DNA of 64,000 bases from Parasitella parasitica NRRL 2501 (Eukaryota > Fungi > Mucoromycota): the NCBI GenBank assembly GCA_025201805.1, contig MU619268.1, positions 3,472-67,471 on the forward strand, written 5' to 3'. Under the pieces are notes generated by a model. The model was not told the origin of the DNA, did not search any database, and worked only from the letters and a program-made list of their open reading frames with translations. Position 1 is the first letter of the stretch; every line of letters starts with the position of its first letter. Shown here in pieces: positions 1 to 64,000 of the stretch. The position numbers were made by a program, and so were the translations under genes.

Positions 1-1771
1 ATAGCATTAACCTATATGTTCACATCCACGAATTTAAACAGTACATTGCAAAATTATCTGGAAATCCTAAGTGAATACAACTTCACAATTTCCCATGTGA
101 AAGGAATAGATAACGTGCTTAGTGATGCATTGTCTCGACTATATCCACCAATTGAGGAAGATCAAATTCTGGAAGAAGAAAAACAAAAACAAATCAAAAG
201 ACTTCAACGTTTTATACTCATGAAAAGAGCAAACAGTGATGCTAAGATCGTTAGAGAAACAAAAATATACTCTCAAGATGAAAACCTCAATGTTCTAGCT
301 ATAAAACTGCGACAAAGAATTTAAATCGTCTGTCACTGATTATGTATGTCCACCAGAAAGGGATAGATCTCAGATCATAAAAGATGCTCACGAAATTGGA
401 CATTTTGGTATTGAAATTTGTGTTAAGCATATTCACACATATTACGGTTTACATTGGAACTCCATCTACAAAGATGTCAAAGAGTCTCTATTGTCTTGTC
501 GTGGGTGTGCTTTGCACAACACTGCAAAAAAAGGTTTCAACCCTGCTCGTAGCGTTGTCAGTTTTGAAAGTATGGACTTCGTTGCAATTGACTTGATCGG
601 ACCACTCCCTGTAACTGATAAAGGCAACATATTTATCTTGGTCATGGTTGATCTCTGCACTCGTTATGTTATTACCCGTGCCATTCCAAACAAATCAAGC
701 GCTACCGTAGCTCAGGCTATTATTGGTATTCTTGGCGATTATGGAGTAGCATTGAACATCATACAATCCGACAATGGACGTGAATGGGCAAATACACTGT
801 TTTCTTTACTCACAAAAACATTAAATGTGCAACATCGTTTCTCAACCCCTTACTATAGTCAATCTAATGGTAGTGTTGAAAATGCAAACCGAACTGTCAT
901 GCAAACCCTTCGTAAAATGTGTGGAAATGATAACCGAAATTGGGATGACAGGCTTCCAATTTGTCAATTAGCAATTAATATGAAGATAAAGAATCGCACT
1001 GCTAGTACTCCATTCAGTCTAATGTTTGCACGCCAAGTCAGTACAAAAAGATCCACTGAAACATTGAATTTAAATGGCCAAAAAGCGTTATCAATCGCTG
1101 AACTCCAGAAACGTGCTGAATATATGAATTCCATCGTATTTCCTGCTATCCAAAACCGAACCCAACGCTTAGTTGAAGAATATAACAAAAAGATCGATGC
1201 TCAACATCAAATAATTGATATACCATTTGATACAACTGTCATGGTACGATTGAAAGATGGTCGCGAAAACAAGTTTGCTCCATTGTATGCAGGTCCATAT
1301 GTAGTTGCGAGGAAAACCAAAGCTGAGAATTACGTATTGCGTGATGAGCGCAATGAACTGCTGCATCGAGAATATACACCATCCGAACTAAAAATCGTCT
1401 CTCTAGATGAAACTGCTATTGAGGAAGAAACGTTTGAAGTTGAGGACATTCGTGATCATCGCAAAAATAAAGATGGGGTTGTTGAATACCTTGTTAAATG
1501 GGCTGGTTACGGTGAACGCGAAAATAGCTACATTACACCAGACTTATTTTCATCACCTCTTCCTATTAAAAAGTATTGGGAGAAAGTCAAGCGTAACGAA
1601 GCTTTTGACAGAGCTCGAAAACAAAAATTAGTAGAACTAAACAACACTTCAACAATTCAGAAAATACAAACGAAAACAAAGTCTCGCTCCGTACCTCCAA
1701 CAAAACGTAAACATGGTAACACGACGCCACAAATTCCACGAGCATCAAATCGCCGTAAACTCAAACGTTAA
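1..1771 (+). mobile_element. 3' part of pol of a Ty3/gypsy chromovirus LTR retrotransposon (RNase H end, HHCC zinc finger, DDE integrase, chromodomain); frameshifted near 305-324
   Basis: The RNase H tail motif 'LSEYNFTISHVKGIDNVLSDALSR' is in frame 1. Frame 2 from 305 reads 'DAHEIGHFG...SCRGC' (HHCC), then 'VAIDLIGPLP', 'QSDNGRE', 'PYYSQSNGSVENANR', the GPY/F motif 'LYAGPY', the chromodomain 'FEVEDIRDHR...EYLVKWAGY' and a basic tail. Confidence 0.95.
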
Positions 1772-1939
1772 ACAAATAACTAAATAAAACACCACAGATA
1801 TACATTGTGTTCATTACATATCACATATATATACCAGATTCCATACTTGGACTGATTCGTTCATTTATCTATCTATCTTCATATTTACTATTCTTTTCAA
1901 TTATTATTCTAGTCAACACATCTGCCAATGTGTTTGGTC

Positions 1940-2547
1940 GGGGAGCATGATGTGAATTACTGGCAGTCTTTCACACATCATATTGAATTAGTAAAGCAGA
2001 TCTTAGTTCTTGACTAAGATCCTGAGAATAAAGCATTAATAATAAGAATTATACCATTAATATTATACATTTAAAGACGATTGTACAACTTGTACTCCAC
2101 ATTAATCAAACACTGCTTACTGCTTTCCCATGAAGCTTAATTTAATCAAGATCAAGTTATTACATTAGTAACTTGAATTCACTATATTTTACTTTACTAT
2201 AAATAAGATGAAGTTCAAGGAGCTAACCAGAACTTCACTTACATTTGAACTTTAATAAACCAAGAAGAGTTAAAATTGTATTTTTCTAAGCTTTTTTTAA
2301 TTTTTATAGCAGTAGCAAAAGCAATAGCAAGGGCACTACGGGCAAAGCTATTTCCACTCGTAAAGCGACCCTAAATAAGTAGTGTTAGTACATTTTTTCC
2401 ATAGCTATTAGTTGCATTTAGTTAATAAAGGTACACTTTAATACCCAAAAAAAAATGTATATATAAAAAATTTACGGACTTGTTTATAGGCAAGATCTTT
2501 ATGAATATACCTTTAGGTAACTGAAATGTTTATTAAAGTTTATATCA
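1940..2547 (+). mobile_element. Polypurine tract (1940-1947) and probable 3' LTR (about 1948-2547) of the gypsy element
   Basis: GGGGAGCA is followed directly by TGATGTGAA. Internal TATAAATA (~2198) and AATAAA (~2253) are present. The candidate end TTTATATCA (2539-2547) is an imperfect inverse of the start. The 3' boundary is inferred. Confidence 0.6.
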
Positions 2548-5381
2548 CGAAATTGACATTAAAGTTGTGCAATTCCGCGGGTAAGCCAATGTACAAATCC
2601 TGTTCTATGACATATAGACAGGAGATCATGACAATATACTTCAATTGAAGATTGAAGATTGTCCAATGATGTGATACGCTTGTGTAAATTGGAGAATAAA
2701 GTCTCTGTTTCAAATCAAGAAGGTTATTCTTGTAAGTAACACAGATCTGAGCACTAGGATAAAGGTTAAGGCACTGTTAGATCAAAGATGTGTAGCCCTT
2801 GCTGTATAACCTCATATCGTACCCTGTCAAGTAGATTGTGACTGTGAATTAGTCTTGTCAATTAGTAATCTAAATAAGTCACCATTAGTTTATGTAGTCG
2901 TAGAAAGTATAAATAGCAGATGCAATTTCCATCTTAAATAAAGTATCTTTAAGTTTTTGTATCTCGTTAACATTTGGTTTTTATTATCTTTTTTAACCCA
3001 ACACCTAGTGTAATGAATGTGTATATAATTCATCGTGATTTATCAGAATCAGAAATTATTCAAATAAAATGGTTGTAAATTAATCAGATAAAGATCTCGT
3101 TTATTACAAGGAAAAATGATGGTTTATATAGTAGTGAATCTAAGTGGACTGATGGGAGGATAAGATACAAGTGTGAGACATGGTGTGATTTTGAGAATGG
3201 AACGATAGATTGTATCTATGGTCCATGAGCATGTCATGTTGAGTTATAAATAAGGAATATGATCTATTGGGATATGTTCCTGAATTGTGTTCAGGATTGA
3301 GTTCACTTGAGTTTGACTTCCGGTGGGAAATTGACACACCAGAAAGTATATAAACCCTCTACTTTTGAATGTAATAAACGGATCTTTAGCTGATCAATTT
3401 CTATTGAACTTTTCTTATAAATCAATGACCTGATTGTATTTTATAGATTGATTCAGATAGATTTATTCTAATATAACTAGAAAGCTTCTTATCAATCCAT
3501 AAATCAATAGTTTTGTATCTGGTAAATTAAGTCTTTATTACTTTCTTATATTTTTATATCACATACAACCACCTGCTGTGCTCATTTTCAAAACCTGGCG
3601 CAACACAGAGCGATCCTGGCTTCCTTTTTCAATCATTAATAAAGATTTTCCGTTCTCCGTGATATAATCGCTTGTAGTCTCTTTATTTTATTGCCTTTGA
3701 AAATAACCGCTATTTGTAATGATTCACATTACATGATGTCTCATTTTGCATGAAACATTCAATTATTATAAATAGGTTCAACCTTTACCAGATATTGGAA
3801 CGCTAGTGAAAATATCTGTAATAGCTTTTATAGTTTATTACNNNNNNNNNNGTAGCAAAAGCAATAGCAAGGGCACTACGGGCAAAGCTATTTCCACTCG
3901 TAAAGCGACCCTAAATAAGTAGTGTTAGTACATTTTTTCCATAGCTATTAGTTGCATTTAGTTAATAAAGGTACACTTTAATACCCAAAAAAAAATGTAT
4001 ATATAAAAAATTTACGGACTTGTTTATAGGCAAGATCTTTATGAATATACCTTTAGGTAACTGAAATGTTTATTAAAGTTTATATCACGAAATTGACATT
4101 AAAGTTGTGCAATTCCGCGGGTAAGCCAATGTACAAATCCTGTTCTATGACATATAGACAGGAGATCATGACAATATACTTCAATTGAAGATTGAAGATT
4201 GTCCAATGATGTGATACGCTTGTGTAAATTGGAGAATAAAGTCTCTGTTTCAAATCAAGAAGGTTATTCTTGTAAGTAACACAGATCTGAGCACTAGGAT
4301 AAAGGTTAAGGCACTGTTAGATCAAAGATGTGTAGCCCTTGCTGTATAACCTCATATCGTACCCTGTCAAGTAGATTGTGACTGTGAATTAGTCTTGTCA
4401 ATTAGTAATCTAAATAAGTCACCATTAGTTTATGTAGTCGTAGAAAGTATAAATAGCAGATGCAATTTCCATCTTAAATAAAGTATCTTTAAGTTTTTGT
4501 ATCTCGTTAACATTTGGTTTTTATTATCTTTTTTAACCCAACACCTAGTGTAATGAATGTGTATATAATTCATCGTGATTTATCAGAATCAGAAATTATT
4601 CAAATAAAATGGTTGTAAATTAATCAGATAAAGATCTCGTTTATTACAAGGAAAAATGATGGTTTATATAGTAGTGAATCTAAGTGGACTGATGGGAGGA
4701 TAAGATACAAGTGTGAGACATGGTGTGATTTTGAGAATGGAACGATAGATTGTATCTATGGTCCATGAGCATGTCATGTTGAGTTATAAATAAGGAATAT
4801 GATCTATTGGGATATGTTCCTGAATTGTGTTCAGGATTGAGTTCACTTGAGTTTGACTTCCGGTGGGAAATTGACACACCAGAAAGTATATAAACCCTCT
4901 ACTTTTGAATGTAATAAACGGATCTTTAGCTGATCAATTTCTATTGAACTTTTCTTATAAATCAATGACCTGATTGTATTTTATAGATTGATTCAGATAG
5001 ATTTATTCTAATATAACTAGAAAGCTTCTTATCAATCCATAAATCAATAGTTTTGTATCTGGTAAATTAAGTCTTTATTACTTTCTTATATTTTTATATC
5101 ACATACAACCACCTGCTGTGCTCATTTTCAAAACCTGGCGCAACACAGAGCGATCCTGGCTTCCTTTTTCAATCATTAATAAAGATTTTCCGTTCTCCGT
5201 GATATAATCGCTTGTAGTCTCTTTATTTTATTGCCTTTGAAAATAACCGCTATTTGTAATGATTCACATTACATGATGTCTCATTTTGCATGAAACATTC
5301 AATTATTATAAATAGGTTCAACCTTTACCAGATATTGGAACGCTAGTGAAAATATCTGTAATAGCTTTTATAGTTTATTAC
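2312..5381. repeat. Exact 1530-bp tandem duplication (2312-3841 = 3852-5381) separated by a 10-N gap; contains LTR-like fragments
   Basis: The sequence repeats at an offset of 1540 with no differences seen, and gives identical 65-aa ORFs at 3140 and 4680. The junction is the N gap. Confidence 0.95.
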
Positions 5382-5809
5382 CATAAACATCTCTCATATA
5401 CTAGCAAAATCTACTTATCTATAAATCATCCTTATCACTGCAAACCTGATCTGTCACTACCAATCGTTGTTTACATATAAGTTTATAGTTCATATAAACA
5501 TCGCCGCATTGCTGTCAATTACTTCTTGTCCAATAATATCTACATATATTATATAGTAAGTAATAACCCTGATAGCAATGTCAACAATTAGATACACCAA
5601 CAGTCCATTAACATAGTACATCATTCTACCCTTACTACTAGATAATTGTACTCCATCACACTATTCATATAGAAATAACTCTCAGTTTCTTTAGATATTA
5701 GTACCTGCTGTTGTATCAACAGATGTACCACTAATTAGTTTATTACATTACATTTCTTTGTGAAGCATAGATGACATTAAATAGCCATTTGCTCGAATTC
5801 TGACGAGAT

Positions 5810-8800
5810 TTAATTTGACTTGCTGCTATTAGCGTTATATCTGGATGCAAAATAGGCAACCTCTGGTTCACTATCGCTACAGTAGTAATAATTTTCATCC
5901 TCTAGTTGAGAATGTTCGAGTGCCGCTAAAAATATAATAAAATGAATTTACACATTAAAATCGCAGCAGATGATAATTTATACCATCTAATTGCTTCTCC
6001 ATCATAATAAACTCTTTTGGCGTGTTTTCCTTGTAAAGTATACTATTTCTTCCAGATCTTTCACTATTACCGTCAATACATTTATCTGGAGAGACGTCGA
6101 CTGGCATATGTTTTATCAAAGGATTGGCAATACCTTGATGTCTCCGCTCAGCAAACACGTCCTTATCCTTATAAATTTTGATAGTATCTTCAATCATACA
6201 TTGTTTTTCGCACCTTTCAGTCCAGAAAATATAATCGAAGTTCTGAAAAAGTATAATAAAGATGCTAGAAGGAATTCCCAGTGTAGCGGAAAACACAATA
6301 CTAATGTTTTTGAGCGTCATTCTGTTCGTGTTGGCATTTTCAATCACACAGATCAAATGAGCACACAGAGAACGCAAAAGGGTATAATTTACAAGAGGAA
6401 GAGTGGAAACAAGCCTGCCAACATGAGATATTTTGGTTTGTTTTTCATCAAGATCTACACATCCGTTGCAAAAGTAAGTAGGTGCATTCAAACAAACTTC
6501 AAAGCTGTGCACATTACGAATACTATTTAGAAAATCACCAAGTAAAGCTTCTGTAAGGATGTTTTCAGGCATTTCTCGAAGCCACATTTTCAAAAGACCA
6601 ACAATAGCATGCACGTCATGATGCTCCTCATCTTCCAACAGCAAAACATCACCAACTATATACACAACGAGTTAGTAAAAGCAATTCGGTTGTGCTATTA
6701 GGAGAAATTACGCTCATTAAAACGTTTCTTCAAGGTCTTGATTTTAGTTGAACTTCCACTTAATCTATAAATACCTTCTTCAATAAGTCCACCTCTGGCC
6801 TCCAAAAACTCGATACATCTGTAGACAATAGCTGGAAGATTATGCTGTGCACAAGCACGGGATGCAGCTACTACATTTTTAAGTGGTATACCAAATACTT
6901 GATTTGGGCCGCATGTTTCTTCATAATCACTTGTACCATAGTTAAGGATATGGGGAGATGTTGGATTATCAGAATGAGAGCCAAATATTTTCTTCGTCCA
7001 AAAGGCTTTAGGGTAGTTTCTGTGCTTGGACTTTGTAGCCTGTTCCTCTAAATGTTCGTCCATGGCCTTGGCGGAGCGAGTAGTCAAAATGGGAGTATCA
7101 ATTGACGAAGAGTCAGCAGAAAAAGTGGGTGATGAGGTCTTTGAGGCAGATGATCTACGACGATTCGAATTTGCTTGCTGAAAGTAATTTAGAACATAGT
7201 CGGGGCTAGGGCTTTTTTTTAGTCTTGATGGCTTATTGCTTTCTGTAAAAGAAGATGGCTCAACAACGAGAGGGTCGCTATTCATGAATTCATCATTGTC
7301 AAACGAAGGGTTTATGATCTTGTCTGTAGTATTCAATTGATTCGTGTAAAAACGAAGAGAATTTATCCATTCATCCCGTTCAGCGCCAGAATCAGCGCAA
7401 AAGACATGATTGCAATGGGACCCGCTCTTAGATTTTGGTTCAATAATAAAAAATGCGTAACGGAAATTACTCTCCTGTTCAGATTCGTATTGATATTGAG
7501 ATGCGATTTGTGAATTGGCAAGTTTGATTTTTCGAAGAAGAACCCCATTTTTCTATGAAATAGTATGTCATTATGTATGTTGAACTTTCATCCATAAACA
7601 TATAAATACTCACAGTCTCATAGTACTTTAAAATGCCACTATGATCTAGAACAAAATATCTTGATTTCCAGCCACCAAAATTCTTCCCTTTCTTTGCTAA
7701 ATAGCCTTCCTTGGTTCCAATATTCTATCATGAATGAGTAAAATAAAATTTGCATAAAACTCATCTTCTTACACTGGTAAGAGTAATAGACGCTTCTTGG
7801 ATTCTATCAGAACTCAAAAACTCGCATAAAATGCCGTTGTCTATAAACCTCAAAGCAATGGCATGTTGCAGGTAATCTTGCGCCATCATCTACTCTCTGG
7901 TCAGATAAAATTGGACAAAAACCCCTTCAAATACCTTTCGCTCATCCACTTTTACCAGTGCATTAGTTGCAAACAATGATTTGTCAGGCAACTTTTTTAG
8001 AGCTAGAGCCACACCTGGAGGACTTGCTGACTTTAACTACGCACGATATGACAATGTTCAATAAAGCACTTTCCATTCAACCATTGCATGATACCATACA
8101 TTCAAATCTAAGCTTATCATGTCTGACAGTGATTTCTCTATTTTCCATATCTCCCTATCCTTATCCTCTTGAAATACTGCAAACCTAAATCGTTTTTCAT
8201 TCGTTTTACGACTTGCTATGGTTTTGACATTTATGTTTGACAGATTCCTCAAAATAGTAGTAGGCGTCGTTGGTGTAGCCGCATGTTCCAATTGAGAGTT
8301 ATACAGTGAATCATATCGAGGTGTGCGAGGATAGGCAGGAGTAGATGGCTCAGATTTACTTTTGTACAATACCGATATATTCAAGTTATCGTGATTGCTT
8401 GATTGCGAGTGATTTCTTTTATGTTGTGCTTTATTTGCCTTATTTGATGTGGTTGTTGCTGCCTGACTCATATCTTTCCTCTGAAAGTGAGTATGATTTG
8501 ACATTGCCAGTTCCAACACTGGAGGTCTTTTAGATAAGCGTGAAGTTACATCCAATGGATGAATTGTGATTTGATGATGATTTGCACGAAATGGTGATTT
8601 CGGTGGTACTGTAGGTGTAGTTGTGGCTGTGGTAATCAATGCTGCTGACGCAATTCCAGTTGAAAAAGGTTGCTGAAGTAGACGATCAAGCTTAGACAAG
8701 GAGGGTACCGTATCGTTTCCAATTGATAACTCTAATTTTCTATTTCTCTTGGTCAGGATATCATTTTCTTTAGTCACTTGGTCTAATGATTTTTGCAATG

Positions 8801-8909
8801 TTTCTATAATGAGTCTTTGCTTCTCAATGATCTTCCAATATTGGTCGTTTTTCTGTTTGTAATCATCAATCACTGTCGTTTCCGTTAATGGACAAATTGT
8901 GCTATTCAT
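5810..8909 (-). CDS. Multi-exon Rho GTPase-activating protein with N-terminal coiled coil, PX-like, PH and RhoGAP domains (BEM3-like)
   Basis: RhoGAP motifs 'VFGIPL...LPAIVYRCIEFLE..GLIEEGIYRLSGS', 'DVHAIVGLLKMWLREMPENIL' and 'NRMTLKNISIVFSATL'. The PH C-terminus reads 'HVFCADSGAERDEW'. The last exon splices to a TAA at 5810-5812. Confidence 0.88.
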
Positions 8910-9414
8910 TAGTATGCGATGCTTATTAAAATTTGCAAAAGAAAGAGGAAAGGGGATGTTGACAAAAAATAGTCTTCCATGTTATGTCTTATTTTAGCTC
9001 TCCGAAGTTCATGTAGGACATCCATGCGCTCAAGACTCCCATCATAGACAATTACGCCTTTGTAATGACAGTTGTAGACTTCATGATAGTCATGCGTTTT
9101 CAAATATCGTGTTCAGGGGTAATTTTCAAATTTTCTTGGTAGTGTGCTCTATCTCATACAAGTTTTCGTATGTTTGGATCGTGTAGTTGTGTAACATTTT
9201 GCACGTTGTTAAATATAAAGGGCTGTATTACGAATTATCTGCACCGTTTGTGTAATGCAATTGAAACCTGCTCGCAAAGAGATCAACCATGTCCAATATA
9301 TGCTAAAAATTAAAAGTTTATTTACTAAAAGTATTGAACAGGAAATTAAAGAGTAGTTATAATAAAAAAATACATGATGAAATGCCTAGCAGTATATGAT
9401 GATGATATAAGGTG

Positions 9415-9645
9415 CTAGATACAAATATAAGCAGCAGAAAGAGCAGAGATCAAAGTGATAGCCACAATTTTATAATTGACTCTCGTAGAAGCGCTTTTGG
9501 CCTCATTAGGGTTTGTAGCCGTGATACTAGTAGTAGCAGCGGTACCGCCCATACCATTGTTTGGAACAGTACTATTGTTAGGGAGAGCCATAGCGGTGGA
9601 GGTTAAGATAGCCATGGTTATGATAAGAGTGGTAGAAAGCTTCAT
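9415..9645 (-). CDS. Small (76 aa) secreted Ser/Thr-rich protein, probably GPI-anchored
   Basis: Signal peptide 'MKLSTTLIITMAILTSTAMA', N-glycosylation sequons (NNS/NST), a T/A/S-rich core and the hydrophobic C-terminus 'IVAITLISALSAAYICI'. Confidence 0.65.
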   Translation of the reverse strand: MKLSTTLIITMAILTSTAMALPNNSTVPNNGMGGTAATTSITATNPNEAKSASTRVNYKIVAITLISALSAAYICI

Positions 9646-10691
9646 TCTGTATTCTATTTTTGCCTTTATGATGATTCCTTTGAATAATCGGGGGACCTTT
9701 TCATATGAAATCGAGACTGGCCGTCTCCATAAGCAGTTATATATATTACCAGTTTTCATATGATCGTTCTTTCATATGTTGTCGTACATTTCATCGCGGT
9801 ATTTATTAAATGTATGCATAAATGTTATAACTAACATCCTTTTTAGTCAAAGTATGTAGAGATTATCCTTTTTTGTGGCATTTTGCCTTTGTTTTATAAA
9901 ATGAGTAGTGGTATACTCATGATGGCAGCTTTCATGCTTGCGGACGAGTGTGAAACCAAGGAGCATACTCCAAATATATCTGTTGAGTATTTTTTCATCT
10001 GAGCAACCCTTCTCTTCGAATACTATGATATCATTAAATACAATTTATATATATACGTTATGACCAATATTTTATTGATTGCCTAACAGAAAAAAGTACA
10101 TGCAAATTTGTATTAGAAGGAAACCTGGTGTTAACATGATATGGCATGTTATTTTCTATTTTGAGTCGTACTGCTATCGAGTACAAAATGTTACACTTGA
10201 TCTTGTTTCTATGGCGGCCATTCCGTATCATATGTAAATGAAGATTTCATACAAAAAAAAAAATATGTAAATGAAGAATTATGTTACAAATAGGCTCAAA
10301 GAGATATGTAAGGCGTTCATACTATACAAAAATGGCTTTGATAATCAAAGCGACATACTGTATTTAGCTTCATAAAAATACAATTTTATTTATATGAAGA
10401 ATAGTATGTCTTGACTAGTTATTTTAATGTCTAGCAAGCTCAAGATTACTCGAATTTTGATATTATGCTACGCTTTTCGCACAGCTAGGCTCACTTGATA
10501 CTCGCGATACACGAATTTCTCCCCCCTCCCCCCTCCCCCTCCCCCCAAAGCACGATGATATTTGAAGCTTCAACAGATTCCGCAACTTCGATCCTCGTTA
10601 CAGTGCATCGAAAATAGCTTTTTTAAACAATTGTATTTTTTTTTGTTTATTGTTGATGGTATATAGTAAAGACAGATTATTTAATTTAAAT

Positions 10692-10975
10692 TTAACGAGC
10701 TTCGAATTGAACCACTATAATTTTGAGATTAGAATAGAACCTTTTGGAAATTTAACAACATACTTCTCTTTGTTCTCTTCTTGTACATGATTCTGTGGCC
10801 ACAATCTTGGCAACGAATAGGCTCTCTGGGCTTCAGCTGATTTTCAGCACCACAATCTAATGAATGCAGAATAAGTATCAAGTTAAATATGCCTTTATGC
10901 ACCGAGATATTCACCTGCGCAAAGATAGGTCATAGCAATGGGCTGACGAATGGGTGCTCCTTGATATCCTTCCAT
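10692..10975 (-). CDS. RPB12: RNA polymerases I/II/III shared subunit RPABC4 (3 exons)
   Basis: Spliced product [51 protein letters not shown](M)VQFEAR has the zinc ribbon and invariant C-terminus. Confidence 0.96.
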
Positions 10976-11130
10976 TGTAATGTTGTAAACTACAAAAACA
11001 GTTGACTAAAAATGAAAATTTTTGGTTGTTCTTATTACTCATCTTGATGGCAAAACAGTCCCAGGATTCTTTGTTCCAAACGCCCCCCCCCCATCTGTCA
11101 AATATTTTTTTCTTATCCATATCAACCACG

Positions 11131-12513
11131 ATGGCACTTTCTAGAGCATTCGAAGCTCAAGTGGAAGGCTTCATCTTGAAGCTAAAGACAAGGTATACAT
11201 GTCCTTTTCAATAATGTTTTGAATCGACATTCACAATTTCCATTAGACAGATCATTGGTTCATATAAAGTAGCCAAAGAAACCGCTGTGATCCTCAGACA
11301 AGCAGTATCGTCTACTCGTTGGTACAACGTCAATTTATTAATTGAATTCGTTACCGATTTGGGCAGTCGTCTTGTTGCTGCTCAGCCTAAAGGTACATGT
11401 ATACTGCAGTAAAAACCAGCAATGTTTAATCTTTTTGGCTGTAGAATTGGCCGTAGGCAACATCGTACGCCGTGTATTGAAAATCATTCGTGAGGTTGCT
11501 CATGGCGAACTGGATCATTTGAGCAATGAAGATGTGATAGAAGATAATGACAAGGATGATCTGAATGAGGACTGCAATCAAGAGGATAGCGATTTCTCGA
11601 ATGAAGAGGAAGCTTGTCAAACAAAAACCAACATTGACATTCAACTGAATGAGCGTCAGCTTTTAGCCCAGTCCTCTATGTTTAATCTCTTATCGGATGG
11701 ATCCAGCGCAAAACACCGTCATCACGAGAGACACAGCAACGACGAATCGACCTCTGCTGCTCCAACAAAGAAGAACACGTACAACCTCAAGCCTTTGATT
11801 ATTCAAGAAATTAATGACGAAGTTATTGCAGATTTAGAGAGTGTTTACAAAGGCATTGCAGACCAAGCAACTGATTTCATTCATGCTAACGAGGTCATCA
11901 TGACTATTGGAAAATCTCGCACTGTCGAAGAATTCTTGATCAGAGCAGCACATAAACGCAAATTCCAAGTACTTGTGGCAGAGACCTCACCAACGTATCA
12001 AGGGCACGAAATGGCTTGCACTCTATCGGCTGCTGGCATTGATACAACTGTGATTTCTGACTCTTCAATCTTTGCTGCCATGCCCAGGGTGAATAAAGTT
12101 GTTCTCGGATCGCACGCTGTCTTAGCTAACGGTGGTTTGGTTGCTGTAACTGGATCTCATCTTATAGCTGCAGCAGCAAAGCATCATTCAACACCTGTGT
12201 TGGTTTGCGCAGCCCTTTACAAGCTGTCGCCACTTTTTGCATATGATTCGGATACATTCAATGTTACTGTGAGTCCTCATAACGTTCTCCATTACCAAGA
12301 AGGATTAATCACAGACAAGATCACGGTATCGAACCCTTACTATGATTATGTGGAGCCAGGACTAGTTAGTCTGTTTATCCACAACTTGTAAGATTGAATA
12401 TCAACGCTATAAATACAATTTGCTAACGAGGTTTATTTAGAGGATCAGCACCACCTACATATGTGTATCGACTCATCAATGACAATTATGATCAGGAAGA
12501 TACTAAATTGTAA
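11131..12513 (+). CDS. GCD7: Translation initiation factor eIF2B beta subunit
   Basis: Motifs 'AAQPKELAVGNIVRRVL', 'IHANEVIMTIGKSRTVEEFL', 'MPRVNKVVLG..AVLANGG', 'NPYYDYVEP', 'PPTYVYRL'; GT-AG introns. Confidence 0.95.
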
Positions 12514-12679
12514 ATAAAATTGTACATACTATCAAATGCATAATTCTGACCATGTAGCGTCATAATTCGAAGCTATTCACACACCCAAAAAGGGACACAC
12601 TTTCATGCTGCTTTAAAAACGGCCGCCATTTTCTCATTTGTTTTACTTTTCCTTTTACTTTTCTTTTTCTTATAAACAA

Positions 12680-14375
12680 ATGGCTTTCAAGTGCTTACGG
12701 TGTAAACAACCATTAAGGATCGATGATTCGCTAGCAAATTTGGATCAGGCATCTATAGACATGCTAACAGGTAATTTTGTAGTAACTTTCACTAAAAGCA
12801 AAATGACTCACCATTCATTGTAGCCCCTTTGGCGTCTGAAGAACACTATGAAAAAAATGCGCATAAGCGCCGTTTATCAAAAAATATCAAATCACCGCCT
12901 CAACCATTACATACTCGCTTCATTGGCATCAAGCCATCACCGCTCTCTCCTAGTCGGTCTGGGCACGGTCCCGGTAAACGAGACAGCTATCCTGCACCTT
13001 CAGAGTCGTTTGTTGTACTGACTCATTCGGAAACAAATGTAAACGCCCCATCTACTGTTTCCAGCACAACATCCAGCCCCTCGGTCACGAATAAAAATAG
13101 CCGCAATACGTTGAATTCAGCCCATGTTTCAGCTTTACAGTCAACACACTCGAATGCCATATCCAGCAACGCTATTTCTGTAGAGACACCTCCAAGCGGA
13201 TGGTCAGAAAGACTCAAGGTAGCCAACAAATTGTTTGAAGTCATGTCTTCAAAATCAAGTGTTGACCATCCAATGTGTCAAGAGTGCGTGGATTTGTTTA
13301 TCGAAATGTTGAGAGAGCAAATGAACGATGTATCGACTGAAAGGGATTGTTATATCGAGTTTCTGAAGAGGGTGAAAGATAGCCGAATAAGTAAAGAGGA
13401 AGAGGAAGAGCTTGAAAAGCAACTAGAAGACGTATGTACGAAATTGTCCCTGATAAAATACCTGATCAACTGGCTAACCTATAAATTAATATAAAAGTTA
13501 AAGTTGGCAGAGAAAGAAGCGTCTGAAGAACTATTAAAACTGCAGCAGGAAGAGGAGGCTTTGGATAAGGAATTAGAAGAATTAAAAAACGAAATGGAGG
13601 ATTTGGATGCACAAGAAGAGGAGTTTTGGGAGAAATCAAACGAATACCAGACAAGTTTGCAACATTTTCAAAACGAAAGAGATTCCATCAATCTCAAATA
13701 TGATCATGATGTAAAAGAGTACGAAAGGTTGCAAAAAACAGCAGTTTACAATGATGCATTTTGCATATTTCACGATGGACATTTTGGAACGATCAATGGA
13801 TTCAGGCTGGGAAGACTGAGTTCACATCCGGTGGAATGGAGTGAAATAAACGCTGCTTGGGGTCAGACCTTATTGCTGTTATATACAGTAGCAAGTAAGC
13901 TCAAATTCCAGTTTAAAACCTTTCGATTAGTGCCTATGGGGTCCTTCTCTCGAATTGAAAAGGTGGATGGAGATAGTGTGGTATCGTATGAACTGTATGT
14001 TATTTTAGCGGCAAATCAGAATGATAAATTATCTAACCACGATAATATCGCAGATATGGTTCAGGGGATTTTGGTATCAACAAAATGTTCTTTTTAAATA
14101 GGCGTTTTGATCATGCCATGGTAGCTGTATTGAACTGCTTGAAGCAATTGACTGATTACGCAGAAGATAGAGACAAAAGCTTGAGGTTGCCCTATAGAAT
14201 CTACAAGGATAAAATCGGGGACCTGTCCATTCGTATACAATTCAACCAAGATGAATCGTGGACCAAGGCTTTGAAATACATGCTGATTAATATGAAATGG
14301 ATCCTTGTCTTTGCTAGCAGAGCCAACTCTTCATCCGATTCAGCAGAAACAAGTGACAGTACACTGCTTGCTTAA
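12680..14375 (+). CDS. ATG6: Autophagy protein 6 / Beclin-1 (Vps30)
   Basis: N-terminal 'CLRCKQPL', 'SESFVVL', 'DHPMCQEC', a coiled coil, and the BARA domain 'VYNDAFCI.HDGHFGTINGFRLGRL...VEWSEINAAWGQ...WTKALKYML'. Confidence 0.96.
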
Positions 14376-14563
14376 CGCTTAAAAAAATACATTTATACCA
14401 TCACAGTCTATTGGTACAATAGACATAGTAAGAATAAAACATATCAGATACTCAGTGCTAATTAGCAGAATATCTTGCGACGATTTGATTTTTCAAAAAT
14501 GAACAAAATTTACCAGCCGCACATTCATTGCGGTTTTTGCTTTCAGCATATAACTTTTACAAT

Positions 14564-15593
14564 ATGAGAAGAAGGCCAGTAGGCGTTGCTAGTGTCACTT
14601 ACAGAAAACGAACCGAGGTATGCTATTCACAGCCAAGAAATAATATGCTGCTTGACACTGTATGAAAACGTAGAGAGAGTATCAACAGATTGGCGATACG
14701 ATTGCAGCAAAAGAGCTGGAGCAGGTAAACAGCAAATAATAGTTGAGCAATGTGTCTGTGTATCTCTATAACAACATTCAAATGTAGCTACAAAGCCAAA
14801 TGGAAGTATTCAAGACAAATCTTCAAGAATTTGCACAGAAACATCGCAAAGATATACGAAAAGATCCAACTTTTCGTGCTCATTTTCAACGGATGTGCAC
14901 AAACATCGGCGTCGATCCTCTTGCTTGTATAGTATAAAGCTTGAACGAGTAGATTTAGAGGCTAACCAGTAATCAGCAAACAAGGGTTTCTGGGCTGATT
15001 TGTTAGGGGTGGGTGATTTCTATTACGAATTAGGGATACAGATCATCGAGGCGTGCATTGTTAGCAGGATTAACGACGGCGGGTTGACAGACTTGAACGA
15101 GATAATGCGACGAGTTCAATTAATGAGGGGTTCTATTAGCAAGCAGCAGCAGCAGCAGCAAATATCAGAGGACGATATCGTACGAGCTATCAAGACGTTA
15201 AAGCCTCTAAGCGGTGGTTATCAGGTTATTCCGATTGGAGACAGAAAGCTAGTTCGATCGGTTCCAAAAGAGCTAAATAAGGACCAATCTGCATTACTAT
15301 TGTTAGCTCAGGTAATCTATTATTACTAGAATGCGATGCATGTACTAAATAAAAACACAGAAAATTGGATTTGTTGATAATGAGATGATAAAAAACGAGT
15401 TAGGATGGAGCCCTGAAAGGATCAACACAGCCACAGTAAGTCATGTTTGTGCGGTTATAAAGTGCATAACGTATTCACCTCAAAATAGCAACATTTGCTA
15501 CAAGATGGGATTGCTTGGTTAGATAAATTTGGAGAGAGAGAGTCGTTTTGGATACCCAGTTACTTTAACACTAAGCAATCAAATAGTATATAA
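14564..15593 (+). CDS. SNF8: ESCRT-II subunit Vps22/Snf8 (multi-exon)
   Basis: 'MRRRPVGVA', '[53 protein letters not shown]', 'LVRSVPKELNKDQ', 'LLQDGIAWLD'. Confidence 0.94.
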
Positions 15594-15750
15594 ATGTAAG
15601 GGTTGTGCTAATAGGAGCATTTGAAATGCACGATATGATGGTATACTTTATTGAATTATTGAAAAAGGCAAGGAGGAGGAGGAGGGGGGGTAACAATGTA
15701 TGCAATAATTCTATGAATATGTACAAAAAAAGAGGGGGGAAGAACAGCGT

Positions 15751-17203
15751 TTAATTCATGCTGCTAACCATGTAGAGCGCCAAAAACACAACCAATGTAC
15801 AAATTGGTATACATATTACACCGTAACTCCAGAACAATACATTCAGCATTTCTTCTTCAAATATACCACTGACCTGGGTGATTTGCGCCAAATTGATAGC
15901 TGTAGGAGTGCATCCTACAACAATCATGCTGACAATAAAAACGGGGTCGCTGGCTAATTCTGACCATCTTGATCCGTATGTTGCAAAGACGTACACGAGT
16001 GGAAGCAAACATAGAGGTGTCAATACCATGCGAATAAATATCGACAGTGACACTGGCTGGCGGTATTTGGGGGAGCTCTCGTGCTGTGTTTCCCTGATGT
16101 TTTTCAATTGAGCACCAAGACAAATCAGGACGATCGGTACTGATGCTTTTCCACAAGATTCGACGGCTTTTGTCACAGAAGCGTAAAAGAATGAATCAGG
16201 ATTGTACAGGAGGTGCTTGACAGGAGGACATAACCCTACGAAAAGAGCTAATAGAGCGGCATAAAGAGGTGGTGACATGTACTTGTCGATGGACTTGAAG
16301 ATTCGCATTAATGTGGAGGAATGTTTTTCTACCAAACTAGTTGTTTCATCGGACACTACTCTGGTAACCTCCAAATCTACGTTGTGTGAATCGATCGTGG
16401 TCGATGCTGAGGACCGTCTACTAGTGTCGTTAACTGATCCGTACTTGTTAAATCTAGTCGAATCGGTATCATTCACAATGGTGTCATCGTCTTGGTCTCT
16501 TTTCTGAAGCAGATTGTATCCATAAGACCATCTCAGTAGATTGCAGAAAAGTCCAAAAAAGAGGGTGTATGAGATTCCTCTGAAAAAAGGGGGCATGTTA
16601 AGATACATGTATTCTACAAACACATATGGAAATAATTTACCTAGCAGCCACCGTATCCTGGTTATCGTTTGAACCCCAATACAATGTCTTACCAGCTTCC
16701 GAAACTGCCAAGCTCGATATGATTGCAACTGGCAATGAATTGGCATTACTGAACATGACACAAGCCAATATAAAGCGCTTATAGTATTTGTCTACGCCAA
16801 ACATCGGGATCACTGTCTGACAGAGCATCCATGATAGCAGTATGAACAGGAAGTAGAAGAAAGGAATTGGCCAGAATGCTAGCAGTTTCTCGAATGATAT
16901 GACTGATGCGATATTTGAGAAGAGCAGACAGGGTGTAAAGAAGAATAGGTTCAATTTGGAAAGCCACTATAAGTATCATTTATCAATATCTGCATGTCAT
17001 AAGCCCACTATCACTCCAAAAATGTACCTTTTGCTTCTCATTGTCTATGTAGCCTTTTGAATATAGGATGGCGCCCACTAATACAATGATCATAACTTGC
17101 ATGATTGCCTTTAATAGATTTTTTTTTCTCAGTATATTTGTGCGACTATAATCAGTGGACTATATGACTTTACCTGAACGGCAGAAATAATTAAATCCAA
17201 CAT
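15751..17203 (-). CDS. Auxin efflux carrier (Mem_trans / PILS-like) family membrane transporter
   Basis: 'LNLFFFTPCLLFSNIA', 'MFSNANSLPVAII', 'LLRWSYG', 'CGKASVPIVLICLGAQL', 'CTPTAINLAQITQ'; multiple TM segments; start MLDLIISAVQ. Confidence 0.9.
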
Positions 17204-18159
17204 CTTGTGATTGTGATATAATGGTGGTATTATTGGTATAAATAAATGGCTGTCGAATTCAAAAATTGAAAAGAGAAGAGAGATAGAGAAAGAAGAAGGT
17301 AGAATACTGATTCAAAAAAATAAAGGGGTCTTATAATTGACTTGTGAATAAGCCGATTGTGCTTTCTGGCATACAAATGATGCAATTGTTGTCCATTCAC
17401 AGCTGATGTAGAATGTGGTGTATTATAGCGTTCTCCTACCCGACTCTCTATACATGAGCTGCTAATTTGCTCACATTGGGTTCAGGGCAGTCATCCTGTA
17501 GATCACCAGCACATGTATTTGATGATCTTATCTCATTTATATTATGTTATAGTATGATTTAACATACAAATAGGTAAATAAAACAATTAGTAATAACGAG
17601 GTTACACCATCAAAATCATTATGAGAAGCGTATGACTAAACCTGTTGTATATTTCATAATCGAGCTATTTTCTACATGTATTTGTATCGTAATGATTCAT
17701 GTGCCCGGGAAATTCTAGTGTTCAATGTGATATTCAAGATTCGGGTCTTGAATAATTACAAACGCTTCTGTGCGATTATTTTAACAGTAGTTGTTAATAA
17801 TGCTATACTCAGTCAATTAATGAAACAATATTTCCCCATGCAAAAATTTAAACTATCATCTTCAAAACTAATCTATAATACTACGTATTTAAGAAGGTGT
17901 TTACAAACATATAAGCTTAGTAGTAATGGTGACTTGATCAATATCGTTTCCACTTTATCATATTTGAATGCTTCCATTTACCTTATTTTATTCAGATCTT
18001 GACCGTATTATATCAATCGTTTAATATTCTTTAATTTAGAGAATGGTTGCTGAATAATACAGATTGAAATCTTAGTCGAGTAAAGTGGTTATTCATTATA
18101 TACTTTACCATGCAAGTACTAGTGTCACTTTGATTGTGCAAGAAAAGAAAACAAAGATT

Positions 18160-18770
18160 GCTCTTTCTATTTGCTTGCGAGGTATATTACACTGTCGTAA
18201 ATCCATGGTGGTATCTGCTCTAACTGAGGTGGCAGCCCTGCTTTATCAACTGCCACTTGTATGCCTTGGATACTTAAAATTTGGCCTATCTTCAATGCTG
18301 CTCCTTTCATTCGAAAATATTTATTGATGAACTGTAGTATATGTTATCTTCATTGGGCATAACAGAGCCTATTTTTAGAATATATGCAGCACAATATCCC
18401 AAGCCTATTCACCAAAGTCATACTATAGTGTCGCATATTCCATATTTCCAAAGCTTTCCAAAGCTTTCCAAATCAAGATATAGGATTCAATTCTTTTCAC
18501 TTTGTCTCCTAGATAATTTGATTATCTTTTTAATTAACTGGAGTTGACAATGATACTGATTCATCCTTGAGCACGGCAGGCTCAGATGCATCTATAGAAA
18601 CGCATTCAGCATGAGGTAAAGTAGAAGTTGTAGTATTTATCCATGCACCATCCTTGGAACTTCAGTTGCAGTATTCTGCCAAAGGTTATAAGATGTTAGA
18701 TGCCTTGATACAAAGATATGATACAATTGTTTTGAGTGGCAACAACGTAATGATACCAGCACTAGTGCAT
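18160..18770 (-). pseudogene. COQ8: Decayed N-terminal fragment of COQ8/ABC1 atypical kinase
   Basis: The minus strand at 18313-18263 reads RMKGAALKIGQILSIQG, followed by '...GLPPQLEQI' (the UbiB-family KxGQ motif in COQ8 context). Upstream, 'FGKLWK/YG' is broken by a 10-bp tandem duplication (~18448-18467), stops and frameshifts. The kinase core is absent. Confidence 0.8.
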
Positions 18771-18854
18771 ACATTAAAATCGACAAGATTACGTGAAAGT
18801 GACATGTCAAATTGCGTTATAATCTTAATTGTCAAGCATGATTTAATTTGTATT

Positions 18855-18999
18855 CATGTAGTTTTATTCTAATATAGATAAGCTGCTTCTTATCAATTGA
18901 TAAATCAGTAGTTTCGTATTTGGTAAAGCTAGTTTTTAATATTTTCCATTTCTTTAATCATGTACAATTACCTGCTCATTTTCAAGATCTGGCACAACA
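18855..18999 (+). repeat. Diverged copy of the LTR-like fragment at about 3455-3605 (and 4995-5145)
   Basis: Shared blocks TTTATTCTAATATA, GCTTCTTATCAAT, ATAAATCA, TGGTAAA, CTGCTCATTTTCAA and CTGGC(G/A)CAACA in the same order; both end at CAACA. Confidence 0.75.
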
Positions 19000-19535
19000 G
19001 TAATACTGATTTTTATAGCTAATTTGTTACATTCTTACACGTGAACTAACTATAAATCCCTGGTTTTTCAAATTTTACCTTCTTTGTTCAAGCTCCTTTT
19101 TTGAATATACCTAGAAGTGTTTAATAGGGCTGAAATCTGGACTCTGAACGGTTTAAAATTCAAAGGAGTGGACATCTGGCAGCTTTTTATATAGCAATAT
19201 ATGTATTTTTGTTTTCTAATAAAATTTGGACATTTTATTGGTTGGTAAGTGTCGTAAGCATATTTCCCCCCTCCCAACAACAAAGCAGCACTTCCATTAT
19301 TATAATAGCTGGTCATAAACTCTCATACATAAACGTGTTTTTAACCTTTTTTATATCAACAAATAGACTAAAAAAAAAAAAAAACTGTTGAAGGTACTGA
19401 AAATTTAAAATTAAAGTATACTATATCAAATATAAATATTATATAGTGTGTTCTGTTGGTCAATTCCACACGTAACTGTAGGGAATAGCAGAGATGATAT
19501 GTGCCTTGGGCACATAAAGATCGTTGAGTTTGTTT

Positions 19536-20785
19536 TTACATCATGAGACTATTCAAATTTTCATTTAATATGATATCCGACACAGCCATCATAACATTCT
19601 GTAAAAGAGTTGTGTCTGTTGCATCTGTGAAATGCACATAGACTTGCTTGTCTGGCTGTCTGTTCAATCTTCGAAACTTTGATTCAAAATAGTTTATAGC
19701 CGTATCGTAGTTTTCGACTTGGCTGCTGTAATCAGGGAAAAAGTTTGCTATAGGCGAATATGTTATTTTCTTTTTGAATATATCAATCTTGTTCAACAGT
19801 AGAATTATTGAAGTCTGTACAAACCAATGTGAGTTACATGTGGTGTCAAACAGCATGAGCGCCTCGTGCATCTGTAAGTATAGATTATTAGTATGGATGT
19901 CTTGTACTTGGATGATATACAAACCTGATTTGAATTTCTATCTTCAGCCAAACATTGATCATAGCCACTGATGGCAACAACAAACAGAATAGCAGTTACA
20001 TTTTCAAAGCAGTGAATCCATTTTTTTCGCTCACTTCGCTGACCGCCCACATCAAACATGCGATATATAAGCGGACCGAGATGAAATGTAGTTTCAACAA
20101 TGCCAGTTGTCTTTGCTCTGCAGCGAATGATATCTTGATCGCTTGGGATATAGTTAGGGTCCCATAATTTATCGATCTTCTCAAAGAAGCTAGTATACAA
20201 GTAGAAAACAAATTAGATGCTGTAGCTTGTATGATTTAAATGCTTACTAGGATATGTTGTCGTGTAACGCAAACATGTTGCCCTTCTTAAACGCAGCTTG
20301 GATGGTTTCGTTGTTCCATAAATTTTTCAGCGGCTCAAGGTAGATTTGAGGAAATGGTTGGTTTTCTTCTAACATGAGAGTTTCGATGAAAAGGTCAGCG
20401 TAATCCTGTTGATAAATTAGTTTGTGCTTTTAGTAATGTTGATACATTTATCGATATGTACCTTGGAAATTGGATCAGTTAATTCCAAGCCTAGTATTTG
20501 TAGTGCGTCCAACAATGTTTGAATCGTCGAAAATATATTGGAAAACACAACTATGCGAAATCCTTCTCGCTCACTCGCTTGAAATCCAGAAGCGTGTATT
20601 AACCTCATTTGCTTCAGCACTGTTGATTTTCCAGACTCTCCCGCGCCCAGCAACAGTAATTTCACCTCCCTTTTCATACGTTTCTGGTCTGCTTTTATTT
20701 GCTTATCAATTGCTCGACTTTTCATTGCTAGAGTATTCGATGAGCCGTCTGCGTTGGGTGTCGGCTTGCTTTTAGTATTTCCCAT
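19536..20785 (-). CDS. Heterotrimeric G-protein alpha subunit (closest to fungal group II type)
   Basis: MGNTKS myristoylation motif, GAGESGKS P-loop, 'RAKTTGI', '[17 protein letters not shown]', NKID and 'HFTDATDT'. Confidence 0.96.
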
Positions 20786-21430
20786 CTTGCTCACTTTTTT
20801 TTTAACAGATGTATAAACCTGGGAGGGGGGGGGGGAGGGATGAAAGAAAGAAAGAGAAAAAGACTCCTTGTATCCTTTTTGTTCTTCAAGTATCAGGGTT
20901 GTATGACAAGATTTCATGGCACATACAAAAAGTATGTGGAAACCTATAAATAGAGTGACGGTTGCCCTTCAGTACGCTCAAAAACAAGTGGATTTTCATG
21001 AATTGTGGGGTAACTAACATTGTATTCAAAGGAAATGCAGCCGTTGGTTTTCTGGTGCGTGTATTTCTTGGCTTGAAATAGAAAGAAATGTCATTGAGCT
21101 TGTTTTTGTATTGGTTAATATGAAAATTGGATTTCACATCATCGATTACTGCTGAATGCCCGGTTAAAGCATAAAATACGTCAAACTCTCCTTTGGCTCA
21201 TGGCCAATTTGAAGTTTCTGTAATACGAAAAAAAACCTTAAATTAGTCAGTGTACCTAAACTTGAATCAGCGAGGCAAGCTATATATGATTACATGGAAT
21301 TGTTATATTAATTCAGTTCAACATTGGCTGTATAATCGAGCAATAGAATGTGCAAAATACGAATGACTTTTTATTTCTTTTTTTCTTTTAATGTATGTAG
21401 CTATAAAAGTGGGATGCAAATGTTAAATTT

Positions 21431-24168
21431 TTAGTTTCTCTTTTCCTCAATAAGGTTCCAGGTATCTCTCCAGACAAGATGACTGTAGTCCTTGATGGGG
21501 CCAATCAGACCAAAGGAAACAGGTGCAAAATGAATAAAGATCCCAATGACTACGGCGTAGACAGGGATAAAGACCATCCATTGTACAGTTTTTGAGCAGT
21601 TGCGAGTGTAGTGATCCATCAAGAAGGGAACCATGAGGATACTAAAATAAAGGGCCGGGAAATAATGGTGCAAATACGTGACACGGCCCATAATAAAAAA
21701 GGGGATATAATGGAAGAACCAACCAAGGAAGAGTGTCTTACCAGCATAAAAGTAGTGATCCCATTGAGCTATAGGAAGCCGTGGTTAGTATGTTATGCAT
21801 GTATTGCAGTGTTTGTTCCTGCTTACCAAGAGTCAAATCATTGATCTTTCGTTGCATGCGAATCATGTAGTAGGCAGTAGTAAGACAGAACGCAAAAATT
21901 GAAGCAATAGACAACCACCAAACAGCGGGATTACCCAAAAGATAATATTTGACATCGTTATCGCCCCAACCACACATACGAAGTCCTACCGTGACAAAGG
22001 GCCACTCTGTAGGAGTTGATGAGAGGATATCGTACTTGTCAGGGTCAGGAGTCAAAGCGTTGTTGGATGTCCACATGGCAATATTCAAAGTGATGAAATC
22101 GCGAAGGAAATGCTTCTTATAAGCATTTGGTGGGGCAGGAGGCAATTTCTCGTTCCAATGCTGCTCGACATTCCACATGGAGTAAGGATCGTTGGTGTTG
22201 TTTCTCTTGTCACAGAACACTTCGGATTGCTTGAAGCCCCATTGAGGCAAACTAGTGCCATCAGCAGTTAAAAGACATCCCTGCCTGATATGGCGAAGAC
22301 GGAACCGAGTGGTTAGAGAACGAATGCGTTGCTTGTCATGGTAAATAAAGTCATCGACAATTTCGACTTTCCAATTATCTTGAACATCGCCAATGGTTTC
22401 ATTACCATAACAACTGACTTCCCACTGAGCTGCAGTGACGGGAGCATTGACAGGATGGCTGTGCAAGTTGCGGCCAGTAGACGAGTGTTGGAGACGAACG
22501 ATATCACCATCTTTAACAAAACGAATAAACTCCTTGTTTGCTGGTTGCTCATAGTCGTGTGCATTCAAATTTCTAGGCGGGCGGATGTCCCAATGATTAT
22601 TGTCATCCTTGTGGTGATAGCAAGTTACTTGCTGTTGCTTGGATCCTTCAGGGTAAGTTTGAACATGTGAATGAAGTAGTCCGCCGCCGTAGCCAGTGTT
22701 CTTGAGCGTCAACTTTGATCCATAGGCAATTTCTGTGCAGCAGTTAGCATCAAGTCATTATCATTTCTTGTTTGATCTCTTACCGAGAGGATTGTCAACC
22801 ATCGAATTTCCTTGCAAGTTGGCTTGGAAAAGAGAGCTCATTTGAGCATCGCCAGGACCACTCTTGTACAAAAGGGCAAAGTGCAAACCAAAGCTAGACA
22901 CATAGATGATTGCAGGAATGATAATGAGACTGATAATACGAGCAATCCAGTGACCCATATATGTCTTTTTGGGCATTTGTAGATCACCCCACATGTTCCA
23001 AAGATCTTCGACTGTATAACATCCGACAACAGCCACAGCAAAGAGACCAACCCACTTGACACTGAGTACACAGCCTAACGAAGCACCGCTTAAGCAAAGC
23101 CAGGTCCACCATTTGAATGTAAAAGGACTTTTTTTTTTNNNNNNNNNNNNNNNNNNNNNNNNNNNNNNNNNNNNNNNNNNNNNNNNNNNNNNNNNNNNNN
23201 NNNNNNNNNNNNNNNNNNNNNNNNNNNNNNNNNNNNNNNNNNNNNNNNNNNNNNNNNNNNNNNNNNNNNNNNNNNNNNNNNNNNNNNNNNNNNNNNNNNN
23301 NNNNNNNNNNNNNNNNNNAAAAAAAAAAAAAAAAAAAGGTTAATTGAATGTACATATTCCCCGCCTTTCTCTCTCGCTCTCTCGCTCTCTCGCTCTCTCT
23401 CTCTCGCTCTCTCGCTCTCTCTCTCTCTATTTACCGAGTAACACCATAGTAGCTGCCAAGAGTGATGCCTTGGTAGTCATCTTTAATTGGACAGCGGTAA
23501 GATACGCAATGGGAACCATCATGGCACCGAAAAACGCGTTAAAGATACGCATGACAGCAAAGTTGACATTGTCAGGATAGGCAGCGCCAGATTCAAATCC
23601 AAATGAACCATTATAGCCGCCCAACCAGCCTGATAACCCAACCAAGATCTTTCCAAGTGGCGGATGCACATCGAAATAGAAATCATGGTTCAAATAATGC
23701 GATCCAAACTGATATCATTACATAATAAATATACTTTTCCTCTCTCAGCATTTGCCAAAGCTTACCTTGCCAAAATGTGCCTATATCGCAGATGAGTTAT
23801 TTCATTTGGTTTGCTGACCACACAAAAAATCACATACCTCATCCCAAACAACATGATTGCTAAGTGTAATCTTTCTGAATCTGGTCCAAAAAGACAGCAG
23901 TGTCAGCATAATTGTAGTGATCGTGTGTTGATTTTTTTGCAAGAAGGCGATATTCTAGGGCTCATCCAATTAGCAAGCTGTCCTACGTAGCAATGTAAAT
24001 ACTTACTTTGTTTGAGGAATAAGCCATTGGCGCTTGAGGTTGCGGGCGGTACCGGCTGTATGCCTTTTCCTTGGTGCCAATGTAGTCATCGCCAGCTACG
24101 GCAGAATACTGTTGCTGGTGCTTTTCAGACACATTGGGAGCGTGTCTTCTTTTCACTGTTGTCTCCAT
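21431..24168 (-). CDS. PMT2: Dolichyl-phosphate-mannose protein O-mannosyltransferase (PMT2 subfamily-like); one exon probably lies in the N gap
   Basis: 'VVWDE|AHFGK|FGSHY', '[11 protein letters not shown]', 'SVKWVGLF', '[16 protein letters not shown]', MIR domains '[25 protein letters not shown]' and '[16 protein letters not shown]'. Confidence 0.93.
23367..23428. repeat. (CT)n/(CTCG) microsatellite in a PMT intron
   Basis: Directly visible repeat ctctcgctctctcgctctct... next to a poly-A run and the N gap. Confidence 0.9.
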
Positions 24169-25211
24169 TTCTGGAAGTGTGTCTAAAGAAAGAGAAAAAG
24201 AAGAAGGAAGAGAAGTTGATGAAATGTGGATTAAGAAAAAGACGCACGTTTTTATAGGTAACATCAGTTTTTCTGTACTGGCCTTTGAAAGCCCGTTCAA
24301 CAGCTTTTGAAGGTTGTACTTGAATGGGATGCCACTACTTCTTTATTTCTGTATTTCATTTGATTTGGTTGGGCACGGCAGACTTGAGTATGTGTCTATC
24401 TTTCTTTCTTTTTTGTTCGCTTTTGGTTTTTTGAATACTGCACAGATGCTTTGAACGAGAATGTCAACTTCATTGATTTTTGCCACATCAGCGACACTGA
24501 TTGGCGTGTCAAAAGGTTTCAAGCAGCCAACAACAGACTTTAAAATAAACATGGAACTTGATTGAATTAGAGGCTTTTTATTACACTCGTCTATTTTGTA
24601 GTGACATTTAACAAGTAATACATAACATTTGAGTAATATACAAGCGAATACAACACCACACGGTTCTATTGCGACAATCGTTACACACATTTAATATCAT
24701 AAATCATAATTAGCGATTCTTACTCCCTTCCAAACATCATGGCAGCTACAATAGTAATCAAATAATGCCGTATTGCTATAAGGCACTTATCAGGTACATT
24801 CTATCCATTCAAAAATGCTTTGGTACTGCCATCTACTATAAAAACATAGCTGAAAGGCATTCATATGTACTTGGAATACGTTTGCGCTTCAAGTGATTGT
24901 GTTTTCAGCTAAACCATGTACCTGAAAACTCTTGGTGCACTATCTAATGTGATGATATATATTATATACAGTAGAAAAAAAGGGATAGATTTGCACAGTC
25001 TTTATTTTGAGCAGCCTGTATCATTGCACATTTAAATAGATACAAACGTCGAGTGCATTTGTACAACAGCTCCAGCTTGCAAACATCTGGAAATATGACA
25101 AAACTCCGACCCACATGGCGACAACAACATCAATCAGGCACAAAAAGGCTTGCTTTTTCTTCTGATTTTCATTCATCTTGATCAATACAACTATATACAG
25201 AATGATTTACA

Positions 25212-25872
25212 ATGGAGGAGGTTGTGAGCTTGCAAATGAGCCACCTTGTTTAATACGGACAAACCAGCGAAATCATACATTGAAAAGTACCATATCTTCT
25301 TGCACAAACTTGGCATCCAAGGCAGACGATGCAACACAGTCCTGTACCAAAAAAGAAGCTGGCTATTGCAACCACCGTTGTGTTGTTTTTATTTGTGATA
25401 GAACTAAAGAACTGATTTCTGGATATTTAGTGAATTCATTGGGCAAGAATACGTTACAATGTATGTGACAACCTAAGGACCCAAATGCACCACTTGTTAA
25501 ATGTATAGCTTTAATGACTGATGCTTTTCATCTATTGTATGATGTGGAGAGTTTCATAGTTGCGCTAGCAGTGAAACCATTACAAAAAGTAAATTTGCGC
25601 TGCTGTATCCTATCGTGAATTAATATTTTATGGATATCAGAGCACGCCTACGGATTTCATCGAGCCAAAGTTATTGCTGCACTAGTGTCTGTCTTGACTA
25701 TTTGGGTGTTGACATAATTCCTAGTCGTGGAGGCCATAGAAAGGATTAAAAAACCCAAAGTTATTGATGCTAAACTTGTAAGTTTCGTACCGCCTACTCT
25801 GCAATCAAACGTTTCATGTACGGTTACATCTAGATGTGTATCACTGCCTCAATTGGAGTTCTAGCAAACTAA
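25212..25872 (+). pseudogene. Truncated, intron-retaining pseudogene of a cation diffusion facilitator zinc transporter (ZnT2/SLC30-like)
   Basis: Reconstructed 'KKLAIATTVVLFLFVIE/ELISGYLVNSL|ALMTDAFHLLYD...AYGFHRAKVIAALVSVLTIWVLT*FLVVEAIERI...|MCITASIGVLAN*'. It has an in-frame TAA at 25715-25717 and frameshifts, and nothing recognisable after TM4. Confidence 0.85.
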
Positions 25873-26934
25873 GAGACAAAGCAAGTCTTGCATCAAGACA
25901 TGAGCAAGTTCGCCTTCAGATTTCATAATGCACAGTAGGCTGGAAAGAGCTGTGCCTTTGGAGCTCAGGCATCGAGGAATCAGGATAAACTTTCAACGTT
26001 TATTCAATGGAAACTGACGTAAAAATAGCCGATGTAGAGAAGAAGGATCAAAAGGTCATCACCAGTACGCAACAAAAATTAACCTATTTCGAAAGCTTAA
26101 TGAAACTAACGGTGTTGTATGATTCATGAATATGTCAGTTTGCTGATATGATAGCTCCCTGATAACCACTAAGGAAGTTTGCACTAATGAGGCTGTTTGG
26201 ATCCCGCTCTGAGCTACATCACTATGACTTTATGAGTTTGCTACCTCTATGTTCCTACCAGGCACTAAATAATGAAAGCCAAAAATACGTCAAATACAAA
26301 ACTACGCCGCGCGAGAAGGACACGAGTTTGCAGTTTGTTGATGGCGAGGGCCGGTCGGAAAAGAGACAGAGGTTTTAGTTCAATGAGTGTCGTTATCTAG
26401 GCAGCCAATTCAATGCGAGTGAACAATGAAACGACATTACGTTTAACAAGAAGAATGGTTGACCATTTGGTTGTAAAAAAAAAAAAAAAAAACACATCTT
26501 GCATGGCTAACGAAAACAGCAATAGATAGTAGACATGTCTTTGAGCGTTACATGTCTGTGGAACAGATGATGATTAAAATGGCAACTCTTGATGCTTGGG
26601 CTGTAATGCATCCGTAGAGGGAAATCCTCGTGCCTTTAAGCTTTTTTTTTCCTGTGAGAAACGCATGCATACTTGGTAAAGACATGGCGGCCTTGTTCGT
26701 CTGTAGACAGCTGCAGCGGGTTTTAGTAAAATCAACTTTGACTTTTATTGACGATTTTCGTGCTTTACAACTAGGATAAAAAAAGAAGCACCAATGAACA
26801 GTTGCCTATATGTGAGAAAATTTAGCAGATCTTCCTGATTTGTATATTGATGCACCCCACGTTTTTTCAGGTATATAAATGCCATCTTTTTCATTTCAGT
26901 CTTTTGCAATTTTTTTTTTTTTCAATTATCAACT

Positions 26935-28629
26935 ATGCCCAGCTTCATCGGCTCTATTGACCAGGGAACAACCTCAACACGGTTTGTCGTATTTAATGAA
27001 AAGGGTGACATTGTGACACATCATCAAATAGAGTATGAGCAAAGCCATCCCCAGCCTGGATGGATAGAGCACGACCCCTATGATCTGCTGGATTCAGTAC
27101 ACACCTGCATTGAACATGCTATTCTGAAGCTACATCTGTTGGGATATGAAGCATCGGATATCAAATGCATTGGTCTGACAAATCAGAGAGAAACTCTGAT
27201 TACGTGGGACAGTGCTACAGGACATCCGTTATATCCAGCGATCGTATGGAGCGACACACGTACAATCGACACAGTGCAGCAGCTGGCAAAAAAGTCTGAA
27301 AAAGGAGTGGATGCTCTCAAAGATATCTGTGGTTTGCCTCTCACGACGTATTTTTCCGGCGTAAAATTACGATGGCTCCTAGACAATATTCCGGTTGTTG
27401 TACAAGCACAAAATCAAAATAGGCTTTGCGTTGGCACAGTAGACACTTGGTTGCTTTATGTAAGTGTGACCACAAACATTTGAGTTACTTCTTCTATTCC
27501 CATACTAACACGTATTGGTGGTTTTTCCAGAATTTAACTGGCGGCCTAGACCATGGAGGGGTCATTGTCACTGATGTAACCAATGCCAGCAGGACTATGT
27601 TGATGGATATCAATACTTTAAACTGGAGTCCCGAATCAATTGAGTAAGTCTTTTTTTTTTTTTTTTCCCTGCATTACACAAGATGACTGAAAAAATACAC
27701 GCAGATTTTTTGGCTTTGAACAAGTGCGTTTACCAAGAATCGTGTCATCGTCCGAGATTTACGGCACATTGGCTGAAGGCTCGCTTAAAGGTGTCCAAAT
27801 TGCTGGCTGTCTAGGCGATCAACAGGCTGCTCTCGTTGGTCAGCAGTGCTTTCAAGTGGGTGACGCAAAGAATACCTATGGCACTGGCTGTTTCATGCTA
27901 TTCAACACTGGCAATCAACCAGTGCAATCTCAAAATGGACTGTTGACAACTGTGGCGTATAAATTCGGCAACCATGAAGCTGCTTATGCTTTGGAGGGAT
28001 CTGTGGCTGTAGCAGGCTCTTCTATCAATTGGCTTCGTGATAATCTTGGCATCATTGCTGATGCTACCGAGTTGAATACGCTTGCGTCAAAGGTAAAAAG
28101 CACTGCTGGGGTGTATTTTGTTACTGCTTTTGCTGGTCTGTTTGCTCCTTACTGGAGATCAGACGCTCGCGGAACGATTTGCGGCATTACCCATTACACC
28201 AAATTGGAGCACATTTGTCGGGCTGCATTGGAAGCAGTTTGCTATCAGTCTCGTGCTATTCTAGAAGCTATGAATAAGGATTCAAAGACACCCCTGCGAT
28301 CTTTGAAGGTGGATGGCGGCATGTCCAACTCTGATCTTTGTATGCAGATTCAATCAGACATCTTGGGGATTCCAGTAGATCGTCCATTGATGAGAGAAAC
28401 TACTGCTTTGGGGTCTGCTATTGCTGCTGGCTTTGCCTGTGGCATCTGGAAGTCTTTTGAGGAATTGTCTGGCATCAATCAAGAAGGCAGGACTCAATTT
28501 GAATCAAAAATAACTCCAAAACGTCGTAAGAAAATGTGCGATGGATGGGAGCAGGCTGTAAAACGTTCTTTTGGTTGGGCCAACATTTCCACTACAGTTT
28601 CTACTGAGGATAAAGTTCTTCGGCTCTAG
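26935..28629 (+). CDS. GUT1: Glycerol kinase (3 exons)
   Basis: FGGY motifs '[14 protein letters not shown]', 'IGLTNQRET', '[12 protein letters not shown]', '[10 protein letters not shown]', '[11 protein letters not shown]' and 'LKVDGGM'. Confidence 0.97.
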
Positions 28630-29082
28630 ATTACATGTATCTTGTCAACATTATATTGTAAACTACTTATTGTACCATATTTATATACCCCATCTTTCCA
28701 CTCGTTCGATTCCTCTTTTTATTGTAATAGGGTATCGCTTTAATAAAGTTGACACCATTTTAAAATACAATGTGTGTTGTATGTAACACCAGGAAGCTGG
28801 ATTCTACGGAACAATCTTTTGAAATTGCTTTTTAGGTTGCATAAAACGCGACTCTCCGCATCGAAAAGTCTCCCTTTTATGGAATGACTGAAAGCCTTGT
28901 AAAATGATGGTTCAAAGCACGCCAAATATGCGGATGCAGTACTGTAATTTGAATGTTGAAAATATGTGTTTTATTTAAAACTTATATGTGCAGAGGTTTA
29001 CTTTTTAAAAGTGGTTTTCATCATATGATATTACACACTAAAATTCAGCTAGTTGGTTAATTTACAATGTACGGGAAAGAAT

Positions 29083-29367
29083 CTAAAAGCCTTTTTCTTC
29101 GCCTTCTGATATGATCTTCTTGACAATGTCGTTCTTGTTGGTAGTATTGAAAGCGCTTTCCAATGCACCATTGGAGGGATGGATAGGTTCTCCTGTGTTA
29201 CTACCAGTGGCAGAGGTATAGACGTCGAGTTTTTGGACCACGTCAATGAGAGGGATAGTTGTATCCTTCTTCCATTTGGAGACCATACCTTCGTTGGCAA
29301 TGACAAAAAATTCGGTGTTGTCGGCGGCCTTGTAGACGACTTTGGTGGCTTTATCAGAGGAAGACAT
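29083..29367 (-). CDS. SBDS/SDO1 N-terminal-domain protein (RTC3/YHR087W-like)
   Basis: 94-aa intronless ORF: 'KVVYK...FFVIA...KWKKDTTIPLIDVV...LESAFNT...DIVKKIISEG'. Confidence 0.82.
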   Translation of the reverse strand: MSSSDKATKVVYKAADNTEFFVIANEGMVSKWKKDTTIPLIDVVQKLDVYTSATGSNTGEPIHPSNGALESAFNTTNKNDIVKKIISEGEEKGF

Positions 29368-31142
29368 TTTGAATTGTTTGGTTTTGATTTACTTGGATGA
29401 AATACAAAGGTTATAGAACAGTTTTACGATAATTTTTGCTGTATTTATAGTGAAATATAGTGAAAACCAGTCGTCTCAAGCACTGGAAATGACGTTAATA
29501 TGAAATCATAATGCTTCTTTTGTTCACATTTTTTAAACATCCGTCCTTATGCAATGAAGAGATCTGTAGTGAGATGAATAACAATGACCTCACTATCCAT
29601 AGGTAATAACAGTATAAACATCGTACAGTTTTCGCGTACAATACTGTAGTAACAAAGAACGTTCATATCCTTCAAATAAATGGTTTCTCCGACCCTTTCC
29701 AACGACGATTGTCATAAATAATACAGTTTCAAACATCTACAAACGTCATGTTAATCAAAATAGTTTGATTGTGATTAAAATGTTAGCGTAATGCCAACAT
29801 ATTACATAGTTTTATCGTTAGACTGAGGTTACAGAGCCTAAGTAGTTATTTTATGTATCATATGCAAACTGCCACCTTATAAATAACTCGACAGTCGTAT
29901 ACATTTCAAGGCGATTATTGCTAAAATCTACGTTCCCAAAATTATTACCTAAAATGGTAATTACTATTCAAGCAACATGTGATACAGCTAGCATTTTCGC
30001 ATTTTTCTTTGAAGGCGCTATGGAGATACTTGCTATATCGCCTCACCCCTCGTACCACAATTGCATCGCTGTCTTCACTCCTTTGACAAATATGGACAGT
30101 CAAGAAGACACTATAGCATGCAGCCGCACTGGTGTTATTCTAGAAAGTATAAACGAGGATGGATAACCTTATATGGATTTTCCCTATTTTACTCGATCGA
30201 CAACAATGAATTTCTGATGTATTCAGCAGTAAAGATGGCATGTAGATGATACAAATAAGGACACACACACTGGGAGTGAAATGGTTAACCTCAGTTTTAG
30301 CAACACTACAAACACCATATGTTCTGATCTGACATACATCACTTGCTTAAAATTGTTTATATTTAAGGCCCCCTTCCATATTAAAAGGGAGTATGATACA
30401 CTATGTGTGCTTGAATAGCAATTAACAGAATTCAATGATTTTGCAGTAATAAAGTGTATCTGTATGCATTTTTATTAAATTAGATGTGTGTCAAGAGATT
30501 TCAGGAGGGGGAAAAAAAAGCTTTGAAAAGCATCTTAATTAAACTTTTTGAGTCAAAGACTTGAATGTCCTACTTGGATGCATAAGATATATAACATGTT
30601 TAGAAATGCCGTAGTTATTATTAGAAATTGACATTGCATAGAACTACAAGAGATCGGCAATTGTTTCTATTTTATATTTTCCGTGGTGATCTACACCATC
30701 TACTCTTTTTTTAGAATTAATACTTAGAGATTAATGTATACTAAGAAGAGGAGGAAAGCAATAAGTCCTCAAAACGGTTATTTAATCGTATAGAGATTGA
30801 TGTCTATCTGTCTTTTCACTGTTTCAATTAAAGATTATGATTATTAAAAGGAGAAAATAGATATAATCTCCTGAATAGGAGTGGATCATGGATAATGCAT
30901 AGACAGAGATCTTCAATCAATATGTAACTCGACAGGGGGAGGGGGGGGGGGGAATAACACTCCCTTGGGTGGAGTTCTGTAAAATAAAAGTAAAAAGAAC
31001 GTGAATCTGTAACAGATAATGGGAGAAATCCTAGTTCACAAAAACGTATAAATACGCTACAATTCAGAACAGAAACCAAAAGATTATAATCATCTTGTCA
31101 ACTCTTTAAAGTATATTACACTCCTTAATTTATAAATCTAAA

Positions 31143-31673
31143 ATGAAGGTATGAAGCTCATCACTAGCCGCAATCAACAACATATTATTAACCTCCAATT
31201 GTTAGTTTTCTCTCGTTTCTGCTTTTTTTATTGGCCTTGCTGCCCTTGTTGTCGCCGAAGATGAACCTCGCTATTTCCTGGCTCCTGGTGCCGATGCAGA
31301 ATTCCCTACAAACGGCCAAATCAGTTTTACTGCCGTTGGCATCACCAATGATGCTGATGAAACTATCATTGCTAAATTGTTCAATGCTGCAGATGATTCA
31401 GAAGTCAAGCAAATTGGATCTTACTCCGGTGAACCCATTGTTCGTCCTGACGATGAAAATCCTTGGAGCTTTACTTGGGTTATCGATGTTCAGCCTGGAA
31501 CTTACTACGTTCGTCTTTATGAGCAAGATGCCGATGGCCAAATTGACGATGATGATGAATGGGATAACGAAATCATCAGTTACGATTTCCGCGTTGTCAG
31601 CCCTCCCTCCAAGAGAAAGAGATCTTTAAGACGTTCTCAAAGAGCACAAGCTTTGAAAATGGCTGGCTTGTAA
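31143..31673 (+). CDS. Uncharacterised secreted acidic protein (157 aa, 2 exons) with a basic C-terminal tail after KRKR
   Basis: ATG AAG|gtatga...ttag|TTT splicing gives MKFSLVSAFFIGLAALVVA-EDEPRYF..., open to the TAA at 31673; upstream TATAAA; codon use looks like that of a highly expressed gene. Confidence 0.85.
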
Positions 31674-32020
31674 GATGTTACTTTACTATATTTAATGCAG
31701 CTTTCGAGCGTTCAATTGTCATCGCTCACAGTTAAAACAATTCAGTTTTTTTTTCTCTTACTCTTTAATCCAATTTTTACATATTAACTATTCCCATTTT
31801 CCATTCCTTTAAATGATAGAATTACTATTGTTTGTTTATATTTTCAATAAATTTTTAAATATCTGACCAAAAAGTTTATACTCGAGTTTAAAGTTCTGAC
31901 ATTTTAAAGTGGTCTCTGGATCAAACTGTAATGATCCCGTTTCTAGTCACGATAACCTTATACAATAATGGAAGCATTTCGAGTGGAACGTGTCTCTCTT
32001 CCTTATTTTAAATATTAGAT

Positions 32021-32725
32021 ATGGTTCAAAACAACATAATTGGACTGCATGCTTATGTTGTTCCCCTTTTGCACGCAGCTAAATACCCATCTTCTGATGT
32101 TTGTGGCGTACTACTAGGCCAAAATACTTCTGATGGATTACTAGTCAAGACAGCTATTCCATTTTTTCATCACTGGACAACTGTAACACCTATGCTCGAA
32201 GTTGCTTTAAAACAGGTGCGATATACATGTATATTGATATTTCATACACTAACGTTGATTTTATTAAGACTGATATATATGCCAAAAAGAATGATCTGAG
32301 CATCGTTGGTTGGTACCATGGCAACGCTCGTAATGACGATAATGTGTTGCCTGAAAGAGCTATTAACGTGACAGAGACCATCAAAAAGAACAACCAAGAT
32401 CAGGCTATTATTTTTTTGCTTGACAATAAGCAATTCATCAGTTTGGATTCAGATAAATCAGCCATAACAGTAAGTTTATTTTATTCATGTAAACATCAAT
32501 GGACAACTGAATCAGAAGATGTAGCCATTTGTATTTGTTGATAATCAATGGAGAAAAATTAAAGAGGCTTTTAACAACGACGAAGTCAAATTTAGCGATA
32601 AAGATACCTTTTCCAAAGTTCGCAATTTATTCAACAGTGCTGCATATAATAGAATTCATGATTTCGATGAGCATATAGACGATATCTCATTAAATTGGTT
32701 AGAAACAAGCAAAATGGTTTTATAA
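32021..32725 (+). CDS. ER membrane protein complex subunit 8/9 (UPF0172, MPN-like)
   Basis: 'LLHAAKYPSSDVCGVLLG...AIPFFH...TPMLEVALKQ', 'IVGWYHGN' and 'IHDFDEHIDDISLNWLE'. Confidence 0.92.
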
Positions 32726-32740
32726 ATAAATGTAATTTTT

Positions 32741-34854
32741 CTAAACGAATTTTTTGTCATTACGTTCAACACGCAATTTCCAGTAGAGATAACCAGCAAT
32801 GCCAAATAAAAATTGTGCGATAAAGGCGTAGAATATGTATTTAAGCAGGCTGGACATTGTTCCCTTGGTTTCTGCTGAATGAAGGTTGACTTCATTCATC
32901 TTTTTTTGCATCATATTGGACTGAGAAAGTATACGTTTCTGTATAGAATGTGAATACGCAAAATTGTTGCCTTGCAAATGTCAACTTACATCCAACACAG
33001 CAAGCGTTTCTTCCAATCTAGCTACGACCGTTTGAATTTCTTGCATTTTACGGTTTTGTTCCTGAGCTAATCGCTCAAATTGGTCGGTGGCCTTCTTTGA
33101 TTCGGACCGAACCTGGTCAGTGATATGAGATAGGTCGCTATAGATGGGATTGCTTGATGAGCAAGAGTTACGCTATGTATTTGATGGCTTACATGTTACT
33201 ATTGCCACTTGCACTTGGTACGGCTTTACTAAAATCTGGTTTTTGAAAATTACCAGTAATAGCATCATCTGGACTTGGTGCTCCTAACGCTTCAATTTGT
33301 AATTGGACAATTTGAATGTGTTCAATTGCTCGTTTTTGAGTGTCATAAATAGCAGCCTACATTGTAGATCATTTTGAAACATTAATGTTTAAGCTAGCAT
33401 ACCATGTATGAGCAAATCAAATTACCATAGTAACAGCCGTTTCTCCCTCGAAACCTTCAGTTTGATCTCGCAATTTTCTCATTTGATATTCTGCTTCTTC
33501 GATCTTCTTTTTCTGCTCCTCGTCTATACCTGTGAATTCGTCTCCTCTCTTCTTTTTTTCATCTTCTAGTGGGCGTTTTGGGTGCTATACAAACATAATA
33601 AATATATACATAGTGCGTGAAATTAGATTTGGTGAGAAAGATAATGATCAACTAATCAAACTTACCTCTAATTTTTGAGGAGGATTCAGCTGCTTTGTCT
33701 CAAATGAATAAATGTCATGATCATCTAGTGGAAATTGATTTAATTTATACGTTTAGGCACACAAATAAATCTGTTACGAACCAGCAGGTGTGTGCGACGA
33801 GGCCTAAAGAAGACGTGTCAAAATCTAATCCAAACTACATGCTTAACCAACTTACAGATACGCCAAAATAATATCCAGTAGGTAATTTAATGCCGGATTT
33901 TTGAACACAAATGCGATGATCTTTTCCGCCTGATCCGTTATCCATAGAAATCTATTTTTCAGCCAAGGAAGATCAGCATATTACACCGAAAAGGAGAGGG
34001 AGAGGGGAAAAGGAAGGGAAGGGAGGGGAGAGGAGAGGGGCGGTAGAAGGCAACACTAAAAAACAAAACAAACAAAAAGTACATGTACTTACACTAAGTG
34101 TCGTGTCTTTGTAAGATACTTTGAGATAAGATGGGTTCTCTGTATTTCTGTAACTGATAGAACACGAGCCTAACATGTGCTTGGTTGGATCAGTACCAGC
34201 AGCAAATGCCTTGGTTCCATCATTCAATAACACCATTGTACTGGGTTTATGTGTCTAGTTTATAGATATCAAATTCATTAGATGACGAAATGACATTTCA
34301 AATGGCTCCTACGATCGTACCACTGGATTAGCAGAATCAAGCCAAACGCTGAGTCCATCCCATTTATCCCTGGCACCAAATACAGGGCCACTTTCTTCTC
34401 TGTCTTTTGTATACCAAAATGCCAAACCACGCCCACCATGCATATTATTGCCTGTGACTTTAAAAGCTATCTCCACTTCCCATGATTCATAAGGATTTGG
34501 TATTTCAGACCAAATGTATCCTTTTGTATTTGGTATAGAAGGAGACAAACGGATAAAATCCGATGATTTCAATACGTCTAGATATCGATCAGTAATTTAT
34601 CATTCACATACACATGCACGCACACAACGCACACAATGGCAATACTTACCACCACCTAGTGTCCAAAAAGGTACAGAGCTATTGTAGTAAAAGTTTTTTT
34701 TAAAGGAAAGCTTGTAATCAAATTTGGAAGTTGGAGCAAAAGGCAAGTTTTCTTCTGCCTGGATAGGGTCCGTTTTGGCACTCCCCCATATACCAGCAGA
34801 ACACGTTTCAAGTAGTAGCAAAGAGGATATAACAACTACACCAAAGCTTTTCAT
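32741..34854 (-). CDS. Legume-like (L-type) lectin cargo receptor, ERGIC-53/EMP47 family
   Basis: Signal peptide, 'FDYKLSFK', 'IRLSPS...GYIWS', 'GGRGLAFWYT', 'GYYFGVSA', 'DDHDIYSF', a coiled-coil stalk, a TM segment and the C-terminal KKFV (KKxx) signal. Confidence 0.92.
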
Positions 34855-35571
34855 TGTGATAACAAACGCGTAAAGTATAAAGATAGAAAAAAGAGGGGTA
34901 AAATCCGTTTAAATAATATTTGCTTTGTGTATGACAACTCTTTCCAATTTTGTTCAGCAGCATGAAAGCGAGTTACATGCACTTCAGAAGCCTGCTTTGC
35001 AAGGAAATCTCACTAAACACACCACAGGTATAATCTTAGTCAGAGAATTCTCTCTTTACCTGGAGGAGCCGTGGCTTTCTAAAGCTTCAGATATACTTAC
35101 GCTCAATAAAGTAGTATTAGATGCGAATCGCAAACCTTTCAACAAAGTTAACACACGCCACTAGCGCTTGTACCTAAAGGCCAAAAATCTGGCAGATCAT
35201 AGCGTGTCAGACAAACAACATTTGTCAACTTCATAATTCTTGTGATTACAACTATATAAACATCAAGAAATAACTTTGAACCCAATATTGCTGTTGCTTG
35301 TTAAAAGAATATCAAATTAAATAGACAATCTTATTTTATAATATTACTCTTTTCCTTATCCTGGAATTTTGTCGTATATGTAATATGCATGCTTAGAACT
35401 GAGCATTGGCAAAATATAATTTTGATTATCGATTTAAATAATGATCGACATTCTGCCACAATATTTTATGTAGATAAAATCAAGATAGAGCTGTCAAAGC
35501 TCATTCTGTTTATTATGAAAAAAAAAGAGGGGGGGGGGGAGTGTCGGGCAGGATACTACAGTATAAATCAC

Positions 35572-36946
35572 TCAGGATGATGTCGAGTTGCTAGAATTAG
35601 CAGAAGAGTCAAGGCTCTGATCAAGCAAGCGGGCCGTTGTTTGCGATGTAGACGTTGATTGCTGTTCTTGTTGCGGGAGTTTATTGTTCTTGATGGCTTT
35701 TTTTCTGTCGACTTCTTCTTGCTCTGCAAGAGATAACCTTATCGCTTCCATCACCATCCAATCTTCCAGATCCATATTTACATCTCTTATATTGTTAAAA
35801 TGTTGGTTATATTCATTTGCTGCGGCTGATGACGCTGATCTGCCCGGTCTAGTCAACAACGATGTTACACCAGCAGCTCTTAATATGTTGTTATGGCGAA
35901 AACTATTTGACGTTGAATTTCGTCTAGACGCAGCTCTGGCTGGATTTGGTGCTGGTGTTATTGTTTTATCCCAATTTGGCCTGATATGATCTATGTATGT
36001 ATATTTTTTAAAGTGTTGATAAAATAGGGATGATGGACGCTTGTTTTGCCATAGAATTACCTATCAACACAACATCTGGATTCTTATGGTCGACGCTTTC
36101 ACGGCGAGGTCCATCTGATCCTCCAATTCCTGATGTCGTGTGTCTTGTTCCAGTCATGGTACTATGTGAACCACTTCTGGAACGAGCCTGGAATTTCTCG
36201 CTCCATGATGGTGGCTCATATATGATGCCATAATTTTCCTGCATGCAATAAGGACATGTAGCTGGAATTGAAGGTGTTTCTATAGGGCGATGAATTTGGA
36301 CAAAGCACTCTGTACAGATGGGTTGGTCACAACAACGGGAATAGTTGATGTTTGCAGGATAATACTATGAGATATGAGTGGCATGGACGGTGCTCTACAG
36401 TGCATTTATTTATTATCTTACCAAGAAACAAATGGGACACTCAACAGCATCATTGTACAACATCTTTTCTCTGTGCTTCATTTTCTCTACGAATGCTTTC
36501 TTTCGTTCCATGTAAGGATCGTAAGAGGCGTCCTTCTGTGAAGCACTGCGAGGTCTAGTTGTAGGTTTAATGTCAGCCGAATGTATGTTAAGATTGGAGA
36601 GGGAGGTTGATATGGTAGATAAGGATGACGATGATGACTGTGGTAAAGGTAGACTGGCAGATGTCGTTGCTGTTACTGTCTCTGGAGCATCAGGCAGACC
36701 TAATTATAAATGTTGGATGTTTGTTGCTAGACTATCGTCATTCTTACCTTTGTAGAATGGAGCTATTTTTCTCTGGACGATTAATTTCTGCAAGATACGA
36801 GGGTCGTAATCTTGCTCTGTGGTTGCATATAAACCATTCGGGAATACGGCACCCAAGTCTACCAGATCTTCTATCTTTTGTTCAGGTATACGGCCTTGTT
36901 TTGTATTTCTGATACCATTGGTATGTTTAGACGCGTTGGCACCCAT
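35572..36946 (-). CDS. SIP5: SIP5-like RING-type zinc finger protein
   Basis: MGANASK N-terminus, '[33 protein letters not shown]', 'ECPICFL|[24 protein letters not shown]', and the UIM-like '[16 protein letters not shown]'. Confidence 0.88.
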
Positions 36947-37462
36947 TTCTTTTTTATTTTTATTTTTATTTTTATTATTTGGATGAAAGGATGTGAGAAA
37001 GAAAAAGAAGAAAAGTGTTGGTTTATTAACGGTAAAATAATAAACAGAGCGAATTCACCAGGCATGAACATTTAAACTCATTGTTGTCATCCACATTGTG
37101 GAATAAAACGGAAGCCCTTTTCTTCTTTGCCGCCGTATATCAACTTACAATTCTTTGAACACTGCCTGTCCACTATCTCATCACTCGAACCCTTCATACT
37201 TGTAAAATAGAGACACAATAAATGCCGATATAAACTCTTTTTAAAATACCTCATCAAAGTATCTGATTTATTTGCATGAATGCAATCCAAAGATGACATG
37301 TCTTTGTGTTATATGTGGGAATGCAACAGAGCAAGCAATAACATAAAGTGCTTTCGGTCATCACACCAGAACCAAAGTCTTTATTGAACTGAGAGGGAAA
37401 GAGTTGTTGTTTTTTAACGTATCTTACACATGATTTATTAATGCTGTAATATCTAGATAATT

Positions 37463-38019
37463 CTAAGTTTGTGTGAAAGAAGTTGCCGCTACGGGTAGTA
37501 CATCAATGATGGCGTTTGCTGGAGCATGTCCTTGATTCTCGGTTAAGGCACCGTCTAACACATAGGTATATGCGCCTGATTTTCGGTGCTCATTCATTTC
37601 GTATGCAATCACAAGCTGACATCCTACAAGTATAAAGAATTAGTTGCCATGGTAACCACTATTCGACAGGTTGCTACTTGCTTGGGCAGTGGTATCTGAA
37701 TTGCTTCTCGTACCCTTCACGTCTATTCGCAATAACATACAATTTAGGGCTCTAACCTGTACCGTGGTTTTACACAAACAAACCTCTTTAATAATATACA
37801 TTCTCCTGCTTCTGCCGTAAGTTTATATGTTCTCCTGGTGTTTGAGATAATAGTGGCGTTGTCGGTTCGTCTTCTTGGTAACTGACGAAGATCCGCATCA
37901 ATAACTAGTGCGAATTCTGAGCATAGACAATAATATACGTGTAATGATTTGGGTTGATTATCAGGTTTTGTGGCATGATCTGACGAGGATACTACTGACG
38001 AGGATACAATTTTAGGCAT
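37463..38019 (-). CDS. STEEP1: STEEP1 / CXorf56 (UPF0428) homologue, 3 exons
   Basis: 'MPKIVSSSVVSSSD...LHVYYCLCSEFALVID..L.QLPRRRTD', 'EGYEKQFRYHCPRCQLVIAY' and 'YVLDGAL'. Confidence 0.88.
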
Positions 38020-38239
38020 GATTGCAAAGCTGGTACAAGAAAAAGAAGTGAAAAGAAGTTGTCCATTTTGCAAACATGACTGTGACCCCCAGAGAGTTGG
38101 GCCAATCAAGCATCAATGGTATCATGCACTGCACCACTCCATTTCAAGCCTATTGTAAAAGACAATGGTAACCTATACGTCATTTGCTGTCCACCCTGAT
38201 CAGAAATCATTAAAAGGGCCAAAGTTTCATTTAAGTTCG

Positions 38240-38272
<33 letters not shown>

Positions 38273-38299
38273 TCTTTCTCCCTAACCCTTACTGTTAGC

Positions 38300-41033
38300 A
38301 TGACAACTGCTCCTATATGCTTTACACCAAAGCAACTACATTATTTCAAGCGAGAATTGATTACTGAACAACTGATCAATGAGATCGAAATACTAATCAA
38401 GAGTCCTGATACCGCATCCATCCTTGACAAAGAAGACATTGCCGTGACAACCCCATTTCTTCGCTATATATTCCATAATATGATCATTGAGTTTCCATTA
38501 CTCAAGCATACTTGCGACGATAACTTTTGGCCCAAGTGTAAGGACTTTTTAAACGAGTTCAGTAAAGTCAATTTGGACGCCTACTACACTCCTCGCAACA
38601 GCGAATCGCAGAAACAACGAAAAATGATCCAGCACAAAATTCAAAAGTCCCTAGTGTTTGCTTTCTGTGCTAGTATCAAGACATTGCAGGGTGAAGAAGA
38701 AAGTATCCGTGTTAACCCCCAGGATGCAGCAGAGACAATGGCATCAACAGCTGTTACAGCATCCACAACAGCACCAGCAGTTTCAGCTGCAGTTTCAGAC
38801 AGGTTTAGAGTAAACATTGTAACAGTGCGACAGATTAAGGAGAAAAAGACGTTACGAGAGGTCTCACATGCTGAATTCCTGATAGAAACCTGGTTTCCTC
38901 ACCAATGTGAGCCTGTTTACGTCGGCCGTCGTCATGGAGACTTTAGGCGTCTTCGAGATCAATTGAAGCATCAATTTAAAAACATGGACATACCTCTTGT
39001 GCCATCTAAATCAGTAAACACAGCACAGCAACATGGTTTTCGTGAGAACGACAGACTCCTATTGCGTTCCTTTCTCTACCATTTGACGGGCGATCCTTGT
39101 GGCACTAGTATGCCTTCAAAGCATCAGCAACAAATCCAGAAGAGTCACGTACTCCGCAAGTTTCTATCTGATTCCCCCATCTTGTTTACGGTAGAGGAAG
39201 AGCAAGATGCGCTAGTTAGAGAAACAGCTGACAACCACCGTTTTGAAGAGCAACAGCAGTACCAAAAAGAATTAGATAGACGTGTGTTGGAACTGAATGA
39301 AACGCTGGAAGGTTTAAAGAAGGAGATTCTGCTACCAGGTGGTTTAACTGGTGTGTTTGATATTGTCAAAAAAACCCAGAATATACAAGACTTGCCTGTA
39401 TCGCTAAAAAAGGCGTTTGAATGGGGTCGGATCAAGTAAGTGTTGGTTGACAGTGTAGTTTAGCAACTAAAAACTGATCACCATTCTCCTTAAAATTTCC
39501 AGTTTTGCATTTGCCTTGCATAGCCAATTTTTAACATCAGATACAGCTACTGAAAACTTGAATACTTTGCGCAGAACGCATGGTCTTATGCCCTACAGAA
39601 CAATGGCTCTTATTCTCAGATTTTCCAACCCAATGTCCATGGTCAAGAGCATTTTAGATTTGTTCCTAGCACAGCCATTTGGTGGTAGAAGTTTGTTTCA
39701 AAGGTAAGAGAACATTCAATATTTGTGGCTGTTTTCGACTAATATTGACGGTAGGATGATCATTTCAAATATGAATGAAGAGTCAAAATCATTCGAAAAG
39801 GACATAAAGTTGCTTCAAAAAAAGATTAATGACAAACAGATATGCCAAAAAATATACAACGCTGTAAGAACACCACTACCAGAACACTCTAATTTTCGAG
39901 GTATAAGTGCGATTAGCGCTGTTAATTTGATAGCTGGCTATAAACTCACCTACAAAACCATCATAGGCAATCGCACTCGAATAATGGAAATCATAGCTCT
40001 TCTTGGCAATGATGAAATCAAACCTGTGTTATCTGCTGAACAGATTTCATTGCTTGCTGCATTCGATGAGACACACGAGACCAAAAAACAGGTCAAACAT
40101 ATTGCACAATTATGGGAACTGTATGCACTTCAGTATGAGCAAGAGCTTATGATGAATCTCGTATTTCAAGGTGTCACTGGCGAGCTATTAAAAGAGTTTA
40201 TATCCGTGTTCTATCAGCCATTGGCACAAGTATACAAAGCGGCTGATATAAGTACTACTATACGTCATGTCGCCTCCTTTTTAGATGATCTTTTGCAAGT
40301 TATCAATGAGCTACCAGCTAATCTGGATGTGAATGATACTATACAGGTGTTCATTGACCTTGTGCAACGCCATGAGCAGCATTTTTATGATTTTGTGCAT
40401 AATGTACACAGCCAAGAAGCCTCAAAAGTCTTTGATGAATTGATCCAATACGTCGACAAATTATTTACATTTGTTGCCCATGGAATACCTGGTAAAATTG
40501 ATGTCTGGCATAGTATTGAAAAGGTGGTACCCAAGCAAGAATTGCACATATTGGAACAAGAAATTGACGCAATTTGTCAATATCGATACCAGCAAAAGAT
40601 GTATCATTTTGAAAAGCAGCGTAGAAAATTAATGATCCAACAACAAAGCGATGGTGCCGGTATGGATGGTTCTACCAGTGGATTAGCTAAACTAGCAGCT
40701 GATGCAACTCAAGAACGTCAAAGTGACATATTTCAATACATTCCACGCCGAAATGAATTGGTTGGTGCAATGGGCGATTTTGAAGAGCTCCAATATGAAG
40801 ATGAAGCGATCTACAGTCCAAGCATGAGAAGTAGTGATGATGAAGATAGCATGAATGACAGTCAATCAAGCGGGTCTTCATTGGAATCAAAAAGCAGCAC
40901 GAGCAATTCAAGCCGTATATCGCACGTAGGCATTGAAAAGCCAGTTTTGAAATGGATACCCAAAATTGTACCTTATTTTGTACAAGATGTAGTAGATATA
41001 ATGACGAATATCGATAATAACAATAATCCATAA
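38300..41033 (+). CDS. PX domain-containing protein with PX-associated/DUF3818 regions (YPR097W-like)
   Basis: 'FTPKQLHYFKRELI', 'PFLRYIFHN..IEFPLL', the PX core 'HAEFLI...VGRRHGDFRRL', 'RENDRLLLRSFL', 'FEWGRI' and 'LDLFLAQPFGGRSLFQR'. Confidence 0.85.
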
Positions 41034-41070
41034 TATTTTTTTATTCAACTATTAATTCAAATGAAGTAAA

Positions 41071-42029
41071 CTACCACCCCTGCGTGCCTGATTTGTTCGC
41101 GCCACGGATCAATAAACTTCGTAAAACCTCCCATCTCTTTTCGCATACATCAGCACTATGTTTACCGCGTAATTTTGCTTCAGCTTCTTTCCATCGACAT
41201 CCGCTTAACCTTGTTAATACATGCGCCATTAATATCTTGTCGTCATCCATAGTCCATGTTTCGTAACCGCGAATGAATTCATGCTTTGGTTTTGGCGAGC
41301 TTGACGATTCACTGGCAGGTGGAGACAGGATCGATCTGGTATCGTTAGTTGCTTTTATTTGTTTGTCGCTACAGTTTAAATCACGTGGTGGTGTAGGAGG
41401 CCTCCACTTGTCCTGTTCTTCATGTTTCACGAATAACTAGATAATATATGATTTAGATATTATCTTATACAAGACAATTAATAAAAAAATAAATATACAT
41501 CATTTTTTGGTTGTTGCGCTTTGCTCAAGACATAGGCTATTAAATCTTTTGCTGAGGGTTTCCTAGCTCTGATCTTTTTTTTGAGTGATGATTGAGAAGT
41601 TGAGGAAGACTAACCGTAAATTAGAGGAAATGCAAGTGGTTTTGAATAGTTATACTCACAACGATATCAGTGTTATCATCGTCACTATCAATCAAATTTC
41701 CCTCGCCATCATACTCCAGAAAAGGCTTTGATCTTTCTAGTTATTTTTGAAAAAGTTTAGTGATATATAAAACTACATGTAACTGAACCAATGTCAAAAC
41801 CTTTTGGTGTTAGTCCTCTTGGCACATTAGGCGAGCCAGTCTTTTTGAAATTTAAAATGGTACGACGAACACTTGGTTGATTTATACCACACATGCGTGC
41901 GATCTGCTTCTCATTTGCTCCTGCTTGATATGCTCCGATGATGAGCCATCGTTTAGCATCTCTTCCATCTTGATTTGTCATTGATGCTGATGGTGATTTT
42001 GATTTTGATTGAGTTTTCGAATAGGTCAT
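41071..42029 (-). CDS. Putative transcription factor: N-terminal Tc1/paired-like HTH plus C-terminal Myb/SANT domain (4 exons)
   Basis: Exon 1 'RWLIIGAYQAGANEKQIARMCGINQPSVRRTILNFKKTGS'; last exon 'WTMDDDKILM...WKEAEAKLRGKHSADVCEKRW'; GT-AG introns join them in frame. Confidence 0.8.
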
Positions 42030-43410
42030 GTCGTCTGAAGGTGTTGAAAGAAAGAGAAAAAGAAGAACAAAAAGGGGGAAAGGGGAAATGTTATGTGGTC
42101 GGTTGGGAAGAATTCCCTTGCCAAAACGCATGACGTATTGGCCCAATAAAATCAAAGTGTTTAAGCGATGCATTAACTGCAAAAAGAAGGGCCTGGTACC
42201 TCTCAGCCAGCATCAAATGTTTACATATGCTGATCATAATTATATGTACTGGTTAGTTCACATGTCATAGTAAAATAATCTAATAGTAGATATAATGTGT
42301 CCATATATGTATTCTCTTTGTTGGAAATGTACCTTTATTTATGAATGGATTTATCGTGGGAACCAGTATTACACTAGCTTGATGTAGGATTGAGCTTGTA
42401 TTAAGTTAAACATGCATGATACTTTGTTCTTTTTTTAAAAAAATAAAAAACCTTTCCAAATATTATTATGCAGTGTTTAAACCTGTATAGAGAAAAGTAG
42501 TTTTTGGTCCATCAAAACACCACCTATCCTAAATCAGTCGCGCATAACATCATACTCTGAATTACATATCTTACCCATTGCATGGCCTTAAATAAAAGTT
42601 GACAACTACAACCACCAACTTTCATTTAAAAAAATCATATGAACGTCTATATTTTCCAAAAAGAACAAGCCGAGCCATGTTTTATACTTGTCTGATACTG
42701 CTATCAGATAACTACTTGCTTTCCACTGGGCGTCGTATACATTGAAACTTATTTTACAAAAGTAGTTGCTTTTTTTGAAAAATTATAGCTGTAAGGATTT
42801 GTTTTCTTGCTATGACCTTTTCTGCCAATAATGTATTTGGGTGACTTTAGGAGAGACATCTCTCCAAGCTGAGGTTTCTTTCTTATTATAAAGGTGCTCT
42901 GAGATTTGATTGAGAGAAAAGAATTTGGTATTCATAAGATTTGAAATCGATGTATGTTTTATTTGAGCTATTTTCTAGAAGCGAAATTAACTGTAGTGTC
43001 AATTTTTTCGAAGTTCATCAATAATACCATTATAAGGATTATTGCTCAATTTTCATAACGCATCTTCAAAACGTCTGCATCTGTGAATAGATCTGCCGCT
43101 TACTTCAGTATACGCTGAACCGATTTTTTCAGAAAGCTTCTATTTCTGTGCTGAAGGTAAAAATATCTTTAAAATTGTGAATCTAAGCCATGTATTTGAT
43201 TAAATTCAGTATAAATATATACGATAGCTGCAAGCAAGCTGAAGTAATTTTTACAAGCGTCTTATTTAACATCGCATAATTTTATATTAATTGTGCATTA
43301 TAAATTATACTGCACACATTTGACAAACCTTGAAAGTTAAAACTCTTAAATTTTGGTTACACCGACACAAAATATACCACAAACACAATACAGCTGTATA
43401 TTTAAATAAT

Positions 43411-44008
43411 TTAACTACCACGATAGGTAGTGTAAGAATAAGGACTAATCAACAAGGGAATATGATAATGTTGTTCAGGGTTAGCCAGCTCAAAAACAAT
43501 CTATTGGCATGTCAATAAAATTATACACTCTGCCCCATTAAACAAAAAAAAAAAGATAAAAAGACTTACTTGAACATAGGGATAGAAACATTCTTGGCCA
43601 ATCTTGGAAAAGAAAGCTTCAGTTTCAAAGGTAACACGATAGATACCCTTTTCAGCTTTAAAACCTTGGGGTAATAATGTAGGGCAACGTCCATCACTGT
43701 TTGTTTGACTTGTAGTAGATAAAAATGTGAATATACGATGATCCCGCTATATTTCCAAATATTCAAGGGCGCTTACGAAGTAGAGAGAGTGGCAAATGCA
43801 CCAGATTGATCCAATTTTTCAATCTTTACATCGATGTTTTGACCAGGAGTACCCAAAGAAGCGATGAGAACATGACAAGTGATTGGGCTTTTGTGAACTG
43901 ACATTATAGGCTATAAAAAATGTTTAGAACAATCACACTTGCACCAAGATTCTTTTATACCTTGAGATGTTCTTTAACAGTTTCAAGACGAGAAGAAGCA
44001 GAAGACAT
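43411..44008 (-). CDS. uraH: 5-hydroxyisourate hydrolase (transthyretin-like protein), 136 aa, 4 exons, with N-terminal PTS2
   Basis: Exons 44008-43961, 43910-43777, 43708-43570 and 43500-43411 give MSSASSRLETVKEHLK-PIMSVHKSPITCHVL...TNSDGRC...GIYRVTFET...FYPYVQIVF...HYHIPLLISPYSYTTYRGS*. YRGS is the HIUase signature. Not in the ORF track. Confidence 0.95.
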
Positions 44009-44327
44009 AATAAAAAAAAGAAGAAAAAAGGAAAAGAAGCGAGGTGGTAGGTCTGATTTCCCAATCTTTTATAGTAGAACATCTCCCCACGTGACCTATC
44101 AAATTCACATTCGTTTTCCTTCAACATTTCGTATAAATATCACCAGAAACCCACTATTTTATAACATATTATTCTTATTCGATTTGCTTTCCATTTGCCA
44201 AAACACATTTTTATATAATTCCTCGACTAGGTTTGGTTTTGAGTGAAAAAAAAAAAAAAAAAGAAAAAATCTGAGAGATTGCAAGCTCAAACGGTGGATG
44301 TGTATGTGTATAGTTCAATTTTAAAAA

Positions 44328-44749
44328 TTAATGGTGATGGGCAGTAGCGTCATTCTACAAAGAAAGCATTGAGTATTGGTATTTGATTTTGAGATGCGTC
44401 ACTTACGACAATAGGAGGAAGATTGCGCTCCCATTTGGTACCTTCGGGACCCATGGGCACTAATGAGAAAACTGTTAGTATTTATAAAGAAAACTTAGAT
44501 GATTCAATTTTTACATTTGTAAGGGTCGGGATGAGCCCAATCTTGAAGTTCGCTCTCTGCATTTTGGATAAGAGCTTGGATTTCCTTGGGGTTGGTAACA
44601 TGTTTATTTTGCTCAAACTGAGCTCTGATTTGAAGGCTTTTCTGTCTCCATAAATCACGTTGGATATACCAGTCAAGTGAAAGCTTTAGCGAGCGCTTAT
44701 AAAGTGATTGAACCTGCAAACGATGTGCAACTGCAGTTGGAGTGGACAT
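44328..44749 (-). CDS. NDUFB9: NADH:ubiquinone oxidoreductase subunit B22 (LYR family)
   Basis: 'SLYKRSLKLSLDWYIQRDLWRQK...IRAQFEQNK...WAHPDPYK..PEGTKWERNLPP'. Confidence 0.93.
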
Positions 44750-45094
44750 TTTTTCGATGTTATTATTTTAAGAAAAGGTTGAAGAACAAAAACACAAAAT
44801 CAAAACAATCTTACACCTACAATGTTTTCACTCCCGCTTGGGGGTGTGGTGGGCACACCCTCTGAACCACTGCATGTCATACGTCCTTAAGTATCACAGT
44901 ATTCATGATGACGTACATAAAAGTTGGACTATCTATGCTCATCTAAAATGTCGTAACCCATTAGACAGGTAGTGGGCCCACTAAACATGGCATTCTCAAG
45001 TAACAAATTGAGATAATGTTGGTTTATTTTTCTCCCAAATTCCACTTACAAAGCAAAAGGTATAATTTACAAAAGCATATGAAGTTCACAAATA

Positions 45095-45505
45095 TCAAGG
45101 CGATTCTGTGCTGTATATGTCATAATTGAATGTGGAATGTCGCATGCTTTCATTATCATCGTCTTGGACCTGTTGGTTATACATGTTATTATAAAAGTCA
45201 TCGCTTTCAATCCGGTGACCTGATGCATCATCCCCGATTTCTTCTACTCCATCATCATCAGCACCTCCCTCTTCGCCTTCCACGGCTTCCTCCTCCTCTT
45301 CTTCTGTCTCTCCAATAGCGGTTATTTTGGATGGTGGAATAGGCCGTCCACGAATCATTATAGGAATACCCACTTGAATGTCATTCAGTCTCTTGGCTTC
45401 AGCCTTGTCTTCCAAATAGGTTATTTCCTTTGCTTTTTCTTGAAGACTTAGCTTTTCAGAGTACCAATGAGAGCTCTTTCCTACCGGTGCTAATGCAGGA
45501 TACAT
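45095..45505 (-). CDS. Probable anaphase-promoting complex subunit 15 (APC15-like) with acidic tail
   Basis: 'MYPALAP...HWY...EITYLE...IRGRP' followed by a long D/E-rich tail parallels the metazoan ANAPC15 layout (FPSLFP..W..E...IGKP + acidic tail). Confidence 0.55.
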   Translation of the reverse strand: MYPALAPVGKSSHWYSEKLSLQEKAKEITYLEDKAEAKRLNDIQVGIPIMIRGRPIPPSKITAIGETEEEEEEAVEGEEGGADDDGVEEIGDDASGHRIESDDFYNNMYNQQVQDDDNESMRHSTFNYDIYSTESP

Positions 45506-45673
45506 AATGATAAAGACAAATCGACTAATCATGAGATACTGTATTCTTAAAACCATTAGTAGTGATGTGACGTTTTATATAAGGATGCCGTTTACCGTAT
45601 CGGTCAGTGTTTGTGCTTTGACCAAGAAAACTTGTTTCTGTAGTCAACACAATCATCCTCTCTAAATAAAAAT

Positions 45674-46386
45674 ATGGCGCCCAAACAAAACAAGAAAATT
45701 GAGGAAGAAGAAGATGCAATCTATGAAGTCGAGGAAATTGTAGACCATCGACGTTCTAAAGCTAAACAGGTAAAGCTTTCACCAGCTTTGGTTAATGCAT
45801 CTAACAGAATTTCCTTCAGAACATGGTTGAATATCTCATCAAATGGAAAGACTATGCTCCTGAATTCAGCACTTGGGAAAAAGAGCACAACGTGTAATAT
45901 TACGCACCATTGTTTACTACATTTCACTTACATTCTACTTACACTCAGGTATTCCAAAGGCTTAATCAACAGCTATTGGGCAAGGCAGCCTTATACGTTG
46001 ACACAGTTCAAGAAAAAGACACACGAAGGCGATTCGAGTATTCCAAAGAAGCGTCCAGCTTCATCGCAGGCTACAAAGATTGACCGAAAGCAACTGACTC
46101 AAGAAATCAAATCCTCGCAAATTTCCACATCACCTCCTTCTGGACTTGTTTGGACTGATATCGACGCTATTGTCAACGTATTCCATAGTGAACCTAGTAC
46201 GTTCTTTGCTGAAGTCAAGTGGTCAGGGGGTAAACGAAATACCTACATTCCTACAAGAATTATCAAGAAATATAACCCTTTGAAGGTAAGCACTACCAAA
46301 TACAGAGTATTCACACTGCTAAACGCCTTAAATATTAGCTAATTTACTATTATGAGAGTCAACTCGAGTTCCATTTATCTCCTTGA
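45674..46386 (+). CDS. HP1/Swi6-like chromodomain + chromoshadow protein
   Basis: Spliced chromodomain 'YEVEEIVDHRR...VEYLIKWKDYAPEFSTWEKEHNV' with aromatic cage residues; chromoshadow-like 'FAEVKW...IPTRIIKKYNPLK|LIYYYESQL'. Confidence 0.85.
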
Positions 46387-47273
46387 TCATCGAATCCCTG
46401 ACAGCTACAAGCTTACATCTGTCAACTGCCCAGCTTCTTTCCTTGAAATAAACGCAACTTTTAATACTTTAATTTGATGTAGCTGTTCCTAAACAATACC
46501 CGGAAAGAAGCATGCTTAATTATAAGCTGTATTTGCACCTGTTGACGACAAACGACTTTCTTGAGAAATCTTTTATAGAAGAACCGGATCTACTTGGGTT
46601 TGTCCATAACATACTACCACGCCATAGCCTTCTTGTGTGAAATCAAACGGGCTGAAGCGGTCTTGAAGCACTATCAAACAGGATAACCTATCTCAGTTAT
46701 GCTATCTAAGCAACGAATGACAATGCGTCATGACACAAGAGGGTGTTACAAGACAGTAATTCAAATTGGGTTGTATCTCTTTATAATGCTTATGACAAGT
46801 GTTTAAACTTTTTTTTTGTTTTGTTCAATAGATGTACTGTTGTGATTTAAATCCTTCATTTTAATCAGAAAATAGCATAATTCTAACATTTGCATTGTTA
46901 TAAAAAATTGGCAGTTGGTGATCTGATAATTTTCAAGCGTTTTGTATCAGCTCAGTGATTGAATTTAACATGGCCCGCATTGAGCTAGAAATTTAATGGG
47001 TATAATTTATGCAACAACGTACAATTGCTTGAAATATTTCCTAAAGGTTGATATTTATGAAAAAGGTTGATTGCTTTTTACAGATACAAACTTCCGGATA
47101 TTTATGGTCTTGAGGCATCTTGAAAAAATTGTTGACCGAGAAAATGCTTCCCTTCTTTCATGGCAGTAACGATTTGTCTCCATACAGTTTTAAGACAAAT
47201 ATTTTATTTTTTATCAATAGAGGCATTGTTTGGATCTTTCAAGCTACAGCTGTCCTCTAGCGTCTTGTCTATT

Positions 47274-48064
47274 TCATGCACTGTTATTTAATCCCTGCTG
47301 TTTCTCCAGCCTCTTCTTCTCAAACGCTTCTCTTGCTTTATCTTGCCATCTTTGCTGGTTTGCGATTTCATGTACCTTAAATCCAAAGATGCGCGGTACA
47401 TACCTTTCGGTGTTTTTGCTTGGTAGGTAATTGGAGTGTACCTGGAATAGCATGTGAGGAAAAGACGTACCAAAATAAGCACCGTCTATGGCGCCATGGC
47501 GGGATGACTTTGGGTTATATATATCTTCGCAGCGAGGACAGTATAATTTAACAGTTTTTGACATTGGAATATCTGACAATCCAACGGGTAAGAGAGATTG
47601 CATGTTACAGAGTACACGAGGACATCGTCCGAATTCTGCTCTCTTATATTTATCAAGCTGCCACGATACATACAATTAGTGTCGGCAAGTTTGATTACAA
47701 AGATACCATACCATTTTCATCAAACCACGGCTTGTGATGACAAAACGAGCATGAATCAGCCCAAACAGGTGGCGGGCTGACTTCTCAATCTGTTCTCTCA
47801 CTTTCTCCTCCAGTCCCGCCTCGTCTAGGTGCTTTGTTAATCCCCCGAAAACATAAATCTCACGCAATTTACAATACCAAGGTTATCCGTGATCATGTCT
47901 AACGCTTCCAAGTAATAATGAGGCACCTCGGCGCTTAAACCAGTCAAGTTGAATCTGTCGAGAATAAACTCTTCGTCAACTTCACAAAAGTATTCGTTGC
48001 CTTTTGTATCCAAAAACCAATCGATCCAGTATTTTGCATATTCGTCTTCGGAACCACTGCTCAT
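47274..48064 (-). CDS. CKB2: Casein kinase II regulatory (beta) subunit
   Basis: '[29 protein letters not shown]', '[12 protein letters not shown]', the zinc finger 'FGRCPRVLC...[12 protein letters not shown]' and '[13 protein letters not shown]'. The paralogue number is uncertain. Confidence 0.95.
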
Positions 48065-48394
48065 TTTAATATTTGGGTTTGCCTCGTAAGGATCGAAGCT
48101 TTAATGATTGTATTAGATATAATATGTAGAGAAACATATATTGTCAATATACGTACTTATGTTTGTTATATGAATATAGTCAAAAAGGGGAAAAAAAAGA
48201 AAGACATGGTATGACAAAAATATATTCATTCGGGGCACGTATAGAGTGATGTAGTAGCGTGTGTGTGGTGAATTTGGTCTGGATGATATGACGTGCCAAT
48301 GAGCATAGCTCACACATGAATTTGGCTATGAAATAGCAATTTCAATTCTTTATAAGGCAAGACAATATAATCGTTAAAATGTAATACGAGGATT

Positions 48395-49720
48395 TCTTTA
48401 CTGTGAATGGCGATGCTCCTTGACTTCATTCTTCAATATTTTTTATTATTATCAGACACAGCTGCACCTTCAACGTGAGCCCAAGCACCAATTTTATTAT
48501 TCCAAAATCAATTGACAGAATGAAGAACACAATTACCATGTTACATTTTAGTATATGAATATTAGCATGATTGTATGTAATACCGCTTGTATACATTACG
48601 TCTATAACAGTGACATTGTCTAAGGATATTGTACGGTATACTTAACTCGATCGCTTTTGCCTATAGTAACACAAATCTCAATTGATACATTAGGGCCAAT
48701 CTATTTAGGATAAATTGCCCAAGAGTAAAATCTAGTAGATATACCAAGTTACTTTAGAAGTGGGATCAATTTGAGCGGATGTGTGAATATAAATAACCTC
48801 CTTATTCCCAGGAACGTTAGCGAGAGAAAAATGACTATTATGGTGTTGCAATTCCAAATAAGCTGCATCAGCTGAAAAGCTGTGCCATCTGTTTTGATAT
48901 GTTTCCAGAAACTTTTGTGATTCGGATAAAGGGCGCAACAAATATCTTTCGAGGCTCAGTCTGTCATCTAGTACGTATTAGTTGCAGGTGAATTGAGTCT
49001 ATGCTCATTCTTTTGTTGTTTGCCGCTTTTTGATTTCATCAAACATTGTGATATCAAATGGGTATGCATCACACGAGATTAGGTTTGAAATGAGCGTTTC
49101 AGGTTTTTCGACATGAATGAAGCTCTTTATTAGTGTCAGCATTTTTAACCAAGTAATCCAATATTTTTTAGCTTGTTCACGAGCAATATTTTTTTTTCCC
49201 AAAGATATTTAATAACTAGTTTTATTTAGGATGCCAGTTTGTACGTATGTTGGACTCAGCATGGTACATATGCCAGTGTTTTAATGATAGTCTGCTGTAT
49301 TATGTATAGGAAATGTACAAGCAATATCAATGTGCGTAGCAACAATTTATGGAGAACTGCCACGTGCTGTTCATAATGCTTGATATTCACCAAGCCATCT
49401 TTGCAGATGGTTGAGTGCAATGCATATTTAAAAGAATAATATGGCTTTACTTGAAAATATCAGTTGGTACAATTCTTAACAAAGCAAGCAAATCCAGAAT
49501 TTTCAAAGAAACCAACAATCAACACCCTTGTAGGCCGTCTACTTTAACAAGTGCTTCCAAATGATGAGATAAAAATGGAGAACCCGCAACTAAAAATTAA
49601 GAAGTTTGGTATTTCTAGTGATAATGGTCTCATAATAATGGTTTCAGAAGGGCCATCAGCTAGAGTTATAGCCAGAGTATGAATCCAACAACAGGCAGTG
49701 TAAAGCAGTGTTTCTGACAT
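48395..49720 (-). pseudogene. Near-full-length decayed copy of mannose-1-phosphate guanylyltransferase alpha (GMPPA-like)
   Basis: Collinear minus-strand remnants 'DGPS...RPLSLEIP', 'KVDGLQ..IVGFFENS', 'VEKPETLISNLISC..YPFD', 'LRPLSESQK', the hexapeptide region 'IYIHTSAQIDPTSK|IGPNVSI' and 'GAWAHVEG'; many stops and frameshifts; intron positions retained. Confidence 0.85.
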
Positions 49721-49829
49721 TCGGCGTTTAAAATGATTGTTGTGTGGTATAAAAGGCCATTTGATCCCTTTTTCTTTGTATTCCCCTTTTTTTTCATTAT
49801 TCTTTTTTGTATTCATTGATTTGGTAACC

Positions 49830-51669
49830 ATGGCAACTGAGAGAATATCGCAGATCTTGCCCACAGTGAAATGCTCAGATTGTGGAAGGGGTATTAATAT
49901 CCGCCAGCTAGAAGGGCATCTCTGCACAAGTCAACCGCCATTGCCTTCATTACCCATTATTCCTCAAGCAAAAGGTATAAAATGCATTTGTTAGGGAGAG
50001 AAACATAATTTTCTAAATTAACAATGACGCTGCGATTTTTATTTTCTAGACAAATTTAGTAAAATGGCAAACAGCAGCAATTTCAGCAAACCAATTTCAC
50101 CATTGCAGAGCCCAAATGGGTCCACTTATAGTGGCAGAAAGAATGATTTTTATTCACCCAATGCAACAACAACGGTGGGGTCAGTTACACCGCCCTATTA
50201 TAGTGGAATGGCTAAAGATCTGCAACGTCCTGTAATGAAAGACACCTATACTGACGACTTTGACAAAATACCTTATAAAACTTTCCACAACAGTAATAGC
50301 AACATGGATTTACCGAGAAAAAATAGCACATCTCCAGCACCTGCAAGTCCAAACTCATATCGGTAATTCAATGTTTATTAAAATACCCAAGATTGTTTTG
50401 TAACCGTTGTATTGTAGGAATAGGAATGATTCTTACCCTGATATCAGTACACGCTATGGTAAATATGTAGATTTTCAATCAACTATAAGCACATGTTAAC
50501 ATGTAGAACAGAAGGAATCAGAAACCAATCATTAGGCAATATATATCAGCAACAACAGCACTCTCATTCCACTCCCATTGCAAATTCTTACAAGAGCAGT
50601 AGTGGTGCCCTGGATAATTTGATGGCCGATCTCATGAATTCGATGAACGATGATATTCACTTATCTGATAAAAGCGACACTCATTTACCACAGAGCAAAT
50701 CTTCTAGTTGCAATGTCTGCAGAGAAGATTTCGATTACAGAGACGATGTGAAAACTGTTGGGAGCAAGGTTTGTTTTTAGGTCTTACCAAAATATATGAA
50801 GAAAACACTAACACATGTATAGTGTTACCATAGGGCATGTTTTTCTTGCCGCCTGTGTAGCACTCCATTTGATCAACGTTGTCCACATCATGAGCACGAA
50901 GGCAAACTCTATTGCGAGAGAGATTTTCATGTGGTCAAGAATCGTATCATGTGCGCTTCTTGGTAAGAACTCAATCAATACGCAAATATAAAACATATGT
51001 ACTAAGCTTGATTCTATCAGTGATCGAGCAATTCCACCTTCGATAGCACCTATTAAAGCGTTAGGCAAATTTTATCATCCAGGCCATATCAAATGTTATC
51101 ATTGTTATGAAGGCATCGATGATCGCACCGGATGGAAAGAACATCAAGGCCGTGTCTATTGCAAACAAGATTTCAAATCTTTATTTTTACCAAAATGCAG
51201 AGCTTGCCATAAAACTGTGGAAAAGAATGCTGTATCAGCTATGGATGGAAAGTTGAAAGGAAAATGGCACCTGGAATGCTTTGGATGTCATACATGTCAT
51301 AGACCATTCCCAGATAACACGTTTTATGTATTTGAAGATGCGCCGTACTGCAAACGACATTACCATGAGCTGAATAACAGTTTATGCAAGAGATGCGTTG
51401 ACCCAATTGAAGGGTACTGTGCTTATACAAGCCCTGAAAATTGGAGATTCCATCCCAATTGCTTTACGTGTGAGGTAACATGATTATACGCTAGTATAGA
51501 AGATGTGCAGCATACTAACATGTAGTTGTATTAGACTTGCTATATAAGATTAGACAATGAATACTATGTTACAAATGGGAGAATTTACTGCGAAAAAGAT
51601 ATTAAGCATCAATACAACCAGAAAAATTATGATCTGACTAAACGGAAAACGCAAATGTACAATATTTAA
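49830..51669 (+). CDS. LIM-domain (paxillin/PXL1-like) protein, multi-exon
   Basis: N-terminal 'LPTVKCSDCG...HLC'; repeated LIM motifs such as 'CRACHK...KWHLECFGCHTC...PYCKRHYH' and 'CKRC..PIEG...RFHPNCFTC'. Confidence 0.9.
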
Positions 51670-52859
51670 ATCACCCAATTTCGCTTGTAGATATCTTGAA
51701 ACCACTAGTTACCCTCCCATTATATCTTGACTAGATTTATCACTAATTTTGCTATTAATATATATATATATATGATATATCCTTATTCTTGCTTGTAAAT
51801 GAGCTATAAACGCATTGTATACAATGAATTGCGGGAACTATGGTAAATTACATCAGGCTTCTGTAGTAACACTTCAATTAAATACTCAGTTTACATTAAC
51901 ACGCAAAGAGAGCTTATAAACTGCACAAGTATTTCGGACAAGAAAAACGACATTTGACGTTTATGAAGGGTGGGGGATGTCGAAGACATGTAGATATTAA
52001 TTTCTTTTGAATACGTACATCTGGTTTGTTAATAATAATTGAGTGAGAGATGCTCAATTTTGGCTGAACAAACACATTGATTTAGATTTACTATTCGTGT
52101 ATACTTTAATAGATTGGGCTGATTTGTTGGGTATTAATTCATGACCCACACAAAGTAACTGCAAACTGGAACCTCGTTTTTAGGAGTGCTAAATGTACTA
52201 CAAAAGTGTGTGTTTTGTGTGCTACAGCTCGGATTATCCAGGTACCAACATTTTGCACGTATACATATATACTTGATTTAAATAGTTTTGAAACCATATA
52301 CTGTACTTTATTTAGGGAACGTTCGTTTTTCGGATGTTTGTATCCAGGGATAATGTTGGTTTACAATAATTGTTTAAAAATAAAAGATTCAAGGAGCTGA
52401 CGATATTTTGGGATATTTTTCTCTCAGTGCAAATTACACTTTTGTGATATCTTTTAAAAATATCTGAAATCAGATATATAGAATAGGATTATATTACAAG
52501 TAATACCGTGCATGCAGCTTGTAATTGCGTTGGATTGCTAGTATCGCACTTTTGTAATCTATTTTTTACATCGAAACACAGAAAATCTTTATCTTAATTG
52601 TCTTGATGCATCAAAGGCCAAGTATTCGTATATGATAAACCTGAAAGAACGTGCTTACCTTCATAAAATATATCTCATTTTTCTTGTAATACATAAATTG
52701 TGCTTATTTTCGTTCTAAACTTCTAAAATCAAGTTTGCTTGTGTTTCAATACAGGTTTTATGTTACTAAATATGTGTGCAATGGTGCGAACCACTTTATA
52801 AATATTTATATATAAAAAAAAATATAGGTGTTTATACAAAAATGTTACGCAATTGTGAA

Positions 52860-54236
52860 TTAATTTATGCCAGCATGATTAAATCCAAACCACCAAATCA
52901 AGATACCAGCTACTATTAATAAAATGATGAAGATGATAAAGCAAATCCATTTTTTCTACGTATGAAGCGTTAGCAGCTTGCCCCTGGAATGTAGATCAGT
53001 GATCAACTTACAGCACGTGTGCTTTTAGCACTGACAATAGCTTTGGTTACATCTCTGTTTCCCTGCTCTAAATCAGCTACTGTAGTTTCTGCATGAGTTT
53101 CGATTTGATTTATAGTCTCTGCCTGCTGCTCAACCATCATTTGCATATCCACAAACAGTTGGTGTAGTTCAAGAATAGTCTTTTCGATCTTTTTGATATC
53201 ATCATGCCTAGATTGTACTTCAGATAACACGGCCTTTGCCTGTCCAGATTTGCTTGACTGCATCAATGATTGAGCAAATATTTGAGGTGGCTCATCAGAG
53301 TCCAAAACTTGCTCAATGTCATCCGGTGTAGCATTGGGTTGCACAATTCTGATCTGTCTTTCAACTCTTTGTCTGTACTTTTGTTGGTATGTTCTTTCAA
53401 TATCTTGATATCTTTGAATAGTTTCGATGAATTTCTTCTTCAAAGCGGCATGCTGGGTTTTACGCATCGGTAAATCACCAACAGTAGCTGGCATACGAGC
53501 AATACCCAGTTCAATGGCTTTAATCTTTGTTTTACATTGATTATTAAGTTTGGTAGTTTGTTTGACAGTTTTTTCCAATCTGTACACATTTTCTTCAGTT
53601 TGCTCGTCATTAATATTAGATAGTGCTTTGCCATGTAATTCCTCGATCAAATTGATGTTGTTAATAATTTTGCGATTAATGTCTTTGATTTCTTCGACCT
53701 AAAATATAAAAAAGTCAATGCTGTATAAAACAGACATTATAATGTAAAATATACCTCCTGGAAAAACTGATCTGTTGTAATGACTCCATCAAGTTGGACT
53801 GAGGTGGTGCGCTGGCTCATCTCATAAGCTTCTTTATTATCTGCATGTCGATCACCACGTGAGTCACTGTTATAAATTGGTGAGGGAGGTGCTGGCGGTC
53901 GGTAGCTAGTATCATGTCTACCAGTTGGCATAGGAGGCATTTGTTCATAATCATCACTAAAAAAAAGGAGGGAAATTTGATTAGAATTCGCCTATTTTCA
54001 GTTTCTGAAAACATCAAGATGCTGTACCTGAGACGACTAAGAGTCAAAAAAAGAAAATCAGTAGATGCTACTTTATATCAAGTCATTACGAATTTTACTT
54101 ACTCATATTTTTTTTCATTGTTGTTTGAGCCCTAATAATAATTTTAATTGTTTTGCAGCTTTCTTTTTGTATTAAGTTGGCTTACACGAAGTTCAGCTAA
54201 ACGATCTCTGCTCATAGTAAATCTTGATCCAGACAT
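52860..54236 (-). CDS. Plasma-membrane syntaxin t-SNARE (SSO1/2-like)
   Basis: 'MSRDRLAEL', Habc helices, the SNARE motif 'LSEVQSRHDDIKKIEKTILELHQLF.DM..MVEQQ' and the C-terminal TM 'KKWICFIIFIILLIVAGILIWWF'. Confidence 0.94.
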
Positions 54237-54448
54237 TTTGCTCTAGTAGAAGAAAGAAAGAAGATGTAATCCGGTGTTTAAAGGAAAGTAAGAAGGAGGG
54301 AATGGGAAGTAAAAGATGAAAGAAAGAAAATTGAACAATTAGACACCATAAAGAAATTTATATATTGTCTCGAAGGTAGTACAATGCAAATTAAAAGCTA
54401 TATATTTGCTCCAGTTTTATTATTAACAGCACAAATCCCAAATCTAGA

Positions 54449-55264
54449 CTAATTTTCAGCCTTTTTCTTTTTCTTTTCTTCAATTTTATCGATATTCTCT
54501 GCAGGAACCTCTTTGCTCCATTGTGATAGAATCATTTCGTACACTTCGTCCATGAAATCACCTTGAACAACAATTTCATCGAGATTTTGGTTATTCTTTG
54601 CAACGGAAGAGCCACATGCGAATTTATTAGCGAACAACTTAGCTGCTTTCTTGATATCAACCCCAAAGATATCCAAACCATAGATAGTAGTAACAGATTT
54701 TCTCTTTGTTCTTTCAATACGTTTAATAATCACACGAGAAGCCTAATCGAAAATAATAAGTTCCATGGTATATAACCTAAGCTTCTTCCCAACTGATCTA
54801 CCATTTTCTTTTTGATTTCACGTTCCAATTTAGCCTCAAGCTTGGCCGATTTATCCTTTACTACTGCTCTATTCTTTTTGTCGCTAGAGTTGGTCTCAAT
54901 AGCTACCATTTGAACACCTTCAGTGACACCTGCATATCAAGAACGTCAATAATTATGCTTTTTGAAATTTAGTTCGCCATGGTAACCTTCGACACCGCCA
55001 TAAACTTTTTCGTACATGTCTTCATCTTTTTCCTTTAACCATAATTTACATTTCTCCTGTGTACCACTGAATTCACAGTACTATCAAACAAATAATTAGT
55101 ATCGAACAATATTTTTACGCTTTGGGATTATATTTACTTCTAATGGCATAGTACAGACTGGAAAAAAAAGTTATTCAAGAATTTCAAAAAAAAATCTCGC
55201 TATTGTCTGGTTATATTAACTACTTACTGCCACATAAAAAGACCTTACAAGGTTGGATAGACAT
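54449..55264 (-). CDS. TMA22: Translation machinery-associated protein 22 / density-regulated protein (SUI1 domain)
   Basis: 'FLCGICTMPLEYCEFSGT..KCKLWL' and the SUI1 domain 'IKRIERTKRKSVTTIYGL...AAKLFANKFACGSSV...DEIVVQGD'. Confidence 0.94.
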
Positions 55265-56079
55265 ATTCACTTGTTTAACGAAAAGCGAAGAGAGTTAAAT
55301 GCGTGTATATTAAAAAAAGAGATGGATATTTTTTTTTCTTGTTTTTTTAGGTTACAATGTATTTTAGCAGTCATCCTATTCAATACGGTACTATTCACCA
55401 AATAGACCGTTACAGCATCTTTGTGTTTTCATTTCAAAGTAAGTTTGTTTTATATCAAAAGTTGGCACTTATCAGTGGGCGTATTGTGTATATCACGTGA
55501 TTAAACATGTGTAAATCAGTGAATTAATCCGTTACCTTATCATATAGTGTTTGCTTTAGTGGTCGTTGCCATATATAAAAGATTTGATTTCATTGATTAT
55601 ATTGATAAGAGTCAGGAGCCCTACAAAAATCGACAAGGAAAATTGGGAAACTGACATTTTTCACATAGCTTATTGTAAAAATAATTGATGTGTAGAAGCT
55701 GTCTTTATTTCATAAATAACAGATAATACTTGGTAGTAGAACCGAGATCTAACTTGGAAAGCATCGTGTTGATTTACCATTATCTGATAACAACGTTTTA
55801 ATCGATGTATTCATTGACAATACCTTTAAAATCATCATCAGAATACCATATTTCATATGAAAATTGCATCTGATCGCTGATAGGCTACGATAAAGTGCTA
55901 AATAAATCTGTTTTATGCGTCAGTAAACTAGGCATGATCATCGCTATCTGAGCATTAGTTGATTCCCACTGGGCATGTCTCCATCAAAAGTTAAGTACAA
56001 AAACAATTTAATTTTACATATTTGGTCATAACTTCTGCTAGAAGAATCGTAAATATAAAGTGCAAACTAATCATAGTAG

Positions 56080-56385
56080 ATTTTGGAATCTTGTTAGTGG
56101 AAAAACCTGTCTTTATCTGTTTTATCCTATATTTTATCTTTCTAATCAATCAAAGCCTAGTAATTAATTTTTGCTATAATTGATCCCTACTACTACCGGT
56201 TAACATCCTTTATAAGAGAATTTATTCCTATAAACTACTGACTTGCCTCTTGTACATGCTGTTAACTTACTACTTGTCCAGTAATATCTACATAACGTAA
56301 TGGCTCGAATAACAATGTTAGCAACAATTAATTAGATATGACAATCTCTGCTATGAGCATAATATGAGTAGTACATCGCTCTACA
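56080..56385 (+). repeat. Dispersed non-coding repeat related to about 5330-5630
   Basis: Shared blocks GCTGT(C/T)AA..TTACT(T/A)CTTGTCCA(A/G)TAATATCTACATA, CAACAATTA and TAGTACATC..TCTAC in the same order. Confidence 0.6.
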
Positions 56386-56803
56386 CATTTTATTGGATAA
56401 TCATATTGATCATAAAGACGGAGTAAAATGGTATGACACTTATATGGATGCTTCTTAGTAATTATTTACTTATTATGGAGTGATTCTAGAGACTGTATAC
56501 TATATTGGCAGTATTTTGATTACTACATTATGAAGGGAAACTATATCAAAATTTTGATTCATCTTATAGAATTTTGCATAAATTTTCTGCGATTAGTGGT
56601 TCATTCAGTGTATTGAACTCGTTAGAGGCCCAAGCTTTGTAAAAAAAATTATGGATCATCAGAAAAAGAATATAAAATACTTCAAACTGATATCTACTAT
56701 TTTCATTTTTATTTTTTACACATCAAGACACCATTTGCAGTAAATGATGAAATTTTGAGGTTCGTAATAATACAATTGTTCTTGGAAATATAACTTTCAA
56801 AGT

Positions 56804-58815
56804 CTAATAGTCATTTCCGATTTTTAAACTAATAAATCCCGCAATACCTGCCATAATCGCACCAATTCTTAATATAATTCCAATTGCATCAGTTGATTTT
56901 TCACTGCTTTCCAAAACACGGAAGATGATACTGCTGAAAAATGTCACCAGAAACTGAGGAAGAACAATATACATGTTATGAATTCCCAAAAGCACACCAG
57001 CAGCAGGGGGAGTGTCATTTTCATCAAATCGATGATGTATATTATTACTTCGAGCAGTACTTGTTTCTCCATTTGGCTGTAACTGTTCCTCTTGATCCGC
57101 TTGTTTAATACCCAACATTTCAATGTCTTCTTCATCTGTTGATACAGGATGGTATATTGTTGGTTCCGTACCAATAATTCCAGCACTTGCTATACTAGTT
57201 CTGGATATCATCATCTCTGGGTGGAAACTAACTTCATTTGCATGATCTCCACCGTTTATATTTGCTGCTCGTAATTCTTGTTCTGAAATGTATTCACCAA
57301 GCAAAGAAAAGGGTGCCCACATTGAGATAGCCCAACTGATTCCGCACAATCCAATGACAATAGCTGCAGCTGTAACGTCGGATACAAGGATTGTTGATAG
57401 CATGCAAATACAGAAAATAAAATGGCTCAATGTCCACGCACAGGAAAGAGTCAAAAAGGAGGGCTTCAGATATGTCAAAAATGACAGTTTGCATTCTCTT
57501 TTCCCAAGTAATCGAAAGGTATAAGCATTATGATCATCCTCGAATTTGGAAGATGACGGTGATACAAATAGTGGTATCACGAACGAGGATGATAATGATA
57601 CCAATGAATACACTAGGAATGCAAAAGAACCAGCTCTGGTCGCTTTACCAACTTTATCTTGAACAGTATCGTCGTCTAGGGATGTCTTATTGTATATTTC
57701 TGCAACCCAAGTAGTCGAATAAAAGAGAAATGGAAACCATCCAATCCAGGCAAAGAATTGTACATTACATATGCGTTGAATTGGTTTGGGTAAATGCCAA
57801 ATACTCTGAAAAATATCTGAAAATAGAGCAAAAGGGGATCTCTTTTTTCTCGATCTATGCAAAACATTGAGTACTATTTTATGTGTCAAAATCAATATAT
57901 GTTTTACGTACCCATTGGTATAATCTACTTTGTATACTTTTTCTTTTACAGAATAACAGGTAACCCAATCACAGCCTAATAGTATAATGACAGCAAAAAC
58001 GCAAAGCACTTTCAACTGTGTATCTCCAAAAAATGGAAATACTTGAACCAGATCAGCATATCCCATAAAATATCCAGCTACATTTCCCAACCCAACCATT
58101 CTTCCTGCCCAAGCTGTCCCATCTTCTTGTTGAGAAGGCGGCAATGAGTCAACAATCAGTGCTCTACAAGAGGCTTGAACTTCAAATCATATTAATTTGT
58201 TTGAAAGTTTAAAATAATCACCATTTCTTACCGCAATTAATGCTGAAATCCAGAATATAAATCGAGGCAATTGCAATAATGATCGATACAACTTTAAACT
58301 AATTTACTGTTACTAATCGTTCTATTCACTGATACCAAAGCCACATACTGTTTCTCCTTCTTCTGTATTCGTGAAAAATCTTGTAAGTTCGCGAGTCCAT
58401 CCTATGGCTAACAAACTGAAGACTACAATAATGCTGCCTCCAACTAAAAATGGTCTTCGTCTTCCCCATTTTGACTTGCAGCTATCAGAGATAACCCCGA
58501 CTATGGGCTGCATAATGAGACCTGAAATATGCAATCATAAATTAGATGTTTGTTCTGTAACGGACACTAGTACACCTTCAGTTTACCTGACAAAGGCCCA
58601 GCAATCCACACCAAGGACATGTATGACTTTGATAGACCGAGTGAAAGTAAATATGGAGTACCTAATCAAATTATGAATGACATTATAGCAAGGTCAAGTC
58701 TTTTAAGTTTACCATAAGCCATCTCTACTGTCCCTATACAAGTCAATCGCTGTTAGTTAGCTACTAACTTGTGATAATCCGATGTTTTATTATAACCCTT
58801 ACATGTGAACTGAAG

Positions 58816-58879
<64 letters not shown>

Positions 58880-59170
58880 NNNNNNNNNNACAGTTGAAAT
58901 GGATACATTTAATTTCATTACTAGAATAAGCAACATCTATATACCTTACCCTGCTAAACAAAGTGTCAATAATATGATTTTCGTGGTATTATTTGTTCCA
59001 CAAATATATGATTCACTGTTATCAGAATTTGCGAGTGTATTTGCTGCATATGAAGGGAGCATTGGTGCTTGGGCATCGTCTGCTTGATTTTCATCGTGTA
59101 TGTTACTTGGAGGGTCAAAAAGATGTGGTTCGTTGTATATATCGGGCAAATTTCGGTGTAGCTGAGCCAT
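56804..59170 (-). CDS. MFS/GPH-family alpha-glucoside (sucrose/maltose)-proton symporter, S. pombe Sut1/SLC45-like
   Basis: 'LTLCLAGLQFTWTVEMAYGTPY', 'WIAGPLSGLIMQPIVG..SD....WGRRRPF', 'QFFAWIGWFPFLFYSTTWV' and 'GVLLGIHNMYIVLPQF'. Confidence 0.92.
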
Positions 59171-61209
59171 TTATATTTACATAAAGATAAAAAAGTAATG
59201 TAATAAAAAAAGATGGCCAACTTTTCTCGCAAGAAACAGAAGTTGTAATAGTATATGTTTCAGTGACGTAAAAACAGAGACTTTGCTGTTACCCTAGTTG
59301 GTGATTGGAAGAAACTAGCTGAATAGGTAGAACTTGTGTCACCCCAAACTCTCAATGATATTGATGAAAATGCTTCAGGCACAAGTTGGTGTATAAAACA
59401 GTGTCGGGTGTTGGCTTTGATTTGATATAGCGAGATAACCAGATTTAAATCTTACACATTTTTTCATAAAGATGGCATTGTAGCTATTCAGTTTTAAGAC
59501 ACCTATCGAGTGCTTATATGGAGTACGAAACATCTGCTAATATATCAAGAATTTATGCAACATGGGAAGCTAAAACAAACAACATGATATTCCTAAGAAC
59601 ACTGGCTTGCAGTTGTGAGATTTCACTCAACGAAAGCCGGGCATTCACGTGCCAAGCGTAAAGTGGATGAGTATGTTTATATAGTAATGAATAAGCTACA
59701 GCTTCCGTTTTCTTGGTTTTCTCGTTGTTCTTGTGGAATGCATTGTACTTTATAATTGAATATAGAGTTGAATGTAACTGTAAGGTTGCGCGTCTCCATA
59801 ATTGAGAGCGGACTTAACGGTTGCTCAAGTTTTCTCCACATTTGCCTCTTCAGTTCGCGTTGTGCCTACATAAACGAGTTCTTATTGGTTCAGTTGTTGA
59901 GTAACTTCGGAGATCTGATGGTATCTTGTGTTTGCAGTATTTTGCTTGTCTTAACAGCCATTGATAGCCACCCTAGCTGTTTATCTTCCCGGTATCCAAT
60001 ATTTTCTTGTCATTGGTGAAGGCTTCAAGCTATATTTCCTAGTTATACATCAAAGAGATCAAACGTTATTCATTTTCTATTATTGACAAACGTTTGACTC
60101 TGTGGAATGTATGGTATACTAGTCGTACAAAATTTGAGTGGTAACATCTATTTAAACCTAATCTTGAATTTGCAAATTTAATTCCATTCTTAGATCAATT
60201 GTAGTAGAAAATAAAATATAAAAATGAATAATATAATTTGATGGCGATCTTTTCAATTGATATTTATCTGGGAGAAACCTGTCAATATGGGCATCAAAAA
60301 AATGGTTTGTTAAATTAAATAGAGCAAGCATAGACCAAGTACAAATATATAGGCTTGAATAAAATCCATAAGATAAAATCGTATTTTATAATCTTAATTA
60401 GAGTTGCTTCTATTCATTTATTATGTGGTATATTCTCTAGTGTAATCCGTTGATAATTTGTTGCCATAGCAACTGATCCGCCATAGCAATTAATCCAGGG
60501 GTAATTTTTTTGACACTTCTTGCCATGATGACCATCGTTAAGAGAAAAAATATCTGGACTTTATCAATAATAGTAAAATGACTTTTTATAACAAAAACAA
60601 ACTGCCTCCCATATTCTTCACATACTACACTCCCCATAACATTAAGAATATGTGTTATAAGGCACCAATAAATCGAAATGAGGAAAGGGTGAATAAAGCT
60701 TAGCGTCGATTAATACATATTGCGTGCAATTCTTATACAAACCATATGTTTATTTGCTCATCAAGGTTTTCAAATACCGAGGGAAGGGATACATAAATAT
60801 CCTTTGATTTTTGTCTTAAATGTTCGGTGCAACCAATCCCCATAGTCCTTGTTCATCCTTTAATATGTGACATTTTTGGTAATAAGTTACTATATGATTT
60901 TACGTGAGAACAATTTTACAAATGAAAACTGTTGCAAATTGAAATCCTATCAGATCAAACGTAAATACAATATCCATATATGGCCCCGAGACAATGGAGC
61001 AGGAAAACATCTACACATGGGTGACCGCCATCTGTGACACTGGATCTATTGACACAGATTGAGTCGAATTATATCCTTATTTGGGATTACAATACGCTCA
61101 TATAAATGAAGCAGGGTCAACAGGATATAACGACGATGATTTCGATTAACAATACGTGGCATCAATGCAGTCCAAGATCTTCACCTGCAAGCAAATCCTA
61201 AGAGTGAAA

Positions 61210-61360
61210 ATGACTCAGAATGAAGAGATGTTTCACACAATCACGTGTAGCATAGCCAATTAGTGATTATTTGATTACTCAATGACAACTCCCGATATGC
61301 TTTGAGCTTCAAACCACTGTTATAAAAAAAAATCAAAAAAAAATCAGAGGGTATATAATC
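61210..61360 (+). promoter_or_regulatory. PDX1 promoter: Gcn4/CpcA-type site TGACTCA (61211-61217), E-box CACGTG (61242-61247), CCAAT (61256-61260), TATA-like (~61352)
   Basis: The motifs lie 80-225 bp upstream of the ATG. SNZ1 is a known Gcn4 target in yeast; function here is inferred. Confidence 0.5.
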
Positions 61361-61434
61361 GAAATTCTCCAAACCCATATTTCAAAATCTTCTTCTTTCC
61401 CTACCTCTCTTTCTTTTTAAAAAAAATTAATAAT

Positions 61435-62574
61435 ATGTCTGCTTCTTTCGCTGTTCCTGCAAACCTTCATTCCAACAAAACCGAAGAAAATGGCTCTAAT
61501 GGTCAATCTTACAGACTAAATGCTGGTTTGGCTCAAATGTTCAAGGTTTGTTGACAATGTGTTAGACACGAAATTTCTCGTCTCTAATAAATCATTGTAG
61601 GGTGGTGTCATCATGGATGTCATCAATGCTGAACAAGCCAGAATCGCTGAAGAAGCTGGTGCCTGTGCTGTCATGGCCTTGGAGCGTGTTCCCGCTGATA
61701 TCCGCAAGAACGGTAAGTTGTCATTCTTGACGTGAACTGCGCATATTGCTATCAAAATGAGTCGTTTTGACTAACGTTACAAAATTAGGTGGTGTTGCCC
61801 GTATGTCCGATCCCCAAATGATTAAAGAGATCATTGAGGCTGTCACCATTCCTGTCATGGCCAAGGTCCGTATCGGTCACTTTGTTGAAGCTCAAATCAT
61901 TGAGTCTATTGGCGTTGACTACATTGATGAATCCGAAGTTTTGACCCCTGCTGATGAAGCCAACCACATCAGCAAGCGCAATTTTAAGGTTCCTTTTGTC
62001 TGTGGTGCTAAGAATCTTGGTGAAGCTCTCCGTCGTATCAACGAAGGTGCTGCCATGATCCGTACCAAGGGTGAGGCGGGTACTGGTAACGTTGTTGAAG
62101 CTGTCCGCCACATGCGTACTGTTACCTCAGAAATCCGTCGTGCCTCTGTCATGTCTGATGAAGAGCTCTATGCTTATGCCAAGGATCTCCAAGCTCCTTA
62201 CGACTTGCTCAAGGAAACTGCTAAACTCGGTCGTCTCCCTGTCGTTAATTTTGCTGCCGGCGGTGTTGCCACCCCTGCTGATGCTGCTCTGATGATGGTA
62301 ATATATTTAAAATTGCGTGTAAGCATGTAGCTAAAGACTGATGTATTGATTTTTTGCGACATAGCAATTGGGTTGTGATGGTGTCTTTGTTGGTTCTGGC
62401 ATCTTCAAGTCTGGTGATCCATCCAAACGTGCCAAGGCCATTGTTCAAGCCGTCACTCACTTTAACGACGCTAAGGTTTTGGCCGAGGTCTCTGAAAATC
62501 TCGGTGAGGCTATGGTTGGTATTAACTTGGATGATTTGTCTGAAAATGAGAAGTATGCCAAGCGTGGTTGGTAA
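61435..62574 (+). CDS. PDX1: Pyridoxal 5'-phosphate synthase subunit (SNZ1/PDX1)
   Basis: '[42 protein letters not shown]', 'GGVARMSDP', '[37 protein letters not shown]' and the terminal 'AKRGW'. Confidence 0.98.
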
Positions 62575-63816
62575 AACCATTTCACTCATTCCATAACTCC
62601 AAAAAAAAAATAAGAATTCCCATTTAAAATCTTTTTTTACAAAAGAAATTCATCATTCCTCATGGTGCGGGCAAGAGAAATTTGTAACTTGTATAGAAAA
62701 ATAGCTTCGCTGATAATGTATAAATAAAAATATTCACAAAACAGAGTATCTCACTCATAATCTATTTCTCTACAAAATTATAAATCTGCACATTTACCGA
62801 TGTTTCTGTGTGAAAATATCTAATATATTAGACTTTTTAAGATGAAACACACACATGTATTATGCTCTATCTAATTGCATAGACAGTAATAGCAACATCT
62901 TCAAGCAAATAACCTAATTTAGCTCACATCTTCATTTCTCTCAAAATGTTCACAAAATTTTCTGAATTTTGCGACGTTATAAGCTTGAATAAAGTATACT
63001 CCTTCAAGTTAACTACATGTACTTACCTTGCTTTGTCGTTAAATCTTAAACTGCCTTACATACCAATAAACAAATCTATTTCGTACGCTTTTGCAAACCT
63101 TCCTCCATAATCATGTGTTAAAATTACAAAGGTAAAACTATTCAGAAAATAATCAACTCATTGACAAAGCTTCCTCTATTAAGAAGTTTCACATCATAAT
63201 CCCTATTGCAACTGAGATATCTTCATTTTATTCAAGTAGAAATTTTCATCAGCTGTTAATCTCTTATGGAAGACTAATGGATCAACAGTGAGATGGTAGC
63301 AACCTTATAAATAAAAGCATGATTTTGGAGATGAGAACATTAAAGAAGTGAAGGCATGTAAGATTACATATAGAACGTTGGTATAATTTAGCCAAGTATC
63401 GCTGAAGCAAATCTGACTTTTCCATGTAGATTTCGAAATCAGAGATTTATTTCCAAGCAACTTTAATCAATTCAAGTGAAAACTTGAGTGTTATTTGCCA
63501 TTCTATCTCTAATTCTCAAATAGCCATATGATTGTACCTGAAGTATACCAGAGTTATCTTTTGTACACTGCTTGTGACGCAATTCAAACCCTCCCCGCAA
63601 AATGAAAAGAAAAGGGAAGTTTACAAGATTTTTTATTTTTTTTTACCTCCTTTTCTTCTTCTCTTCCTCCTCTTTATACTTCTTTCTTTACTCGAAAAGT
63701 GGTGTAAAAGATACCAATTCATACTTACTACGGCATACCATTGATCCTTCCAACGTAGAATCATCATTTTTGATCTAAAAAAACCAACATTCAGATACAT
63801 TTCAACATAAAACGAC

Positions 63817-64000
63817 ATGGCCTTCCGATTTAATTGGCCAGAGTTTGATAGTGAATTTTATGGCGAGGCACGCTCTCAGCTCGAAGCAGCGTTGAACAAA
63901 GGGAACAAACCTAAAAATATCGTAGACCACATTTCAGTAACAGAGCTAAATATGGGAACTACAGTAATGTCGCAAAAAAAAAAAAAAAAAATGAGTACTT
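63817..64000 (+). CDS. MDM34: ERMES subunit Mdm34 (first exon 63817-63963; gene continues past the window)
   Basis: MAFRFNWPEFDSEFYGEARSQLEAALNKGNKPKNIVDHISVTELNMGTT followed by a GT donor matches the Mdm34 SMP-domain N-terminus. Confidence 0.9.
   Translation, partial: MAFRFNWPEFDSEFYGEARSQLEAALNKGNKPKNIVDHISVTELNMGTTVMSQKKKKKMST

Follow-up and report, generated by a model that had tools for sequence, protein, structure and literature searches.

Three of the stretches between genes in the window (the whole 64,000-nucleotide stretch of Parasitella parasitica DNA analysed here) are dead, intron-bearing gene copies, related to COQ8, to a ZnT zinc-transporter gene and to GMPPA. It is very probable that these three unprocessed (DNA-derived) pseudogenes have two different origins: the ZnT and GMPPA relics would be late deaths of very old duplicates, whereas the COQ8 relic would be a younger, partial copy. 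The process at all three relics is ordinary gene loss, and known views on how pseudogenes arise are unchanged by them.

Structure of the three relics

The relics were detected by homologue-based tblastn, and single stop-free exons served as references in the database searches. In alignments with homologues, all three have in-frame stops, deletions and retained introns, and each is clearly homologous to a gene in the same assembly, located on contig C12 for COQ8, C44 for ZnT and C24 for GMPPA. The preliminary description had placed pseudogenes of these genes at these three places and had proposed that TBLASTN would find intact paralogues in the assembly; both expectations are borne out, as is its view that the ZnT and GMPPA relics keep splice sites and are not retrocopies, which extends to the COQ8 relic. 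The C44 and C24 paralogues are represented by exon-sized pieces without stops, judged piece by piece and not as assembled gene models. The three relics combine a homologous parent or paralogue, disabling lesions, introns and the loss of purifying selection, as is typical of unprocessed (duplicated) pseudogenes. The presence of introns in all three sets them apart from processed pseudogenes, and the survival of paralogues, including an annotated intact COQ8 protein (P0121), sets them apart from unitary pseudogenes.

The relic of COQ8, which encodes an ABC1/UbiB-type kinase, is a 5′ fragment (18161-18807, minus strand) delimited by alignment to intact COQ8 (C12:342816-343652), with which it shares 68% identity over 631 aligned bases. 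It begins with an ATG start codon at 18805 and ends near residue 257 of 589, past which there is no COQ8 similarity, and it could never encode a complete kinase. There are at least four in-frame stops within frame-consistent COQ8 matches and nine deletions of 1-104 bp. The sole 5′ intron (18410-18367, minus strand) keeps its GT donor and AG acceptor and measures 44 bp, compared to 57 bp in the parent gene; the presence of this intron identifies DNA, not mRNA, as the template of the copy.

The ZnT/CDF relic (25197-25868, plus strand) corresponds to the front 40% of the gene and matches Pfam Cation_efflux (E=5e-8) with stops inside. Alignment to homologues identifies exon remnants at 25289-25447, 25505-25588 and 25643-25780 (plus strand), with one in-frame TAA inside a conserved transmembrane helix and a deletion of 5 residues. 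Two introns remain, as does a third donor; the donor of the first intron is GC in place of GT. Relaxed tblastn and blastn searches of 25800-26800 for the later ∼60% of the gene returned only a non-significant match (E=0.05).

The GMPPA relic, from a gene for a GDP-mannose pyrophosphorylase of the alpha type, is full length (48319-49672, minus strand, from homologue alignments) but broken by no fewer than nine in-frame stops as well as several deletions. At the protein level it is 50-53% identical to its intact orthologue; identity to the paralogue in the same genome, whose intron/exon spacing it parallels, is 33-46%. Genome scans with Pfam PF03109 and PF00483 gave no match at the COQ8 or GMPPA relics. 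Because PF00483 did not reach E≤0.1 at the GMPPA relic, its identity rests on the homologue alignments and on the C24 paralogue, for which human GMPPA (7d72_A, E=2e-21) is a much stronger match than GMPPB (6e-5).

The weaker candidates for pseudogenes named in the preliminary description, at ∼34.9, ∼42.7 and ∼62.8 kb, fared less well. The first belongs to an apparently intact, multi-exon L-type (legume-like) lectin gene (32744-34908, minus strand), with a signal peptide, stop-free lectin-domain exons, a transmembrane helix and a KKFV tail. The second is a member of a dispersed repeat (42560-42780) with 8 other copies at 69-81% identity, and not a relic of a conserved gene; for the third, a self-search at the DNA level gave nothing. 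A Cation_efflux locus elsewhere in the assembly (C84), at first listed with stops inside, has the appearance of an ordinary gene with introns. None of the three relics overlaps the N gap at 23139-23318, which lies inside a single intact gene for a protein O-mannosyltransferase (PMT; 21434-24190, minus strand), between Pfam PMT positions 30-123 and 161-245. The sequence on either side of the gap aligns in collinear order to the uninterrupted PMT of three relatives, in which about 220 bp lie opposite the gap.

Age of the duplicates and timing of their loss

Two of the relics have paralogues that sit beside the same neighbour as in the window. On C44, the intact ZnT paralogue adjoins a paralogue of the glycerol kinase gene GUT1, in the same orientation as the ZnT relic and the intact A copy of GUT1 (26932-28629, plus strand) in the window. 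Similarly, on C24 the GMPPA paralogue is head-to-head with a LIM-type paralogue, in the same orientation as the GMPPA relic and the intact gene at 49817-51700 (plus strand); we keep for the latter the name putative LIM gene used in the preliminary description, and the one exon tested had no Pfam match. The collinear sister block that had been predicted is therefore found in part, as the pairs ZnT-GUT1 and GMPPA-LIM, but each pair comprises only two shared genes within ±20 kb, the sister copies are spread over three contigs, and COQ8 has no such block: within ±10 kb, its relic and the C12 gene share no neighbours. Extra anchors were sought in the sister regions to ±20 kb, and none was found beyond one dubious match of 22 residues (55909-55974 versus C24:37226-37291), which lies in AT-rich, non-coding-looking DNA.

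In a tree of GUT1, an A clade (100) and a Mucoraceae-type B clade (99; 89 with Phascolomyces, Circinella and Zychaea) each contain Mucor, Rhizopus, Choanephora, Benjaminiella and Cokeromyces, and Umbelopsis is outside both. The A/B split is thereby placed later than the divergence of Umbelopsis but earlier than the radiation of Mucorales, at the base of the order. ZnT adjoins GUT1 in loci of both clades, including the deep-branching Phascolomyces in the B clade. However, beside GUT1 in Rhizopus (A and B), Absidia (A) and Umbelopsis we found neither a ZnT gene nor a relic of one, and a joint duplication of ZnT and GUT1 would thus have had to be followed by several losses or relocations. Among the matches listed, Umbelopsis isabellina is represented by a single GUT1, which adjoins DUF1295 as in the B block and has no adjacent ZnT. 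Since there are only two genes per block, on different contigs, a whole-genome event, as against several small block duplications, is not established from this window.

Both losses appear to have occurred long after the duplication and in this lineage specifically, because close relatives have intact genes at the corresponding position: both of them in the CBS 412.66 assembly, which is labelled P. parasitica, and ZnT also in Mucor lusitanicus. The M. lusitanicus locus reads G-alpha, PMT, an intact ZnT of 374 aa, GUT1 and SBDS_N; that of CBS 412.66 reads PMT, an intact ZnT of 365 aa, GUT1, SBDS_N and further genes, and then a called GMPPA+CK2-beta model.

The distribution of substitutions over codon positions points to relaxed constraint in the relics. 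By polarised parsimony counts over 122-190 codons, substitutions in ZnT at positions 1:2:3 are 24:26:26 on the window branch versus 8:6:23 on the CBS branch, and those in GMPPA, for which the outgroup is the distant paralogue, are 43:39:27 versus 6:3:24. This flat profile is absent from four intact neighbours on the window branch, where the counts are, for instance, 19:15:78 for GUT1, 12:6:95 for PMT and 12:7:47 for Mem_trans.

We suggest that an ancient block duplication, dating from around the base of Mucorales, produced the gene pairs whose ‘A’ members are now the ZnT and GMPPA relics. This timing would fit the genome duplication reported for the order (PMC7339291, which credits duplications in Rhizopus delemar to Ma et al. 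2009 and in Mucor and Phycomyces to Corrochano et al. 2016). The A and B copies would both have been kept for long under purifying selection, with A still intact in close relatives, until ZnT and GMPPA lost function at or soon after the split from the CBS 412.66 lineage. Neutral drift in place would have followed, adding stops and small deletions and, in ZnT, removing the back part, with the surviving ‘B’ paralogues on C44 and C24 presumably covering the function.

If gene inactivation was unusually frequent in the Parasitella lineage about the time of the CBS 412.66 split, which we think rather unlikely, the genome, with slow deletion of DNA, would be a readable record of dispensable old duplicates. 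Two of the 15 genes matched against the loci of relatives are dead, in addition to the fragment that was dead on arrival, and all have decayed to a similar degree. Such a burst would perhaps be linked to the habit of this fungus of parasitising other fungi.

Origin of the COQ8 fragment

Because the COQ8 relic clusters with Parasitella COQ8, it probably does not stem from the old duplication and is instead a young partial duplicate that arose in the Parasitella lineage. The DNA tree (625 columns) groups the relic, the COQ8 gene of this assembly and that of CBS 412.66 at 100/99, with M. velutinosus and M. hiemalis outside; the end branch of the relic is 0.40, compared to 0.096 for the parent. 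COQ8 is present in one copy per species among the Mucorales matches listed, except for two entries labelled Rhizopus delemar, and the orthologous spacers of CBS 412.66 and M. velutinosus have no COQ8 similarity. These observations are consistent with a partial, DNA-level copy of a single gene that begins at the start codon, takes in the first intron and stops at about residue 257. This copy would have been put into the spacer between G-alpha and Mem_trans within the Parasitella lineage and would have been decaying since.

As for the route of copying, our guess is ectopic copying associated with repair. A copy of a dispersed repeat of ∼150 bp (18853-19000; at least 35 copies, about 74-80% identity) lies 46 bp from the 5′ end of the relic. 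Capture by a transposon found no support: neither terminal repeats nor a target-site duplication turned up convincingly in a search around the relic and the repeat, and only one copy of the fragment exists.

Alternative explanations and known systems

The preliminary description took the window to be one copy of a recently duplicated or hybrid block. If all three relics were fractionation remains of a single recent whole-genome duplication or hybridisation, with the window as one homeologous block, paralogues would be expected for them, and these are indeed found for all three, two of them beside the same neighbour, in an order with reported genome duplication (PMC7339291). We saw no sign of a recent duplication or of a hybrid. 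Searches of the relic regions against the DNA of the same genome returned only the regions themselves or old paralogues, with no second copy of the ZnT and GMPPA relics and no near-identical second block in the genome. The paralogues are only 56-67% identical in protein, from a split that appears to predate the Mucorales radiation, and they lie on three contigs; moreover, ZnT and GMPPA are intact at this position in the sister species, and COQ8, single-copy among the Mucorales matches listed, has a relic that looks young and lineage-specific. We regard this reading as largely refuted and very improbable. The related claim, that a duplicated block is losing genes in place, is supported for ZnT and GMPPA, with their paralogues beside the same neighbours, but not for the young COQ8 copy. 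An unlikely but still credible alternative is that ZnT-GUT1 and GMPPA-LIM arose by independent small segmental duplications, with no whole-genome event, which would leave the later deaths unchanged. It agrees with the two anchors per block within ±20 kb, with sister copies on different contigs and with a GUT1 that lacks an adjacent ZnT in Rhizopus, Absidia and Umbelopsis, and it has a precedent in Lichtheimia and Apophysomyces, for which many duplications without genome duplication are reported (PMC7339291). Against it, two separate neighbour pairs have a similar protein divergence (about 56-69%), and the GUT1 split coincides with the proposed position of a genome duplication, at the base of the order.

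Errors of sequencing or assembly might also mimic lesions, given a fragmented assembly (450 contigs) with N gaps in the window, or the relics might be real genes with unusual introns; we consider either exceedingly improbable. If the lesions were errors, they should vanish in raw reads, as the preliminary description had pointed out. Over 47200-51700, the stretch with the GMPPA relic that was checked against reads, the contigs from three DNA runs (which may derive from the source strain) are identical and reproduce the assembly, and this stretch is not an assembly artefact. In an RNA-like run (X7), whose RNA label is a guess although its contigs are spliced, the intact neighbours on both sides, casein kinase II beta (47204-48141, minus strand, downstream of the relic) and the putative LIM gene, are expressed and spliced at a word depth of 200-400. 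By contrast, the GMPPA relic has zero depth over 48257-49162, no spliced transcript, and a sole, unspliced contig of 351 nt at depth 5.7; judged from this run, it appears essentially untranscribed. In addition, the stops lie within conserved exon alignments, the substitutions are flat across codon positions, and the COQ8 and ZnT relics lack much of the gene altogether. Retrocopying of the relics has practically no probability and is refuted by the retention of introns in all three; ZnT and GMPPA, moreover, are at the ancestral position of the gene.

The preferred reading of late deaths of old duplicates, alongside a young COQ8 copy, resembles known systems in part. As in fractionation after whole-genome duplication in Mucorales, one old duplicate survives, its partner decays in place, and neighbouring genes are paired as well; here, however, the deaths came long after the duplication and in one lineage only, with copies intact at the same position in the sister species, and only two-gene blocks are demonstrated. 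In post-duplication yeasts, duplicates persist at their syntenic position as short but recognisable non-coding relics, flanked by intact genes. The relics in the window are likewise short, syntenic and between intact genes, but they belong to another fungal phylum and to intron-rich genes, and they keep introns and splice sites. Human duplicated (unprocessed) pseudogene fragments, which reportedly have been reviewed as products of segmental or ectopic duplication, are closer to the COQ8 relic, a partial DNA copy with an intron, truncated at one end, in a new place and dead on arrival; it differs in being a single-copy piece of ∼650 bp with no detectable flanking duplicated segment.

The ZnT and GMPPA losses provide dated examples of how long ancient spare copies stay functional before one lineage drops them. 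The COQ8 piece, similar to the others in appearance and of a different, younger origin, illustrates that a cluster of relics need not share one cause. The analysis also supplies annotation corrections for this assembly. Finally, the coding DNA of two public assemblies that bear one species name differs by about 20%, which matters for any interchangeable use of them.

Three pseudogenes and their paralogues

The three pseudogenes of the preliminary description, COQ8 (18161-18807, minus strand), a ZnT/CDF zinc transporter (25197-25868, plus strand) and GMPPA (48319-49672, minus strand), are real: each carries in-frame stops and deletions. The search for intact paralogues in the same assembly (G000; 32.8 Mb, 450 contigs; the window is C32:3472-67471) found ZnT on contig C44, GMPPA on C24 and COQ8 on C12. 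The segment had been read as one copy of a duplicated or hybrid block losing genes in place, recently enough for the relics to be readable. That reading needs two corrections: ZnT and GMPPA are probably ancient duplicates, which died late and in this lineage only, whereas the COQ8 piece is younger and unrelated to them. Overall, this is ordinary gene death following duplication; DNA self-searches of the genome revealed no recent duplicate of the relic regions.

The ZnT relic matches Pfam Cation_efflux at 25505-25771 (E=5e-8) with stops inside, and its three exon remnants align with the C44 paralogue and with orthologues. A TAA lies within a conserved helix (‘VLT*FLV’) and 5 residues are deleted; the other ∼60% of the gene is unrecognisable, and the spacer up to GUT1 is still of about ancestral length. 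The ZnT and GMPPA relics had been said to keep their splice sites, which holds for the second ZnT intron (intact) and the third donor (kept), but not for the first donor, which is GC rather than GT. Over its full length the GMPPA relic aligns with the C24 paralogue, and also with the 3′ three-quarters that are available of its orthologue in CBS 412.66 (GCA_000938895.1, also labelled P. parasitica); it contains nine or more in-frame stops, and several deletions. Against human proteins, the C24 paralogue scores far better with GMPPA (7d72_A, E=2e-21) than with GMPPB, and one stop-free piece of the relic has a weak match to the GMPPA-like chain 8yre_A (E=0.008).

Read comparison covered the stretch around the GMPPA relic (47200-51700), which contigs from three DNA runs, possibly derived from the source strain, reproduced without one difference. 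In a run guessed to be RNA, spliced contigs at word depth 200-400 represent CK2-beta (three introns) and the plus-strand gene at 49817-51700 that the preliminary description called LIM (here LIM-type; six introns); in the relic, the same run gave zero over 48257-49162 and one unspliced 351-nt contig (depth 5.7) at 49212-49562. The CK2-beta contig also splices from 48098 to an extra 5′ exon starting at 48157 (window 48098-48256). The distance between this exon and the relic's 3′ end is ∼60-160 bp, so the CK2-beta promoter would abut the dead gene. The public CBS 412.66 model L039:19550-21682 presents GMPPA and CK2-beta as one 663-residue product, probably because two neighbouring genes on the same strand were merged during annotation.

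Age of the duplication and of the losses

Contig C44 carries ZnT and GUT1, both on the plus strand and in the window's order (protein identity 80% for the best ZnT exon, 56-67% for GUT1), and C24 carries GMPPA (plus) head-to-head with a LIM-type paralogue (56-69%), arranged as in the window. The proposed collinear sister block is borne out only as these two two-gene pairs on different contigs, and no further anchors were added within ±20 kb on C44 or C24. On C12, COQ8 is the sole gene in common with the window. A 22-residue match (window 55909-55974 versus C24:37226-37291; 68% identical, in AT-rich, non-coding-looking DNA) sits in the order expected of a third C24 anchor and is too short to interpret.

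In a glycerol kinase tree (n=54), the window GUT1 belongs to clade A (100) and its C44 counterpart to a B clade of Mucoraceae type (99; 89 with Phascolomyces, Circinella and Zychaea added). Both clades contain Mucor, Rhizopus, Choanephora, Benjaminiella, Cokeromyces and others, and Umbelopsis lies outside both, compatible with the early duplication proposed for Mucorales (PMC7339291). Since ZnT adjoins GUT1 in both the A clade (M. lusitanicus, CBS 412.66) and the B clade (C44, Phascolomyces), the two probably duplicated as a pair. In the suggested outgroup comparison, the GUT1 split falls after Umbelopsis; ZnT does not adjoin GUT1 in Umbelopsis, Rhizopus A and B or Absidia A, and no relics are left at those places. 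Database searches used single stop-free exon references, with exons unjoined.

To date the losses, an outgroup was used to polarise substitutions, which were then tallied per codon position (1:2:3). The ZnT relic (156 codons) has 24:26:26 on the window branch versus 8:6:23 on the CBS branch, and the GMPPA relic (190 codons) 43:39:27 versus 6:3:24. The corresponding counts for intact controls are 19:15:78 and 22:7:72 (GUT1), 12:6:95 and 16:8:88 (PMT), 12:7:47 and 13:11:43 (Mem_trans), and 9:9:40 and 11:3:35 (G-alpha). From these counts, we infer that since the split from the CBS lineage both relics have been unconstrained throughout or for most of the time. Because the two lineages themselves diverged long ago (coding DNA differs by ∼19-23%, third positions by 27-36%), the losses are old for the Parasitella lineage of G000, yet far younger than the duplication. 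Within stretches covered by relatives' loci, 2 of the 15 genes counted are dead in G000.

The COQ8 fragment

Stop-free pieces of the intact C12 COQ8 match window 18170-18816 on the minus strand, with DNA identity of 76% over 224 bp and 68% over 631 aligned bases. The relic begins at the ATG (18805), retains the parent's single 5′ intron (18410-18367, GT..AG) and ends at ∼18161, residue ∼257 of 589; the kinase core has left no trace anywhere in the window. It has nine deletions (1-104 bp), and the frame-consistent matches contain four or more in-frame stops.

The preliminary description assigned this relic to the same duplication, which we do not uphold. COQ8 is present once per Mucorales species among the matches listed, except for two entries labelled Rhizopus delemar, and the spacer between G-alpha and Mem_trans shows no COQ8 similarity in CBS 412.66 or M. 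velutinosus. The relic's similarity extends into the poorly conserved N-terminal region, its best matches are two Parasitella proteins (102 bits each, versus 79-85 for close Mucor species), and in a DNA tree it joins the G000 and CBS genes (100/99), leaving M. velutinosus and M. hiemalis outside. Together, these observations make the relic a young, partial, DNA-level duplicate that may pre- or postdate the G000/CBS split. There is a dispersed repeat at a distance of 46 bp, but a search around the relic and this repeat gave no evidence of transposon capture.

Gene order and the two Parasitella assemblies

Based on ORF and Pfam scans, the window reads: Ty3-type integrase remnant, RhoGAP, eIF2B subunit, ATG6, Mem_trans (-), COQ8 relic, G-alpha (-), PMT (-), ZnT relic, GUT1 (+), SBDS_N, L-type lectin, STEEP1, PX-domain protein, HTH/Myb, HIU hydrolase, CK2-beta (-), GMPPA relic, LIM-type (+), syntaxin, a DENR-like gene (named from sequence alone) and PDX1/SNZ. 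At the same position in M. lusitanicus the genes run G-alpha, PMT, ZnT (intact, 374 aa, carrying a ZT_dimer domain), GUT1, SBDS_N; CBS 412.66 has PMT, an intact 365-aa ZnT, GUT1 and SBDS_N, and further on HIU hydrolase, LYR, a chromo-domain gene and the model joining GMPPA domains to CK2-beta.

An assembly gap (23139-23318) interrupts PMT between two stop-free minus-strand pieces, 23430-23714 (Pfam PMT positions 30-123) and 22764-23120 (positions 161-245). In M. lusitanicus, CBS 412.66 and M. velutinosus, PMT is uninterrupted and both flanks align to it collinearly, with ∼220 bp of the relative's sequence opposite window 23139-23427. The join is consistent, with ∼37 profile positions hidden and the relics untouched.

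Two weaker candidate relics proved to be something else. That at ∼34.9 kb is an L-type lectin gene that looks intact, with a signal peptide, a transmembrane helix, a KKFV tail and stop-free lectin exons (Pfam E=8e-25 and 6e-9), and that at ∼42.7 kb (∼42.6-42.8 kb) is a member of a dispersed repeat. At ∼62.8 kb, a DNA-level self-search found nothing.

Across window 10183-29522 and 43340-49295, orthologous genes differ from CBS 412.66 (L039/L040) by ∼19-23% in DNA, and GUT1 protein identity is 92%. The GUT1 tree makes the window gene and that of CBS 412.66 sisters, yet the path between them (0.10) is close to that from the window gene to M. lusitanicus (0.089). The two assemblies look like different species-level lineages; 2014 reads under the same species label contain only 2% of the window's words. 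The ∼13.8 kb at 29522-43340 (orphan secreted protein, L-type lectin, STEEP1, PX-domain protein, HTH/Myb gene) is matched in CBS 412.66 by just ∼3.1 kb separating SBDS_N from the HIU hydrolase gene, and would be a lineage-specific rearrangement or insertion. Two further pieces of CBS 412.66 are absent from the window: PMT and ZnT are separated there by a reverse-transcriptase (LINE-like) gene (L039:3735-5888), and PMT and G-alpha by an extra ∼3.7 kb (L040:2942-6654). M. velutinosus differs from the window, CBS 412.66 and M. lusitanicus in the orientation of G-alpha, which is flipped with respect to PMT and Mem_trans (L041:4628-5933). Finally, a ∼1.54-kb unit occurs as two tandem copies (2684-5135) on either side of a 10-N gap (3842-3851), directly downstream of a Ty3-type integrase/chromodomain ORF (491-1771), and has repeat pieces in common with C44:82858-83631 and with the repeat at 18853-19000.
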